Notes under the pieces: generated by a model
The model's database searches: none
Told to the model about the DNA's origin: nothing
What the model saw: the letters and a program-made list of their open reading frames with translations, nothing else
Position numbers and translations under genes: made by a program
Shown here: one piece after another, positions 1 through 64,000 of the stretch
How the letters are laid out: each line of letters opens with the position of its first letter
Position numbering within the stretch: position 1 is the first letter of the stretch
Assembly (NCBI RefSeq): GCF_030028105.1
Contig: NC_092374.1
Span: 176,972,057 to 177,036,056, forward strand
Length of the DNA: 64,000 nt
Origin: Mobula birostris
Taxonomy: Eukaryota
Direction: 5' to 3'

Positions 1-312
1 GGAAAAAGTGCTAGCCAACTTCAAAGGTCTTAAGGTGGATAAGTCACCTGAGCCAGATGGACTACGTCCCAGAGACTTGAGAGAGGTTGCTGAAGAGATA
101 ACAGATGCATTGGACATGATCTTTCAAGAAAAGCCTGGAAATAATAATAAGACACTAATCAGTCCACACTTAAAGCATTGTGAACAGCTTTGAGCCCCAT
201 ATCTCAGAAAGGATGTGTTATCATCGGAGATAATACAGAGGAGGTTCAGGAGGATGATTCTGGGAATGAAAGGTTTAATGTATGAGGAGTGTTTGGCAGC
301 TTTGGACCTGTA

Positions 313-3300
313 ACCATATAACCATATAACAATTATAGCATGGAAACAGGCCATCTCGGCCCTTCTAGTCCATGCCAAACTTCTACACTCACCTAGTCCC
401 ACCGACCTGCACTCGGTCCATAACCCTCCATTCCCTTCCTGTCCATATATCTATCCAATTTAACTTTAAACATCAACATCGAACCTGCCTCAACCACTTC
501 TGCTGGATGCTCGTTCCACACAGCTACCACTCTCTGAGTAAAAAAGATCCCCCTCATGTTACCCCTAAACTTTTGCCCTCTAACTCTCAACTCATGTCCT
601 CTTGTTTGAATCTCCCCCACTGTCAATGGAAAAACCCTATCCACATCAACTCTATCAATCCCCCTCGTAATTTTAAACACCTCTATCAAGTCCCCTCTCA
701 ACCTTCTATGCTCCAAAGAATAAAGACCTAACTTGTTCAACCTTTCTCTGTAACTTAGGAGATGAAACCCAGGCAACATTTTAGTAACCCTCCTCTGTAC
801 TCTCTCAATTTTATTGACATCTTTCCTATAATTCGGTGACCAGAACTGCACACAATACTCCAAATTTGGCCTTACTAATGCTTTATATAATTTCAACATT
901 ACATCCCAACTCCTATACTCAATGCTCTGATTAATAAAGGCCAGCATACAAACAGCTTTCTTCACCACCCTAACAACATGAGATTCCACCTTCAGGGAAC
1001 TATGCACCATTATTCCTAGATCCCTCTGTTCTACAGCATTCTTCAATGCCCTACCATTTACCACGTATGTCCTATTTTGATTAGTCCTACCAAAATGTAG
1101 CACTTCACATTTTTCAGTCTTAAACTCCATCGGCTATCTTTCAGACCACTCTTCTAACTGGCCTAAATCTCTCTGCAAGCTTTGAAAACCTACTTCCTTA
1201 TCCACAACGCCACCTATCTTAGTATCATCTGCATACTTACTAATCCAATTTACCACCCCATCATCCAGATCATTAGTATATATGACAAACAACACTGGAC
1301 CCAGTACAGATCCCTGAGGCACACTGCTACACACCGTCCTCCAATCTGACACACAGTTATACACCACTACTCTCTGGCGTCTTCCACCCAGCCACTGCTG
1401 AATCCATTTTACTACTTCGATATTAGTGCCTAAAGATTCAACCTTCCTAACTAACCTTCCCTGTGGATCCTTGTCAAAGGCCTTACTGAAGTCCATATAG
1501 ACAACATCCACCGCTTTACCCTCGTCAACTTTCCTAGTAACGTCATCAGAAAATTCAATGAGATTTGTCAAACATGCATAAATCCATGTTGACTGTTCTT
1601 AATCAGACCCTGTCTATCCAGATAATTATATATACCATCTCTAAGAATACTTTCCATCAATTTACCCACCACTGATGTCAAACTCACAGGCCGATAATTG
1701 CTAGGTTTACTCTTAGAACCCTGTTTAAATAATGGAGCCACATGAGCAATACGCCAATCCTCCGTCACCATCCCCGTTTCTAATGACATTTGAAATATTT
1801 CTGTCAGAGCCCCTGCTATTTCCACACTAACTTCTCTCAAGGTCCTAGGGAATACTCGGAGACTTATCCACTTTTATATTCCTTAAAAGCACCAGTACTT
1901 CCTCTTCTTTAATCATCATACTTTCCATAACTACCTTTCTTGTTTCCTTTACCTTAACACAATTCAATATCCTTCTCCTTAGTGAATACCGAAGAAAAGA
2001 AATTGTTCAAAATCTCCCCCATCTCTTTTGGCTCCGTACATAGCCATCCACTCTGATTCTCTAAGGGACCAATCTTATCCCTCACTATCCTTTTACTATT
2101 TATATAACTGTAGAAACCCTTAGGATTTATTTTCACCTTACTTGCTAAAGCTGCCTCATATCTTCTTTTAGCTTTTCTAATTTCTTTCTTAAGATTCTTT
2201 TTACATTCTTTATATTCCTTGAGCACCTCATTAACTCCAAGCTGCCTATATTTATTGTAAATCCCTCTCTTTTTCCAAACCAAGTTTCCTATATCCCTTG
2301 AAAACCATGGCTCTCTCAAACTTTTAACCTTTCCTTCCAACCTAACAGGAACATAAAGATCCTGTACTCTCAAAATTTCAACTTTAACTGACCTCCATTC
2401 CTCTATTACATACTTCCCATAAAACAAATTGTCCCAATCCACTCCTTCTAAATCCCTTCACATCTCTTCAAAGTTAGCCTTTCTCCAATCAAAAATCTCA
2501 ACTCTGGGTCCAGTACTATCCTTCTCCATAATTATATGGTCCAGTACTATCCTTCTCCATAATTATATGGTCCAGTACTATCCTTCTCCATAATTATATT
2601 GAAACTAATGGTATTGTGATCACTGGACCCGAAGTGCTCCCCAACACATACCTCTGTCACCTGCCCTATCTCATTCCCTAGCAGGAGATCCAACACTTCC
2701 CCTTCTCTAGATGGTACCTCTATGTATTGCTGCAAAAAACTATCTTGCACACATTTGACAAACTCCAAACCATCCAGCCCTTTTACAGAATGGGCTTCCC
2801 AGTCTATGTGTGTAAAATTAAAATCTCCCACAATCACAACCTTGTGCTTACTACAAATATCTGCCACCTCCTTACAAATTTGCTCCTCCAGTTCTCGGTC
2901 CCCATTAGGTGGTCTATAATACACCCCTATAAGCCTCACTACACCTTTCCCATTCCTCAATTCCACCCAAATAGCCTCCCTGGATGAGTCCACTAATCAA
3001 TCCTGCCAGAGCACCGCTGTTATATTTTCTCTGACAAGCAATGCAACACCTTCCCCTCTTGCCCCTCCTATTCTATCACACCTGAAGCAACAAAATCCTG
3101 GAATATTTAGTTGCCAATCACACCCCTCCTGCAACCACGTTTCACTAATAGCTACAACATCGTATTTCCAGGTATCAATCCATGCTCTACACTCATCCAC
3201 CTTTCTTACAATGCTCCTAGCATTAAAATAGATGCATTTAAGAAACTCTCCACCTCTTACTCTCTTTTTATCATTAATGGAGCAAACAGATTTGTTTCCT

Positions 3301-3795
3301 TTTTCTTCCTTGTCCCCTACATCTTTGGTCTGAGTGCTCCTGATCTCTGTCCCCTGCCTATCCTCCCTCACACACTGTCTACTAGCTTTCTCTATTTGTG
3401 AACTAACCTCTTCTCTCCTAGTCTCTTTAATTTGATTCCTACCCACCAACCATTCCAGTTTAAAGTCAACCCATAGCCCTCGCAAATCTCCCCGCCAGGA
3501 TATTGGTCCCCCTAGGATTCAAGTGTAACCCGTCCTTTTTGTACAGGTCACACCTGTGCCAAAAGAGGTCCCAATGATCCAAAAACTTGAATCCCTACCC
3601 CTTGCTCCAATCCCTCAGCCACACATTTATCCTCCACCTCATTGCATTCCTACTCTCACTGTCACGTAGCAGAGGCAGTAATCCCGAGATTACTAGCTTT
3701 GCGGTCCTTTTTCTCAACTCCCTATATTCTCCTTTCAGGACCTCTCCCCTTTTCCTACCTATGTCATTGGTACCTATATGTACCACGACCTCTGG
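313..3795 (-). mobile_element. 5'-truncated CR1 LINE (SGNH-esterase ORF1 remnant + APE/RT ORF2, disrupted)
   Basis: ORFs 3595..3831 (VHIGTNDI), 2997..3485 (YFNARSI...SETW), 2547..2993 (GVYYRPP, GDFN), 1134..1571 ([19 protein letters not shown]) and 393..1130 (RT C-terminus). (TATATGGT)n tail at 313-335. Confidence 0.95.
2507..2599. repeat. Exact 3 x 31-bp tandem triplication inside CR1 ORF2
   Basis: Unit GGTCCAGTACTATCCTTCTCCATAATTATAT at 2507, 2538 and 2569. Confidence 0.95.
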
Positions 3796-4171
3796 CTCAC
3801 TGGAGTTTAGAAAAATGTGGAGTGATCTCATTAAAACCTGCTGAAGGTTGAGAGGACTTGTTGGGGTGGATGTGGAGAGGATGTTTCCAACAGTGGAGTA
3901 TCCAGAACTAGAGAGCTCAGCCTCGAAATTGAGGGGTGGCCCTTCAGAACAGAGGTAAGGAGGAATTTTTTTTCACCAGAGAGAATTAAATCTGTAGAAT
4001 GCTCTGCCACAGACTGCCAAGTCAGTGCATATATTTAAGGCGGAAGTTGATCGTGATATGACCAGAATGCAGGTGTATGGGGTTGAGTGGGATCTGGATT
4101 CAGCCATGATGGAATGCGTAACAGTCTCGACAGGCTGATTAGCCTAATTCTGCTCCTATGTCTTATGGTCT

Positions 4172-4520
4172 GAAAGGTGCAAGAGGCAGTCTGTAGTGGT
4201 TCATTGCTGTTGCAGGGTTAGGATTGTGCAGGTTGGTTCAAGAACTGATGTCTGTAGGAAAGCAGCTGTTGCTGAACCTGATGTTGTGGGATGTCAGTCT
4301 TCCGTCCCTCCTGCCCGACAGTAGCAGCAAGAAGACTGCACGATGCGAATGATGGGAATCCTTGATGGTAGATGCTGCGTTCTTGAAGCAGTGCCTCCTG
4401 TAGATACTGCTAGTGTTGGAGTAGGATGTGCCCATGGTGGATCAGGCTGTGTCCACCATTCTCTGAGCTCTTGTATTGCCGTCTATTGTAGATTCTGTCC
4501 CAGGTTTTGATGTAGCTAGT
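4172..4520 (-). mobile_element. Rex1/Babar-like LINE 3' ORF2 fragment
   Basis: ORF 4238..4435: IKDSHH..LLLSGRR..RFSNSCFP, matching the LLPSGRRY...SFFP C-terminal motif. Confidence 0.7.
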
Positions 4521-4599
4521 CAGTAATGTTAAGATTTTAAAGAAAGTGATTCTCCTGCAGAGTCAGTACTGTCCTCCTGGGTCCATCAACCACCCATTT

Positions 4600-4760
4600 A
4601 CACTCATCTAATCTTATTCTTCCCTCATTCGCATCAACACCTTCCCAGATGCCACCACTCACACACACCTCAGGGGTGATTTACAGCAGCCAATTAGCCC
4701 ACCAATCCACCCATCTCTGGGGTGTGTGAGGAAATCAGAGCAACCAGGGGAATCCTATGA
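4600..4760 (-). mobile_element. tRNA-derived SINE remnant (HE1/V-SINE-like)
   Basis: The reverse complement resembles the GGTTTCCTCCCACA...GGTGGATTGG...CTAA body seen in several copies in the window (35740-35850, 38480-38700). Confidence 0.5.
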
Positions 4761-5169
4761 TATCTTTCTCTGAGATGACAACACCGGGCAGTGCAGAACT
4801 GGGATATGCCCTTCAGCCCAAGATGTTGTATCAAATTAATTAAACCGGTAACTAAATGCGTAACTAATCTAAACCCTTCTGCCAATGTCCATATCCTTCC
4901 ATTCTCTGCAATTCATGAGCCTTTCTAAGTGTTTCTTAAATACCTCTATTGTATTTGCCTCCACCACCAGCCCTCACAGCTGATTCCAGACACTGACCAC
5001 TCTGTAAAATAAACATTGGCCTACAAATATCCTCTGAATTTATTCCCTTTCACTTGAAATATATGCCCTCTACTGTTAGATATTTTGACCTGGGATGCTC
5101 TTGTAATCTTATAAACGTTTATCAGATCTTCCCTCAGTCTCTGTCACCCCAGAGAACAACTCCTCCTCC

Positions 5170-5790
5170 GCATACACATCACCGAGGATCTCAAATGGTT
5201 TGCACATACCAGCTGTGTGGTGAAAAAGGCATAACAGCATCTCCTTCACCTCAGACGGTTGAAGAAGTTTGGTATGGCCCCCCTCCAAATTCTAAGAACT
5301 TTCTACAGGGGCACGAATGAGAGCATCATGACTAGCTGCATCACTGCCTGGTACGGGAACCGTACCTCCCTTAATCGCAGGACTCGGCAGAGAGTGGTGA
5401 GGACAGCCCTGCTCATTTGTAGATGTGATCTTCCCACTATTCAGGATATTTACAAGGACAGATGTGTAAAAATGGCCTGAAGGATCATTGGAGACCCAAG
5501 TCAATCCAACTACAGACTGTTCCAGCTGCTATCATCTGGGAAATGGTACCGCAGCATAAAAGCCAGGACCAACAGGCTCCGGGACAGCTTCTTCCATCAG
5601 ACTGTTTAGTTCATGCTGATGCAACTGTATTTCTATATTATATTGACTATCCTGTTGTACATAATATTTATTATAAATTACTATAATTCTACATTGCACA
5701 CTTGAACGGAGACATAATGTAAAGATTTTTACTCCTCTTGTATATGAAGAATGTAAGTAATAAAATCAATTCAATTCAATTCAGTTCAAT
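5170..5790 (+). mobile_element. Rex1/Babar-like LINE 3' end
   Basis: ORFs 5259..5480 (ILRTFYRG..ESI.TSCITAWYGN) and following LLSSGKWYRSIKART-like sequence. AATAAA and (AATTC)n tail at 5758-5790. Confidence 0.75.
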
Positions 5791-5861
5791 TCTTATGTCC
5801 TCTAATCCAGGACTCATTCTGGAAAATCTCTTCTGCACTTGGATACCTGGAACAGTCTTGT

Positions 5862-6500
5862 TACCATAAGACCATAAGATATAGGAGCAGAATTAGGCCA
5901 TTTGGCCTATCAAGTCGGCTCTGCCATTTCATCCAATTTTACTCTCAGCTCCAATCTGTTGCCTTCTCCCTGTATCCCTCCATGTCCTGACCAGTCAAGA
6001 ATCTATCAGCCTCTGCCGTAAATATACATAACGGCTTTGCCTCCACTGCTGCTAAGTTGCCTGTGGCAAAGGATCCCACAGATTCACCATTCTCTGGCTA
6101 AAAAAAATTCCTCCTCATCTCTGTTCTAAAAGGACACCTCTCTATTCTGAAACTGTGTCCTCTGGTCTTCGACTCTCCCACCATAGAAAACATCCTCTCC
6201 ACATTCACTCTATCAAGGGCTTTCACCATGTGACCGGTTTCAATTAGGTCCCACCTCATCCTTCTGAATTCTAGTGAACACTGGCCTAGAACCATCAAAT
6301 GCTCTTTATGTGACAAACCTTTCAATCCCGGAATCATTTCCATGAACCTTCTTTGAACCCACTCCAGTTTCAGCACATCCTTCCTAAGGGGCCCAGAATT
6401 GCTCACAATACTCCACATGAGGTCTCACCAGTGCTTTATGAAATCTTAACATCACACCTTTGCTTTTATATTCTAGTCCTCTTGAAATGACTGCTAACTT
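5862..6500 (-). mobile_element. CR1 LINE 3' fragment
   Basis: ORF 6098..6418 (LRKDVLKLEWVQRRF...); (TCTTATGG)n tail at 5863-5878. Confidence 0.85.
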
Positions 6501-6850
6501 TCAATCCCACTTGGGCTACATCACTCAGCTTCTTTCCTTTGACATTGATCACTGCATTGGTGCTTCTCCCCACATTCAGACAGAACTGGAAATTATTATT
6601 TTCCTTGCTCCCAATTCTTAGCCTGTTCTCCTCATACAAGGCATATCTAAGTCCTTCCTACCTTCACTGCATTCACAAATGTTCTTTCAACCTACAGACT
6701 CCAACAACTATCTTTACTTTTAATCTTCCCACTCTGCATCTTGTGGCACTCCACTACCTCTTTTCCATCCTCTTTCTCTGTCACCTTTGCTGCGATGATC
6801 AGAATTTCTGCACAGGTGCCCCGGAAATGTCTTCTGCTTCTCCTTGAATC
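6500..6850 (+). mobile_element. Penelope-like element RT fragment
   Basis: Degenerate DIDHCIG and PTDSNNYL...SSH...CCDDQNF...EMSS motifs, matching Penelope RT thumb sequence seen elsewhere in the window. Confidence 0.6.
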
Positions 6851-6879
6851 TTGGCTTCCTCTCTATCATGGTGGACTTA

Positions 6880-7200
6880 TGTTCCAGTATGTTTGCCTCT
6901 GATTTAGAAGCAACCCTATAGTGGGAGTTGGTGCTCCTGTTTGCCTGCTGCCCTTGACCTCCTTTGTGTTGGGGTTTGGGTCATTCTGTTGGATTGGCTT
7001 CGGTGAGTATTTGCTTCAGATTTTGTTAACAGCCAGAGCAGTGAAGCAAGTTTTCGTAATGTTGGTTGCTCGTGTTTGGGGAGCTAATAAAGAGGGGTGG
7101 AAGTGCTGCCTGATCCAATAGGATGTCTGTTTGGATGTGTATTAATCCATTCAAGTGGCGAGTATGTCATCAAACTCCTGAGTTGTGCCTTATAAATTGT
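6880..7200 (-). mobile_element. Ancient LINE (CR1/L2-group) 3' fragment upstream of the alpha1 exon; orthologous copy at 45810-46010
   Basis: Shared ATTAAT...CAAGTGG.GAGT...GAGTTGTGCCTTATAAA block upstream of the alpha1 acceptor in both genes. Reverse complement encodes a YKAQ...EYSPLA-like RT tail. Confidence 0.6.
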
Positions 7201-7252
7201 GAGCATCCTTTGTTGTTTTCTGACACTCCTCTCTCTCTGTCCTTTTACTCAG

Positions 7253-7501
7253 GCTCACACAGCTTGATGTATTACTACTTCCAATCCATCAGCATTCCTG
7301 AAATGCCAGCTTTCTTCAGGATTGGGATGCTCGATGACTTGCAGATAAACTACTACGACAGCACACTCCATGAAGTAGGAGTCAAGTACCAGTGGATCAC
7401 AGATGGCTTACCGATCGACTACTGGAAAAAACAGAAAGAAATAACCGATCAGCTTCATGAGCTCCTCTCGATATATCTGAACCCACTCTCCTCATTGATT
7501 A
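7253..7501 (+). CDS. Gene A exon: MHC class I alpha1 domain
   Basis: Polypyrimidine tract + AG at 7251-7252; donor A|GTGAGT at 7502. Encodes GSHSLMYYYFQSISIPEMPAFFRIGMLDDLQINYYDSTLHEVGVKYQWITDGLPIDYWKKQKEITDQLHELLSIYLNPLSSLI (inside ORF 7123..7515). Confidence 0.9.
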
Positions 7502-10500
7502 GTGAGTGTCTTTGATCTGCACTACCCTTTGAGTATCACAGTAACTTGCATATTGCCAATACCTTGATCTTCTATTAGATCCGATTCTGCTGTATCAAGT
7601 TTAAAGCCCTTCACTCTTTCAAATCTCTCAAATCTCCATTCTGCTCTCTACCTTCCTTAACTCCAATTACAAGAATTCCACCCTAATCAACTGGGTAAGT
7701 TCTGACCCTTCAAAATAAACTGATTATCCAGTCCTCATTCCCCACGGACCTCTTCAGAGAACTAGTGAAAATCAAACCCACTGTCCATCCAGGCTATGTC
7801 TGGCTCAAACCCTAATCCTAAGCCTACTCCCCAACTCCAGACTTGGGGATGCTTCAGTCTAGGATGGTTGGAACTAAGGCATCCATGGTTCTTATCTAGT
7901 CACCTGCCACAATGATGCTTTCCAGATCTAATTCGGTGCAGGGACTCCGTGCATTAGAACATAGAACACTACAACACAGGAACAGGCTCTTTGGCCCACA
8001 ATGTTCTGTTGAACTAATTATGTTAATAATCAAATGCCAAACTAATCTCATCCTTTCTGCCTATACAATGTCCATGTCCTGCTCCCCTAAGCTTCTTGAA
8101 CACCCTCTTTGTAGCTGCTACTACCACAACCCCTGGAAGCACAATTTAGGAACCCGCCATTCTGCAAAAGACTTACCCTGCACATCTCCATTGAACATAT
8201 CCCCTTTTCCATGCCCTCTTGTATTAGACATTTCAACAGAGGGAAAAATGATGCCAGCTGTCAACTTTAAAACAGAGAAAACAGCCCAAGTTGGTCAAAT
8301 CTCTTGTTATTGCACATGCTGTCCAATCCAGGCAGCATCTGGTAAGCATCTTCTGCACCTTCTCCAAAGCCTCACCGTCACAGAGTGACCAGAACTGCTG
8401 TGTTGCACACTCTGTGCTTATTGACACTGAATACAAACACGTTGCTTTCACAATTCTCCGCCGTAACTCTCTGCAGTGGACGTGGTTCAGCGCAGACTGT
8501 ACAGCGCAGTCTCTCACTGTGAGCCCCTGCTCCGACCCACATGTTGACAGAGTACTTCAATGTGCCCCCTGCTTTGTATGTAGAGTACTGTGCACTGCAC
8601 AGTGTTTCAACGTGATCTCTGTACTGTGCACTCCGCATAAGTTCAAGCTCAAGTTCATTTCTGAACATAGGCTGATATACACAGGGTACAAATGCCATAA
8701 AATTACTGTCTTACAGCAGCAGCATGGTATATTACAGGACATGTTAGCATGGAGTCAATTTTAAATAAATATGTACAACCTGCACATGTACAAAGTAGTA
8801 GTAGTCGTAGCAGTAGTAGTAGTAGTAGTCGTAGTTCTAGTAGTAGTAATCATACTTTATTGATCCCGGGGGAAATTGGTTAATTGGAAATTGGAAAAAG
8901 GTATACAACAAAATAAATGTAACAATATCTGTGCAAGATTAAGAGCGAAGAATATAATCTAGGGTCTCGTTAAGGCTTTTCTGGTTGGTTAAAGAACCTG
9001 GTGGTATTGGGCATGGAGCTCTTGTTGGAGCCTGGGGTGTTGGTCCTTAGGCCTCTGTCCCTCCTTCCTAGTGGTAGCATCAAGAAGAGAGTATGTCCTG
9101 GATGATAGGGAGGGTGTGGCTCCTGATGATGGATGTTGTCTTTTTGGGAAATTGCCTTCCGCAGATGTCCTCAAAGATGGGGAGAGCTGTACCTGTGATG
9201 GGCCTGGTTGAGCCCAGCACCCCCGCAGCCTTTTGTCTTTCAGAGCTTTGGAGTTTACCTACCAGCTGTGATGTAACCAATCCGAATGCTTTTCACTGCA
9301 CGTTTGAAAATGTTGTCATTCTTTGATGACAAATTGAATCTCTTTAAACTTTCCCCTCCCACCTTGCTGTGTAGACAGTTGCTCACATTGATTACTGATT
9401 CCACCAGACCTTGTGATCTGTGCCACACACTGACAAATGTTCTATATAGTACACTTCACCCCAAGCTCTTGGCCTTAACTGTACACAGTCGCTCGCCGTG
9501 ACCCACCACTTTGTGCACCTCTTAGTCACGTAGCATTTACGTATTTACCAGACCATTATCTAGTATTGGAAGCTTCAGCCATTAATGTTAATTAATCTGT
9601 TGGTAATTTACAGGCATCAGCTACATACAGGCATGCTGGGGCTGCACACAATCTGGAGATACGGTCAACGCGATTCTAAAAATCAACTTCCCGGATATCG
9701 GAGAGTTGAGCTGTGATTTGAACACATTGAAATGCACTGGCACTGGTTTCCTAGCAATGTTAAATAATCACTTGAGCCAACTCAGTTTCACTGACATGAC
9801 TGCATTGAAGAGTAACTGCACTTGGTATTTGCAAAGGGCTGTTCAGCTTGGAAAAGAAGCATTGGAAAGGCAAGGCAAGTGGAACATCCTGCGATGGTGA
9901 AGGAACTCCCAATTCAGCAACATAAAGGATACCCCAGTCTGAGACGATTATGGGGCTCTGAGACCGAGATGGTGTGGGCTGTCATGATTCAGGATACTGA
10001 AGGATTTGATGATCTAACAAATTTATGGTGTTCCCAATCTGGGACAGAGAAGGATCTCCAGATCTGGATAGTAAGGAAGCTTCCAATCAGAGATGCAGAG
10101 GGATCTCCTCATACGGGAAAGAGAGAGAGCTCCCAAAACAAAATGGTTAGGGGTTTCCCAATCTGCAGTAATGAGGGATCTCCTAATTTGAAACAATGAG
10201 TTGGTTGGAGTGTACGGCCTACAGGCCTGGAGGTGGACTGTGAGCCCATGATTGGCTCCATTGCTTCTCTCTGACTGAGGCGTTGAGCAAGGTTGAAGTG
10301 GACGAGGCCAAGTGCGGAAGCCAGGCTGGTGTTTGGCACCATCTGCCGCGTTTGCCTGGTATTGCTCTCCCTTTTACTAGCTGCTGTTGGAGGAAAGTGC
10401 AGGAGGCTTGGGTTCCACATTGCAGGGATTGATCGGTGAGGCTCGTGGTTGTGACTCTTTTTGGGGGACTTTAGGGTTCATGTATTTCTGGATTCTGGTT

Positions 10501-13500
10501 ACCCTTTGTTTGCTGTTTCTAAGTGGTTTGATCAGCGTGCATCAGTGCGCACTGGGCACTTCAGCAAAGACTGATTCTGCAGCCTGCATTTGGCTAGTGG
10601 CAAGGCACTGAACTAAACTGAGTACATCTAGACTTGATAAAACCATAAGATATAGAAGCAGAATGGGGCCATTTGGCCCATTGAGTCTGCTCCGCCATTT
10701 CATCATGCTGGTCCATTATCCCTCACAGCTCCAATGTCCTGCCTTCTCCCTGTATCCCTTCATGTCGTGACTATACAGAATCTATCAATCTCTGCTTTAA
10801 ATATACTAAAGATGTGGCCTCCACAGCTACCAAGTTGCCTGTAACAACAAATTCCACAGATGTACTGCTCTCTGGCTAAAGAAATACTTCCTGATCTCCA
10901 TCTTAAGAGGATGCTCCTCTACCCGGAGTGTCACAGAAATTTACTATTGCTGATTAAACAAGGACACAGACCCCAGTATTCAGTTTAATTACTTACTTAC
11001 ATGACCATGGAGAGCCCACTAAAAGGCTCTGCTAAAGTGAGCACAAGCATGGTCTTTTACACCTTAAAATACATGCAATTCAGCAGTTCTCAGGAGTCAG
11101 GAGTTCCTGCATAGACCTTATTGACAAGATTCAGGATGCTTCCATACCTTACACAAACTTAGATACTCTACACTCAGCCCCCTTCTTCCAGATCGTTAAC
11201 ATATATCGTAAACAGTTGCAGGCCCAGCACAGACTCCAGTGGCACATCACTCACCACTGACTGCCAACCAGGGAAACACCCAGGCATCCCAACTCTCTTC
11301 TTTCTATTAGTCAACCAATCCTCTATCCCTATTGTTCTATTTTGGTAAATTATCACCAAAGCCTCTGCTATAACTTCTGCCATTTCTTTCAGTACCCTGG
11401 GACTTATCTATCTTCCGGCCCACACGTTTGCTCAGCACTACCTCTTTAGTGATAGCTATTGTATCAGGTTCTTGCCTCCCATTGCATCCATAACATCTGT
11501 CTTTGGCATGTTAGACGTGTCCTCCACCTCCACTGTGAAGACCGACACAACGTAGATCTAAAGCCTCTGCCATTTCCTCATTCCCCAATATTAATTCCCC
11601 TTCTCGTCTTCCAAGGGACTGATGTTCACTTAAGCCACCCTTTTCTGCTTTATATAATTATAACTTTCACAATCTGTTTTTATATTTTGTACTAGTTTAT
11701 TTTCATAGTCTATCTTCCCTTCCTCCAATGCTCGTTCAGTGGTTCTATGTTGCTTTTTAATGTTTTCTCAATCTTGCATTTTCCCACTTCTCTTGGCAAA
11801 TTTGTACAAACGAGCTTTTAGTTTGATGCTTTCTTTCATTTCCCACCCTTGCTTACTTACTTGCTCCCCACTTTTAACTGGAACATACTTCTGTTGAACA
11901 CCGTGAAAAATCTCTTTTAAAGTCTTCCACTGTTCCTCAACCGTCCCGCCATGTGGTCTGTGTTCCCAGTCTACACAAGCCAAGTCCTCCCTCATCCCAT
12001 TGTAGTCTCCACTGTTTAGGCATACAGTAATACACTAGTTTTCTATCGAACTATTGCACCCTCCATTTGTACGAGAAACTCAATCACACTGTGATCACTC
12101 TTTCCAAGAGGATCCCTAACTACAAGATCACTTATTTTACCTGATCATTGCACAGGACCGGATCTAAGATTTGTAGGTTTAGTGACATGCTGTTCAAGAA
12201 AGCCATCATGGATGCATTCTATGAAATCCTCCTTAAGACTGCCTTCATCAACTTGATTCACCCAATCTATACCCAAGTTAAAGTCCCCCACGATAACCTC
12301 TGTTCCATTCTTACATGCCACAGATATTTGTCTGTTGATTGCCTGTGCCACCATAATGTTATAATTCAGTGGTCGATAGACAACTTCTACCAGTGATTTT
12401 TTCCCTTTTCTATTCCTGATCTCTACCCAGATGGATTCAAAATTCTGCTCATTAGATCTTATATCGTCTTTCACGATCACCCTGATCTCATCCTTAATTA
12501 AGACCGCTAACCCACCTCCCTTACATTCTTGTCTATCCTTCCATATTACTTGATATTCTTGGATATTCACTTCCCAATCCTCTCCACCCTGCAACCACAA
12601 TTCTGTAATGCCCTTGAAATCATACATCTTTGTAGTGATTTGTGCCAAAAGTTCACTGACCTTATTTTGAATACTACGGGCATTCAGATAAAGTGCCATT
12701 TCACTCATTGTGCTTTTAAAATCTTGTAATCTTTTTCTCTTTTGCACTTGTCTTTTCTTTACTCCACCCTTACTTTTCTCTTTTTTATCTTTTGATTTTT
12801 CATTATCTTTTTCCACAGTTTTCTCTTTTACTTTATCTATACATTTCTAATCTGTTGAACGCATTTCCCCTACTAAACCCATCCCCTACAATTTAGTTTA
12901 AAGCCCTATGCACAGACCTGGTTATGCGATTCACGAGCATCCAGGTCCCATCACAGTTCAGCTGGAGCCTGTCCCATTGGTACAGCTCCCTCCTTCCCCA
13001 ACATTGGTGCCAATTTCCTATGAAATCAAGCCTACTCCTCCCACACCAATCCTTCAGCCATGCATATAACTCTCTAATCTTCTAAACCCCATGCCAGTTT
13101 GCTCATGGCTCAGTAGTAATCCAGAGATTACCACCTTTTCTGTTCTGCTTTTTAATTTGGTCCCTAGTTGCTCAAATTCACTCAGTAGAACCTCTCTCCT
13201 TGTTCTACCTATGTCACAACTTGTCAAAGGCCTTCTGAAAGTCCAAGTACACAACATCCACTGATTCTCCTTTGTCTATCCAGCTTGTTATTTTTTCAAA
13301 GAATTCCAACATGCCGACTACGTCCTATTTTATCATGTGCCTCCAAGTACCCCAAAATCCCATGTTGAACAATCAACTCCAAACAACTGAGGTCAGACGA
13401 AATGGCCTATGATTTCCTTGCTTCTGTGTCTCTCCCTGCTTGAAGACTGGAGAGATATTTGCAATTTTCCAATATTCCAGAACCATTCCAGAATCTAAAG

Positions 13501-16500
13501 ATTCTTGAAAGATTATCACTAATGCCTCCATAATCTTTTCAGCCACCTCTTGCAGAATCTTAGCAGGTACACCATCTGTCCAGGTGACCTAAAGACCCTT
13601 CATTTTCCCAAGAAACATCTGTCTAGTAATGGCAACTTAACACACACCTGCTCCCCTGACACTCTCAAGCTTCCAGCATACTGCTAGTGCCTTCCTCATT
13701 TCATCCACTATTTCGTTGCCCCCGTTACTACATCTCCAGCATCATTTTACAGCAGTCCGAAATCCAATCTCACCTCTCTTTGACACTTCATCTATCCGTA
13801 CAAACTTTTTGCATCCTCTTTATTATTGGCTAGCTTACTCTCATATTCCATCTTATCCTTCTTAATGATTTTTTCAGTTGCCTTCTGCTGGGTTTTAAAA
13901 GTTTCCCAATTCTCTAACTTCCCACTAATTTTTGCTCCATTATATGCCATCTCTTTGGCTTTTATGTTGGGTTTGACTTCTCGTTAGCCACCCACCTTGT
14001 GTCATCTCACCTTTAGAATACATCTTCCTCTATTGGTTGTACATACCCTGCGCCTTCTGAATTGCTTCCAGAAACTCCATCCATTTATGTTCTGCCACCA
14101 TCCCTTTCAGTGTTATTTTCAAATCAATTCTGGCCAGCTCCTCTCTCATGCCTCTGTAATTATCTTTACTCCACTGTAATCCTGATACATCTGACTTTAG
14201 CTCTCCTTCTCAAATTGCATGGTGAATTCTATTATATTATGATCACTTACCCCTAAGAATACCTTTATCTTAAGCTCTCTAAACAATTCTGGTTCATTGC
14301 ACAACACTCAATCCAGAATAGCTGATACCCCAGTGGACTCAACCATGAGCTGCTTTAAAAAGCCATCCCGCAAGCATTATAGTAATTCCACTTCTTGGGA
14401 TCCAACACAAAACTGATTTTTCCAATCTACCTGCATATTTAAATTCCCCACGACTATTGTAACATTACCCATTTGGCATGCATTTTCTATCTCCCATTGT
14501 AATTTGTAGACCACATCCTTACTACAGTTTAGGGGTCTGTATATAACTCACATCAGTGTCTTTTTACCCTTGAAGTTCCTTAGCTCTACCCACAATGATT
14601 CAATATCCTCTGACCCTACATCACCTTTCTAATAATTTGATTTCATTTTTTACCAACAGAGCAATGCCTCCACATCTCCCTACCCTTTTGATACAATGTG
14701 TATCCTCAAATGCAAATACAAACAAAATCATAAATGCCAGTCTGTAATTGTGCTACAAGTTCATCAACCTTATTCTGTATACTGCACACATTCAAATATA
14801 ACATCTTTAGTCCGGTATTCACCATTTTTGATTTTGTCCACTTTTTACATTGCAACTCATCCTGTTGATTACAATTGTGCTCTATCATCAGCCTCTCCTT
14901 GCTAGGAGTCCCATTACACACTGCCTCCATTTGTAAACCAACTACCTCATCCTCAGCACTATCACTCAGGCTCCTATCCCCATGTCAAATTAGTTTAATC
15001 CCTCCTGAACAACTCTAGCAAACCTGCATGCAAGGATATTGTGCCCCCTTGGGTTCAGGTGTAACCTGTCCCTTTTGTACAGGCCATACCCAGAAGAGAA
15101 CCCCTGCCCTCTCCACTAATTCGTTGGCCACACATACACCTGCCAAATCATACTATTCTTACCCTCACTGGCACGTGGCACGGGCAGAAATCCAGTGATT
15201 ACTACACTGGGGTCCTGTTTTACAGCTTTCTACACAGCTCCCTCAAATCTCTCTTCAGGACCTCCTCAACTTATCAACCCATCTCATTGGTGCCAAGATG
15301 CACCAAGATTTCTGACTGCTCACCCTCCCTCCTGAAAATGCAATGGACCTGATCCGAGACATCCGTGATCCAGGCAACTGGGAGGCAACATACCACCTGG
15401 GTGTCTCCATCGTGCCCACAGAATCTTGTCTCTGTTCTTCTGCCTATGGAATCTCCTAACAACACTGCAGTCTTCTTCACCTCTCTGCTCTTCTGAGCCA
15501 CAGCATCAGATTCAGTGCCAGAGAGGAGGTCACTGTGGTTACCCCCGGTAGGTTGTCCCCCTCAACAGTATCTAAAGTGGTACATTTATATTGAGGGGTA
15601 TGACCACAGGTGTACTCTGCACTGGCTGAGCATCTCCCCTCCTTCTCCTGACAGTCACCTATTTACCAATCTCCTGCAACCTACGGTGACTACTTCCCTG
15701 TAGCTCCTATCTATCACTTCCTCTTTCTCCCATATGAAGCTAAGGTCAGTGAGCTGCAGCTCCAGTTCCTTAACACATTCTCTGAGGAGCCGCAGCTTGA
15801 CGAACCTGGTGCAGATGTGTTTATCCGAGAGACTGGATGTCTCCCAGAATACTCACATCTCACACACAGTATGAGACACTGCCCCTGGAGTCATTCTCAC
15901 TACACTATGATGCCCTAACAGATAAGGAATGGACAATTAAGAACAAAAATACCCCTGCTTGGATGTTTGATATTCTCTGTGTTGCTAGCTCACTTTTTGC
16001 TGTTTGTTCAATCTGTTCTCTCTCTGCATGTTGGGTGTTTGATATTTTCTTTGAACGAGTTCCTTGGTGCCTCTTTGTTCCTTTGCTGCATCAGAGGATA
16101 AACCTCAGAGTTGTATTTTGTATAAACAATTTGGAAATTAATCTACTTTGAATCTTTGAGTGAGGGCGCTCCCAAATGGAGACATTGACTGATCTCCCGG
16201 TCTGGGGCAGTGAGGGACCTTCTGATCACCGCTGCTGTGCTGAGGTCATTCTCCATCTTGCAGTTTGAGGATGATCTAAATTTGGGATATTGCATGACAG
16301 TTGGACTGGGAACAGTGCCTGTGACCTTGATATGGACCTGTCCGATGAATGAACGTATTCTCTGTCTGTAGTCTGCATGAGCTTAGGCTGGGGAGGCTGA
16401 TTTGAGATTAGATGGTGAGTGTAATAGTGAGGCAGATCAGGTTCTGAGGCAGTGAAGGATGTGAGAGTAATCCCAACATTGAACACTGTAACTTCAGTCT

Positions 16501-19253
16501 GTAACGATAAGGTAACATCAGCCTGTGTTGAGGTGGTGACATAATTTTTCATTCTTCCCCAGTTACTCCAGAGGTTCAGGTGTTGACAAGGAGGCCAACA
16601 GCTACTGAAGGCGAGAGTCTCTCGTGCATCATCAGTCCCTTCTACCCTCGTGCTATCAACGCCACTTGGCTGAAGAATGGGCAGGTTGTCTCTGAGGGCT
16701 ACAAGGTGACGGTGCTACCAAACTACAATGATACATACTGGATGGAACTAGTCATTGAGCTGCAGGGCAACGACCCAAACATCTGTACTTGTCATGTCGA
16801 ATACAGCAGCCTGCCAAAGGCCCTGATGGTGAAGGGAGGTAGGTCATCGTACTGTACAGAATTTGCTTCATTCTGCCTGTGGTGGCTCATGGACTCATGC
16901 AGCAGAGAAGGAGGCTCTTCAGCCTGTCTGATTCATGCAAACCCTCTAGTTCTGAAAAACACTTGGCCCGTCCCCTTCGTTAACTTGATGATTCAACTGC
17001 TCATCTAGGAACGTCTTGAAAATTATGACGGTTTCTGCCTCCACTATCTCCTCAGGCAGTCTATTCCCAACTCCAACACCCCCTTGATGAAAGTATGCTT
17101 CTGTAGATTCCCTATAAACCTCTTAGTCATTATCTTAAACCTACCTCGAGTTATAGGCACCTTTATCATGGGGAAGGGTTTACTACTGTTCAGGCAAACA
17201 CATGAAGTGAAAGCATAAACTGCAGCAAGTAAAACCTGTAGCACTCTTCAGAATCAGAATCAGGTTTATTGTTGCTGGCATCTGTTGTGAAATTTGTTAA
17301 CTTAGCAGCAGCAGAACAATGCAATGCATGATAATATAGAAAAAATATAAAACAAGTAAGTAAATCAACTACAGTAATTATATATATGTATATTGAACAG
17401 ATTTTTAAGTAGTGCAAAAACAGAAATAATATATATTTTAAAAAAATCTTCCAACATTTTCTTTGTATTTCCTATCTACACCCCTAATAATTCTGTATAA
17501 CTCCATCAGGTCCACCCTCAGTCTCCTCCCATCTAAAGAAAACAAAACCAGCGTATCCATTCTCTCTTCCCATTTCATCTGAGCCACATTCCGGCGAATC
17601 TCCTCTGCACTCTGTCCAATGCAATCACATCTCTCCTCTGCTCTGGTGACCAGAACTGTAAACAATACTCAGAACGTAGCCTCACTGATGTTTTATAAAG
17701 CTGTACCATAATTTCCATGCCCTTGTATTCTATGCACTGATAATTGGCATCTCATACACTTCCTTCACCACCCTATTTACCTCTTTGAAAGACCTAATCA
17801 AGAATCTCCACCATAAAGCTGCACCATAAGTTCCCTTCTCTTGAATTCTGTGCCTTGATCAATGAAATCCAGCATCCTGTAGGCTATCTTCACCACCTTG
17901 TGCTCTACTTTGAACGACTTGCTCAAGTAGCCCCACTCCTTTTCACACACCTCTGAAAATTTCTTAATTCCAAGAACATATCCCATTTCCATTTTGGAAG
18001 TTATTATTTACCGTGCTCTTTTATCACTCGAATTAAATCTGTTCCTTCTGCTCACCAGATGTTACAGAAGCAGTTGAGCTGTTGGTCAAAGAAATATAGT
18101 AAGAACTCAACAGAAAGAACAACTAAGAAGCAATTGGGACTGTGGGGAAGACCTGACTGTCAAGTGGTCACTGTCTGGCTGTTGGGTGTTTGATTGTCAT
18201 AGATTCGTAGAATAATGCAGCAGAGAAATAGACCCTTCAGCCCAACACGCCTTTGTCAATCAAGATTTGCATTCAAAGAAGTCCCATTTATCCTGGCCCA
18301 TATATCCCTAAACCCTTTAGACTCATGTACTGGTGGATGTATCTTTTAAAAGATGGTAACTTGTCTGCCTCAACCACTTCATCTGGCACCCATAAATTGA
18401 CCACCATGTTGCCATTCAGGTTCCTGTTACATTTTTTCTCTCTTAACTTAAACCTATACCATCAGGGGCCTAGAAAAATTATTGTGCACTCTCTCTATGC
18501 CCCTCAAAATTTTATATACCTCTCTCTATAACTCAGCTCCCTACACTCCAGCGAAAATAATCCCAGCCTAAATTGTCTCTCCTTATTTCTCAAGTATTCC
18601 ATTCCTGGCACCATCCTTGTGAATCTCCTCTGCATCCTTTCCATCCTAATGACATCCTTCCTTCCTCAAAACACTTTCCATTCTCTTATCCTCCAAAATA
18701 TAAGATACTACCCACCCAGGACTACCCTCCCCCGCACCACCCCCCCCCCCCCGCCCCCACCCCTCCGCTTCTCCCAGCTCCCCAGCTCCCATCAGGCACA
18801 GATACAAAAGCCTGAAAGCGTGTACTACTATGATCAATGAACTCTTCTGTCTTTCTCCTGTGAGAAAATTGAGTGGTCCCCAAACATAGTAAGATAGGCA
18901 TCTGACCTCACAATCTAACTTTTAATGGTCTTGCACCTTATTGCCAGCTAGCACCACACATCCTCTGTAAAATTAATACATTACTCTGCATTCTGTTATT
19001 GTTTTCCCTTGTACAACCTTAATATCCTGATTTAGTGATTTGTATGGACAGAATGCAAAACATGTATTTCCACTGTACCTGGTAACTGGTGACAATAATA
19101 AAATAATTTATACATTTACCGATCTTTACTTGGTGGACAGGAGTTGGTGAGCCCCATGGTGCAGGTCCTATGTTGGGGCTGATGACTGTGTTTGCGATAA
19201 TCTCTGGAGTGATGTAGAGGTGCAGCAAGGAGAGAACCAAGGCATCACTGGAG
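7253..19253 (+). CDS. Non-classical MHC class I-like heavy chain gene A (spliced alpha1-alpha2-alpha3-hydrophobic C-terminus; leader exon not found)
   Basis: Four open exons (249, 261, 276, 113 nt), all joined in phase 1, with AG acceptors and GT/GC donors. The translation has class I hallmarks: GSHSL.Y start, W51/W60 equivalents, Q96, GC101...C164, GKEALER end of alpha2, and an Ig C1 set domain (C..FYP..I...W...C.V). A full paralog lies on the minus strand. Confidence 0.9.
7950..8390 (-). mobile_element. CR1 LINE 3' fragment
   Basis: GAACATAGAAC tail; ORF 8233..8517 contains ALEKVQKMLTRC..LD. Confidence 0.7.
8794..8848. repeat. (GTA)n microsatellite, imperfect
   Basis: Direct reading; abuts the 3' tail of a minus-strand LINE. 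Confidence 0.9.
8850..9330 (-). mobile_element. Rex1/Babar-like LINE 3' fragment
   Basis: Tail CTTTATTGATCCCGGGGGAAATT; degenerate LLPLGRRDRGLRT..PRLQ motif. Confidence 0.65.
9614..9874 (+). CDS. Gene A exon: MHC class I alpha2 domain (GC donor)
   Basis: Acceptor ttacAG at 9612-9613. Encodes GISYIQACWGCTQSGDTVNAILKINFPDIGELSCDLNTLKCTGTGFLAMLNNHLSQLSFTDMTALKSNCTWYLQRAVQLGKEALERQ. Ends CAAG|GCAAGT at 9875. Confidence 0.88.
10201..16160. mobile_element. Nested insertion stack in the gene A alpha2-alpha3 intron: non-autonomous retroelement (10201-10635 + 15945-16160) split by several minus-strand CR1 pieces (10640-15940)
   Basis: CR1 ORFs 11174..11383, 11768..11995, 12145..12816 (LYLNARSIQNK), 13054..13257, 14706..14930 and 15274..15501 (LLGDS...HLGTNE esterase). 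The host element ends in a CTTTGAATCTTTGA tail at 16146-16160. Confidence 0.75.
16563..16838 (+). CDS. Gene A exon: alpha3 Ig C1-set domain
   Basis: Acceptor ttccccAG at 16561-16562. Encodes VTPEVQVLTRRPTATEGESLSCIISPFYPRAINATWLKNGQVVSEGYKVTVLPNYNDTYWMELVIELQGNDPNICTCHVEYSSLPKALMVKG. Donor G|GTAGGT at 16839. Confidence 0.92.
17245..18000 (-). mobile_element. LINE 3' tail (17245-17435) plus old CR1 fragment (17440-18000) shared with gene B intron (38250-39100)
   Basis: GAATCAGAATCAGGTTTATT tail. The stretch GAATACAAG...GGAAATTATGGTACAGCTTTA occurs in the same relative orientation in both paralogs. Confidence 0.6.
19141..19253 (+). CDS. Gene A terminal coding exon: linker + hydrophobic C-terminus, stop TAG at 19215-19217
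   Basis: Acceptor AG at 19139-19140. Encodes GVGEPHGAGPMLGLMTVFAIISGVM*. Donor GAG|GTGGGT at 19254. Same 113-nt size and same stop position as the gene B exon. Confidence 0.8.
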
Positions 19254-19343
19254 GTGGGTAAACATACAGATGCCTTTGTTAAACCTGCTTGCTGTGACAG
19301 TATTAGACTGTACATTCAATCTCCTCTCTTTTCTCCTTTGCAG

Positions 19344-20520
19344 ATCAGCATTTGGCTCTAACTCAAGCACAGTTCTGAACACAGGGTGCAGCTTCAAACA
19401 GGTTTTTTTGATGAGTGACCACACACCTCAGCAAGCTTAGTCAGGATCAGAATCAGATTTAATATCACTGGCATAGATTGGGAGATTTGTTAATTTTACG
19501 GCAGCAGTACAATGAAATTTACAATAAATTAAAAACTGGGTTATATAAAGTATATATATATGGCTGTTAATTTAAAATAAGTAGTGCAAAATAACAAATA
19601 AAAAAAGTAGGAAGTGGTGTTCATGGGTTCAATGTCCATTGATAAATCGGCTGGCAGAGGGGAAGAAGCTGTGCCTTCAGGCTTCTGTACCTCCTCCCTG
19701 ATGGCTCCAGTGTGAAGGGGGCATGTCCTGGGTGGTGGTGGATGTAGCCTTCCTAAGGCATCGCTCCTTGAAGATATTTTGGATAGTATGGAGGCTGGTA
19801 CCCCTGATAGATCTGACTAATTTTACAAGTTTCTGCAATTTATTTCAATCTTGTCCAGTTGTCCCTCAAAACAGATGGTGATGAAAGCAGTCAGAATGCT
19901 CTCCATCGTACATTTGTTAAAGTTTTCGAGTGTTTTAGTTGACCTACAAAATCACCTCAACCTCCCAATGAAATACAGCCGCTGTCTTGGCTTCTTTATA
20001 GCTGCATCCTCAGAGATGTTGACACCCAGGAACTTGAAATTGCTCATTCTCTCCACTTCTGAACCCTCTATGAAGATAGGTTTAGTGTTGCATCCACTGT
20101 GGGAACTTGCTGGCTGAATCTTCTGCTGCTTTGACCAACTCCCGTTTAGCTATGTTTTAAATTTTTTCTTTCATCTGAGAAAGATTTCAAGTTTCAGTCT
20201 TGCAGTGCACTGACATTTGACACTCATTTGTAAGGTCCCTCTCCAGTCCTAATTCCACCACAAATGCCATATGTCAAATCATTGCCCTGAAGTATGAATG
20301 CCTGTTTTGAACACTGGACAGCCAAGAGTAATTCTTTTCTTCATTGGAGATTGGCAGGGTCCAACATTTAGTTTATAATATGAGCAGAAACTCTGGGATA
20401 CTGTGGCAATTTGGTGAATGAGAGAGTACAAAATTTGAGGATTATACAATGGAATGAATATGGTTACTTTCCCTGTTGTATGGTTGGGCAAACTCATATT
20501 GTTTTCTCTGGATTAAAGGT
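19344..20520 (+). other. Gene A downstream (3' UTR) exon, interrupted by a LINE at 19442-20081; 3' end not determined
   Basis: Strong acceptor ctcttttctcctttgcAG at 19342-19343 after a 90-nt intron. The sequence aligns by eye with gene B 36967-36370 on both sides of the LINE insertion. Confidence 0.55.
19442..20081 (-). mobile_element. 5'-truncated Rex1/Babar-like LINE in the gene A 3' UTR, with 5-bp TSD TTAGT
   Basis: TTAGT at 19437-19441 and 20082-20086. The paralog shows the empty site GCAAGCTTAGTGTTG. Confidence 0.85.
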
Positions 20521-21179
20521 TGAGGGCAGACCTGATAGAGATTTATATAATCCTGAGAGACAAAAAGAGATGGGATAGTCAGTTTCTTCCACAGACTAGA
20601 AATGTCAGATATTAAATTCACCAATCACACAGTAAAAAAAAAACTTACTTCTGACATCCCTCTATAGTTTCTTCTAATCATCGTCAAATTATTCCCCCTC
20701 ATATTGGCCATTTCCACCATGGGAAAACTCTGGCTATCCACTCAATCTATTTTTCTTATGCTTCTTACAGTCTTTATATCTCTGTCAAGTCACCTCTCAT
20801 CCTCCTTTGCTCCAAAGAGAAAAGCCCTAGCTCACTGAACATATCTTCATAAGACATACTCACTAATCCAGGCAGCATCCTGGTTATTCTCCACTGCACC
20901 CTATCTAAAGCTTCTACATCCTTCCTATAATGAAGTGGCCGAAAATGAACACAATAATGAGATTATAATCCATGATCAGCACAGCCCCTCCAAAGATGCA
21001 GACATGTGATCCCGCAGCGTTTTCCCAAGACTGAGTCTCTAAACATGCACCCTCCAGGGGCACAATGCTCCCAAGCATTGCACCTTCGACACTATAGCAG
21101 CCCCTCAGCAATGGTCCTTCTTCAGATAATCCACTTCTTAAAGTGAATCAGAACCTTAGTTACAACAGTGGAGAGTGGC

Positions 21180-21540
21180 ACAACCTCTCCAGTTGCACAG
21201 TGCTCCCCTTGCACTGTCTCTCAACAGAACAGTTCTCCCTCAATATTCCTCTTTGAGTGCTTCCTTAAAATTAATCTTTGCAGTAGCACAGTCCCTCAGT
21301 ATCTCCCTTTAACTGTCTCAGTGCACACCTCTGCTGTTACAGCACTTCCTTGGAATGTCCTGTTACAGTGGAGCACTTGCTTAGTATTACGCTTTCAAAT
21401 GGTATAATGTTTCCTCAGTCCTGCCCCCCTGACAGGGTAATATTGCCAGCTGACAATGCAACACTCCCTCAACAGTGGCCTCTGCGTGCAGCATTCTTAG
21501 GACTGAGCCCAGCAGTGCAGCACTTATTGGAAAATGTAAA
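21180..21540. repeat. Degenerate tandem-like repeat (CAGTGCAGCACTCCCTCAGTA-type motif)
   Basis: Recurring CAGTGCTCCCC / CAGTTCTCCCTCA / CAGTCCCTCAGTA / CAACACTCCCTCA variants. Confidence 0.45.
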
Positions 21541-22279
21541 TGTATGCATTGTATTTTCTATGTATTACAGTATTTACTCAATAGTATTTCAGTATTTACT
21601 CAAATGCACACATTGTATTTTCTATATTTACTATGTAACCACTGCTAGCTCAATAGAAGGTATTCACTACGTAGCCATGACTTTTGACCTGTTCACTATT
21701 AATTCATGAAGAGAACTAGAATGAAAGATAACAGTGGCAAGTAAGGTAATGAAATATGTGGCAGTATGTCAACACAAGACTAATTAAGAAATAACTGTGG
21801 TTAGGGATGAGAGGACACATGGTCTAAAATGTAAACTAGGCCATAATTAAGTTGGGGAGCAAAACAATAGTGGAAAGTCGAGAGCGGATATATTGATGAT
21901 ATGTAATCACAGGCCGATTGGATATGATAATGTAGCTAAGATAGGAAATTGCTATTAAAAAATGCTGTGTACAAGCCTCTATGGGCAGTCAGCTACTAGC
22001 TTTCTGATTGTCTCAGCTTTGATTTGCAAATTAAAGTTTAAAACATCTTGACGAGTTTTCTGCGTCTCCTTGTCATTTGTGAGAAACGAGAAACCACGAC
22101 ACACTCCGGCTGTTGCCCTCTGTCCGTACATTGATGACTCAGCACAGAAGATGCTGCATTCCATACTATTGTTCCTCCTATGTTGCACAGCTTCACGACA
22201 AAGATACCACACGGATCATGAATGAATTCCATTCCTGAGAAGTGCACATGAAGAGGGTCACAGACCTGCTGTGAGAGTA

Positions 22280-23850
22280 TTCATCAGGAAGTTGAACCCA
22301 CAAGAGAGCATCCAGCCCCGATAGGATACCTGGCCAAGTACTGAAGACCTCTGGTGATCATGTCACTGGAGTGTTCACTTAAAGCTTTTAATCTCTCACT
22401 TCAGCAGTCTAAGGTACCCATCTGCTTCAAGCAGGCTTCAATCTCACTGGTGCCAAAGAAGAATGTGGTAACCTACCCCAGTGACCATCATTCTGCAGCA
22501 CCTACATCAACTGTGATGATATATTCCAAGAGGTTAGTGATGAAACATATCAACTTATGTCTGAGAAACATCTTGGATCCATTCCAATTTGCACACCTTC
22601 ACAACAGGTCCACAGCAGATGCCATTTCATTGGCTCTTCACTCAACCCTGGAACATCAGGACAGCAAAGGTGCATACATCACAATACTCTTTATAGGCAT
22701 TTAATAGTATCACCCCCTCCAAAGTAATCAATAAGCTTCAAAACCTTGGCCTTAATATCTCCATGTGCAATTGGATCCTCAATTTCCTCGCATGTAAACA
22801 CCAGTCAGTTCAGATTGCCAGCAACATGTCCATCAGCACAGATACACCACAAGGCTATGTGCAGGGCACCCTGCTGTACTTGCTTTATGCTTTTGGCTGT
22901 GCGGCTATGCACAGCTCCAATGCCATATGTAAGTTTGTTGGCTGAATCAAAGGCGGTGATGAATTAGCATGTAGGAGGCAGATTGAAAATCTAGCTGAGT
23001 GGCATCACAACAACAATTTCTTACTCAATGTCAGCAAGATCAAGGGGCTGATTATTGACTTCAGGAGGAAGAAACCAGAGCTCTGTGAGCCAGTCCTCAT
23101 CGGGGGATAAGATGTGGAGAGGGTTAGAGACTTTAAATTCCTCGGTGCTATTACTTCAGATGATCTGTCCTGGGTCTAGCAGTAAGTGCCATTACTTCCT
23201 TAATTTTGTGAAGATTTGGCATAAAATCTAAAACATTGATAAACATTTGCAGTTGGATGGTGGAGGGTACATTGACTGGCTGCATTGCAGCCTATTATGG
23301 AAACACTAATGCCCTTGAATGGAAAATCCTACAAACAAATAGTGGATGCAGCCTAGTCCATCACGGTTAAAGCCCTCTGTACCAGTGAGCACAACTACAT
23401 GGTGAGCTGCTGCAGGAAAGCAGCATCCATCATCAAGGATGCCCACCACCCAGGCCTTGCTCTCTGCTCTCTGCTGCCATCAGCAAGAATGTACAGGAGC
23501 CTCAGGGTTTTCACCACCAGCTTCAGAAACAGTCAGTACCCCTCAACTATTCGGCTTTTAAACCGGAAGGGATATCTTCCCTCACTCCATGACTGAACTG
23601 TTCACACAACCTATGAACTCACTTTCAAAGTCTTTTCATCTCATGTTCTCAACACTGTATTTGTTGATTGTGTATTTATTTATTTACTTATTTAGTTGTT
23701 TGCACAGTTTTTTTGTTTTTCCGTCCTGTTGAGTGCAGACCTTTGATGATTCTATCGTGTTTCTTGGATTCACCGTGTATGTCCAACCTGTCTCAGGGTT
23801 GTATATGGTAACATATGCATACTTTGATAATAACATTACTTTGAACAGAA
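22280..23850 (+). mobile_element. Rex1/Babar-like LINE, RT to 3' tail, disrupted
   Basis: ORFs 22354..22704 (VPICFKQASI..VPKK, DPFQFA..NRSTADAISLALH), 22763..22945 and 23399..23596 (HHPG..LLPSAR.YRSLR). GATAATAA...CTTTGAAC tail. Confidence 0.85.
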
Positions 23851-24706
23851 GTGGGAAAGTGAGCACATGCTTGAAGAGCCTGCAAGCATGGTCAGGCTCT
23901 GACCACACTGGCTAAAGCCAGGTCACTAGATTTGGCTCACAAACTCAACGGTAAAGCTCAGCTCTAAAGTGAGCGAGGTTCTAAAATTGCTTTAAAATTG
24001 TTCTAAAAATTATAGGAAACTTTCAGTCAAATTGAAATTTTGTTAATAAGTTCATTTATGTTTGTCCAAAAGTTGGGTGCTCATACTCCAGGAAGGAGCT
24101 GTACAAGGTAAGATTTTGATTAATCTGATGTTTCAGCATCTGGGTCACAGATAACACTTCCCTTGCTCCCCGAACCTCACCGTTGCCTCAATTCCCATAG
24201 TTCGAGGTGACTCACTTGGGTCTCTACTTCTGTTTTCCCCTCAATGTCTATTTTCTGGGTTCCCTTCAAACGCTCTCCGTTATTCTCTACTGAAATTGAC
24301 AGGGTCCTCGGAACAGTACCGGAGTTCCTGTTCTCGGCCTCCCCAGATATTTGTTAGTGTCCCAGATGCCACGCTCCCTGGAAATTGACCAGGCTCTTAA
24401 TCCCTTGTACTCTTCCGAGGTCACAGGAAAATTTATCATAACATTGCGTAAGATCTTTAAAAGAGTTGAAAACGCATCGGGATATTACATTGGGTTACAT
24501 TCAGTACTCGTGAAATTCTGATAGTCTGGTTCCTCTAAAGTCTTGAGCGTACTGGGATATCGGAGCTTCACGGGACTTGCTATGGAGGGAATGCGGTCGA
24601 GATTCACCTGGGTCCTGGCCTGTGGAGTTCCTTCAGCACTTTGCTTGTGCTAAGGCTGGAATTCTTGGGGGTTCTTTCTTACGTTCGCGGAACAGGCACT
24701 CCCCAG

Positions 24707-24765
24707 TTACAAACGCCCTTATGGACTTACAAACGCCTTATGGACTTACAAACCGACATATGGAC
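24707..24765. repeat. 3 x ~19-20 bp tandem (TTACAAACGCCTTATGGAC)
   Basis: Units at 24707, 24727 and 24746. Confidence 0.8.
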
Positions 24766-25779
24766 ACTTATAAACACTCATGGAATCGTGCATTTGCCAG
24801 ACCAAGGTGGATGGGAGCTTATACGGAGCTGCCGGCACCTTCTGCGGGGAGGGTACGGGGCATCTACCGTGCCTGCACTCTCCCCACCCAAAGTCGTACT
24901 AATTGGGCTCTCTGTAGAGCTGAGCAGACTCGCTCCATCTCTCACTGAGTCAACAAGGCCTGCTGGTGGGCGCACTTTATTTTTAAACCAAGGTTTATTC
25001 GTATGATTACAATCAATATTATACATTTTAAAGGACATACACACTATTTACAGTTTCATATTATAATACGGTCATGACTGTCCAAAACACACTTGAGCCC
25101 CTGAGGTGCCCACCGGTCCCTGAAAACGCCATGGACATGTATACACCTTCTCCAGGGACACCTAGGCATGGATGTAACCCTCTGGCGGCCGCTGTTCCCG
25201 TGTCTACATCGTTCTCCCGTCTCCCATGTTCCCACAATCCTCTCCCACACACAAAGGAACTCGGGTGAAGGCCAGTTGTCAGGACCCGGACCCTGCCGTA
25301 ACCCGGGGATGATCTGCATATTAAAGCCCTGATAACCCAGTGTTCTGGGGTTATCTGGTGGGGTTCGATCAGCAGGTTCTCAGGATTATTTGTATTGGTA
25401 TCTCACCAGCCTCTTATCTCGTTGTTAAGAAATATTACATAATCTGAGAATACATTTTGTCATGAACCGGGCAAGTAGAAAGGGTGCGCAGGAAACGGGT
25501 TTCAGTGAATGGACCGGAGGAAGCAGGGTTTCAGTGAGTGAGAGGGAACCCGGCAAATATTATCCGGTGAGCTGGATACTGAACCTTTGTGAACTCTGAA
25601 AAGCCAGTTAGTTGATTATTGGAGTGTTACTTTATTGTCCTTCTAACAGTGCAGAAGTCCATCACTTAGTTCCTTAAGGTTGTTATCGCCGGGGTGGTAA
25701 TGGGAATAAGCTGCCCCTGTTAAATTCTTCCAGTGGGGTGCGACTTAAATAGCCTGACAACCAAGTCCAGTTCCTGATC

Positions 25780-26545
25780 TTCATGTGTGACTACCAAGCC
25801 CAGCGGAACTGTTTCTACTGCCAGGAGAAGGACCAAAACTGGGTTACTGGCACTTTAAAACCAGTCCCGTCAGGAAGATGCGGCTCGTCAGCCGTGGTTG
25901 GCAATTTATCTAGGAGAAGGAAAACTCTGATCTCAAACCTCTGCTGCCTTGCAGCTATACCCACTCATGGGGAAGGCTTTGGGAGTAAACCCTTGAGGGA
26001 AAAATCTGGAGCTGCAGTCCCTACGTTGAGTTTATCGCTGACTGGCAAATCCCGCGACGCAGCTGCTGCCAAAATACATCGGTGTCTGTTGTTCCTTTCG
26101 GTTCTGCAGATGCCTGGAGAGAGGGAGCTTGCTACATGGGCAACAACTCGTTCTCCACATTATACTGCACAGGCTTGCGTATCTAGACAGCTAGGATGCC
26201 ACATCCACGGTCGACGCTGCCGACAAAGGCCTCAACAAGCCCATCAGTGCCGTTCGCTTCAGTCTGCAGTTCTCTCCCTGTATTATCTCCGATCACTGCT
26301 GAAGTTACTAAATACCGCTGCTCTGACAGTGCAGACCTCCCGCAGCACTCCTCTTCAGTATTTTGCACCAGGCAGGATGATCTCTGACAGACTCGAGCTA
26401 CTCAAGGATATCATCGAGTACGTGCAGAGAGGGGGCTGGAAGTCTGCCATGTCAGGTTGGACCAGGAAAAGGCCTTCGCCATGATATGCCACACAGACAT
26501 TATGGGGTGACTCTAAAACTGGGGTTTGGTGAGGTTGCAATATGG
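25780..26545 (+). pseudogene. Degenerate Tx1/L1-type RT fragment
   Basis: FAPGRMISDRLELLKDIIEYVQRG continues after a frameshift into EVCHVRLDQEKAF...H...GFG, the L1/Tx1 RT PGR..SDN...DxEKAFD region. Confidence 0.65.
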
Positions 26546-26619
26546 TGCCGGTGAATCACGGTGACATTTTGTGGGCATGTACAATACTTCTAAATATACC
26601 TCTTTTGAATTATTCTCAC

Positions 26620-29430
26620 TGCGATCTGCAGCGTGTGATTTCCCTTTAAGCAATATACTTTTAAATTGAGGTTGGGTTGGACTATGAAGCGTCTGTTAAG
26701 GTTTCCTTTTTGTTCTTTGTTTCCTCTTTTACTGTACTATTTAAATGGCTGTGATGTGCTCTTCATGACAGATGTTGGAGAACTGGAAGACCCAGAATCT
26801 CCTGGAGATCTACATCTGTGTGAAATGCATCTGCCTGCAGCTCCTTGAAGACCGTGTTAGGGATCTGGAGCAGCAACTGGATGACCTTTGGCTTGTACGG
26901 GAGAGTGAGGACATAACTGATCAAAGTTACAGGGAAGTAGTTACCCTGCAGGAGGTGAATAGCTGGGTGACTGTTAGTAGAAATGGAAATAGGCAGTTAG
27001 AGCAGAGCACCCCTGCGGCCATTCCCCTCAAAGAGTGGTGAATTTGTGGAATTGGTTGCCACATGCTGCTGTGGAGGTCGGGTCGTTGGGTGTACTTAAG
27101 GCAGAGATTGATAGGATGTTGATTGGACATAGCATCAAAGGTGACAGGGAGAAGGCTGGGAACTGGGGTTGAGGAAGAGAAGAAAAAAGAATCAACCATG
27201 ATTGAATGTCAGAGAAGACTTGATGGACCAGATGGCCAAATTCTGCTCCTGTGTCTTACGGTCTTATGGATACTGGATTTGCTGTTAGGGAATGATACAG
27301 GGCAGGTGACATAAGTTTGTATAGGGGAACATTTTGCATCCAATGCCCATAATGCCATTAGTTTCAAGGTAAACATGCAAAAAGAAAGGTCTAGTCCACG
27401 GGCTGAGATTCTAAATTGGAGAAAGGCTAATATTGATGGTATAAGAAAGAATCTGGTAAGTGTGGATTGTGAATTGCTGTTTTCTGGCAAAGGTGTACTT
27501 GGAAAGTGAGAGTCCTTCAAAAACAAATTTTGAGAGTACAAAGCTTGTATGTACTTGTCATATAAATGGTAAAGATTACAAGTGCAGGGAACCTTGGTTT
27601 TCAAGAAATATTGAGGCCCCAGTTAAGAGAAAAAAGGTGTCTAGCAGGCACTGGCAGGGAGAAACAAATGAGGTGCTTATGGAGTACAAGAAATGCAAGA
27701 GAACATTTAAGAAAGAAACCGGGAAGGCTATAAGAAGACATGAAGTTGCTCAAGCAGAGAAGGTGAAGGAGAATCCCGAAGGATTCTGTAGATATGTTAA
27801 GAGCAAAAGGATTGCAAGGGACAACATTGGTCTTCGGGAAGACCAGAATAGTAATCCATGTGTGGAGCAGAAACAGATGAGGAAGATCTTCAATACATTG
27901 TTTGCATCTGTATTTACTCAGGAGACAGACACAGAGTCAACAGAAGTGAGGCAAAGCAGCATCAACTTCATGGACCCTTTGCAGATTATAGAGGAGGAGG
28001 TGTTTGCTACCCTGAGGGAAATCAGTGTGTATATAATCCCAGGGTCTTACAAGGTAGGAGGGAAGTGCAGAACTTGCCAGGGTCCTAGCTGAGATATTTT
28101 AAACCTCCTTAACAACAGGAGAGGTACCAGACGACTGGAGGATAGCCAATGTTTTTTTCTGCTGTTTAAAAAAGGCTATAAAGAGAAACAAGGAACTATA
28201 GGCTGGTGAGTTTGACACCAGTTGTGGAAAAGTTATTGGAAGGTATTCTAAGGGACTGGATATACAAGTATTTTGGTAGACATAGAATAATTAAGGATAG
28301 TTGGCATGGCTTCACACGTAGTAGCTTCAGTTGCTCAGTATTCAGGATGAGGTAGTCAATTGAATTAGTCACTGGCTTTGTGGGAGAAGCCAGACAGCAG
28401 TAGTAGACAATTGCCCCTCTGACTGGAGGTCTGTGACTTGTGGTGTTCTGCAGGGATCGGTGCTGGGTCCTTTGATGTTTGTCATCTATATCAATGATCT
28501 GGATGCTAATGTAGTTAACTGGATCAGCAAATTTGTGGATGATACCAAGGCTTGGGGTGTAGTGGACAGTGAGGAAGGTTATCATGGCTTGCAGACAGAT
28601 CTGCATCAGCTGGAAAAATGGGCTGAAAAATGGCAGATGCAATTTAGCGCAGACAAGTGTGAGGTGTTGCACTTTGGTTGGGCCATCCAGGGTAGGTCTT
28701 ACACAGTCAATAGTAGGGCACTGACGAGTGTGTTAGAAAAAAAGGGATCTGGGAATACAGGTCCATTATTCTTGGAAAGTAGTGTTCCAGGTAGATGGGG
28801 TTGTAAAGGAAGGTTTTGGCATGTTGCCCTTCATAAATCAAGGTATTGAGTACAGAAGATGGGATGTTATTTTGAAGTTGTATGAAATGTTGGGGAGGCC
28901 TAATTTGGAGCATTGTGTGTAGTTTTAATCAGGAAAGATGTAAACAAGGTTGAAAGAGAGAATCTACAAGAGTAAGGGGGAGGGGAAGAGTAAGAGGACC
29001 TGAGTTATAAGGAAAGATTGAATATTTTAGGAATGTGTTCTTTAGAATTTAGAAGACTGAGAGGAGATTTGATAAAGGTATACAAAATTATGAGGGGCAT
29101 AGATAGGGTAAATACAAACAGGCTTTCTTTTTCACTGAGGTTGGCTGGTACTACACCTGGATTAAGAGTGGCAGGTGAAAAGTTTAAGAGGATCATGAGG
29201 AGAAAGTTCTTCACTCAGGGCATTGTGAGGGTGTGGATTGAGCTTCCAGCACAAGTGGTTCATGCAAGCTCAATTTCACTGCTTAAGAGAAGTATGGATA
29301 GGTACGTGGAGAGTAGGGATATGGAGGGCTATGGTCCCAGAGTCGGTCAATTGGAATATGCAGTTTAAATGGTTTTGGCATGGACTAGATGGGCTGAAGG
29401 GCCTGTTTCTATGCTGTACTCTATGATTAA
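26620..29430 (+). mobile_element. CR1 LINE, internally deleted (ORF1 zinc-finger/coiled coil + ORF2 RT + 3' end)
   Basis: ORF 26772..27041 (CVKCICLQLLEDRVRDLEQQL), 27460..28092, 28433..28849 (QGSVLGP, KFVDD) and 29018..29368. Confidence 0.9.
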
Positions 29431-30019
29431 TCCCAGAAAGTTCATTGGTGTACTGACTTCTTCAAATCACATCTTGCCAGTTGCACAATTCTTTCTATGT
29501 GAGAGAAGGAGAGTATTTGATGGTATTTTCATGGCATAACTGTATCAGTTTTTCTGGTTGTTTTTTTCCAGATGGAGTAAAATTAGAGCACATTTTTAAT
29601 TTCTCCTGGAAGATTATTTGAATGAATGCTTGCCTTTATCTTTTAGACATAACTTAATATTTTACAGATGATTAAATTTTGATCATATTAACCATCATTT
29701 AAGATGAGATACTGAGTTTGTGAAAGAGGCAAGCAGTGTTGGATTCTGAATGTCTGCTTCCAAAAAGCTGCAGCACTTTAAATTCAGCTGCGATGTGTTC
29801 TGTCATTGAAGCATGTTTGCCATGTGGTAATGTACAATTAGGGGTTGAATTTCAATTTTTAAACATTTTCCATAAATTATTTTAGTTTTTCCTCCAATTT
29901 AATAAATTTCTGTCATTTATAACTAAATAAAAATCAATTGATTTTTTAAAAAGTTGTTGTCATGGGGAATTTCAACTTCCCTAATACATATTGGGACCTT
30001 CTTAGTGAAAGGGATTCAG

Positions 30020-32580
30020 GTGGGGTTGAATCACATACAAGAGAAAATCTGCAGATGCTGGGAATCAAAATAATACACACAATATGCTGGAGGAACTCAA
30101 CAGGACAGGAAGCATCTATGGAAAAGAGTAAACAGTCGACATCTTGGGCCGATACCCTTCATTGGGGCTGGAAAAAAAGAGATGGGAAGTCAGAGTAAGA
30201 TGTTAGGGGGAGGGGAAGAGGAAGTAGAAGGTAGTAGATGATAGGTGACACCTGGAGAGGGCGAGGGGTGGAGTAAAGAGCTGGGAAGTTGACTGGTGAA
30301 AGAGATAAAGGGCTGTACAGGGGGAAATCTGATTGGAGAGGACAGAAGGCCATGGAAGGAAGTGAAGGAGAAGGAGCACCGGGGAGGTGATGGACAGGTA
30401 AGCAGATTAGGTGATGGGGGAAACGGGAACGGGAAATGGTAAAGGGGGCGGCAATTACTGGAAGTTCGAGAAATCAATGTTCATGCCATCAGGTTGGAGG
30501 CTACCCAGACGGAATATAAGATATTACTCCTCCAACTGAGTGAGGCCTCATCATGGCAGCAGAGGAGGACATGGACTGACACATCAGAAGGGGAAGTAGA
30601 ATTGAAATGGGTGGCCCTGGGAATTCCTGCTTTTTCTGGTGAAGGGAAAGGTGTGCTTGGTGGTGGAATCCTATTGGAGATGGTGGAAGTTGCAGAGAAT
30701 CATGTACCGAATGCTGAGGCTGGTGGGGTGGTAGGTGAGGACAAGAGGAATCCTATCTCTGGTAGGATGATGGGAGGATGGGGTGAGGCAGACATGTGTG
30801 AAATGGAAGAGATGTGGGTGAGGGCAGCATTGATTGTGGAGGAAGGAAAACCCCTTTCTTTGAAATAGGAGGACATTTCAATTGTACCAGAATGAAAATC
30901 CTCATCTTGAGAGCAGATGCGGTAGAGATGGAGGAATTGAGAGAAGGAGTGGCAATTTTATGAGTGACAGGGTGGTATGAGGTGTCGTACAGGTAGCTGT
31001 GAGAATCAGTGGGTTTATAAAAGATTTCAGTGGATAAACTGTCTCCAGAGATACAAGCAGAGAGATTGAGAAAGGGGAGGGAGGTGTTGGAAATGGATCA
31101 GGTAAATTTCTGGGGGGGTGGAAGATGGATGCAAAGTTGATGAAGTCAACGAGCTCTGCATGGGTGCAGGAAGCAGCCCTAATGCATCTTCGATGTAGCG
31201 TGGGAAAAGTTGGGGAGTGATACCGATGAGGGCTTGGAACATAGAGTGTTCCACGTAGCCAGCAAAAAGGCAGGCATAGCTGGGACCAATGTTCCCTGTG
31301 AAGTGCACACATCTTTTGCTACTAGCACAGAAAGGAACTCAAACTGTGCAAAAAAAGGTTGTCACCTTCTACCTTCTACCTTGTTGGCATGCTAAATATT
31401 TTTTATGATTGTTCGCAATCATATTTCATTTCACAGTTTCTGAAGCGGACAGTTTTGACAACATAGAGATTGCGATGATTTGCCTGCAGGCTTATTGATA
31501 CTATTTTTATTGAAGAAGTTATTCAGTGCGCACATGCAGTTGTCACTGAGTAAAAAATTGCACAGCACAAGATTTTTGTGCACACTGGTCATTACAAATT
31601 AGAGAGAACATTGGCTGGGCCCCATGCAAATCCCCATGGCTACACCTTTTGTGGGGGAAGTGGGAGGAGACAAAGGAGAAATTATTGAGAGTGAGGACCA
31701 AGTCCGTCAGATAGAGTAGAGTGGTGGTGGAAGGGAACTCGTTGGGTCTGGTGTCCAGAAAGGAGGGCTTTGAGGCCTGGTGAGGGACGGAGGTGCACAG
31801 GGACTGGACACCCATAGTGAAAATGAGATGACCAGGGCCAGAGAACTTGAAGTCATTGAAAGATCAAGAGCGTGTGATGTATCACAGATATAGGTAGGAA
31901 GGGACTGAACTGGGGGGAGAAACAGAGTCAAGGTATGCAGATATAAGTTTTGTGGGGCAGGAACAAGCAGAAACAATGGTTCTATCTGGACAGGCAGGTT
32001 TATGGGCATTGGGAAGATGGTAAAAATAGAAGGTATGGGATAAGGAAACTATGTGGTTGGTGGTAGTGGATGGGAGCCCCCAGAGTTAATAAAGACAGTG
32101 ATGGGCATAAAATGGCCTGGTGCTCCTTAGTGGGGTCTGTTTGAGGGGTAGATAAGAGGAGGTGTCTGAGAGTTGTTGCCTGGCCTCACCAATGTAAAGG
32201 TCAGTCTGTCAGACAACTACAGAACCGCACTTATCTGTGGGTTTGTTGGTGAGGTTAGGATTGGAGAGGGGAATGGTAAAATCAAGACGGTTGATGTCTC
32301 GTAGGCAGTTAGCAATGAAAAGATATAGAGCAGGCAGGAGACCCGAGCAGGGAGTCCAGGAAGAGGAGGAGGGTTGGATGGGAGAAGGACTTATCAGTGC
32401 AAGCTGGAGAGTCCTTGCCAAAGAAGTAGGCACGGAGAAGGAGGCAGCAGAGGAAGAGCTCAGTATCATAGCGGTCATGGAACTCACTGAGGAGTGGGTG
32501 CGGGGTACAAAGGGAAGGCCTTTGCTGAGGACTGAACTTTCTGCCCCAGACAGGTGAAGGTCAGAGGGAATATAGGGTAT
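30020..32580 (-). mobile_element. Penelope-like element (RT + GIY-YIG C-terminus), disrupted
   Basis: ORF 31027..31308 (GPSYACLFAGYVE...PRYIEDA). Degenerate DE..L..EEQHLIFRLG.LQPDGMN at 30480-30580. EARQQLSDTSSYLPL at 32150-32190. Confidence 0.85.
31287..31613. mobile_element. hAT-type MITE, 327 bp, in the Penelope RT
   Basis: TIRs CAATGTTC(C/T)CT. 8-bp TSD GCTGGGAC (31279-31286) / GCTGGGCC (31614-31621). Confidence 0.85.
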
Positions 32581-33830
32581 GAATGCCAGATGGGGTTGAA
32601 TTTGTTCAGTGTATTCAGGAAGGATTCTTCAATCCATATGTGGACAGTCCGATGAGTGGAGAGGCCGTATTGGACCTGCTGTTGGGTCATGAGCCTGGCC
32701 GGGTGACTGACCTTTTAGTGGATGGGGACAGTTAGGGAGCAGTGACCACAACTCCTCATCTTTCAGCATAAGTACAGGTATCGATAAAGTTAGGTGTGGT
32801 CCTTGTGGAGAGTTTTAAATGAGAGTAGGGTAAATTATGAGGGCATTAGGCAGGAACTAAGAACTGCTAATTGGAAACACTCTCCTCTGACAAGTTCACT
32901 TTAGACATGTGAAGGATGTTTAAAGATCAATACCACAGTGTACTGGAAAAGTATGTTTTTTCAATTTCTCCTGGATAATTATTTGAATCAATGCTTGTCT
33001 TTATCTTGATGGTATTTTAATAGTTTAACTATATCAGTTATTCTGATTGGTTTATTCCAGATGGGGTAAAATCAGAGCAGATTTTTAATTTCTCCTGGAT
33101 CAATTCTTGTCTTTATCTTTCAGACAGGATGAAATATTTTATAAATGTTGAAATATTTATCACATTAACTATTAACACCAAGTTCCTGAGTTGTGAAAGA
33201 GGCAAGCACAGTTGGATTCTGCATGTTTGGATCCAAGTGCTGGAGCATTTTAAATTCAGCTGTGAACAGTACATTGGTTAAGAAGGCAATGGAATGTTTG
33301 CTCTTATTAGTGGAGGCAATGAGTTCAAAAATCAGGAGGTTATGCTGCAACTTTATAAAACTCTGGTTCGACCAGATCTGGAGTATGACGTACAGTTCTG
33401 GTAGCCCCATGATAGAAAGGGTGTTGAGACTTTGGAGAGGGCGCAGAAGAGCTTCACCAGGATGTTGCCTGGTTTAGAGGGTGTGTGCTAACATGAGATG
33501 CTAGATAAACTTGGGTTCCTTTCTCTGGAGCGTCGGAGGATGAGGGGAGATCTGACTGAGGTTTACAAGATTATGTGAGGCATAGGTAGAGTGGACAGAG
33601 AGTATCCATTCCCAAGGTTGAAATGTCTCATACCAGAGGGCATGAATTAAAGGTGAGACGGGGTAGGTTCAAGGGGAACGTGAGAGGTGTTCTTTGACTG
33701 AGAGTTGTGGAAGTCTGACATGGTGGTAGAGGCAAACATATTAGAGGCAGTTAAGAGACGTTTGGATAGGCACATGGATATAAGGAGGATGGAGGGAAAT
33801 GTACAATGTAGGCAGGACGGATTAGTGTTT
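32580..33830 (+). mobile_element. CR1 fragments (32580-32940 APE; 33270-33830 3' end)
   Basis: LDLLLGHEPG-like motif; KSRE..LQLYKTLVRP-type 3' RT sequence. Confidence 0.7.
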
Positions 33831-33839
33831 GGGTGTTTT

Positions 33840-35530
33840 TGATTTGGTTTTTAATTGCCTCTGTATTTACTAAGGAAACTGGCATGGAGTCAATAGAAAT
33901 GAGGCAAACAAGTAGTGAGGTCATGGAAACTATACAAACTGAAGAGGAGGAGGTGCTTGCTATCTTGAGGCAAATCAGGGTAGATAATCCCCAGGACCTA
34001 ACAGGGTATTCCCTCGGACCATGAAGGAGACTAGTGTTGAAATTGGAGGGGCCCTGACAGATATATTTAAAATGTCAATATCCACGGGTGAAGTGCCGGA
34101 GGATTGACGGATAGCTCATGTTGTTCCCTTGTTTTAAAAAAAAGTAATCCAGGAACTTATAGGCTGGTAAGTTTGACATTGGTAGTAGGTAAATTATTGG
34201 AAGGAGTACTAAGAGATAGGATTATTAGATAGGATTGACTTATTAGGGAGAGTCAACATGGCTTTTTGTGTGCTAGGTCATGTTTAACAAATCTATTAGA
34301 ATTTTTCGAGGAGGTTACCAGGAAAGTGGATGTAGGGAAGGTAATGGGTGTTGTCTATATGGTCTTCAGTAAGGCCTTTGACAAGGATCCGCATGGGAGG
34401 TTGGTTAGGAAGGTTCAGTCACTAGGTATACATGGTGAGGTAGTAAATTGGATTAGACATTGGCTCAATGGGAGAAGCCAGGGAGTGGTAGTGGAGGATC
34501 GCTTCTCTGAGTAGAGGCCTGTGACTAGTGGTGTGCCACAGGGATCAGTGCTAGGTCCATTGTTATTTGTCATCTATATCAGTGATCTGGATGATAATGT
34601 GGTAAATTGGATCGGCAAATTTGCTGATGATACAAAGATTGGAGGAGTAGTGGACAGTGAGGAAGGTTTTTAAAGCTTGCAGAGGGATTTGGACCAGCTG
34701 GAAAAATGGGCTGAAAAATGGCAGATGGAGTTTAATACAGACAAGTGTGAGGTATTGCACTTTGGAAGGACAAACCAAGGTAGAACACACAGGGTAAATG
34801 GTAGGGCACTGAGGAGTGCAATAAAACAGAGGGATCTGGGAATAAAGATACAAAATTCCCTAAAAGTGGCGTCACAGGTAGATAGGGTCATAAAGAGAGC
34901 TTTTGGTACATTGGTCTTTTTTCAATCAAAGTACTGAGTATAGGAGTTGGAATGTTATGGTGAGGTTGTATAAGACCATGGTGAGGCCGAATTTGGTGTA
35001 TTGTGGGCAGTTTTGGTCACCAAATTACAGGAAGGATATTAATAAGGTTGAAAGAGTGCAGAGAAGGTTTACAACGATCTTGCCAGGACTTGAGAAACTG
35101 AGTTACCAAGAAAGGTTGAATAGGTTAAGACTTTATTCCCTGGAGCGTAGAAGAATGAGGGGAGATTTGATAGAGGTATATAAAATTATGATGGGTATAG
35201 ATAGAGTGAATGCAAGCAGGCTCTTTCCACTGAGGCAAGGGGAGAAAAAAACCAGAGGACATGGGTTAAGGGTGAAGGGGGAGAAGTTTACAGGGAACAT
35301 TGTGGGGGTTCTTCACACAGAGAGTGGTGGGAGTGTGGAATGAGCTGCCAGATAAAGTGGTAAATGCGGGCGCACTTTTAACATTTAGTAAAAACTTGAA
35401 CAGGTACGTGGATGAGAGGTGTATGAAGGGATATGGTCCAGGTGCAGGTCAGTGGGACTAGGCAGAAAAATGGTTTGGCACAGCCAAGAAGGGCCAAAAG
35501 GCCTGTTTCTGTGCTGTAATGTTTCTATGG
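33840..35530 (+). mobile_element. CR1 LINE RT to 3' end, disrupted
   Basis: ORFs 34266..34514 (RSCLTNLLEFFEEVT, FSKAFDK), 34677..34937 and 34903..35343. Confidence 0.92.
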
Positions 35531-35984
35531 TTTCAAATTGGTTTGGCACAATATTGTGAGTCAAATAGCCTGTTCCTGTGTTGTACATTTCAATATTCCA
35601 TCTCCCTCCAGATATAATATGCTCCAACTACGACCACCCTCTGCCTTCTTTGGGCAAGCCAATTCCGAATCCATGCAGACAGGTTTCTATGGATCCCATG
35701 CCTCATCATGTCTGAATGTCTACCAAGATATTTCTGGATGAGAAGACCATGACCCGTCACAGGAAGAATGTGCAAACTCCACACGGACCATGCTGGAGAT
35801 CAGGATTGAACCCGTGTCGCTGGAGTAGAGAGGCTTTGCTCTACTTGCTGTGCGATAGTGCCTTCAGATAACAAGCTGAGAGTCCTCCTCGACCCAACCC
35901 ATGATATCCACAAGGCAATAACAAAGGCTGACACTTCTGTCATAATAGCAAATAGTACACATGATCCAGGGAAATAACCGCATT

Positions 35985-36350
35985 AGACCTTAGAACATAA
36001 AACATTACAGTACTGCAATGGGCCCTAAAGCCTATAATGACTGTGCTGTTCATGATGCCTAATTAAACTAAACATCTGTCTGCGCATGGTCCCTATCCCT
36101 TCGTATCCACAGGTCCATGTATCTATCTAAATGCCTTTTAATGACCAGTATGATGTCTGTTCGCACCATCACCTCTGGTAATGCATTCCAGGCACCTACC
36201 AGACTGAGTATATTAAAAATGAACAACTCCTTTAAACTAAAGCTATGGTCTCTAATATTTGACATTTCTAGGCTGGGAAAAAGACTGACTACCCCCTCTC
36301 TGGTGCTGCTGAGGATTATATAAATGCCCTTCAGGCTTACCATGCCTCCA
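35985..36350 (-). mobile_element. CR1 3' fragment
   Basis: ORF 36068..36343 (AWNALPE..V...IKRHLDRYMD); TAGAACATA tail. Confidence 0.7.
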
Positions 36351-36369
36351 ACACTCCAAAGAACACGGA

Positions 36370-36967
36370 TCTGTCCAATCCATTAGCAGGGATTGTGGGC
36401 ATATTTACACCACTCTATGAACCTCAGATTAATTTTTAACTCTACATCAACCCAAATTACACCAATATCCAGGGGTTTCTGTTCCTATTTTAAAGAAAAT
36501 GTTGGACCCTCCCAATCTCATATTAAGGGAAGAATTCTTAGGTATCCGGAGTTCACAACAGGAATTCACTCTTCCATTCAGGTCTTTCCAAATGCCCAGT
36601 AAATCTTTCACTGCTTTATCCCACCAACTTGCCTTGGCAGTAATTCCTCACACCAATGGTCTGATATACAGTATTGAATTGGCGTTAGGGTTGGGAAGAG
36701 CTATTCAGGTCAAGTAGGGCTTTACGAATGAGAAGTTGAAACTTCAACACACCACAACACTGAAACCTGATCGCTGAGTGAGATGTAAGAAAAAGTTATA
36801 ACATTGCAAAACAGACGAGCTGTAAAGTGGCAGAAGATTCAGCTAAGCATTTCCCGCACTGGAGCCAACACTAAGCTTGCTTAGGTGTTGAACCATTAAT
36901 CACAAAACCAGGCAGAGGATCCAGCTTGTGTTCAGAGCTGAGCTTGAGATTTGGGCCAAACACCCAC
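36370..36967 (-). other. Gene B downstream (3' UTR) exon; 3' end not determined
   Basis: Acceptor tttttcttttgcAG (36969-36968) after an 85-nt intron. Homologous to gene A 19344-19441 plus 20087-20520. Confidence 0.55.
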
Positions 36968-37052
36968 CTGCAAAAGAAAAATGAGAAGAGATTGGTTGAG
37001 CAATACTGTGACGGCAAGCAGGATTAGTGAAAGGACCTGCGTGTTTACCCAC

Positions 37053-37165
37053 CTGCACTAAAGTCTTGACTCTCTCCTTGCTGCTCCTCTACACTACTTT
37101 AATCATCATCGTAAGTGTCGCCATCAGCCCCAGCAAAGGACCTGCACCACGAGGCTCCCCGGCTC
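37053..37165 (-). CDS. Gene B terminal coding exon: linker + hydrophobic C-terminus, stop TAG at 37091-37089
   Basis: Acceptor AG (37167-37166). Encodes GAGEPRGAGPLLGLMATLTMMIKVV*. Donor CAG|GTGGGT (37052). Confidence 0.8.
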
Positions 37166-40100
37166 CTACTCACCAAGTAAAGATTGGTAAATTGGTAATA
37201 TTTTAATATTGTTGTCACATGTACTGAGGTACACTGAAAAATCTTTGTACTGCATGCCATCCACAGATAATTGCATTACAATTGCACATTGAGATAATAC
37301 AAGGGGCAAAAATAACAGAATGCAAAGCAACTTGTAACAGTTACAGAGGAAGTAGAGAGCAGGCACACAATAAGGAGCAAGGGCCACAATATGGTTGATC
37401 GTGACATCAAAGGTTAAACGTGCTGTACTATGGAACTCTACAATACTGTTATAACAGCAAAATAGAAGCTGTCCTTGATCATCAGTGTGTGCTTTCAGGC
37501 TTTCGTACCTTCTGCTCAGCAGAAGATGGGGGAAGAAGAAAGAATGTATGGTGCGGGTGATGTCTTATTCACTGGAGCTTAGGAGAATGGGGTGATCTTA
37601 TGCATATTAACAAAGGAAGGAAGTCATTAAACTGGAAAAGGTGTACAAAATATTTGCAAGAATGTTGCCAAGAAAGGTACACTTGAATTAGAAGAGGAGG
37701 TAGCATAGCTTGCCATTATTTTCCCTTGAATGTAAGAGCTTGAGGTATATAGAATAACGTATAAAATCATAAAGACCATAGAGAGGATGAACGCACAATC
37801 TTTTTCCCAGGATTTGGGCATCAGGAACTTTAGGACAAAGGTTTAAGGTGATTAGGGAAAAATATAATAGAAACCTGAGGGCCAACATTCTCAGGCAGAA
37901 GTTGTCAGCACAGGGAAGGAGATGCAAGTGAAAGTGGTTTTGGCAGGTACATTAACATCATTTAAAAAAAAAAATCACTGGAACCAGTAGCTAGACAGGA
38001 AATGTTTGGCAGTATATGGGCCATAGTAGGAATCTTGGTTGGCATGGACCAGTTGTGCAGATTGGCCTGTTTTTGTTCCGAGAGGGTCTATGAATTCTCT
38101 GAATATCAGTCATTTCTCAGCCAGGCAGTGGCCATTGAACAGTCAGGCCTTGACCCACAGGCCCAATTGCTTCTCAGTTGTTTCTTTCCTTGAGTGTCTA
38201 TTATGTTTCTTTGGCCCACAACTCATAATTGCTTCTTATGACTGAACACAAACAAGAGAAAATCTGAAGATACTGTAATCTTGCAAATAATAACTTTCAG
38301 CAAGGACATGGGACATGTTTTTTGAAGAAAGAAACGTTCAGAGGCATGTAAGAGAAGAATGGACTACTTGATCAGCTCTTTCAAAGTGATAGACAGGATG
38401 GTAAAGAAAGCCTACAGGATTTATTAATCAGGGCATGAAATATAATTTGTTTTATTTAGAGATACTGTACAGACCAGCCCCTGCTGGACCAATGCACTGC
38501 ACCACCCAACAACCTCCCTATTTAACACCAGCCTCATCATAGAACAATTTACAATGACGAATTAACCCACTAGCTGGTACATCCATGGACTAAGGGAGGA
38601 AACCGGAGCACCCAGAGGATATCCAGGCAGTTCATGGAGAGAACGTACAAACTCTTACAGACGGCATTGGAACTGAACTCTGAACTACAGTACCATAGTG
38701 ACCTCTGAAGCCTGGTACAGTTTTACTGGGGAGATACATCATCAGGTCATTCAAAGAGGTAGGTAAAGTAATGAACAAAGTGTACAGGATACGAGTGTTC
38801 ATTAATATGGGCACAGAATACAAGACCAAGGAAATTATGGTACAGCTTTACAAAACATTACCTAGGCTACATCCCAAGTACTTGATACATTTTCAGTCAC
38901 CAGTCCAGAGGAACAATTTGATTGCACGGGACAGAGTACACAGGAGATTCACCAGGATTTTATTGGGATGCAGTGTTTCAGCGAAGAAGCTGGGTTTGAT
39001 TTCCCTGAACGGGAGGACACTGAGAGAGGAGCTGATGGCATTATACAAAATTGTTAGGGGCATTGAAAGGAAAAATGTACAAAATGCTGAAAGAACAAAG
39101 CTTTTTTTAACTGCAGTAGTTTGTATACTGCTCCCACTTAATTTCTTTTATAAAACAGCAGCAAACTTTTCCCCATAGGAGAGTTGCTTATTACTGTAGA
39201 GGTAGGTTTAAGGCAAGGATTAAGAGATTTAGAGAGAATAGAGAGAAGATTTTTTTTTAAATTAATGGGTTAGTGGGAGATGGGAATGCTCTGCCTAAGG
39301 GGCTGGTATAGGCAGACATTCTCACAGCGTTTAAAAATTATTTTGATATCTACAAAGTATAAGAAGCTGCAGAGAATTGTTGACACAGTCAGCTCCATCA
39401 TGGGCAGAAACCACCCCACCACCGAAGACATCTTCAAGCGGTAGCGCTTCAAGAAGGTGGCATCCAGTACTCAGGACCCTTGCCATCAGGGACATGCCCT
39501 CTTCTCCTTTAATGTAATCAGGGAAAAGATACAGGACTCACAAAGAAGCCACTAATCAGAAATATCTTCTTTTCTTCTATCATTCATGAATAGTCATGAA
39601 CCCATGAACACAACCTCATTATTCCAATTTTTGCACTAATTACTTCATTTTATAATTTATGTTATTTTTCAGTCATGGAGCACTACAGCACAGAAGTAGT
39701 CCATTTGGCCCATCTAGTCCGTCAAAATGCCATTCTGCTTATTCCCTTCAATCCACATCTGGCTCTAGACCTACATACTCTTCTCATTCACGCACCTTGG
39801 GCTGGCAGTCTTCCTCCAGCTAGTAAATCTCACCTATAGCTATAGTATCATAATTTCATGAGTTGGACCATGTTCTAAGCTCATACACCTTTTATGTCTT
39901 TGCACTGTACTGCTGTTGCAAAAGAACAATCTTCATATCATAATTCTGACAAGCACTTGAATCATCGAGGAAGAGAAGGCCGAAGTACAGACCAAGTACT
40001 GGTTGGAATAGACTGGCACCAGAGGGTCAGCATGTATGTGGTGAGCCAAATGGCTTCCTTCAATACTGTATGAATTTATGAACCACCACAACAGAATGAA

Positions 40101-43100
40101 GCAAATTCTATACCGTACGATGACCTACCTCCCTGCACCATCAGTGCCCCCGGCAGGCTGCTGTGCTTGACATGACAGGTATAGATGTTCATATCATTAT
40201 CCTGCAGCTCAATGACTAGTTCCATCCAGTATGTAGCATTGTAGTTTGGTAGCACGGTCACCTCGTAGCCCTTGGAGACAACCAGTCCATTCTTCAGCCA
40301 AGTGGCGTTGATAGCACGGGGGTAGAAGGGAGTGATGATGCATGACAGACTCTCGCCCTCAGTAGCTGTTGGCCTCTTTTTCAACACCTGAACCTCTGGA
40401 GCAACTAGGGAAGAATGAAGAATTAACGTCACTAAGTCAACACAAACTTATATTATCTTACCATTACAAATGGAAGTTACAGTGTCCAAGAGTGGGATTC
40501 TTACTCTTTACTGCCTCAAACCAGGACCTACCTCACCATTAATCACTATCTTGCCCGAATTCATCTCCTCAGCTCAAGGCCATGCAGACTATAGCCAGCA
40601 GTAATTTTCATTCATCTGACAGGCCTAGATCAAGGTTATAGCCACCATTACCAATCTTTATGTCACCCATAGTCCCAAGTCAATATTACCTCATATTCCA
40701 AGATTGATCATGCCATCATCATCCCAAATTAAGTTTAGTTTACCAGCCTTAATTGGGAGATCCTTCAAAATTCCTGATCAAGAGATGCCCTCAATGTCCT
40801 GGATTGGGAGATCTGTTACTGTGTCTAAATAGAAGTTCCAACACAATCCCTGACTTGGACATCATTAGTCACCTTCAACTGAGGTATCCTTCACCCCAGA
40901 TAAGGACATCGCTCACCATTCAGAATTGGGAGATCCCCCAGTGTCGCAGATTGGGACCTCTCTCATCTTCTTAGACCAGAACACTGCTCACCAAATGACA
41001 CTTTGATGGTGAGTCCCCTCATTCTCCTGAATCAAAAGCTCCCTCACAAACTCAGAATCAGGCTGCCCCCGTCCATTTGTGTCAAGACACCCCTGAATAT
41101 CTCGGATCAGGAGTCCATCAATTGTCTGAAGCAGGAGTTCCCTCACAGAGCTTACAGTATGTAATCAGATGTTCTACTTGCCTTGCCTTTCAAGCTCCTC
41201 TCTGCCAAGCTGAAGACCTTTCTGCAAATACTGAATGCAGGTACTGTTCATCACATAAATTTCAGGAATATCAGCAATATTAACTTGCTGAAGATAATCA
41301 TTGACCAACATCAGGACACCAGTGGTAATACACTTCCCGGTAGTAAAGTCACAAATGAGCTCTCCCAAATCTTGGCAGCCAATCTTGAGGAAGGTTTTGA
41401 ATGTATTTGCAGACTGCGTACAGCCCAGAAGCCCCTGGATGTATCTGATGCCTGGAAGGCACCAACAGGTTAATCTGTGTTAGTGGCTGAATATTCGAAA
41501 TCTTCAACCATTCCCACCTGCATAATGTCCTGCTAAACATGTAAATACCATGTGCACTGTCTTGTGCAACACTTTCTCAGTAGGGTGAAGTATATGACAT
41601 GTCCCCTTTGACCCTCAGTCATGTTTATTGATGTACAATATAGGCATCACAGCTTGGTATGGCATCAGGCCTGCTCATGATCACAAGAAGAAGAAGAAGA
41701 AGAAGAAGAAGAAGAAGAAGAAGAAGAAAGCCCTTAACTCCGAGTGGAATCATTGGGACACCGTCATGATGGAGTTTTTTTAGCCTGCTTTCTTATTTTT
41801 AAAGAGGCCGAGTTGCTAGCTCGACGCTCAACGCAGCACGAATGGAAAGCGTGCAAGGGAGCCGACTGGATTCGGTCTCGGGAGCCTTTGCTCAGAAGTT
41901 CAGCGCTGATGCCACTAGGCCACCGGCTGGCTCATGATCACAAGAAACTGCAAAAAGTTATGGATACAGATCAGCACACACAGCCCCCCCCACCCCGTAC
42001 ATTCTATCTACATTTCTCGCTGCTTCAGTAAATCAGACAACAAAATCAAAGACCCCATCCACGCACAAGTTTTAAATTGGGGTAGGGAAAATTATAAGGG
42101 CAATAGGCAGGTTCTAAGAAGTGTTAATTGAGAACACTTTTTCTCTGGCAAATCTACAATAGACATGCGGAGTGTGTCTAAATATCAATTTCTAGAGTAC
42201 AGGAGAAGTATGTTCTTGGTTAGAAAGAAGGACGGGGATGAAAAGAAAAGGGAACCTTGGATGTCCAGAATGGTAATGAGCTTAGACAAGAAGAAAAAAG
42301 AGAAGTTATATAAAGCTTTGGAAGTCAAATCAAACAAAGCATATGAGGAGTATAAACAAGCCAGAAAAGAATGAAAGAAGGTAATTAGGAAAGCCAGGAG
42401 GGGCCATGAAAAATCCTTGACAAGTAGCATTAAGGTGAATCCCACGGCATTCTACACATACGTCACAGGATAAAAGGATGGGAAATACTTACTTGGATGC
42501 TAAGAATGTGAATGAGGTACTTAATGAGTACAGTGCCTCAGTATTTACCGGAGAAAAGGATATGGAGGACTAGGAGATCAGTACTGAGTGTAAAATACAT
42601 TAGGGCATTTAGAGGTTAAGGAGAAAACAGTGTTGGCCGTCCTAAATAGGAGTTCCCACACTATGTGTGACTTGGACATCATTAGGAGTATTAAAGTGGA
42701 TAAGGCCCCAGGGTTTGATGGGATTTACCCCAGATTCTTGTAGGAGGCAAGAGGTGAGATTTCTAGGCCCTTGACCAGTACCTTTGTGTCCTATCTAGCC
42801 ACAGGCAAGGTTGTAGAGGACTGGTGAGTGGTTAATGTTGTACTGCTGTTTAAGATGGGAACAAGGGAAAATCCTGGGAACTACAGACTGGTGAGTCTCA
42901 CATCAGTTGTCGGGAAATTACTGAAGAGAATTCTTAGGGACGGGATATATGAGCATTTGAAAATCCATGGCCTAATGAGAGAGCCAGCATGGCTTTGTGT
43001 GTGGCAAGGTGTGTCTTACCAACCTAACTGAGTTTTCTTGGATAAGCTGAGAGAGAGATTGATGAAGGTAGGGCAGTGGAGGATTTCAGTAAGGCATTTA

Positions 43101-45764
43101 AAAAAGTCCCTCATGGGAGGCTAATCCAGAAGATTAAGATCTATGGTTTCCATGGCAAATTGGCTGTTTGGATTCAGAACTGGCTTGCACAGAGAAGACA
43201 GAGGGTGGTGGTTTAAGGGAACTATTTGAGCTTGAGGTCTGTGATTAGTAGAGTTGCACAGGGATTTGTGCTAGGACCTCTGCTGCTTGTGACGTATATA
43301 AATGACCAGGCTGAAAATGTAGATGGATGGGTTGGTAAATTTGCAGTTGATACCAAGATTGGTGGAATTGTGGATAGTGTAGATGACTGGCAAAGGTTAC
43401 AGCATTATATAGATCAGTTGCAGAAAAAATAGCAGTTGGAGTTTAACCCAGATAAATGTGAGGTGTTGGACATTGTAGGGTAAATGCAAGGATACAGTAC
43501 TGTTAAGGGCAATGTCCTTAACAGTGTTGCTGAGCAGAGAGCTGTTGGGACCAAGTTCATAGCTCCTTGAAAGTGGCTACGTAGGTCAATAAAGTGGTTA
43601 AAATGGAATGCTTGCTTTTACTAATTGAAGCACTGAGTTCAAAAGTCAGGAGGTTATGTTACAATTTAATAAAATTCTGGTTCGGTCACATCTGGGGTAT
43701 TGTCTATGGATCTGGCCAACCCACTAGAGGAAGGATGTTGAGGCTTTGGAGAGGATGATGAAGAGGTTCACCAGGATGCTGCCTGGTTTAGAGGGCACGT
43801 GCTATCACACGAGGCTGGATAAACATGGGTTTCCCTGGAGCATCAGAGGCCAATGGGTGATCTGATAGAGGTTAAAGAGGGGTGTGATTAGAGAGCATCT
43901 GTTTCCCAGGGTTGAAATGTCTAACACCAGAGGACATGCATAGAAGGTGAGAGGTGTTAAGTTCAAGAGGGATCTGAGGGGCAATTCTTTTCTTTACTCA
44001 GAGTCATGGATGCCTAGTATAGTGGTAGAGGCAAATACATTAAAGGATTTCAAGAGACATTTCGATAGGCACATTGATATAAGGAGGATGGATGTATATG
44101 GATGTGGTGTAGGTAGGACGGATTAGCGTTTGGGTGTTTTTGATTAGCTTTTTAGCCGGTTCAGCACAACACTGTTGTGCTCTTCTGTGTTCGATGGCAT
44201 TCTCTCTTCTTCCCCATCCCATAGGGCAGAAGATACAAAAGCCTGAAAACATATATCACCGGGGTCAAGGGCAGCTTTTATCCTGCTGTTATCAGTCTAT
44301 GTATAGTCCCCTGGTACAATAATATGAAATCCTGACCTCACAAACACCCATATTATGGTTTTACACCTTATGGTCTGTTTTCATTGCACTTTCTCTATGA
44401 CTGTAACAATTCATTCTCCATTCTGTTATTGCTTTCTCTTGCACCTCAATGTACTGTGGTAATGAAATGACATGTACAGATGGTGTGCAAAATAAAGTTG
44501 TTGTTCACTGGACCTTAGCAGATACGACAATAACAAATCAATTTACCAATTTACCATGAAGCACACAAAGCAATGGCAAAGAGCATGGGATCACAGTGTT
44601 CTGCATGCAGTGTGTGGTACACATGACAGGATCAGTAATGAACGTGAGCATGAGAGTGTGGCACAGTGGAATATTGTTGGTGGAGGGGGTGATCTGTACA
44701 GAGTGTATATCATTGCATGATATAATGCAGGGGTCATGATGAAGGACTGTGTACTGCATATCAGTGTGTGGAGAAGGTAGCACACCAACATCTTTGCTTA
44801 GAAGTCTAAGGAGATTCAGCATGTCATTGAAAACTCTGACAAATTTATAGAAATCACGTCCTAGTATTGAAACTCTCTCCCATTGAGGACATTTACCAGT
44901 GAAGGTGACATTCTTCAGCAGGGACAACCACCATCAGGGCCGTGTCCTCTTCCCCATGCTGCCATCAAGCATGAGTTCCAGTAGCCAGAAAACCCACACC
45001 TCAAGGTTTAGCACCTTTCCCTCCACTGCCATCAGGTTCTTGAACCAAGCTGAAAAACCCCAACATTACCTCTAATGATTTTTCTCTCAATATGCACAAG
45101 TATCATTATGTTTTTGTACACATGCAAATTACATGTAATATATTTGAATTTTACTTTATATTAACTTATGTTTGCTTGACCTGTGCAAAGCCAGAGAGGC
45201 AGTGGGTCTGATTCTCACTATTTCTTGGAGGAGATCAGTGTAGAGTGAGCAGTGGGTTCTCAGAAATAGATTCTCAGTGTGTTTTGAAGGGCAAAATTTC
45301 TCTTGCAAATGTGGGATACAGATGGAATGCTTTTAATTGAAGGTAAATATTTGTTACAGGATGTTGAGAGGGCATATAACCCTTGAAAGATTTGAAACCA
45401 AGGATAGGAATTTTAAAACTGATACAACTTAATTGGGTCCATTGAAAGGTCAACATGTTTTCAGTGTGTAAGTCACTGTGAGCCTCGAAGAAGAGTGGAG
45501 ATCAAAGACACGTACCAAGCATCGAGGCGAATGGAGTCAGATTAGGAGGAAGTAACTTTTTAATTGCGTCCGGGATCTCTTTCTGGTTTTTCCAGTCGTT
45601 AGCTGAAAAGCCGTCCATGATCCACTGTTGCTTGGCTTCTACCCTCTGGATGGTGCTGTCATAGTAGCATATCTGCAGGTCATCCAACATCCCAACCATG
45701 GAGATGTATGGCAGCTCAGGAATGTTTATTGAATGGAGGTAGAAATATGTCAAGCTGTGGGAGA
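37053..45764 (-). CDS. Non-classical MHC class I-like heavy chain gene B (paralog of gene A; leader exon not found)
   Basis: Four open exons (249, 270, 276, 113 nt) in phase 1 on the minus strand, with the same domain order, splice phases, GC donor and stop position as gene A. Confidence 0.9.
38480..38700 (-). mobile_element. tRNA-derived SINE (HE1/V-SINE-like) in gene B intron
   Basis: GGGAGGAAACCGGAGCACCC...GAGAACGTACAAACTC, the reverse complement of a typical fish/shark SINE body. Confidence 0.65.
40129..40404 (-). CDS. Gene B exon: alpha3 Ig C1-set domain
   Basis: Acceptor ttccctAG (40406-40405). Encodes VAPEVQVLKKRPTATEGESLSCIITPFYPRAINATWLKNGLVVSKGYEVTVLPNYNATYWMELVIELQDNDMNIYTCHVKHSSLPGALMVQG. 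Donor G|GTAGGT (40128). Confidence 0.92.
41182..41451 (-). CDS. Gene B exon: MHC class I alpha2 domain (GC donor)
   Basis: Acceptor ccttccAG (41453-41452). Encodes GIRYIQGLLGCTQSANTFKTFLKIGCQDLGELICDFTTGKCITTGVLMLVNDYLQQVNIADIPEIYVMNSTCIQYLQKGLQLGREELERQ. Ends CAAG|GCAAGT (41181). Confidence 0.88.
41690..41929 (-). mobile_element. tRNA-derived SINE with (TTC)n tail and 17-bp TSD, inserted in a Rex-like fragment (41560-42050)
   Basis: A box TGGCCTAGTGG and B-box-like GACCGAATCC on the minus strand. (AAG)14 at 41685-41726. TSD GCTCATGATCACAAGAA at 41673-41689 and 41930-41946. Confidence 0.85.
42070..44150 (+). mobile_element. CR1 LINE ORF2 remnant to 3' end
   Basis: ORFs 42165..42374, 42828..43031 (GNYRLVSLTSVVGKLL) and 43226..43432 (QGFVLGP, KFAVDTK). 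Confidence 0.88.
44560..45070 (+). mobile_element. Rex1/Babar-like fragment(s)
   Basis: HHQGRVLFPMLPSS..SSQKTHTSRF...AIRFLN-like C-terminal motif at 44925-45050. Confidence 0.5.
45516..45764 (-). CDS. Gene B exon: MHC class I alpha1 domain
   Basis: Acceptor ttttttcAG (45766-45765). Encodes VSHSLTYFYLHSINIPELPYISMVGMLDDLQICYYDSTIQRVEAKQQWIMDGFSANDWKNQKEIPDAIKKLLPPNLTPFASML. Donor G|GTACGT (45515). Confidence 0.9.
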
Positions 45765-47789
45765 CTGAAAAAAAGAAGAGAGTGAGAGAGGAGTGTGAGA
45801 AAATAACTAAGGATGCCCTCCGTTTATAAGGCACAACTCAAAGGTCTGGTGGAAAACTCTCCACTTGCCCAAATTAATGCACAGGCACACAGATTAGACA
45901 CTCACCTCCCCCCAGTGATTGGCTCCCCATCCACGTGGAACCACCACCACTAAAATAGGCCTCATTGCATCAGCCGGGTATAAATCCCAAGCAGCTCTGG
46001 ATAGAAGGACCCAACTGCAGAGGGGATGGAAAATGAAGGTTCTCAATCCTCCAAACTATTGAGCAACTTGGGTATCATCATTGAAGATGCTTGGATAGGT
46101 ACACAGATAGGAAATGTTTAGAGGGATATGAGCCAAATGAGCCAAGTTAGATGGTAATCTTGGCTGACATGGACCTGTTGGGTCTAAGTGCCTGCTTCTC
46201 TGCTGTGAGGATGTAGCAACAACTCTTGACACTGACTAACTGAGGGCTTGTCCAAAATTGAGAGAGCATAGACTTAGTACTATCCGGACCTGAACACCAT
46301 TGTGGATATATCCACACCTCGAGTACAGCACCAGGTCAAAAAGGCAGCTCTTTGCCACCTTCTCAAGAACATCTTGGGTTGGGGAATTAAACAGTGGTTC
46401 AGTTTGTGAATCCACGTCCATGAGTGAATAAAGCAAATAAAATATTTTTTAAATGAAGCCTTATTTACCACATATGAAACACCACTGTAGCACCTGTCTT
46501 ATTGTGTGCGACTAGTCGCTGCACTCTTTGAGAAAATCAAATTACATAGTACTACATTGGGTGCTAGTAGGCCATCAGAAGCTTCTAGGTATCGGAAGGA
46601 GGCAGTGAATAGAAACCACATACTTCTGGAGATAAGTTCTGTTTATAAGAAAACAACAATATGTACAAACTATTTACATGAGCAAGAACAATTCAAAATT
46701 CCAACATTCTGTTCAGGTTCTTAATCTTAGATATCAAACCAAAACAAATTCCTCTTTAATTTGAATCAGTGAGATTCCTTTATTACTCTAACTTCTCTAA
46801 CTAATTAGATCTAGTGTAGATCCCTATTTAAAAGTTTACAGACAACCTTTTCCTTTTAACTTATCCCTAGTTAGTTAGAAAACCAAATATAATTCCTATT
46901 CTTAAGCATTATAATTAACTTCAGTTTCATTTCCAGTGTATCTACAAGTTTTGAACTCAAATCAAAAGTTATATATACACAGTTTAACCCCTTTCATAAT
47001 TCTGTAACTTCACAACTTTTAAACAAAGTAAATCTCATTCAGTGACTTATCAAAGTCTTTGCAAAGTAATCAGTTCTTTCAGAAAATCTAATTCGGATTC
47101 TTTGAATGAAAATGAACTTACACATCCAACCATATTAAATCCTTTGCGTCATTACACATTTCGTTCCTGCGCTGGCTCATTGAATCTTGCGTAGCTCAGC
47201 ATCTTCTTTTTTGGCTTATTGCAATGACATAGTTTATCATCCACGGCAGGTCAATTCACAATCTTGCACAAAAACTTGACCAAATCCCTTGGTATGATTT
47301 TATAAAACTAATGTCCAGTTACACGGTAGAGATCTTGGACACTCGCCTCTGCTGATATTGTCCCGTTTTTGCTGCTGCATGTTATAGCCGTAGCTTCAGT
47401 AAATCTTTGATCACTATTGTCTCTTCTCCAGGGGTTTCACCCTGAGATTTTCAAGTTACTAGGGTAAAGCTACACACTAATAATTCCACTCTTAACAGTT
47501 AATGTCTTCAGCTTCTAATCGTTTTTGCGTTTCTCTCTCCTCCCGTGCCTGCGTCAGCCACGCCTTGTTCTCGCACAGCATTTTTTTTTTCAAGTTCTCT
47601 TTGGTAAACTTCATTTTCATCCCTCCGCAGGTGGAACTTTCTAACATTACGTCTTTGGGTTTAACTAACCTGGGTTACACATACACTTTCAAACATAGGA
47701 AAATATGGCGCCTAACGGTGACTCCTTTGCTTGCATCTTCGGAAACAGCTCTACAGTGTTTCCATCTTTAATATCTCTATTTTTCTCTT

Positions 47790-48525
47790 TCAGGGTCCTT
47801 TTGAAGACCCTGACCTGGAGTTAAATGCTGACGATGGTCCTTTGCGGGAGAGGGACCCATCTCAGGTTTCACAACTGGCCGCGGTTCGGCACGCCAAGGG
47901 CTCCAGCCTAAGATTTCAGCTTGTCTTTAGAGGCCTAGGATCTCGGGGCTCTGGAGAGCGGCGGATCGAAAGTCAGTGTCACCGCAGGAGATCTGTGTGT
48001 CGTCAGGAGAGCCGGAAGATCTACGGCTGTGTGCCCAGAGACCTGAGATCTTTCGGCATAGAGCTCGTAAAAAAGAAACGCAACGGACTTTTAACGTCGT
48101 AAACTAGCGAGTTGTTTGTTCTATCTCCCCTCTCGCTGTGAAACAGAGACATCTGTTTCTCCCTTATTCGGGAGAGAGAGAGAGCCTGTGGTATGTCAAA
48201 TGCTGGGTGAACAATGTAGTCTTTGGAGCACTGCACTGCAAGTCTTTGTCTTTACTGTTGTCTTGTTCACGCTCGAGTGCACGGTGGTGGGTGCAGATGT
48301 TTTTTTTGCCGGTGGGGGAAAGGGGGGATTGTTGCTTGCTGCCGCTGATGTGCGGGAAGGAGGGGAGCTGAGAGGGACTTTGGGGTTCTGACATTTAACT
48401 GTTGTTCATCCTTTGGGGCACTCCTCTGTTTTCGTGGATAGGTGCAAAGAAAGAAGTATTTCAGGATGTACATTGTAACATTTCTCTGACATTAAATGTC
48501 CTTTTGAACCTTTGAACGCAGTTTG
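47790..48525 (+). mobile_element. Non-autonomous retroelement-like repeat with CATTAAATG..TTTGAACCTTTGAA tail
   Basis: CpG-rich head and a 3' tail like that at 16140-16160. No meaningful ORF. Confidence 0.45.
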
Positions 48526-49881
48526 CATCAAATTGAAACAGCTGTTGAGCATCCGGTAAGTGTTCCTGCATTTCTAGTGTCCACATAGCATGGCCACAAC
48601 TCACTAATCCTAAATCGTACATCTTTAGACGGCGGGGACAAAGCACAGCATCCGGAGGAAAGTAACAAGGTTACAAGGAGAACATACAAGCCCCTTACTG
48701 ACAGCAGTAACACCCCCGATCTCACAGTTTTGCCAACTGCTACACCAACCAGCTTGAATTGGTGTCCCAGCTGTGGTTTTGTGGGTCACACGCTCACCTC
48801 CCACACTAAAGATCGTCACATTTCTGCACTGCTTAATACTTATGCCTTTGAGGGAACACTGCATTGGGTGAGGTGTTAGGTTAGGTAGAACCCCTGTCTG
48901 TCTCTGCAGGTAAACCATGGCTCTAATTAGAGAGTTACCTCCCCAACACAACATTCATAGAAGCTCTCAACCAATGTCACCGAAAGCCAAACAGGACATC
49001 ACAAAATACTTCAAAGGATCTTGATGTTTACAGATTAGCAGCTGCTTTTCCTCTGTTAATGACCACGTTCAGGGAAAGCACCATAGATTTGGTCAAGATG
49101 TTGTCACAATCAAGCAAGAATCATTTTTGACAAATGAGGGTAAAGTTCTTAGCATTGCATAGCCAGACCGCACAAAGACAGGCCATTTGGTCCATTATAT
49201 GCATGCGGACCAATGAGGAGGTCGAGGTCTTTGGGTCGAACAAGATCTATTTCCTTGGTGACGTGTAACAGACTGTCTTAATGGGTCAGTTAAGATCAGA
49301 TTAATTGTTTTAGTGTGATGTCTGTGTTAAGGTGATGTGGCTGTCATCTTTGGGCATCTGAGGGGCTGGGAAGGTTTGTGTACGCTCGCAAGTCATCCCC
49401 CAAGCTAATTAAGCTGATTGGGGTTGGAACAATCGACTAAGCCCACTGTTGGGAGTTTTCTCTCAGGCAGGAAGGGGATAGAGATGGCAGGAAGCGACGG
49501 GGATCTCAGAGGTAGCGACTGGAGGAGGGCAAATGGCAGATTTCCGGGAAACGGAAAAATAAATAGCTTATTGAAGATTGTAGAGGCTTATCTTCCAGTG
49601 ATGAAGGCAGTAGATAGGATTTAAATAAAAGAAGGAAGGAAGAGTTTAAGGTTTTGCTGAGTTTTGAATGTGGGTCTGCTTCCAATATAAATCAATCATG
49701 GTAACTAAGAATTTGTAGCAACTGTGGAGGAAAACGTAGCTCTGATTATCCAGGATGTCCTGCATAATGCTGTGGAAGTGGCAGCATTTTCAGGTGGAAA
49801 TAGGTATATCATATGCAGAGGCTCTGCAGAAAATATAGAAGACAGTATCAATGGGATCCATTAATATCCAGAATGCAGATA

Positions 49882-50498
49882 CAAGGGGTGATAGACAAGT
49901 TCATGGCCTAAGGTAGCAGAAGTCAATTTTAGAAAACCTAGCACATTTATTTTTCAACATAGTCCCCTTCTACATGTACACACTTAGTCCAGCGATCGTG
50001 GAGCATACAGATCCTTTCTTTGTAGAAGTGGTCCACAGCAGGGGTGATTGATAAGTTTGTGGCCTAAGGGAGAGGGAGAGGATTTATTAACTTCAAACTT
50101 TTGCATTATCACTCAGAGAGTTGAACTGCACGTGCATGTAACGAAAGTGTCTTGGAGCTCCAGGTGGTCCACAGCAGGGGTGATTGTTAAGTTTGTGGCC
50201 TTAGGTAGAAGGAGATGGGTTATACAGCTCTTGTTACATGCAGGTGCAGTTCAACTCTTTGAGTGAAAATGCAGAAAGTTTGAAGTTAATAATATCTCCT
50301 TCTACCTTAGGCCATGAACTTATCAATAACCCCTGCCATGGACCACTTTCTGGAGGTCCAACAGAGTTCTACACTGAAGGGATCCATATATTCCACGACC
50401 GTTGGACTAAGTGTGTAAATGTAGGAAAAATAAATGTGCTAGGTTTTTTAAAATTGACTCCTGCAACTTGAGGCCACAAACTTACCAATCACCTCTTG
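49882..50498. mobile_element. Mariner-derived fold-back MITE, 617 bp
   Basis: ~75-bp TIRs (CAAG(G/A)GGTGAT...CCTAGCACATTTATTTTT) and TA TSD at 49880-49881 and 50499-50500. Both arms carry the mariner C-terminal FY..GI...HDRWTKCV.V.G remnant. Confidence 0.88.
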
Positions 50499-51009
50499 TA
50501 GTTTAATGGCATTGTGTAAAGTGCATAATTGTATAACCAAGGATTCTCTGATTGTTGATAAACTTTCATGGCAGATGTGGTAAATTGTATAGCACAAACT
50601 GAAATAGGAGAAATATTAAAATTATGTGAAAAGCAGAAGAAAAACATTGACATAAAATACTAGAAGCTATTAATGATGTCTTTCAAGGAGTAAAAATGCT
50701 CACATTTCAAAGGAGAGTTGTTAATGGCTTTTTAATCTTACAATGGAATTCTAGAGGCCTGTTAGCTAATGGTCAAGAGGTTAAGAAATTTCTTGAAAAT
50801 TTACCAAATAAACCTGACGTCATGTGTACAGGAAACCTAGTTGAAATCCTTTAAGTTTCAAAATACAAAGTTATGTTAACATAAGCCATAATTGGAAAAT
50901 GGGCAATGGAGGAGTGGCTACATTTGCCAAAACTGGAATAGCATATACAGTAGACTTTTGGAGTTTGGGGTTGTTTATGAGTCAATTGTGGTTGAAATTT
51001 AGGGAAGCT

Positions 51010-51575
51010 GAGATACTTCAACGTGTGTAGCAGGATATTGGAGATCTTTTACCAGTCTGTTGTAGCAAGTCTTCTTTGCTGCTTTTTGTTGGGGGAGCAG
51101 CATTGGAGCTGGTGATGCAAAAAGACTAAATAAACTCATCATAAAGGCTGGATCCGTCCTTGGCTACAGTCCAGACTCTTTTGACTAAATGGTGGAGAGG
51201 AGGTCACGAAACAAACTGCTATCCATTATGGAAAATCTGGCACCTCCTCTCCATTACCTATGGAATAAGTAGCGGAGCACCTTTTCGAATAGACTCATTC
51301 AGCTCTGCTGTCATAAGGATTGTTACAGAAAATCTTTCCTACCAAATGCAATAAGCATATACAACAATTCATCTCATTGCGACAGAACACGCATCCTAGT
51401 ACATTCGTCCCTGCTTTATTATTTCGTACATTATTATTGCATTTTATTGAACATTGGTATATTATTATGCTGTACATTATTGTTAGTTAGTCTGCACACT
51501 GCTGTGTGTTTTTAAATGCTGCTACTGTAATGAAAAAATTCCCCTCTTGGAATCAATAAAGTACTTATTATATAG
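51010..51575 (+). mobile_element. Rex1/Babar-like 3' fragment inserted in the Nimb-like LINE
   Basis: ILEIFYQSVVAS...WGSSI..GDAKRLNKLIIKAGS-like frame; AATAAAGTACTTATT tail. Confidence 0.7.
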
Positions 51576-52872
51576 ACCTACTTTGCTAATTTCACATGTA
51601 TGTAAGATAACGGAACAAACAGTTATCACAAGGCTTCCTGTAGGCTGTATACCCATCTGGATTTCGTAGAAAATGAATGATCATGGACTTGGTATTAAGT
51701 TTGGAATTTGGTATTCTTAAGGCCCAAGTTAATAAAGAACCAGTGGTGGCAGTTTTCTTTGATCTAGAGAGAGCTTATTTGTTATGGACACAAGGGTTGC
51801 TGCTTAAACTGGAAAAGATGGGAATAAGTGGTAGATGTTTTAAATGATAGGGAGATACAAGTTACGGTAGAAACACCATTCCTTAAGGAGTATGAAATAG
51901 AGAATGGGACCCCACTCCTTTTTATTATGATTAATGGTATCTTCTTAATTGTTGGCTTAGATATTTCCAGATCATTATATGCTGATGAAGGAATGCTGCA
52001 GCGTGGAAGAGAGGCAAGGACATAAATTATATAGTTACGAAAATGCAGGCAGCTATGAAGTAGAAAAACTGGTGACGTCGGTGTGTGTTTAAATTTTCTC
52101 TTGGGCAGTCTAAATTTTGTTTTTCTGAAAGGAACATTACACCCACACATGATCTCAAGCTTTACATTACATCACTTAAACAAGAGATACTGGTGAAGCT
52201 TTATGTTTGTAGTTGGTATGTTGATGGATACAAGGCTAACATGGATAGTGCATGTGAATAAAATTCCAGAGAAATGTCGTTAACGTGCTCAGTTGCTTAG
52301 TTGGGTGTGAGTAGGAGGTCACTGAAGTAAATGTATATTGCTTTAATCTGTATTTGATTATGGATGTGTTGCCTCACCAGTGGTCTTAAAGACCCGAGAT
52401 AAAGTTCAATCTCAAGCATTCAGATTATGTTGTGGTACTATTAAATCTCCCAAATTCTACTATTACTGGGAGAAATGGGTGAAGTACCTTTTTAGTTGGG
52501 ATAAGGGAATAAAACAACGGCTTTTATATAAAATTCAGAGGATGGTGGGAACTCAACTAGGAGATAGATATGAAAAGAGTGAATTCACACTTACATATTT
52601 ACATATTGGACATACTAAGTTGAATAATGTGCATGATGTTGGCATCTGCAGTGAGTGTATTTGTCAAGAAACAGTGCAGCATATATTGTTTGAATGCAGT
52701 TCCTAAGAGGTGGAAAGGAAACTTCTCATTGTTAAATTGCGATCTTTGGCACACAGGTAAACATGGAAAGTTTGTTACGATACCACTGCCATCTAATGTG
52801 TTTAAGTGAGCATTGACTTTCATTGTGATGAGCATCAGACTTTTTGATATTACTTGAGGTTTTCTTGGTGAT

Positions 52873-52873
<1 letters not shown>

Positions 52874-52922
<49 letters not shown>

Positions 52923-52925
52923 TGT
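52874..52925. repeat. (GT)n microsatellite
   Basis: Direct reading. Confidence 0.95.
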
Positions 52926-53389
52926 CGGCGGGGGTGTGGTTTCGTGAATATAATTCCTGACTCTTCACTCCACACCCCAACTCAGTAGGTGGCGGTAATG
53001 CACCCTATGTTGGCCTGCCTACTGCCGTTAAACTTCACAGAGGAAAAAGATCTTTTGGAACCCGCGACAGATCTCAAACGCTAGTTGAACATTTTCAGTG
53101 ATAATTTTATCCCGAACTTATAGGCTCCAAAAATTCCCCAGTATCTTGGATTTCCTCTGTAGGACACATGAATGCGATGCACCAGTCCTCCAGTCTAATG
53201 GGGGCACGCCTGGGATCTCTAGAAGATTAGGGGTGAGTTTCCAAAGTGCAACTCCAGACCTTTAAAACCATCACTCACCCTCGCCTTACCTGTCTGGCTT
53301 CCCGCAACAGAGCAGAGCGACAATATGGTGAAAAGGAGCAATCCCGGTCCGTTCCAACTCTCCATTGCGGTGTCTCCTGACCTCGACCA

Positions 53390-53700
53390 ATCTACTCGTT
53401 GGCCAATAAACTGCTGAGGGCGCAGATACGATTCACGGAGGCAGTTCGGGGATAAATAGTGCCCGCTACAAGGAGCAGCCAGTAAGAGCTCCTGTAACTA
53501 AAAATCTTCCTGCAGAAATAACCAGCCCGCTGCTGCTCTGGAGTGTGGAGGGAGGGAGGGAGGGAGGGAAGCGGGGCGGTAGACAGCCGGCCAGGCACAG
53601 GATGTGCAGTGGAGGATGCGGAGCCGAACCACTTCCAGTAAGGATGTGGGCACATGCAGACCGCGACAGAGAGGAGCAGGCAGCAACACCCAGTCACTGA
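53390..53700 (+). promoter_or_regulatory. CpG-rich promoter-like segment (CCAAT box, GC box, GGGA repeats)
   Basis: GGCCAATAAA at ~53401; GCGGGGCGG at ~53571; locally CpG-rich and not recognisably a repeat. Candidate donor CCA|GTAAGG at 53638. Confidence 0.3.
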
Positions 53701-53773
53701 CACATCTCTGGCAGGTTTCCAGGACCCTCCTGGGAGATGATCACCACAAACCGTCTCCAGCCGCTGTATAAAA

Positions 53774-53854
53774 CAGGGGTTCCCAATCTTTTTTAATTTC
53801 TTCGACCAATATAATTAAGCAAGGGGGCCATGGACCCCAGGCTGGGAATCCCTG
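53774..53854. mobile_element. Short hAT/Charlie-type MITE, 81 bp
   Basis: TIRs CAGGG(G/A)TTCCCA. Degenerate 8-bp flanks GTATAAAA / CTGTAAAG. Confidence 0.7.
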
Positions 53855-54529
53855 CTGTAAAGCAAAACTGATGCAAGGACTCAGCGGGTCAGGCAGCATC
53901 TATGGAGGGAAATGCGCAGACGACGTTTTGGGTCAAAGTACTTCATCTAGACTGGAAGGGTGAAAGGTAGATAGCCGGCTAGGTGAAGTGCTGAGAGTAG
54001 AGATAAGATTCCAAAACGTCAACTGACCACTTCCCTCTACACGAGATCCCCCAGAATTTTGGTTTCTGCTCTAAATTCTAGCGACTGCTTATTCATGTGT
54101 CTCTATCCACTCGATTCCCCTGATCTCGTCTCTTGCGCCCTCGCTCCTGGACAACTAGGATTACACTTTTGTACAATACACTGCCAGACGCCAGTGCGGA
54201 CTTCCTTGCAAACTCATTGCTCCCCAAGCTGCACGTATCCCTCTCTCTCCCCCCACTTCCTCACTTGTCTACACCCCAGCCTGTCCTTTTCCCACGTGCG
54301 CGTTCTTCATTCGTGCACGCGCTCCCGTCCCGCCCAAGCGCTCTCTAACCCTGCACGCTTTCCCCAACCCTTCCCCACCCCCGTACGCTCTCCCACGTTC
54401 CTTCATGCATCCCTTCTCTCCCTCATACCCTGTCGACTACACTATGTGTCCTCTCCTCCCTCTTGAGTTTTCCCACTCAGTTGGAGTCTGCGTGCGGTTC
54501 CACGCTACAAGATGGATGCGCGAAGAGTA

Positions 54530-54945
54530 TAGAGGATGGAGAAGAGATGCACCCTAGAATGTTTGATTTATGAGAAGAGGCTGGAGAGGCTGGGTTTGTT
54601 CTCCCAGGGACAGGGGCTGTTCCTGAAATTACATTGAGTATAGATCGAGTACAAGACTCTACTCCTTGTGTCACAGGTATTTATGGAGGTAATCGACTTG
54701 GGTGATAGGGAAAAGATTCAGATGAAAACCTTTTCATCCAGAGAGCGGTGAGTATCTGGAACATATTGCCAGTTAGTTGTGGAAGCAGAATCATTGAAGT
54801 TGTCTCTGGACAAACACTTGAATCTCCCAGCTGCAGAAGACAAAGGAACAATTGTTGGAAGATTAGTTTAATAAGGAAGGGTACTCACTGGTTGACATGG
54901 ACATGGTGGACTGAACGGCCTGTTTCATGCTGTATGGCCATGACT
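54530..54945 (+). mobile_element. CR1 3' end remnant
   Basis: GAGAGGCTGGGTTTGTTCTC...GGTGAGTATCTGGAAC...GGCCTGTTTC 3' CR1 sequence. Confidence 0.55.
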
Positions 54946-55179
54946 TTCCCTCCCTGTGCTCTTGCATTCCCCATTGGGTTCTCCCTTCACCATCCTTCGG
55001 GTGTTCTTCCTCCTATTGCAGTCCCTTTCCCACAACCCACCCTGCCACATTCTTCCCCCTTCCCCAGTGTGCCATACTTTCCAGGTTTCAACCACGACTG
55101 ATATCCTGTCCTAAATTGGTAGAGGTTTGATCAGAATAATATAAGTGGGGATGTCACAATAGTAGATTGGCAGCAAATT

Positions 55180-55830
55180 CTTGCAAGTTAAATGACACCT
55201 GACAAGTGAGGATACAGAGTACAAGAGAGATACAGAGAAAGGCAAGGACGAAAACTCCAGGGAACAGGGGATATTAAACAACACACAAAAATTGCTGGTG
55301 AATGCAGCAGGCCTGGCAGCATCTATAGGAAGAGGTACAGTCGACGTTGCGGGCTGAGACTCTTCGTCAGGACTAACAGAAAGAAGAGATAGTAAGAGAT
55401 TTGAAAGTGGGAGGGGGAGGGGCAGATCAAAAATGATAGGAGAGGACTGGACGGGGAGGGATGGAGCCAAGAGCTAGAAAGTTGATTGGCAAAAGGCATA
55501 TGAGAGGATCATGGGACAGGAGGCCTAGGGAGAAAGAAAGGGGGAGGGGGGAAGACCAGAGGATGGGCAAGGGGTATAGCGAGAGGTACAGAGGGAGAAA
55601 AAGGAGAGAGAGATAAAAATATATATATCAATGTTCATGCCGTCAGGTTGGAGGCTATCCAGACGGAATATAAGGTGTTGTTCCTCCAACCTGAGTGTGG
55701 CTTCATCTTGCCAGTAGAGGAGGCCGTGGATAGACATATCAGAATGGGAATCGGACGTGGAAGTAAAATGACTGGCCATTGGGAGATCCTGCTTTCTCTG
55801 GCAGACAGAGCGTAGGTGTTCAGCGAAATG
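55180..55830 (-). mobile_element. Penelope-like element 3' part (GIY-YIG C-terminus + terminal repeat)
   Basis: ORF 55525..55884: FAEHLRSVC...HSDMSIHGLLY..DEATLRLEEQHLIFRL.SLQPDGMNID. Confidence 0.85.
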
Positions 55831-55879
55831 GTTTGATATTACAATGGGAGATGGAAAAGTCATGTCAAAGAGGCAATGA

Positions 55880-57050
55880 CACAATCATAAATAGGCATTT
55901 CAAAGTGCAGGTAGATTGGGAAAATCAGATTGGTGCTGGATCCTAAGGAGAGAATTTGTAGAATGCCTACAAGATGCCTTTTTAGAGCAGCTTGTTGTTG
56001 AGCCAATTAGGGGAAAGGCTATTTTGGAACGGGTTTTGTGTAATATTAAAGGATCCAGCACCAATCTGAAATGGATTAGGGAAATTAAGGTGGTAGTGAT
56101 CATAATATTATGGTGTTTACACTTCAGTATGGGAGGGAGAAGCTAAACTCAAATATACTAGTATTACAGTAGGCTAAAGGGAATTATGGAGGCACGTTGG
56201 AGGAACTGGCCAAAGTTGACTTGCATGGGACACTTTGAGGGATGAAGGCAGAACGGCAAGTGCTGCAGTTTCTGGGCGAAATTCAGAAGGGACTAGACAG
56301 ATACATCCCAAAGAAGGAGAATTGTAAAGGCAAGTTGACACAACTGTGGCTGGCAAGGGAAGACAAAAACAGCATAGAAGCAACAGAGAGGGTATATATT
56401 GAAGGACGTCGAAGCTTTTAAAAACCAATATAAAGCAAAAAAAAAGCCAAAAGGTGGGTTAAGGTAAAGTATGAAGGTAAGCTAGCTAATAATATGAAAA
56501 AGCACATTAAAGATTTTTTCAGATATATAAAGGGTAAAAGAGATGTACGAACAGATATCGGACCGATGGAAAATAACTCTGGAGAGGTAGTAATGGGATT
56601 CAAGGAAACGACAAAACAGAATATGGATTTTGCACCCCTCTTCACTGTACAAGACACCAGCAGTGTGTCAGATGTTCCCGAGTGTCAGGGGCAGGAGTAA
56701 GCACAGCTATTATTACTAGGCAGAAGATACTTGGGAAGTTAAAGGACTGAAGGTCACTTGGACCAGATGAACTAGACCCCAGGGTTCTGAATGAAGTTTA
56801 TGAAGGGATTATGGAGGGATTCTCAATCATCTTTCAAGAAGTAACAGATTCTGCCATGGTTCATGAGGACTGTAAAATTGCATATGTCATTCTAATTTTC
56901 AAAAAGGGAGTGAGGCAGATAACAGGAAATTTAACCTGAATTTGGTGGTTGGGAAGATGCCCGAGTTGATTGTTAAGTATATGCTGTCGTATATTTGGAC
57001 ACATATGATAAAATAGGCCGAAGTCAACATGGTTTCCATAAGTGAAAGCA
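55880..57050 (+). mobile_element. CR1 ORF2 fragment (APE end to pre-RT)
   Basis: ORFs 55916..56146 (EFVECLQDAFLEQLVVEP) and 56494..56700 (KDFFRYIKGKR). Confidence 0.8.
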
Positions 57051-57959
57051 GTCATTAAGTTCACCCACCATTTCTTTCATCCCAGTACAATCTCTCCAGA
57101 GTCGTTTTACAGTGGTCAAATATCCACTTTCGTCTCTCTTTTACACGTTATATAGCTGAAAACAAAATTTTTGATATCGTTATTAGAGTGATTTTGGGGT
57201 TTAGTACATACACATTTAACAATTGACTTTGTCTACCAGTCTCACATCTAAAAATGTGTGGTGCATTTAATTGGGAGTGCAGCTCTGAACAATGGGTTTT
57301 GAAAAGCTATGAATCCCAGTCCAGACAACGTTGATTAAAATTCATTTGGATGTCTGTAGTGTCGATGTGGATCAGGAGGTGTGAATTTGAATGTAGGTTC
57401 AGACCGAAAGCATTATCCATACATTGTAAATATGGAGTTGTCCTTTGACTTTTGGTACATAAATTATGGAGCCCCGTGTTGGGCCAGCAGACCTTTCCAC
57501 CAAAAGCATCTCCATATGATGCCTGCTGTACCTTGTTTTGTTAATTAAAGAAGCTGCTTTGTATTTATTAGTAATTTCTCAGGTGACTAATTCACACAAC
57601 AACATTTAGTATGAGGAGTGGGATGACTTGGTGACCCGTCGTGTAGTCAGTGATCTTAGTAGTCTAACTGGGTGAGGATTTTTTTTTTTTTAAATTAGCA
57701 CTCACACGTGGATTTGTGGTACATGGGAACACGGGCTATCACGTACACGTAGAACTGAAGTGGTAGATATAAATGTGCTGTGTGCGGGTGCACGTGTAGA
57801 GGAAACTTTACGTGTTAACTTGGTGAGGTGGAGCTGCCAGTTGCGAAGGGTGTTTACCGACGGTTCGGGATGCCAGAGTGGGAGCGTGTGTACTTGTTCA
57901 AGGAGCTGCATTTTAGAATACACGCTTTGCGAGAGTGATGCAAAGGAATACAGTAGACA

Positions 57960-58320
57960 TCATGAGTTCAGGTGTTCAAAAGCGGCAGATCGCAGAATAC
58001 ATACTCTGCGGTTTTAAGCACGTGCTGCTTAACTGATACCCGCCTTTTACGTTTTGCATAGTGTGGGAAATAGTGTAGAGATATTTCAGGGAGAGTTTTT
58101 ACCCAGATATTTTAGTCAGGATGACACCTACAGAGATCAAGCCACGTCAACTTGAGAATCCTGCTGATCCGAGCCAGTCCTTAAAACATTAATTACGACC
58201 GTTCATATGCCCTTCATCTCCGGAGAGCAACATAACTTTTTATCAGATTTGCCCTCATTTAAAGTCGCATGTGGGATTTCAGAATACTGGCGCAAGTTCG
58301 GGGAAAAGGTTGAAATTCAC
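57960..58320 (+). pseudogene. Possible hAT/Charlie transposase N-terminal remnant
   Basis: KRQIAEYILCGF followed by a KPRQL-like motif, reminiscent of the RQY..EY...GF...MKPS.L BED-like region. Heavily decayed. Confidence 0.3.
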
Positions 58321-58349
58321 CTGATGCACAACAAAGCTATCAGAATCAC

Positions 58350-58441
58350 GTCTATTTCCTATGGCACATGACGTTAAATTTGTTAACTGAGCAGCAGCAG
58401 TTCAAAGCATACACGCAATATAGAAGAAAAACACAGAATAA

Positions 58442-58476
<35 letters not shown>

Positions 58477-60500
58477 GCATTACAGTATACATATATTGAA
58501 TAGATTAAAATCGTGCAAAAACAGAAATACTATATATTTAAAAAGTGAGGTAGTGTCCAAGGGTTCAATGTTCAATTTAGGAATATAATGGCAGAGGGGA
58601 CGAAGCTGTTCGTGAAGCACTGAGTGTGTGCTTTCAGGCTTCCGTACCTCCTACCTGATGGTAACAGTGAGAAAAGGGTATGCCTGCAGTTACTTAATAA
58701 CGGATTGTGCCTTTCTGAGACACAGCTCCTTAAAGATGTCCTGGGTACTTTGTAGGCTTGTACCCAAGATGGAGCTGACTAAATTTATAATCCTCTGCAG
58801 CCTGTTTCAGTCCTGTGCAGTAACACCATGCCAGATCATGACGTAGCCTGTCAGAATGCTCTCCACTGTACATGTATAGAAGTTTCTCAGTATATTTGTT
58901 GACATATCAAATCGCTTCATACTGCTAATGAAGTATAGCCACTGTCTTGCCTTCTTTATAACTGCATTGATATGTAGCGACCAGGTTACATCCTCAGAGA
59001 TCTTGACACCCAGGAGCTTGAAACTGCTTACGCCCTCTCCTTCTGAGCCCTCTATGAAAATTGGCATGTGTTCCTTCGGCTTATCCTTCCTGAAGTCCAC
59101 AATCAGTTCTTTCGTCTTTCTGACGTTGAGTGCTAAGTTTTTGCTGCGGCACCACTCCACTAGTTAGCATATCACTCTCCGGTACGTCCTCTTGTCACCA
59201 CCTGCGATTCTACCAACAATGGTTGTATTATCAGCAAATTTATAGATGGTATTTGAGCTATGCCTAGCCACACAGTCATGGATATATAGAGAGTAGAACA
59301 GTGGTCTAAGCACACACCTCTGAGATGCACCAGTGTTGATCGTCAGCGAGGAGGAAATGTCATCACCAATCCACGTAGATTGTGGCCTTATGGATGGGAA
59401 GTCGAGGATCCAATTGCAGAAGGCCGTACAGAGGCCCAGGTTCTGAAATTTCTCAGTCAGGATTGTAGGAATGATGGTATTAAATGCTGCGCTATGGTTG
59501 ATGAACAGCATTCTAACTTAGGTATTTATGTTGCCTAAAGCCATGCGGAGAGCCATTGAGGTTGCTTCTACCATTGACCTATTGTGGCGATAGGCAAATT
59601 GCAATGGTCCAGGTCCTTGCTGAGGCAGGAGTTCAGCCCAGTCATGACCAACCTCTCAAAGATTTTAATCACTGTAAATATGAGTGCTACCGGGCGATAG
59701 TCAATAAGGCAGATCACATTATTCTTCTTAGGCACCTGCATAATTGTTGCCTTTTTGAAGCAAGTGGGAACTTCCGCCTGTAGCAGTGAGAGGTTGAAAA
59801 TCTCCTTGAATACTCCACCAGCTGGTTGGCACAGGTTATTATATCTTTACCAAGTACTGCATCAGGACATTCCGCCTTGCGAGAGTTCACTCTTTTTAAA
59901 GATGGCCTAACATCGGCTTCTGAGACAGAGTTCACAGGGTCATCAGGTACAGCAGGGATCTTCACAGCTGTAGTTGTATTCTCCCTTTAATGCTGGCATA
60001 GAAGGTGTTGAGTTCATCTGGTCAGGAAACATTGCTGCCATTCATGCTATTGGGTTTCGCTTCGTTGGAAGTAATGTCTTGCTAACCCAGCCAGAGTTGC
60101 CGTGCATCCGATGTCCCCCTCCATTCTCATTCAAAATTGTCTCTTCATCCTGCAAATAGCCCTCTGCAAATCATACCTGTGTCGGCAGATTTGAATGTCA
60201 CAGATCTCGCCTTCAGAAGATGACAGACCTCCTGGTTCATCGACAGCTTTTGGTTTGGGAATGTACAGTAAGTCTTTGTAGGCCCACACTCATCCACACA
60301 GGTTGTAATGAAGTCAGCATACTCATCCAGGTTCGATGATGAATCCCTTGAATACAGTCCAGTCCACCGATTCAAAGAAGTCCTGCACGCGTCCTGTGCT
60401 TCCCTTGTCCGTACTTTCTTGGTTCCCACTACTGGTACTGCAGACTTTAGACTCTGCCTATAGTCAGGGAGTAGAAGTGCTCTCAGATGATCCAATGTCC
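58350..60500 (-). mobile_element. Rex1/Babar-like LINE (end of APE, RT, 3' tail), disrupted
   Basis: ORFs 60145..60495 (DH..LLLPDYRQSLK), 59714..59965, 59164..59511 ([23 protein letters not shown]) and 58807..59160. (AAT)n at 58442-58470. Confidence 0.9.
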
Positions 60501-61079
60501 CAAAGAGAGGGCGTGGAATAACACAGTATGCATTCTTGACGGTGGTGTAACAGTGGCCTAGTGTGTTGTTTCCTCTAGTATTGCAAGTGATCTGTTGATG
60601 CTAATTGCTTAGTATCCTTTTTTTCAGATTGGCCTGGTGAAGATGTCCCAAAAGAACTACTTCACCTCTTCTTTTGAGAGACTCTAAAATCTATCTTGAC
60701 TGTGTAAAGTAAACCTGTCAGTCTTAATTGCTGCATTCAGTACGGAAGGATTTCACCAGGATTCCGTGAAACAAAGGGCACACACGGTCCTAATGAACCT
60801 CTGATTCAGCACCCAAGCTCAGAGATCATTGAGTTTATTCACTAGTGACTACACGTTTGCCAGCAAGATAGACAGTACTGGGAATTTAAAACTTTGTTTC
60901 CTTAAGTACACTTATAACCCCGATCTACGAACATGCTTCCTCCATGGAATCAGTGGTGTTTCTGTTGGTTTTAAGCAGCGATAACCCGTTAAAACGCATT
61001 AAGACATCTTTTTTGACTGCACTGACTTTGAAAAAAAGATGTGCTTTTTTGCTGTATCAGGCTGAAATGGGAATATTTA

Positions 61080-61790
61080 AATGTATCCAGTGAGAGTACT
61101 GCTGCTACTCGAGTCGCCCCTAGGCACCATGGAAGTATATGCAAGTGTTGGTAAAAGCGAAGTGCCCGAGGAATATGTGGGAGAGGATGGCCCAGGGGGT
61201 GTGGGATTGTACATGGGCACGTACCGTGAATGCCAGCAACGAATAAAGATACCGCCTTTTTAAAGGGAAAGTGTGGCAGCGTTTGGAGGGAGGTGAGAGT
61301 AACTTGCGAACGATAATGGCAGTGATTCAAAAAGCTGAAGAGAGAGCCATGGATTATGCAGAACACAAATATTGAGTGTGTGAGGAGTATTCTGGTTTGG
61401 ATAATCTAGGCAGGGTCGACTAAGCCTTTCTGAAAATGTTGAAGGATGGCCTGAGCTGAGCCCACCAGAAAGTTTTAGATTTAGCGATAACGGCGGGGTC
61501 GACCGACTCTGCGATAGTTTCGTGGGCCAGTGAGGCAGACCAAAGAGAGTGCAAGAGAAATCCTGTAAAGTGGCTAGAGTGGATGCCGCTGCTGTGATGT
61601 CACAGAACCCCTCGTTTTGTTTGCGGCAACCAGGGCACGAAGCAAGGAAATGCTGGAATAGACGTAGGAGGGTAAAGGAGTTGAAATGCTACAGCTGCGG
61701 CCTTTTATGACATGCTTGGAGGCAGTGTCCAAAAAGGAGGAAGGAAAAACAGGTGAAGGTCACAGCTTCCACGCAATCTCTCACCTCTTG
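61080..61790 (+). pseudogene. Degenerate LTR-retrotransposon gag with two CCHC zinc knuckles
   Basis: (C)FVCGNQGHEARKC at ~61610-61660 and CYSCGLL*HAWRQCP at ~61687-61735. Confidence 0.6.
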
Positions 61791-61989
61791 GGTGACCGGT
61801 CCGACCAATCCATAAAATAATCTCAGCATCAAAACTGATGCAATTCCCAAATCCAGCCACACTATTTTACATTATAGTTACCTTGAGTGTTTCGACAGTT
61901 TGATTCAGATCCTGTCGTTAGTTTATTTCCAGAATTCTTACCTCAAGAGTTGATATGTCGTTGAAAATTTCTGCCACTATTTTGTCCAG

Positions 61990-64000
61990 TCTCTTCAATA
62001 TCAGTGGCACTGAGTCTGACTCTGTGGTGCAGAAGGATGGGACAGAGAAGAGAAGACCTGTTGTCATTCGAGACTCTATAGTCAGGGAAGCAGACAGGAG
62101 ATTTTGTGGACGTGAAAAGGCCACCTGCGTGGTTTGTTGCCTCCCGGGTGCCAGAGTCCGGGATGTTTCTGACCGGATGCACGACATCCTGGTACGAGAG
62201 GGAAAGCAACCTGAAGTCGTGATACACGTTGGTACCAACGACAATGGCAGGAAGAGGGATGAGGTCCTGAAGTGTGAGTTTCGGGAACTAGGCAGAAGAC
62301 TGAAGAACAGGACCTCAATTGTGGCATTCTCAGGACTGCTGCCAGTGCAACGTGACGGTGATGGTAAGAATTGGGTGAGATGGCAGTTAAGTACATGGCT
62401 GAGGAGTTGGTACAGGGAGCAGGATTTTAGATTTTTGGATCAGTGGGATCTCTTCTGGGGAAGGTGGGACCTGTACAGATTGGACGAGTTGAACCTGAAC
62501 TCGAGGGGCAGCGATATCCTTGCAGGTAAGTTTGCTAGCATGGTTCGGGACCCGGAGCGATAGAGCAGTGAAAGAAGTGCATGGAGTAAAGCCAGATGTA
62601 ACATATAGAGAGGCTTTGAGGAAAGAGAAGCAGAATAAAGGGTGTAAAGGTAGTATGGTAGAAGGGATAAGTGTGTGTAATCAATGCAAGAAGCATTAAG
62701 AACAAAGGTGATGAACTGACAGCTTGGATACATACGCGGAATTATGATGTAGTGCAGACTTGGCTGGAACCAGGGCAGGAATGGATTCTCAATATTCCTG
62801 GGTTTCAGTACTTCAAAAGAGATGGGGGGGGGGCGTGAAAGGGGAGTAGTGGTGACACTACTGGCCAGGGATACTATTACAGCTACAGAAAAAGTGAGTA
62901 ATGTAGCAGGATACTCCTTTGAGTCAGTATGAGTGGAAGTCAGGAACAGGAAGAAAGCAGTTACTCTATTGGGGGTAATTTATAGGCCCCCTGGTAGCAG
63001 CAGAGATACAGAGGAGCAGATTGGGAGGCAGATTTTGGAAAGGTGCAAAAATAACAGGGTTGTTATCATAGGTGACTTTAACTTCCCAAACATTGATTGG
63101 AACCTTATTACTTCCAAGTGTTTAAATGGGACAAAGTTTGTTCAGTGTGTCCAGGACGGATTCCTGTCACAGTATGTTGGCAGGCCGTCGAGGGGGAATG
63201 CCATACTAGTTCCAGTACTAGGTAACGAACCGGGGCAGGTCACAGATCTCTCAGTGGGTGAGCATCTGGGGGACAGTGACCACCGCTCTCTGGCCTTTAG
63301 CATTATCATGGGAAAGGATAGAATCGGAGAGGAGGAAATTTTTAATTGGGGAAGGGCAAATTATGAGGCTATAAGGCTAGAACTTGCGGGTGTGAATTGG
63401 GATAATGTTTTTGCAGGATAATGTACTAAGGACATGGGTCGATGTTTAGAGGTCTCTTGCAGGATGGTAGCGATGAATTAGTCGCGGTGAGGAAGATAAA
63501 GAATGGTAGGGTGAAGGAACCATGGGTGACAAGTGAGGTAGAAAGTCTAGTCACGTGGAAGAAGGCAGCATACATGAGGTTTGGAAGCAATCTTCAGATG
63601 GGTCTATCGAGGAATATAGGGAAGCAAGAAAGGAACTTAAGAAGGGGCTGAGAAGAGCAAGAAGTGGGCATGAGAAGGCCTTGGCGAGTAGGGTAAAGGA
63701 AAACCCCAAGGCATTCTTCAATTATGTGAAAAACAAAAGGATGACAGGAGTGAAGGTAGGACCGATTAGAGATAAAGGTGGGAAGATGTGCCTGGAGGCT
63801 GTGGAAGTGAGCGAGGTCCTCAATGAATACTTCTCTTCGGTATTTACTAATGAGATGACGGTGAGGACAACATGAGTGAGTTTGATGTTCTGGAGCATGT
63901 TGATATTAAGGAAGATGAGATGTTGCAGTTGTTAAAATACATTAGGATGGACACATCCCCGGGGCCTGAAGGAGTGTTCCCCAGGCTGCTCCACGAGGCG
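61990..64000 (+). mobile_element. CR1 LINE (SGNH-esterase ORF1 C-half + ORF2 APE), runs off the window
   Basis: ORF 61955..62563 (VIRDSIVR, HVGTND, LNSRG); 62933..63421 (GVIYRPP, GDFNFP); 63555..63875. Confidence 0.93.

Follow-up and report, generated by a model that had tools for sequence, protein, structure and literature searches.

Two intact MHC class I genes of Mobula birostris are probably paralogues of the cartilaginous-fish UFA lineage

Two MHC class I genes of the manta Mobula birostris, arranged convergently and tail to tail and hereinafter designated gene 1 (plus strand) and gene 2 (minus strand), are most likely intact paralogues of UFA, a nonclassical MHC class I (class Ib) lineage of cartilaginous fish; we put the probability of this reading at roughly 0.85. 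The genes are real and intact and constitute no new class of gene. They lie in a 64,000-nt stretch of contig NC_092374.1 (hereinafter the window), and an earlier note on this DNA had presented them as a hidden pair, possibly from an undescribed chondrichthyan lineage. They are not hidden, since their spliced products equal RefSeq proteins residue for residue: spliced gene 2 with its predicted leader is XP_072113434.1 (Mobula birostris; 100% identity over 315 residues), and spliced gene 1 from α1 onward is residues 33–318 of XP_072113435.1 (Mobula birostris; 100% identity), whose leader comprises 32 residues.

Results

Exon structure of gene 1 and gene 2

The exon sets were located by blastn and tblastx comparison of 6.5–18 kb (plus strand) with 39–47 kb (minus strand), which revealed mutually conserved blocks on both strands, and the exons were then read directly (Table 1). 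The two α1-α2-α3-terminal sets on opposite strands that had been described earlier were borne out by this reading and by tblastn, which found no further class I exons in the window.

Table 1 Exons of gene 1 and gene 2 in the window
Feature	Position	Strand	Description
Gene 1 α1 exon	7253-7501	+	249 nt, phase 1, AG acceptor, GT donor; 100% identical to XP_072113435.1 (P0156)
Gene 1 α2 exon	9614-9874	+	261 nt; C101/C164 equivalents, extra C-x6-C pair; GC donor 9875-9876
Gene 1 α3 exon	16563-16838	+	276 nt, Ig C1-set domain; Pfam C1-set 4.9e-12; 8gm8 2.9e-26
Gene 1 terminal exon	19141-19217	+	Connecting peptide and ~16-aa hydrophobic tail; TAG 19215-19217
Gene 2 leader exon	53365-53290	-	MESWNGPGLLLFTILSLCSVAGSQT; phase-1 donor CAG/GTAAGG; 7.5 kb upstream of α1
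Gene 2 α1 exon	45764-45516	-	Exon read directly, Pfam and tblastn; RNA contig junction 45515/41450
Gene 2 α2 exon	41451-41182	-	270 nt; GC donor 41181-41180; RNA contig junction 41182/40404
Gene 2 α3 exon	40404-40129	-	Pfam C1-set 2.6e-14; RNA contigs end 40128/40129
Gene 2 terminal exon	37165-37089	-	GAGEPRGAGPLLGLMATLTMMIKVV, then TAG 37091-37089

From α1 onward every exon of both genes is open and in phase 1 with an AG acceptor, and the donor 3′ of α2 reads GC/AAGT in gene 1 and gene 2 alike, in agreement with the open frames and conserved splice sites of the earlier description. The layout of leader, α1, α2, α3 and anchor exons with phase-1 introns is that of MHC class I heavy chains, as are the Ig C1-set α3 domain and the invariant C10 and C68 of α2, the equivalents of the C101-C164 pair that had been pointed out previously. 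The Pfam MHC_I family matches α1 weakly, with E-values of 3e-6 and 1e-5 that fall below the cut-off in an exon-wise scan, and the α2 exons, scanned in the same way, give no Pfam match. Chance resemblance is excluded by the α1 and α3 matches and by the residue-for-residue identity with RefSeq proteins. Protein identity between gene 1 and gene 2 amounts to 54% in α1, 49% in α2 and 84% in α3, in keeping with the earlier figure of ~50% divergence in α1/α2.

A scan for signal-peptide-like open reading frames (ORFs) with a phase-1 donor yielded one good leader candidate, that of gene 2, which completes the 315-aa RefSeq protein and is kept in the Hemitrygon, Hypanus and Pristis orthologues. The same scan gave no candidate for gene 1 in the window, and its leader is expected before the window start. 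The exon positions given in the earlier note were thus correct, and the leaders had been missed, that of gene 2 lying outside the range it gave. A leader-like ORF closer to α1 (45974-45915, MRPILVVVV..., with a gene 1 counterpart at ~7059-7121) was rejected because it is out of phase with α1; it has no usable donor in gene 1, and the distal exon was preferred. Upstream of the two genes a single further block is conserved between them (3479-3795 versus 62538-62210), and it looks like a repeat rather than an exon. No match to ISRE, κB or X-box was found in 635 nt of sequence preceding the ATG of gene 2; the only motifs there are ATTGG, probably within the 5′ UTR.

The window as a whole consists of AT-rich vertebrate sequence in which LINE fragments are numerous. 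The earlier description of the genes as buried in transposable-element (TE) debris is borne out in part: among the repeat-like ORFs Pfam recognizes a LINE endonuclease in one and a GDSL-like lipase/esterase domain in another; four further ORFs of this kind have no Pfam match.

A tail-less C-terminus

In both genes the stop codon directly follows a hydrophobic stretch of ~16 residues (15–17), and the proteins end within this segment, devoid of a cytoplasmic tyrosine-based endosomal sorting motif. The absence of a cytoplasmic tail rules out endosomal sorting by a CD1-style tyrosine motif. Beyond the stop, both genes conserve a relic that resembles the former basic start of a cytoplasmic tail, together with a GT donor; in gene 1 this once-coding, tail-like sequence 3′ of the TAG is ~45 nt long.

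At the C-terminus, small residues (G-x-G) are followed by ~7 polar spacer residues and then by ~15 hydrophobic ones, with no basic residues. Judged from this sequence, anchoring by GPI, or failing that by a bare membrane anchor, is likelier than anchoring by a normal transmembrane segment. The competing view, in which the protein is secreted or its hydrophobic end is a genuine transmembrane anchor that has no tail, draws on the alignment of the segment with the first two thirds of the classical class I transmembrane region, and we leave it an appreciable minority share of the probability. On sequence grounds, 15–17 hydrophobic residues that are not followed by a basic stop-transfer signal are short for a stable anchor, and the order of G-x-G, spacer and hydrophobic end suits GPI signals.

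Splicing and selective constraint

Logan contigs from three RNA runs were aligned to 40000-45990, that is, to the gene 2 region only. Each run has a contig that spans two junctions, 45515 to 41450 (GT-AG, minus strand) and 41182 to 40404 (GC-AG); the ends of the latter intron read CT..GC on the plus strand and hence GC-AG on the minus strand. These junctions are exactly those predicted for α1-α2-α3. RNA contigs also run 145–213 nt 5′ of α1 into sequence from outside 40000-45990, consistent with a distant leader, and α3 contigs leave the aligned sequence at the predicted donor and continue for 405–1573 nt. In a search of the RNA runs for the leader exon just 2–3 of 16 sampled words were found, too weak to count.

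The contigs aligned to gene 2 carry seven amino-acid differences (gene 2 residues 71, 175, 176, 179, 185, 239 and 270), and at all seven positions they agree with P0171, a further paralogue of manta. The contigs therefore demonstrate splicing of this type of gene, not of the gene 2 copy; the predicted splices are seen in all three runs, in variants that fit P0171 better than gene 2. This would be expected if the window copies were silent or decaying duplicates and close paralogues alone were expressed, as could befall a family that is large and rich in TE insertions. We consider that improbable: Logan contigs collapse close variants, so the absence of a copy is unreadable from them; the frames are intact across five exons with good splice sites; both genes are RefSeq models; and dN/dS between gene 1 and gene 2 is 0.23–0.34 in α1, α2 and α3, indicating that both genes are under purifying selection.

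Placement in the UFA lineage

Relatives of the two genes were gathered by an HMM search of 1.8 billion representative proteins with the α1 profile and by follow-up searches, and the family found consists of ray and shark proteins that are ~310–320 residues long at full length. The names of UFA-lineage proteins in RefSeq vary, and include CD1d-like, MR1-like, HFE, ZAG and RT1.

The best PDB match of all three domain profiles is 8gm8_A, with E-values of 2.8e-18 for α1 (next, 9ch4, 4e-10), 1.3e-13 for α2 (next, chicken CD1, 3jvg, 0.05) and 2.9e-26 for α3 (next, 6e-16). PDB entry 8GM8, released on 2024-11-27, is titled 'Crystal structure of shark nonclassical MHC class I, UFA', and its sequence is that of the nurse-shark protein P0185; 9CH4 is shark UGA. 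The gene 2 structure predicted from a 28-sequence family alignment (mean pLDDT 74) has a standard class I fold, and its top match in a structure search is again 8GM8. In blastp against P0185, family members score 169–356 bits and the best outsider 133 bits. Identity of the ray genes is ~40% to nurse-shark UFA and at most 44% to any non-ray protein.

A maximum-likelihood (ML) tree of 40 sequences (LG+C20), built without named UBA, UDA and UEA references and without CD1, unites 9 shark and 20 ray proteins, both window genes among them, in one clade with 100/100 support. The shark members, nurse-shark UFA included, number one per species and branch as the species tree does; a UGA-like skate protein (P0026), Triakis UAA and bony-fish class I fall outside. 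P0026 has 9CH4 as its best PDB match, and the window genes, which match 8GM8 rather than 9CH4 best and form no clade with P0026, do not belong to UGA. As for CD1, the α2 profile reaches chicken CD1 (3jvg) with an E-value of only 0.053.

The unusual features of the two genes are likewise those of the lineage. Alignment with classical and UGA-like proteins reveals a deletion of six residues at the end of α1 that is common to the whole clade and with which the usual site of N86 glycosylation is lost. In α2 the extra Cys pair, at positions that we take to match L126 and W133 of HLA-A2 and that lie on adjacent floor strands, is a clade-wide mark, though some stingray copies have lost the cysteines. 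Throughout the clade, again, the protein ends within the membrane segment and has no cytoplasmic tail, whereas UGA-like P0026 retains a full transmembrane region and cytoplasmic tail. The GC donor after α2 is found also in the basking shark (Cetorhinus), the sawfish (Pristis) and the gene 2-type orthologue of Hemitrygon, and has turned to GT in one gene 1-type copy of Hemitrygon. All four derived features (short α1, extra Cys pair, tail-less end and GC donor) are present in both window genes, and the earlier picture of spliced, divergent, nonclassical class I genes that combine them was accurate.

The absence of a Pfam match in α2, the exon-wise score of α1 under the MHC_I cut-off and the identity of at most 44% to any non-ray protein could speak for a chondrichthyan class I lineage that is separate from UAA–UGA and has yet to be described, a reading to which we give almost no weight, as every domain matches 8GM8 best and at least eight orders of magnitude ahead of the next entry, the 100/100 clade with shark UFA follows the species tree, and the unusual features are common to the shark members. 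The earlier note, while suggesting such a lineage, had left membership of a described one open and listed UFA among the candidates; tree and profiles point to UFA, and the strongly supported nesting of both genes with nurse-shark UFA, a lineage already described and marked by these same features, is the very result that the note had named as counting against its proposal.

Two Pristis orthologues map to chromosome 34 at 13.25–13.29 Mb, 160–200 kb from B2M and BRD2, a position within the class Ib cluster that Verissimo et al. 2023 described; genes carry the label 'MHC-Ib' only, with no lineage names, in the supplement of PMC10751288. Synteny with MHC genes, which the earlier note had brought up, is found in sawfish, and the result pertains to that species.

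Expansion in rays

UFA has been described as single or low copy (PMC12562908), a description not matched in manta, where at least six gene models belong to the lineage, one of them fusing two units. In the ML tree gene 1 lies among five sequences that form a group confined to Mobula; gene 2 clusters with one orthologue each from Hemitrygon and Hypanus (85% identity), in a sublineage that splits off earlier than the sawfish genes do. The two manta genes stand for two old sublineages of rays, and the groove domains of these have diverged by ~50% under purifying selection.

Synonymous divergence (dS) between the two sublineages is 0.6–0.9 in α1 and 0.27–0.30 in α3. The α3 value is near that of manta-Hemitrygon orthologues (0.18–0.26) and under the value against sawfish, suggesting from the sequences that α3 was probably homogenized between the two sublineages in the myliobatiform ancestor. 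Among orthologues, dN/dS is ~0.75–0.8 in α1 compared with 0.2–0.4 in α3. Groove divergence of ~50% under purifying selection suggests that gene 1 and gene 2 may have different ligand ranges.

Discussion

Of the eight classical residues that bind the peptide ends, gene 2 keeps one (Y7) and gene 1 two (Y7 and Y59), and neither gene is of the classical, UAA-type kind as judged by these residues. UFA has been termed CD1-like in its binding region (PMC10751288), and structures and mass spectrometry of UFA and UGA are stated to indicate lipids like those bound by CD1d (personal communication in PMC12562908). From the loss of the peptide-end residues together with these statements on UFA, we infer presentation of lipid or other hydrophobic ligands. 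Judging solely from the conserved α3, the heavy chain would pair with β2-microglobulin; the groove, with six or seven of the eight peptide-end residues lost, would by homology with nurse-shark UFA bind hydrophobic or lipid ligands; these could be displayed to innate-like T cells in the fashion of CD1; and the tail-less C-terminus would serve as a GPI-attachment signal, giving a GPI or else a bare membrane anchor.

The new point here may be that UFA has expanded among myliobatiform rays: manta has six gene models or more, in two old sublineages. Tentatively, and with the odds somewhat against so specific a scenario, this might be seen as a ray UFA radiation, a counterpart of mammalian CD1a-e, of at least six to seven expressed paralogues in two ancient sublineages. 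Their grooves would differ by ~50% under purifying selection while gene conversion keeps α3 uniform, and the isoforms, attached by GPI anchors, would each present lipids of a different class.

UFA has been proposed to show that lipid presentation of the CD1 type dates back to the origin of jawed vertebrates. Our literature search found no primary UFA paper; the lineage appears there as 'unpublished' or 'personal communication', alongside two PDB entries. Assignment of the manta and stingray genes to UFA documents an expansion of the lineage in rays, and the lineage-wide marks (the GC-AG intron, the extra, putatively disulfide-forming cysteines and the tail-less, probably GPI-type anchor) are usable for UFA annotation elsewhere. 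Both are modest additions to a named lineage. The ray copies, furthermore, are natural groove variants for ligand studies.

Among known systems, shark UFA (8GM8; named in PMC10751288 and PMC12562908) is the closest, being the top match in three domains and part of the same 100/100 clade, with a short α1 and an extra α2 Cys pair, a GC donor and tail-less end in shark orthologues, and a site in the MHC class Ib cluster as seen in Pristis. The ray genes differ from it by their identity of ~40%, by being multicopy in myliobatiform rays as against one gene per shark species, and by the loss of the extra Cys pair in some stingray copies. Shark UGA (9CH4), another class Ib lineage of CD1-like type in sharks and rays, gives the second-best α1 match (4e-10); UGA-like P0026, by contrast, is outside the clade and has a full transmembrane region and cytoplasmic tail.

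Tetrapod CD1 shares with UFA a class I fold with a β2-microglobulin-type α3, the loss of peptide-end residues, lipid ligands (reported for UFA) and a radiation of isoforms in some taxa, and several ray orthologues are named 'CD1d-like' by NCBI. Orthology is, however, not demonstrable (α2 profile versus chicken CD1, E = 0.05), and UFA, unlike CD1, is MHC-linked (as seen in Pristis) and has no cytoplasmic tail, and hence no YxxZ motif for endosomal sorting.

Mouse Qa-2 and the ULBP/RAET1 proteins are GPI-anchored class I-like molecules. They resemble the manta proteins in having a class I-like ectodomain that ends, tail-less, in a short hydrophobic segment; they belong to unrelated lineages, and GPI anchoring, an established property of theirs, is a prediction for the manta genes.

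Probable homogenisation of alpha3 and retention of a GC donor

Between the two ray sublineages to which gene 1 and gene 2 belong, synonymous divergence in alpha3 is 0.27-0.30 (gene 1 and gene 2 with loci L003, L004 and L002 of UFA-lineage relatives outside the window), while the corresponding values are 0.6-0.9 for alpha1 and 1.5 for alpha2. Synonymous divergence of alpha3 between manta and Hemitrygon orthologues is about equal to the between-sublineage alpha3 value. Judged from these sequence comparisons, gene conversion probably homogenised alpha3 in the myliobatiform ancestor.

The GC donor that follows alpha2 is kept from basking shark to rays, and in one Hemitrygon copy (P0162) it has become GT. 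Three RefSeq isoforms of 231 aa from Hemitrygon and Hypanus (P0002, P0153 and P0170) splice alpha1 straight onto alpha3; the exon left out is alpha2, the bearer of this weak donor. These isoforms may represent genuine alternative splicing or model artefacts.

Coordinates of features in the window and at related loci (L001-L004; basking shark, sawfish and Hemitrygon)
Feature	Locus	Position	Strand	Remark
alpha3 exon	gene 1	16563-16838	+	
alpha3 exon	gene 2	40129-40404	-	
GC donor 3' of alpha2	gene 1	9875-9876	+	
GC donor 3' of alpha2	gene 2	41180-41181	-	
Donor 3' of alpha2	L001	~16300		
Donor 3' of alpha2	L002	~17332		
Donor 3' of alpha2	L003	~28848		
Donor 3' of alpha2	L004	~19844		
Leader-like ORF near alpha1	gene 1	7023-7097	+	
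Leader-like ORF near alpha1	gene 2	45909-45983	-	
Open stretch directly 3' of stop	gene 1	19218-19262	+	
Open stretch directly 3' of stop	gene 2	37088-37045	-	
Two ATTGG (Y-box-like) motifs	gene 2	53391-53411	-	26 and 42 nt upstream of ATG
ORF 1 of adjacent pair		61955-62563	+	
ORF 2 of adjacent pair		62933-63421	+	

Transcripts, upstream motifs and surrounding repeats

Spliced RNA contigs from three runs (X1-X3), assessed over window positions 40000-45990, show 13 codon differences from gene 2, of which 7 change the amino acid; all seven agree with the paralogue P0171, a RefSeq model that fuses two units and is sited elsewhere in the manta genome. Because these contigs suggest a 5' UTR of ~70-140 nt, the ATTGG motifs may fall inside the transcript. 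In the 635 nt that precede the gene 2 ATG, a search for ISRE and kappaB sites gave no match.

One member of the adjacent ORF pair encodes a GDSL-like lipase/esterase domain and the other an endonuclease domain, a combination consistent with a LINE, probably of CR1/L2-type. Many further RT-like fragments fill the introns as well as the 18 kb that separate gene 1 from gene 2.

Possible relics at both ends of the genes

The leader-like ORFs preceding alpha1 are out of phase, though conserved between gene 1 and gene 2: together with the ~127 nt before alpha1 they match at ~72-76% at the DNA level, and the ORFs themselves at ~44% as protein. This region may be what remains of an earlier proximal leader exon, or simply a conserved intron end.

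In both genes, translation of the stretch after the stop codon resembles a basic cytoplasmic start (RCSKERTKASLE / RSSKERVKTLVQ), and a GT donor comes after it. Sawfish and Hemitrygon carry an identical 'tag-gg-agcagcaa' sequence at and after the stop. The post-stop stretch looks like a relic of a lost cytoplasmic tail.

What the first reader, a model, noticed from the sequence alone, without database searches (positions are those of the whole stretch)
19141..19253. Conserved stop right after the hydrophobic segment in both paralogs: GPI-anchored (or secreted) class I molecule
Seen: gene A ends ...KG-GVGEPHGAGPMLGLMTVFAIISGVM* and gene B ends ...QG-GAGEPRGAGPLLGLMATLTMMIKVV*. The TAG is at the identical codon (19215-19217; 37091-37089), so it is not a sequencing error. 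Established: small omega-site residues ~25 aa from the end, a polar spacer and a C-terminal hydrophobic stretch without a charged tail form a GPI-attachment signal; GPI-linked class I-like proteins are known in mammals (mouse Qa-2, MILL, ULBP/RAE-1). The stop is 36 nt upstream of the next exon junction, within the ~50-nt window that normally escapes NMD. Inference: these may be GPI-anchored class I molecules in a cartilaginous fish. The Lys in the gene B tail could instead make it secreted.
Basis: partly seen in the sequence, partly recalled or inferred. Interest (0 to 1): 0.8.

Follow-up and report, generated by a model that had tools for sequence, protein, structure and literature searches.

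The report
Tail-less, GPI-signal-like end of manta UFA
Two manta-ray copies of UFA, a shark-and-ray MHC class I-like family thought to bind lipids, really do stop right after a short, weakly hydrophobic segment, as every relative examined does, which fits a GPI lipid anchor that nobody has yet tested at the bench.

Summary
Gene A (+) has TAG at 19215-19217 and gene B (-) has TAG at 37091-37089, at the same codon of a 113-nt exon and 36 nt before the next splice junction.

The window is Mobula birostris. RefSeq models XP_072113435.1 and XP_072113434.1 match the in-window exons and already end at these stops.

The stop is old. All 24 full-length relatives, from 7 batoid and 7 shark genera, end at the same alignment column. 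All six genomic copies I could read carry TAG, 36 or 41 nt before the junction. Spliced RNA contigs from Mobula and a skate carry the stop too.

The family is UFA. The nearest solved structure is 8GM8, "shark nonclassical MHC class I, UFA". A skate UGA-like relative keeps a full membrane span and a basic tail.

The last 24 residues have the layout of a GPI signal: small residues G-G-V-G, a 7-residue spacer, then 10-15 uncharged residues that a crude scale scores as too weakly hydrophobic to span a membrane.

GPI anchoring is the best-supported reading (about 0.55). It is untested, and a tail-less membrane anchor remains possible.

This scan reached the same reading earlier on other UFA copies of this genome (s1-145154).

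The parts
7253..7501 (+). Gene A (XP_072113435.1) alpha1 exon
   Evidence: Translation. The tblastn match to P0119 is 99%. Pfam MHC_I scores 27.5 bits on this exon alone, just under the 28.3-bit cutoff. The leader exon lies upstream of the window.
9614..9874 (+). Gene A alpha2 exon, followed by a GC-AG intron
   Evidence: P0119 reads ...ERQ|VTPE across this junction. The RNA loose end at 16561 ends in ...GGAAAGGCA.
16563..16838 (+). Gene A alpha3 (C1-set Ig) exon
   Evidence: Pfam C1-set at E 4.9e-12. The RNA joint 16838>19141 is seen.
19141..19253 (+). Gene A exon 5: linker, hydrophobic C-terminus, stop, and 36 nt of 3'UTR that looks like a former basic tail
   Evidence: Both borders are confirmed by RNA joints.
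19143..19214 (+). Candidate GPI signal, omega+1 to the C-terminus (V295-M318). The candidate omega residue G294 is the codon split across the exon 4/5 junction (16838 + 19141-19142).
   Evidence: Layout analysis. G294 is nearly invariant in the family alignment.
19215..19217 (+). TAG stop of gene A, followed by a purine (TAG A)
   Evidence: The RNA contigs are unchanged at this position.
19344..19514 (+). Gene A exon 6 (3'UTR); its 3' end was not determined
   Evidence: RNA joint 19253>19344. The sequence from 19441 onward is a repeat insertion relative to gene B.
53290..53365 (-). Gene B (XP_072113434.1) leader exon, MESWNGPGLLLFTILSLCSVAGSQT
   Evidence: It matches the N-terminus of P0117.
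45516..45764 (-). Gene B alpha1 exon
41182..41451 (-). Gene B alpha2 exon (3 codons longer than in gene A), GC donor
40129..40404 (-). Gene B alpha3 exon
37053..37165 (-). Gene B exon 5, with TAG at 37091-37089
   Evidence: The exact sequence is held by two RNA-type runs at a word share of 1.00.
36870..36967 (-). Gene B exon 6 (3'UTR), first part
   Evidence: Alignment with gene A and Pristis. Coordinates.

Best explanation
Genes A and B are two manta-ray paralogues of UFA, the CD1-like nonclassical MHC class I lineage of sharks and rays. Their TAG is the true, ancestral end of the coding sequence.

The heavy chain enters the ER through an N-terminal signal peptide. It ends in a 24-residue C-terminal signal built as follows: small residues G293-G294-V295-G296 (omega most likely G294, the codon split across the exon 4/5 junction); a 7-residue polar, Pro/Gly-rich spacer (EPHGAGP); and a 15-residue, marginally hydrophobic tail with nothing after it.

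The most likely fate is cleavage by the GPI transamidase and transfer to a GPI lipid. The mature beta2m-associated molecule would then sit in the outer leaflet with no cytoplasmic tail. It would therefore lack the tail-borne sorting motifs that mammalian CD1b, CD1c and CD1d use (own knowledge).

The stop lies 36 nt (41 nt in a skate and a sevengill shark) upstream of the last known splice junction, so the mRNA should escape nonsense-mediated decay. The purine-rich 36 nt after the stop is most simply the relic of a former basic cytoplasmic tail, now 3'UTR.

Shown: the stop, its age, the splicing, the family assignment, and the layout and weak hydrophobicity of the end. Inferred: GPI attachment, the omega site, the trafficking consequences, and the origin of the stop.
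For: Identity. P0119 and P0117 (M. birostris RefSeq) match the in-window exons of genes A and B (98.8-100% over the exons found; gene A's alpha2 hit was not listed and was compared by eye) and end at the TAG.

Family. phmmer of P0119 gives 8gm8_A at E 2.9e-62 and 9ch4 at 3.6e-27. Foldseek titles them 'shark nonclassical MHC class I, UFA' and 'UGA'. In the tree, UFA is monophyletic at 100/99 against a UGA-like and a classical outgroup.

Age of the stop. 24 of 24 full-length relatives, from Mobula, Hemitrygon, Hypanus, Pristis, Amblyraja, a Leucoraja-like skate, Cetorhinus, Carcharodon, Mustelus, Pristiophorus, Heterodontus, Chiloscyllium and Heptranchias, end at one column. TAG is present in all six genomic copies read, 36 or 41 nt before the donor.

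Transcripts. The exon 4-5-6 splicing is seen and the TAG is unchanged in four Mobula RNA runs. Gene B's exon is held exactly in two runs. A fully spliced skate mRNA contig, L005, has a 316-aa ORF ending at TAG, 41 nt before the exon 5/6 join.

Signal features. The uncharged C-terminal run is 10-15 residues in 22 of 24 sequences. The crude 19-residue insertion energy is +1.2 to +5.8 kcal/mol, against -0.4 to -4.4 for seven class I chains that have a membrane span and tail. Nothing follows the hydrophobic run, or only 2-4 residues that include K, R or E. G294 is nearly invariant, and the small-residue cluster sits a fixed 10 residues before the hydrophobic run in both rays and sharks.

Contrast. 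A Leucoraja UGA-like protein, P0032, keeps ...GIGCW followed by KKRKRKK and about 36 more residues.

Against readthrough. The base after the stop is a purine in all six copies, and the post-stop length differs by 5 nt between lineages, so no frame is conserved.
Against: No trained GPI predictor and no bench test could be run. The omega rules and the insertion-energy scale were applied by hand, and the scale values were recalled from memory.

Skates have a 21-residue uncharged run with an energy near 0, which could span a membrane.

The hydrophobic segment is fairly well conserved in sequence (G-P-x-L-G-L ... G-x-x) between sharks and rays. That is more than a cleaved signal strictly needs and could point to a retained helix.

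The candidate omega site lies only about 3 residues after the last strand of alpha3.

Expression of gene A itself is not shown: the RNA contigs carry F315, not S315, so they come from paralogues or orthologues.

The 3' end of the mRNA was not mapped, so a further downstream intron cannot be excluded.
Confidence: 0.55

Rival explanations
1. Tail-less type I membrane anchor. The C-terminal hydrophobic segment is not cleaved and stays as a short membrane helix with no cytoplasmic residues, perhaps stabilised by a partner protein.
For: AlphaFold draws residues 302-317 as a helix, though at pLDDT 44-49. The sequence of the segment is conserved between sharks and rays. Skates have a 21-residue uncharged run with an energy near 0.
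Against: In 22 of 24 sequences the uncharged run is only 10-15 residues, and the crude insertion energy is positive. There is no basic stop-transfer residue after it. K, R or E sit 2-4 residues from the end in five sequences: both gene B-type proteins, Carcharodon, Mustelus and Heterodontus. Class I chains with real membrane spans in the same data set have mostly 17-24 uncharged residues (shorter where a proline breaks the run), followed by W/Y and a basic cluster.
Confidence: 0.27
2. Secreted or rapidly degraded product. The weak hydrophobic end is neither a good membrane span nor a good GPI signal, so the protein is released, or is retained and degraded. This would apply most to the lysine-bearing gene B type.
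For: Gene B's uncharged run is only 12 residues, followed by K-V-V, with an energy of +4.7. A Narcine isoform, P0132, ends in a hydrophilic peptide, so soluble forms may exist in the family.
Against: The hydrophobic end has been kept in every lineage since sharks and rays split, and the gene B-type end (MMIKVV) is identical in Mobula and Hemitrygon. A useless or harmful end would not be expected to persist like that. Charged residues near the extreme end are known in accepted GPI signals (own knowledge).
Confidence: 0.1
3. Programmed readthrough of the TAG, or an alternative isoform, produces a form with a membrane span and a short basic tail (RCSKERTKASLE... in gene A), alongside the short form.
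For: The 36-41 nt after the stop stay open in frame in all six copies and encode R/K-rich peptides. The post-stop stretch is 78-81% identical between Mobula and Pristis, slightly above the flanking introns at 67-80%.
Against: The base after the stop is a purine everywhere, which is a strong termination context (own knowledge). The post-stop length is 36 nt in some lineages and 41 nt in others, and exon 6 differs by a 1-nt indel between genes A and B, so no reading frame is conserved. Twelve to fourteen open codons are expected by chance about half the time. Introns are almost as conserved as this stretch.
Confidence: 0.04
4. Pseudogenes or an assembly error: the stop is a disabling mutation.
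For: The stop falls where other class I chains continue into a W/Y residue and a basic tail.
Against: The same stop is found in 24 relatives across elasmobranchs. The alpha1-alpha3 frames are intact. Spliced, abundant transcripts exist. The ectodomain of a shark orthologue has been crystallised (8GM8).
Confidence: 0.01

Closest known systems
UFA, the shark nonclassical MHC class I lineage (PDB 8GM8, nurse shark). PMC10751288 describes it as very similar to CD1 (unpublished data) and PMC12562908 as CD1-like and probably lipid-binding (personal communication).
   Same: It is the best sequence match (E 2.9e-62; about 38% identity by Foldseek and 41% in the family alignment). Both window genes fall in one clade with it at 100/99 support. 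The alpha1-alpha2-alpha3 build is the same, and the shark orthologues have the same tail-less end.
   Different: The crystallised construct stops at the end of alpha3, so it says nothing about the anchor. UFA is called single- or low-copy, but it is multicopy in Mobula and stingrays: at least 5 RefSeq proteins in each of Mobula birostris and Hemitrygon. I could not read a primary UFA paper, so I do not know whether the anchor is discussed there.
Mouse Qa-2 (Q7/Q9) and human MICA*008: class I or class I-like chains made GPI-anchored by a premature stop in the transmembrane exon (own knowledge, not checked here)
   Same: A stop within or just after the membrane-span exon removes the tail and leaves a short hydrophobic end that serves as a GPI signal. 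The downstream former-tail sequence persists as 3'UTR.
   Different: Those are recent events, specific to a mammalian lineage or allele, in peptide-presenting or NKG2D-ligand molecules. Here the stop is fixed in a whole lineage and predates the shark-ray split. GPI linkage is proven for the mammalian cases and not here.
Mammalian CD1 (lipid-presenting class I-like molecules)
   Same: It is the proposed functional analogue of UFA (PMC12562908). RefSeq even names one stingray copy 'CD1d-like'.
   Different: CD1 proteins are type I membrane proteins. CD1b, CD1c and CD1d carry tyrosine-based endosomal sorting motifs in their tails (own knowledge). UFA has no tail at all. Orthology between UFA and CD1 is unresolved (PMC10751288).
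UGA, the second CD1-like elasmobranch lineage (PDB 9CH4)
   Same: It is an elasmobranch nonclassical class I lineage reported together with UFA (PMC12562908). A Leucoraja UGA-like protein, P0032, matches 9ch4 at E 2.9e-60.
   Different: UGA keeps a normal membrane span, a tryptophan at the membrane boundary, a KKRKRKK cluster and a long tail.

Membership tests
MHC class I-like heavy chain, elasmobranch UFA lineage | Alpha1/alpha2 MHC fold followed by a C1-set alpha3 domain | tested here: met
   The gene A alpha3 exon hits C1-set at E 4.9e-12. The alpha1 exon alone hits MHC_I at 27.5 bits, against a cutoff of 28.3. PF00129 and PF07654 are on record for the full proteins. The AlphaFold model (mean pLDDT 68.7) matches class I structures.
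MHC class I-like heavy chain, elasmobranch UFA lineage | Closer to the UFA reference (8GM8) than to any other class I lineage | tested here: met
   8gm8_A scores E 2.9e-62. The next best is 9ch4 (UGA) at 3.6e-27, and classical chains score around 1e-20. The clade with nurse shark UFA has 100/99 support.
MHC class I-like heavy chain, elasmobranch UFA lineage | Location in the MHC class Ib cluster | not tested
   Only two class I genes and repeats are in the window, with no framework genes to anchor it. PMC10751288 places UFA in a class Ib cluster.
MHC class I-like heavy chain, elasmobranch UFA lineage | Lipid ligand in a hydrophobic groove | not testable with these tools
   Reported only as a personal communication in PMC12562908.
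GPI-anchored protein | N-terminal ER signal peptide | tested here: met
   Gene B's leader exon, 53365-53290, encodes a hydrophobic core ending ...SLCSVAGSQT. Gene A's leader is known only from the RefSeq model, because it lies outside the window. This was judged by eye; no SignalP run was made.
GPI-anchored protein | C-terminal hydrophobic stretch of about 10-20 residues reaching the end, with no cytoplasmic tail | tested here: met
   The run is 15 residues in gene A. In gene B it is 12 residues plus KVV. Across the family it is 10-15 residues in 22 of 24 sequences and 21 in two skates. At most 4 residues follow it.
GPI-anchored protein | Small residues at omega and omega+2, then a spacer of 5-10 residues before the hydrophobic stretch | tested here: met
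   Gene A reads G293-G294-V295-G296, then EPHGAGP, then the tail. Sharks keep the same register (K-G-V-S, then 7 residues). G294 is nearly invariant. This is a hand-applied rule, not a trained predictor.
GPI-anchored protein | Marginal hydrophobicity of the signal compared with true membrane spans | tested here: met
   The family scores +1.2 to +5.8 kcal/mol (skates about 0), against -0.4 to -4.4 for seven chains with a span and tail. The scale is crude, ignores position, and was recalled from memory.
GPI-anchored protein | Positive score from a trained predictor (NetGPI, PredGPI) | not tested
   No such predictor is available in this tool set.
GPI-anchored protein | Release by PI-PLC and dependence on the GPI synthesis pathway | not testable with these tools
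   This is a bench experiment.
Conventional type I class I heavy chain (membrane span plus cytoplasmic tail) | Hydrophobic span of about 20 or more residues, followed by a basic stop-transfer cluster and a tail | tested here: not met
   The ORF ends at the last hydrophobic residue. No RNA contig gives another end.

The most novel reading that the evidence does not exclude
UFA, the CD1-like and probably lipid-binding class I lineage of sharks and rays, has been GPI-anchored since before the shark-ray split. That would make it the oldest GPI-linked MHC-like molecule known and the first outside mammals. It would also mean that this early form of lipid presentation works without any tail-directed endosomal sorting.
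Probability: 0.5. Interest if true: 0.65.

Novelty: new member of a known kind. Interest (0 to 1): 0.5.

Why it matters
How a class I-like molecule is tethered decides where it travels and what it can load. Mammalian CD1b, CD1c and CD1d use motifs in their cytoplasmic tails to reach endosomes and pick up lipids (own knowledge). A UFA with no tail, and probably a GPI anchor, would have to load at the surface, in the secretory pathway or through raft-type recycling. It could also be shed by phospholipases.

The feature is fixed in every shark and ray examined, so it is a property of the lineage, not a quirk of one gene. One simple experiment would test it: PI-PLC release of the expressed protein. 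It also matters for anyone making UFA tetramers or expression constructs.

The finding does not uncover a new kind of system. GPI-linked class I-like molecules are well known in mammals, the gene models are already in RefSeq, and the anchor remains a prediction.

Tried and rejected
- **Leader-like sequence next to alpha1.** I first took the ATG-containing stretch just upstream of the alpha1 exons (A about 7059-7120; B about 45964-45905) for the leader. It has no usable phase-1 donor in gene A. The RefSeq proteins show that the real leader is elsewhere: gene B's is at 53365-53290 and gene A's lies outside the window.
- **Readthrough or a hidden tail.** I tested whether the post-stop 36 nt is under coding constraint. 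It is only slightly more conserved than the introns, and its length and frame differ between lineages, so I rejected this.
- **Pseudogene or assembly error.** Rejected on the conservation of the stop and on the transcripts.
- **ESM Atlas feature search on the last 33 residues.** The best score was 0.80, below the tool's own threshold for a usable lead, so it was uninformative.
- **Literature.** Nine searches found no accessible paper that discusses the membrane anchor of any elasmobranch class I. The two J Immunol papers on UDA and UEA (PMC7002201, PMC8454915) are not held, and no primary UFA paper was found. The supplements of PMC10751288 label these loci only as 'MHC-Ib'.
- **Genomic DNA.** DNA for the Hemitrygon, Hypanus, Mobula hypostoma, Cetorhinus and Chiloscyllium genes could not be fetched because the files were too large.
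- **The idea that the TAG arose from the boundary tryptophan codon TGG.** It is attractive by comparison with UGA and other chains, but it remains speculation. One skate has TGG immediately before the TAG.
Full report
**1. What is in the sequence**

The window holds two class I-like genes in opposite orientation.

- Gene A (+ strand): alpha1 exon 7253-7501, alpha2 9614-9874, alpha3 16563-16838, a 113-nt exon 5 at 19141-19253, and exon 6 starting at 19344.
- Gene B (- strand): leader exon 53365-53290, alpha1 45764-45516, alpha2 41451-41182, alpha3 40404-40129, exon 5 at 37165-37053, and exon 6 starting at 36967.

Exon 5 of gene A reads (G)VGEPHGAGPMLGLMTVFAIISGVM and then TAG at 19215-19217. 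Exon 5 of gene B reads (G)AGEPRGAGPLLGLMATLTMMIKVV and then TAG at 37091-37089. In both genes the stop is codon 25 of the exon and lies 36 nt before the donor site. After the stop the exons would read RCSKERTKASLE and RSSKERVKTLVQ, which look like the start of a basic cytoplasmic tail.

**2. Transcripts**

Logan contigs from four RNA-type runs show the joints 16838>19141 and 19253>19344, both GT..AG. They show no alternative acceptor or terminal exon.

Laid on 19090-19530 with every difference listed, these contigs differ from the window within exon 5 only at two places:

- 19204 C>T, which changes S315 to F, in all four runs;
- 19209 G>A, which changes V317 to M, in two runs.

The TAG is unchanged. 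The F and M variants are those of the paralogues P0120, P0123 and P0124 and of the Mobula hypostoma protein P0121. The contigs also differ by about 9% in alpha3. They therefore come from close paralogues or orthologues, and expression of gene A itself is not shown.

Gene B's exon 5 is held word for word (8 of 8 sampled 31-mers) by two RNA-type runs of one organism.

A fully spliced skate mRNA contig, L005 from SRR13269337, has a 316-aa ORF that ends ...IIGTW then TAG. The exon 5/6 join lies 41 nt further on.

**3. Identity**

A HMMER search with gene A's alpha1 exon, followed by searches with full-length hits, recovered the following:

- P0119 (XP_072113435.1) and P0117 (XP_072113434.1) of Mobula birostris. 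They match the in-window exons of genes A and B (98.8-100% over the exons found) and already end at the TAG.
- At least three more Mobula birostris copies.
- Copies in Mobula hypostoma, Hemitrygon akajei (six or more proteins), Hypanus sabinus, Pristis pectinata (two), Amblyraja radiata, Leucoraja erinacea and Narcine.
- One copy each in Cetorhinus, Carcharodon, Mustelus, Pristiophorus, Heterodontus, Chiloscyllium, Scyliorhinus torazame and Heptranchias.

The nearest solved structure is 8gm8_A at E 2.9e-62. Foldseek gives its title as 'Crystal structure of shark nonclassical MHC CLASS I, UFA'. Next is 9ch4, 'UGA', at E 3.6e-27.

A maximum-likelihood tree puts all 25 sequences, including nurse shark UFA, in one clade at 100/99 support against a UGA-like and a classical outgroup. 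Within batoids the gene B type (Mobula B plus a Hemitrygon copy) splits off before Pristis plus the gene A type, at 87/88 support. The gene A type then expanded separately in Mobula and in stingrays.

PMC10751288 mentions UFA, from unpublished data, as a class Ib lineage very similar to CD1 that maps to an MHC class Ib cluster. PMC12562908 mentions it, from a personal communication, as CD1-like and probably lipid-binding.

**4. The stop is a property of the lineage**

In the alignment of 24 full-length proteins, every sequence ends at the same column.

I could read genomic DNA for six copies: genes A and B, two Pristis genes, Amblyraja and the sevengill shark Heptranchias. All six have TAG at the homologous codon, followed by a purine. 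All have a donor 36 nt (Mobula, Pristis) or 41 nt (Amblyraja, Heptranchias) downstream, then a short intron (about 80-120 nt) and exon 6.

The stop therefore predates the shark-ray split. By my own knowledge that split is of the order of 250-350 million years old; I did not compute a date. The stop has always sat closer than about 50 nt to the last known junction, the distance within which NMD is normally not triggered (established rule, own knowledge).

**5. Is the sequence after the stop still coding?**

Between Mobula and Pristis the 36 post-stop bases are 78-81% identical. The coding part of exon 5 is 70-78% identical and the flanking introns 67-80%. That is a small excess over only 36 positions.

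The post-stop length differs by 5 nt between lineages, and exon 6 differs by a 1-nt indel between genes A and B, so no frame is conserved. The purine after the TAG favours efficient termination (own knowledge).

I conclude that the post-stop sequence is 3'UTR. It is probably a slowly decaying relic of a tail, and it may have been kept purine-rich because it helps the splicing machinery recognise the exon. That last point is inference.

**6. Anchor**

The end of gene A lays out as follows:

- G293-G294-V295-G296, small residues; G294 is nearly invariant in the family and is the codon split across the exon 4/5 junction;
- EPHGAGP, a 7-residue spacer;
- MLGLMTVFAIISGVM, 15 uncharged residues running to the C-terminus.

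Sharks keep the same register, for example K-G-V-S, then 7 residues, then 13 hydrophobic residues in Cetorhinus.

Across the family the uncharged run is 10-15 residues in 22 of 24 sequences and 21 in two skates. The best 19-residue window sums to +1.2 to +5.8 kcal/mol (skates about 0) on a crude Hessa-type scale, whose values I recalled from memory. Seven class I chains with a real membrane span and tail, scored the same way, give -0.4 to -4.4. Those chains end their span with W or Y and a basic cluster. So does a Leucoraja UGA-like protein, the sister CD1-like lineage.

Five UFA sequences carry K, R or E two to four residues from the end: both gene B-type proteins, Carcharodon, Mustelus and Heterodontus. 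That is awkward for a membrane helix but harmless in a signal that is cleaved off.

An N-terminal signal peptide is present. This is the standard anatomy of a GPI-attachment signal. It parallels mouse Qa-2 and human MICA*008, where a premature stop in the membrane-span exon turns a class I-like chain into a GPI-linked one (own knowledge).

**7. What remains open**

- No trained GPI predictor and no experiment was available.
- The skates' longer run could span a membrane.
- The conserved G-P-x-L-G-L ... G motif could reflect a retained helix.
- The AlphaFold model draws a helix at 302-317, but at pLDDT below 50, so it decides nothing.

My estimates are: GPI anchoring about 0.55; a tail-less membrane anchor about 0.27; secretion or degradation, most plausible for the gene B type, about 0.10; readthrough or another isoform about 0.04; pseudogene about 0.01.

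**8. Novelty**

The genes, their RefSeq models and the UFA lineage are known. GPI-linked class I-like molecules are known in mammals. In the accessible literature I found no statement that UFA is tail-less with a GPI-type signal in all sharks and rays. I could not read a primary UFA paper.

This scan reached the same reading earlier on other UFA paralogues 1.57 Mb away in the same genome (s1-145154). My tests here were made independently of that note and agree with it.

Noticed in passing
window 9875 (gene A), 41181 (gene B, - strand); L001 about 10358: The intron after the alpha2 exon uses a GC donor (AAG|GCAAGT) in both manta genes and in Pristis. The RefSeq proteins read ...ERQ|V... across it, and an RNA contig end confirms that it is used.
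   Followed up: partly
window 7059-7120 (+) and 45964-45905 (-): A leader-like remnant with an ATG lies directly upstream of alpha1 and is homologous between genes A and B, but it is not the leader in use. Gene B's real leader exon is 7.5 kb upstream, at 53365-53290, and gene A's lies outside the window. It may be a decayed former leader exon.
   Followed up: partly
window 19441-20081: Gene A's 3'UTR carries an insertion of about 640 nt relative to gene B and Pristis. Parts of it and of the flanking sequence (19540-19706, 19874-20207, 20709-21042) have very high summed RNA contig depth, as expected for an expressed interspersed repeat.
   Followed up: no
window 12145-12816 (-), 34266-35343 (+), 320-1855 / 34006-35532: There are long ORFs resembling retrotransposon endonuclease or reverse transcriptase, and repeat copies about 73% identical are shared between the two halves of the window. 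These are ordinary LINE debris in the introns and the intergenic space.
   Followed up: no
window 9710-9736 (gene A alpha2); alignment A1 columns about 150-160: The C-x6-C pair in alpha2, noted separately as s1-146135, is present in most UFA sequences, sharks and the crystallised nurse shark protein included. It is lost in several stingray copies (P0126-P0129, P0131). 8GM8 could show whether the two cysteines are bonded.
   Followed up: no
P0145 (XP_072115050.1), elsewhere in the Mobula birostris genome: This RefSeq model of 581 aa fuses two further gene B-type copies head to tail and ends in the same ...MMIKVV. The gene B type is therefore also multicopy in the manta, and that model is probably a merge of two genes.
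   Followed up: no
P0132 (Narcine bancroftii isoform X2): This isoform ends in a hydrophilic peptide (...EIKQREDVKEAR) instead of the hydrophobic end. It may be a soluble splice form, or the electric ray lineage may differ. No DNA could be fetched.
   Followed up: no
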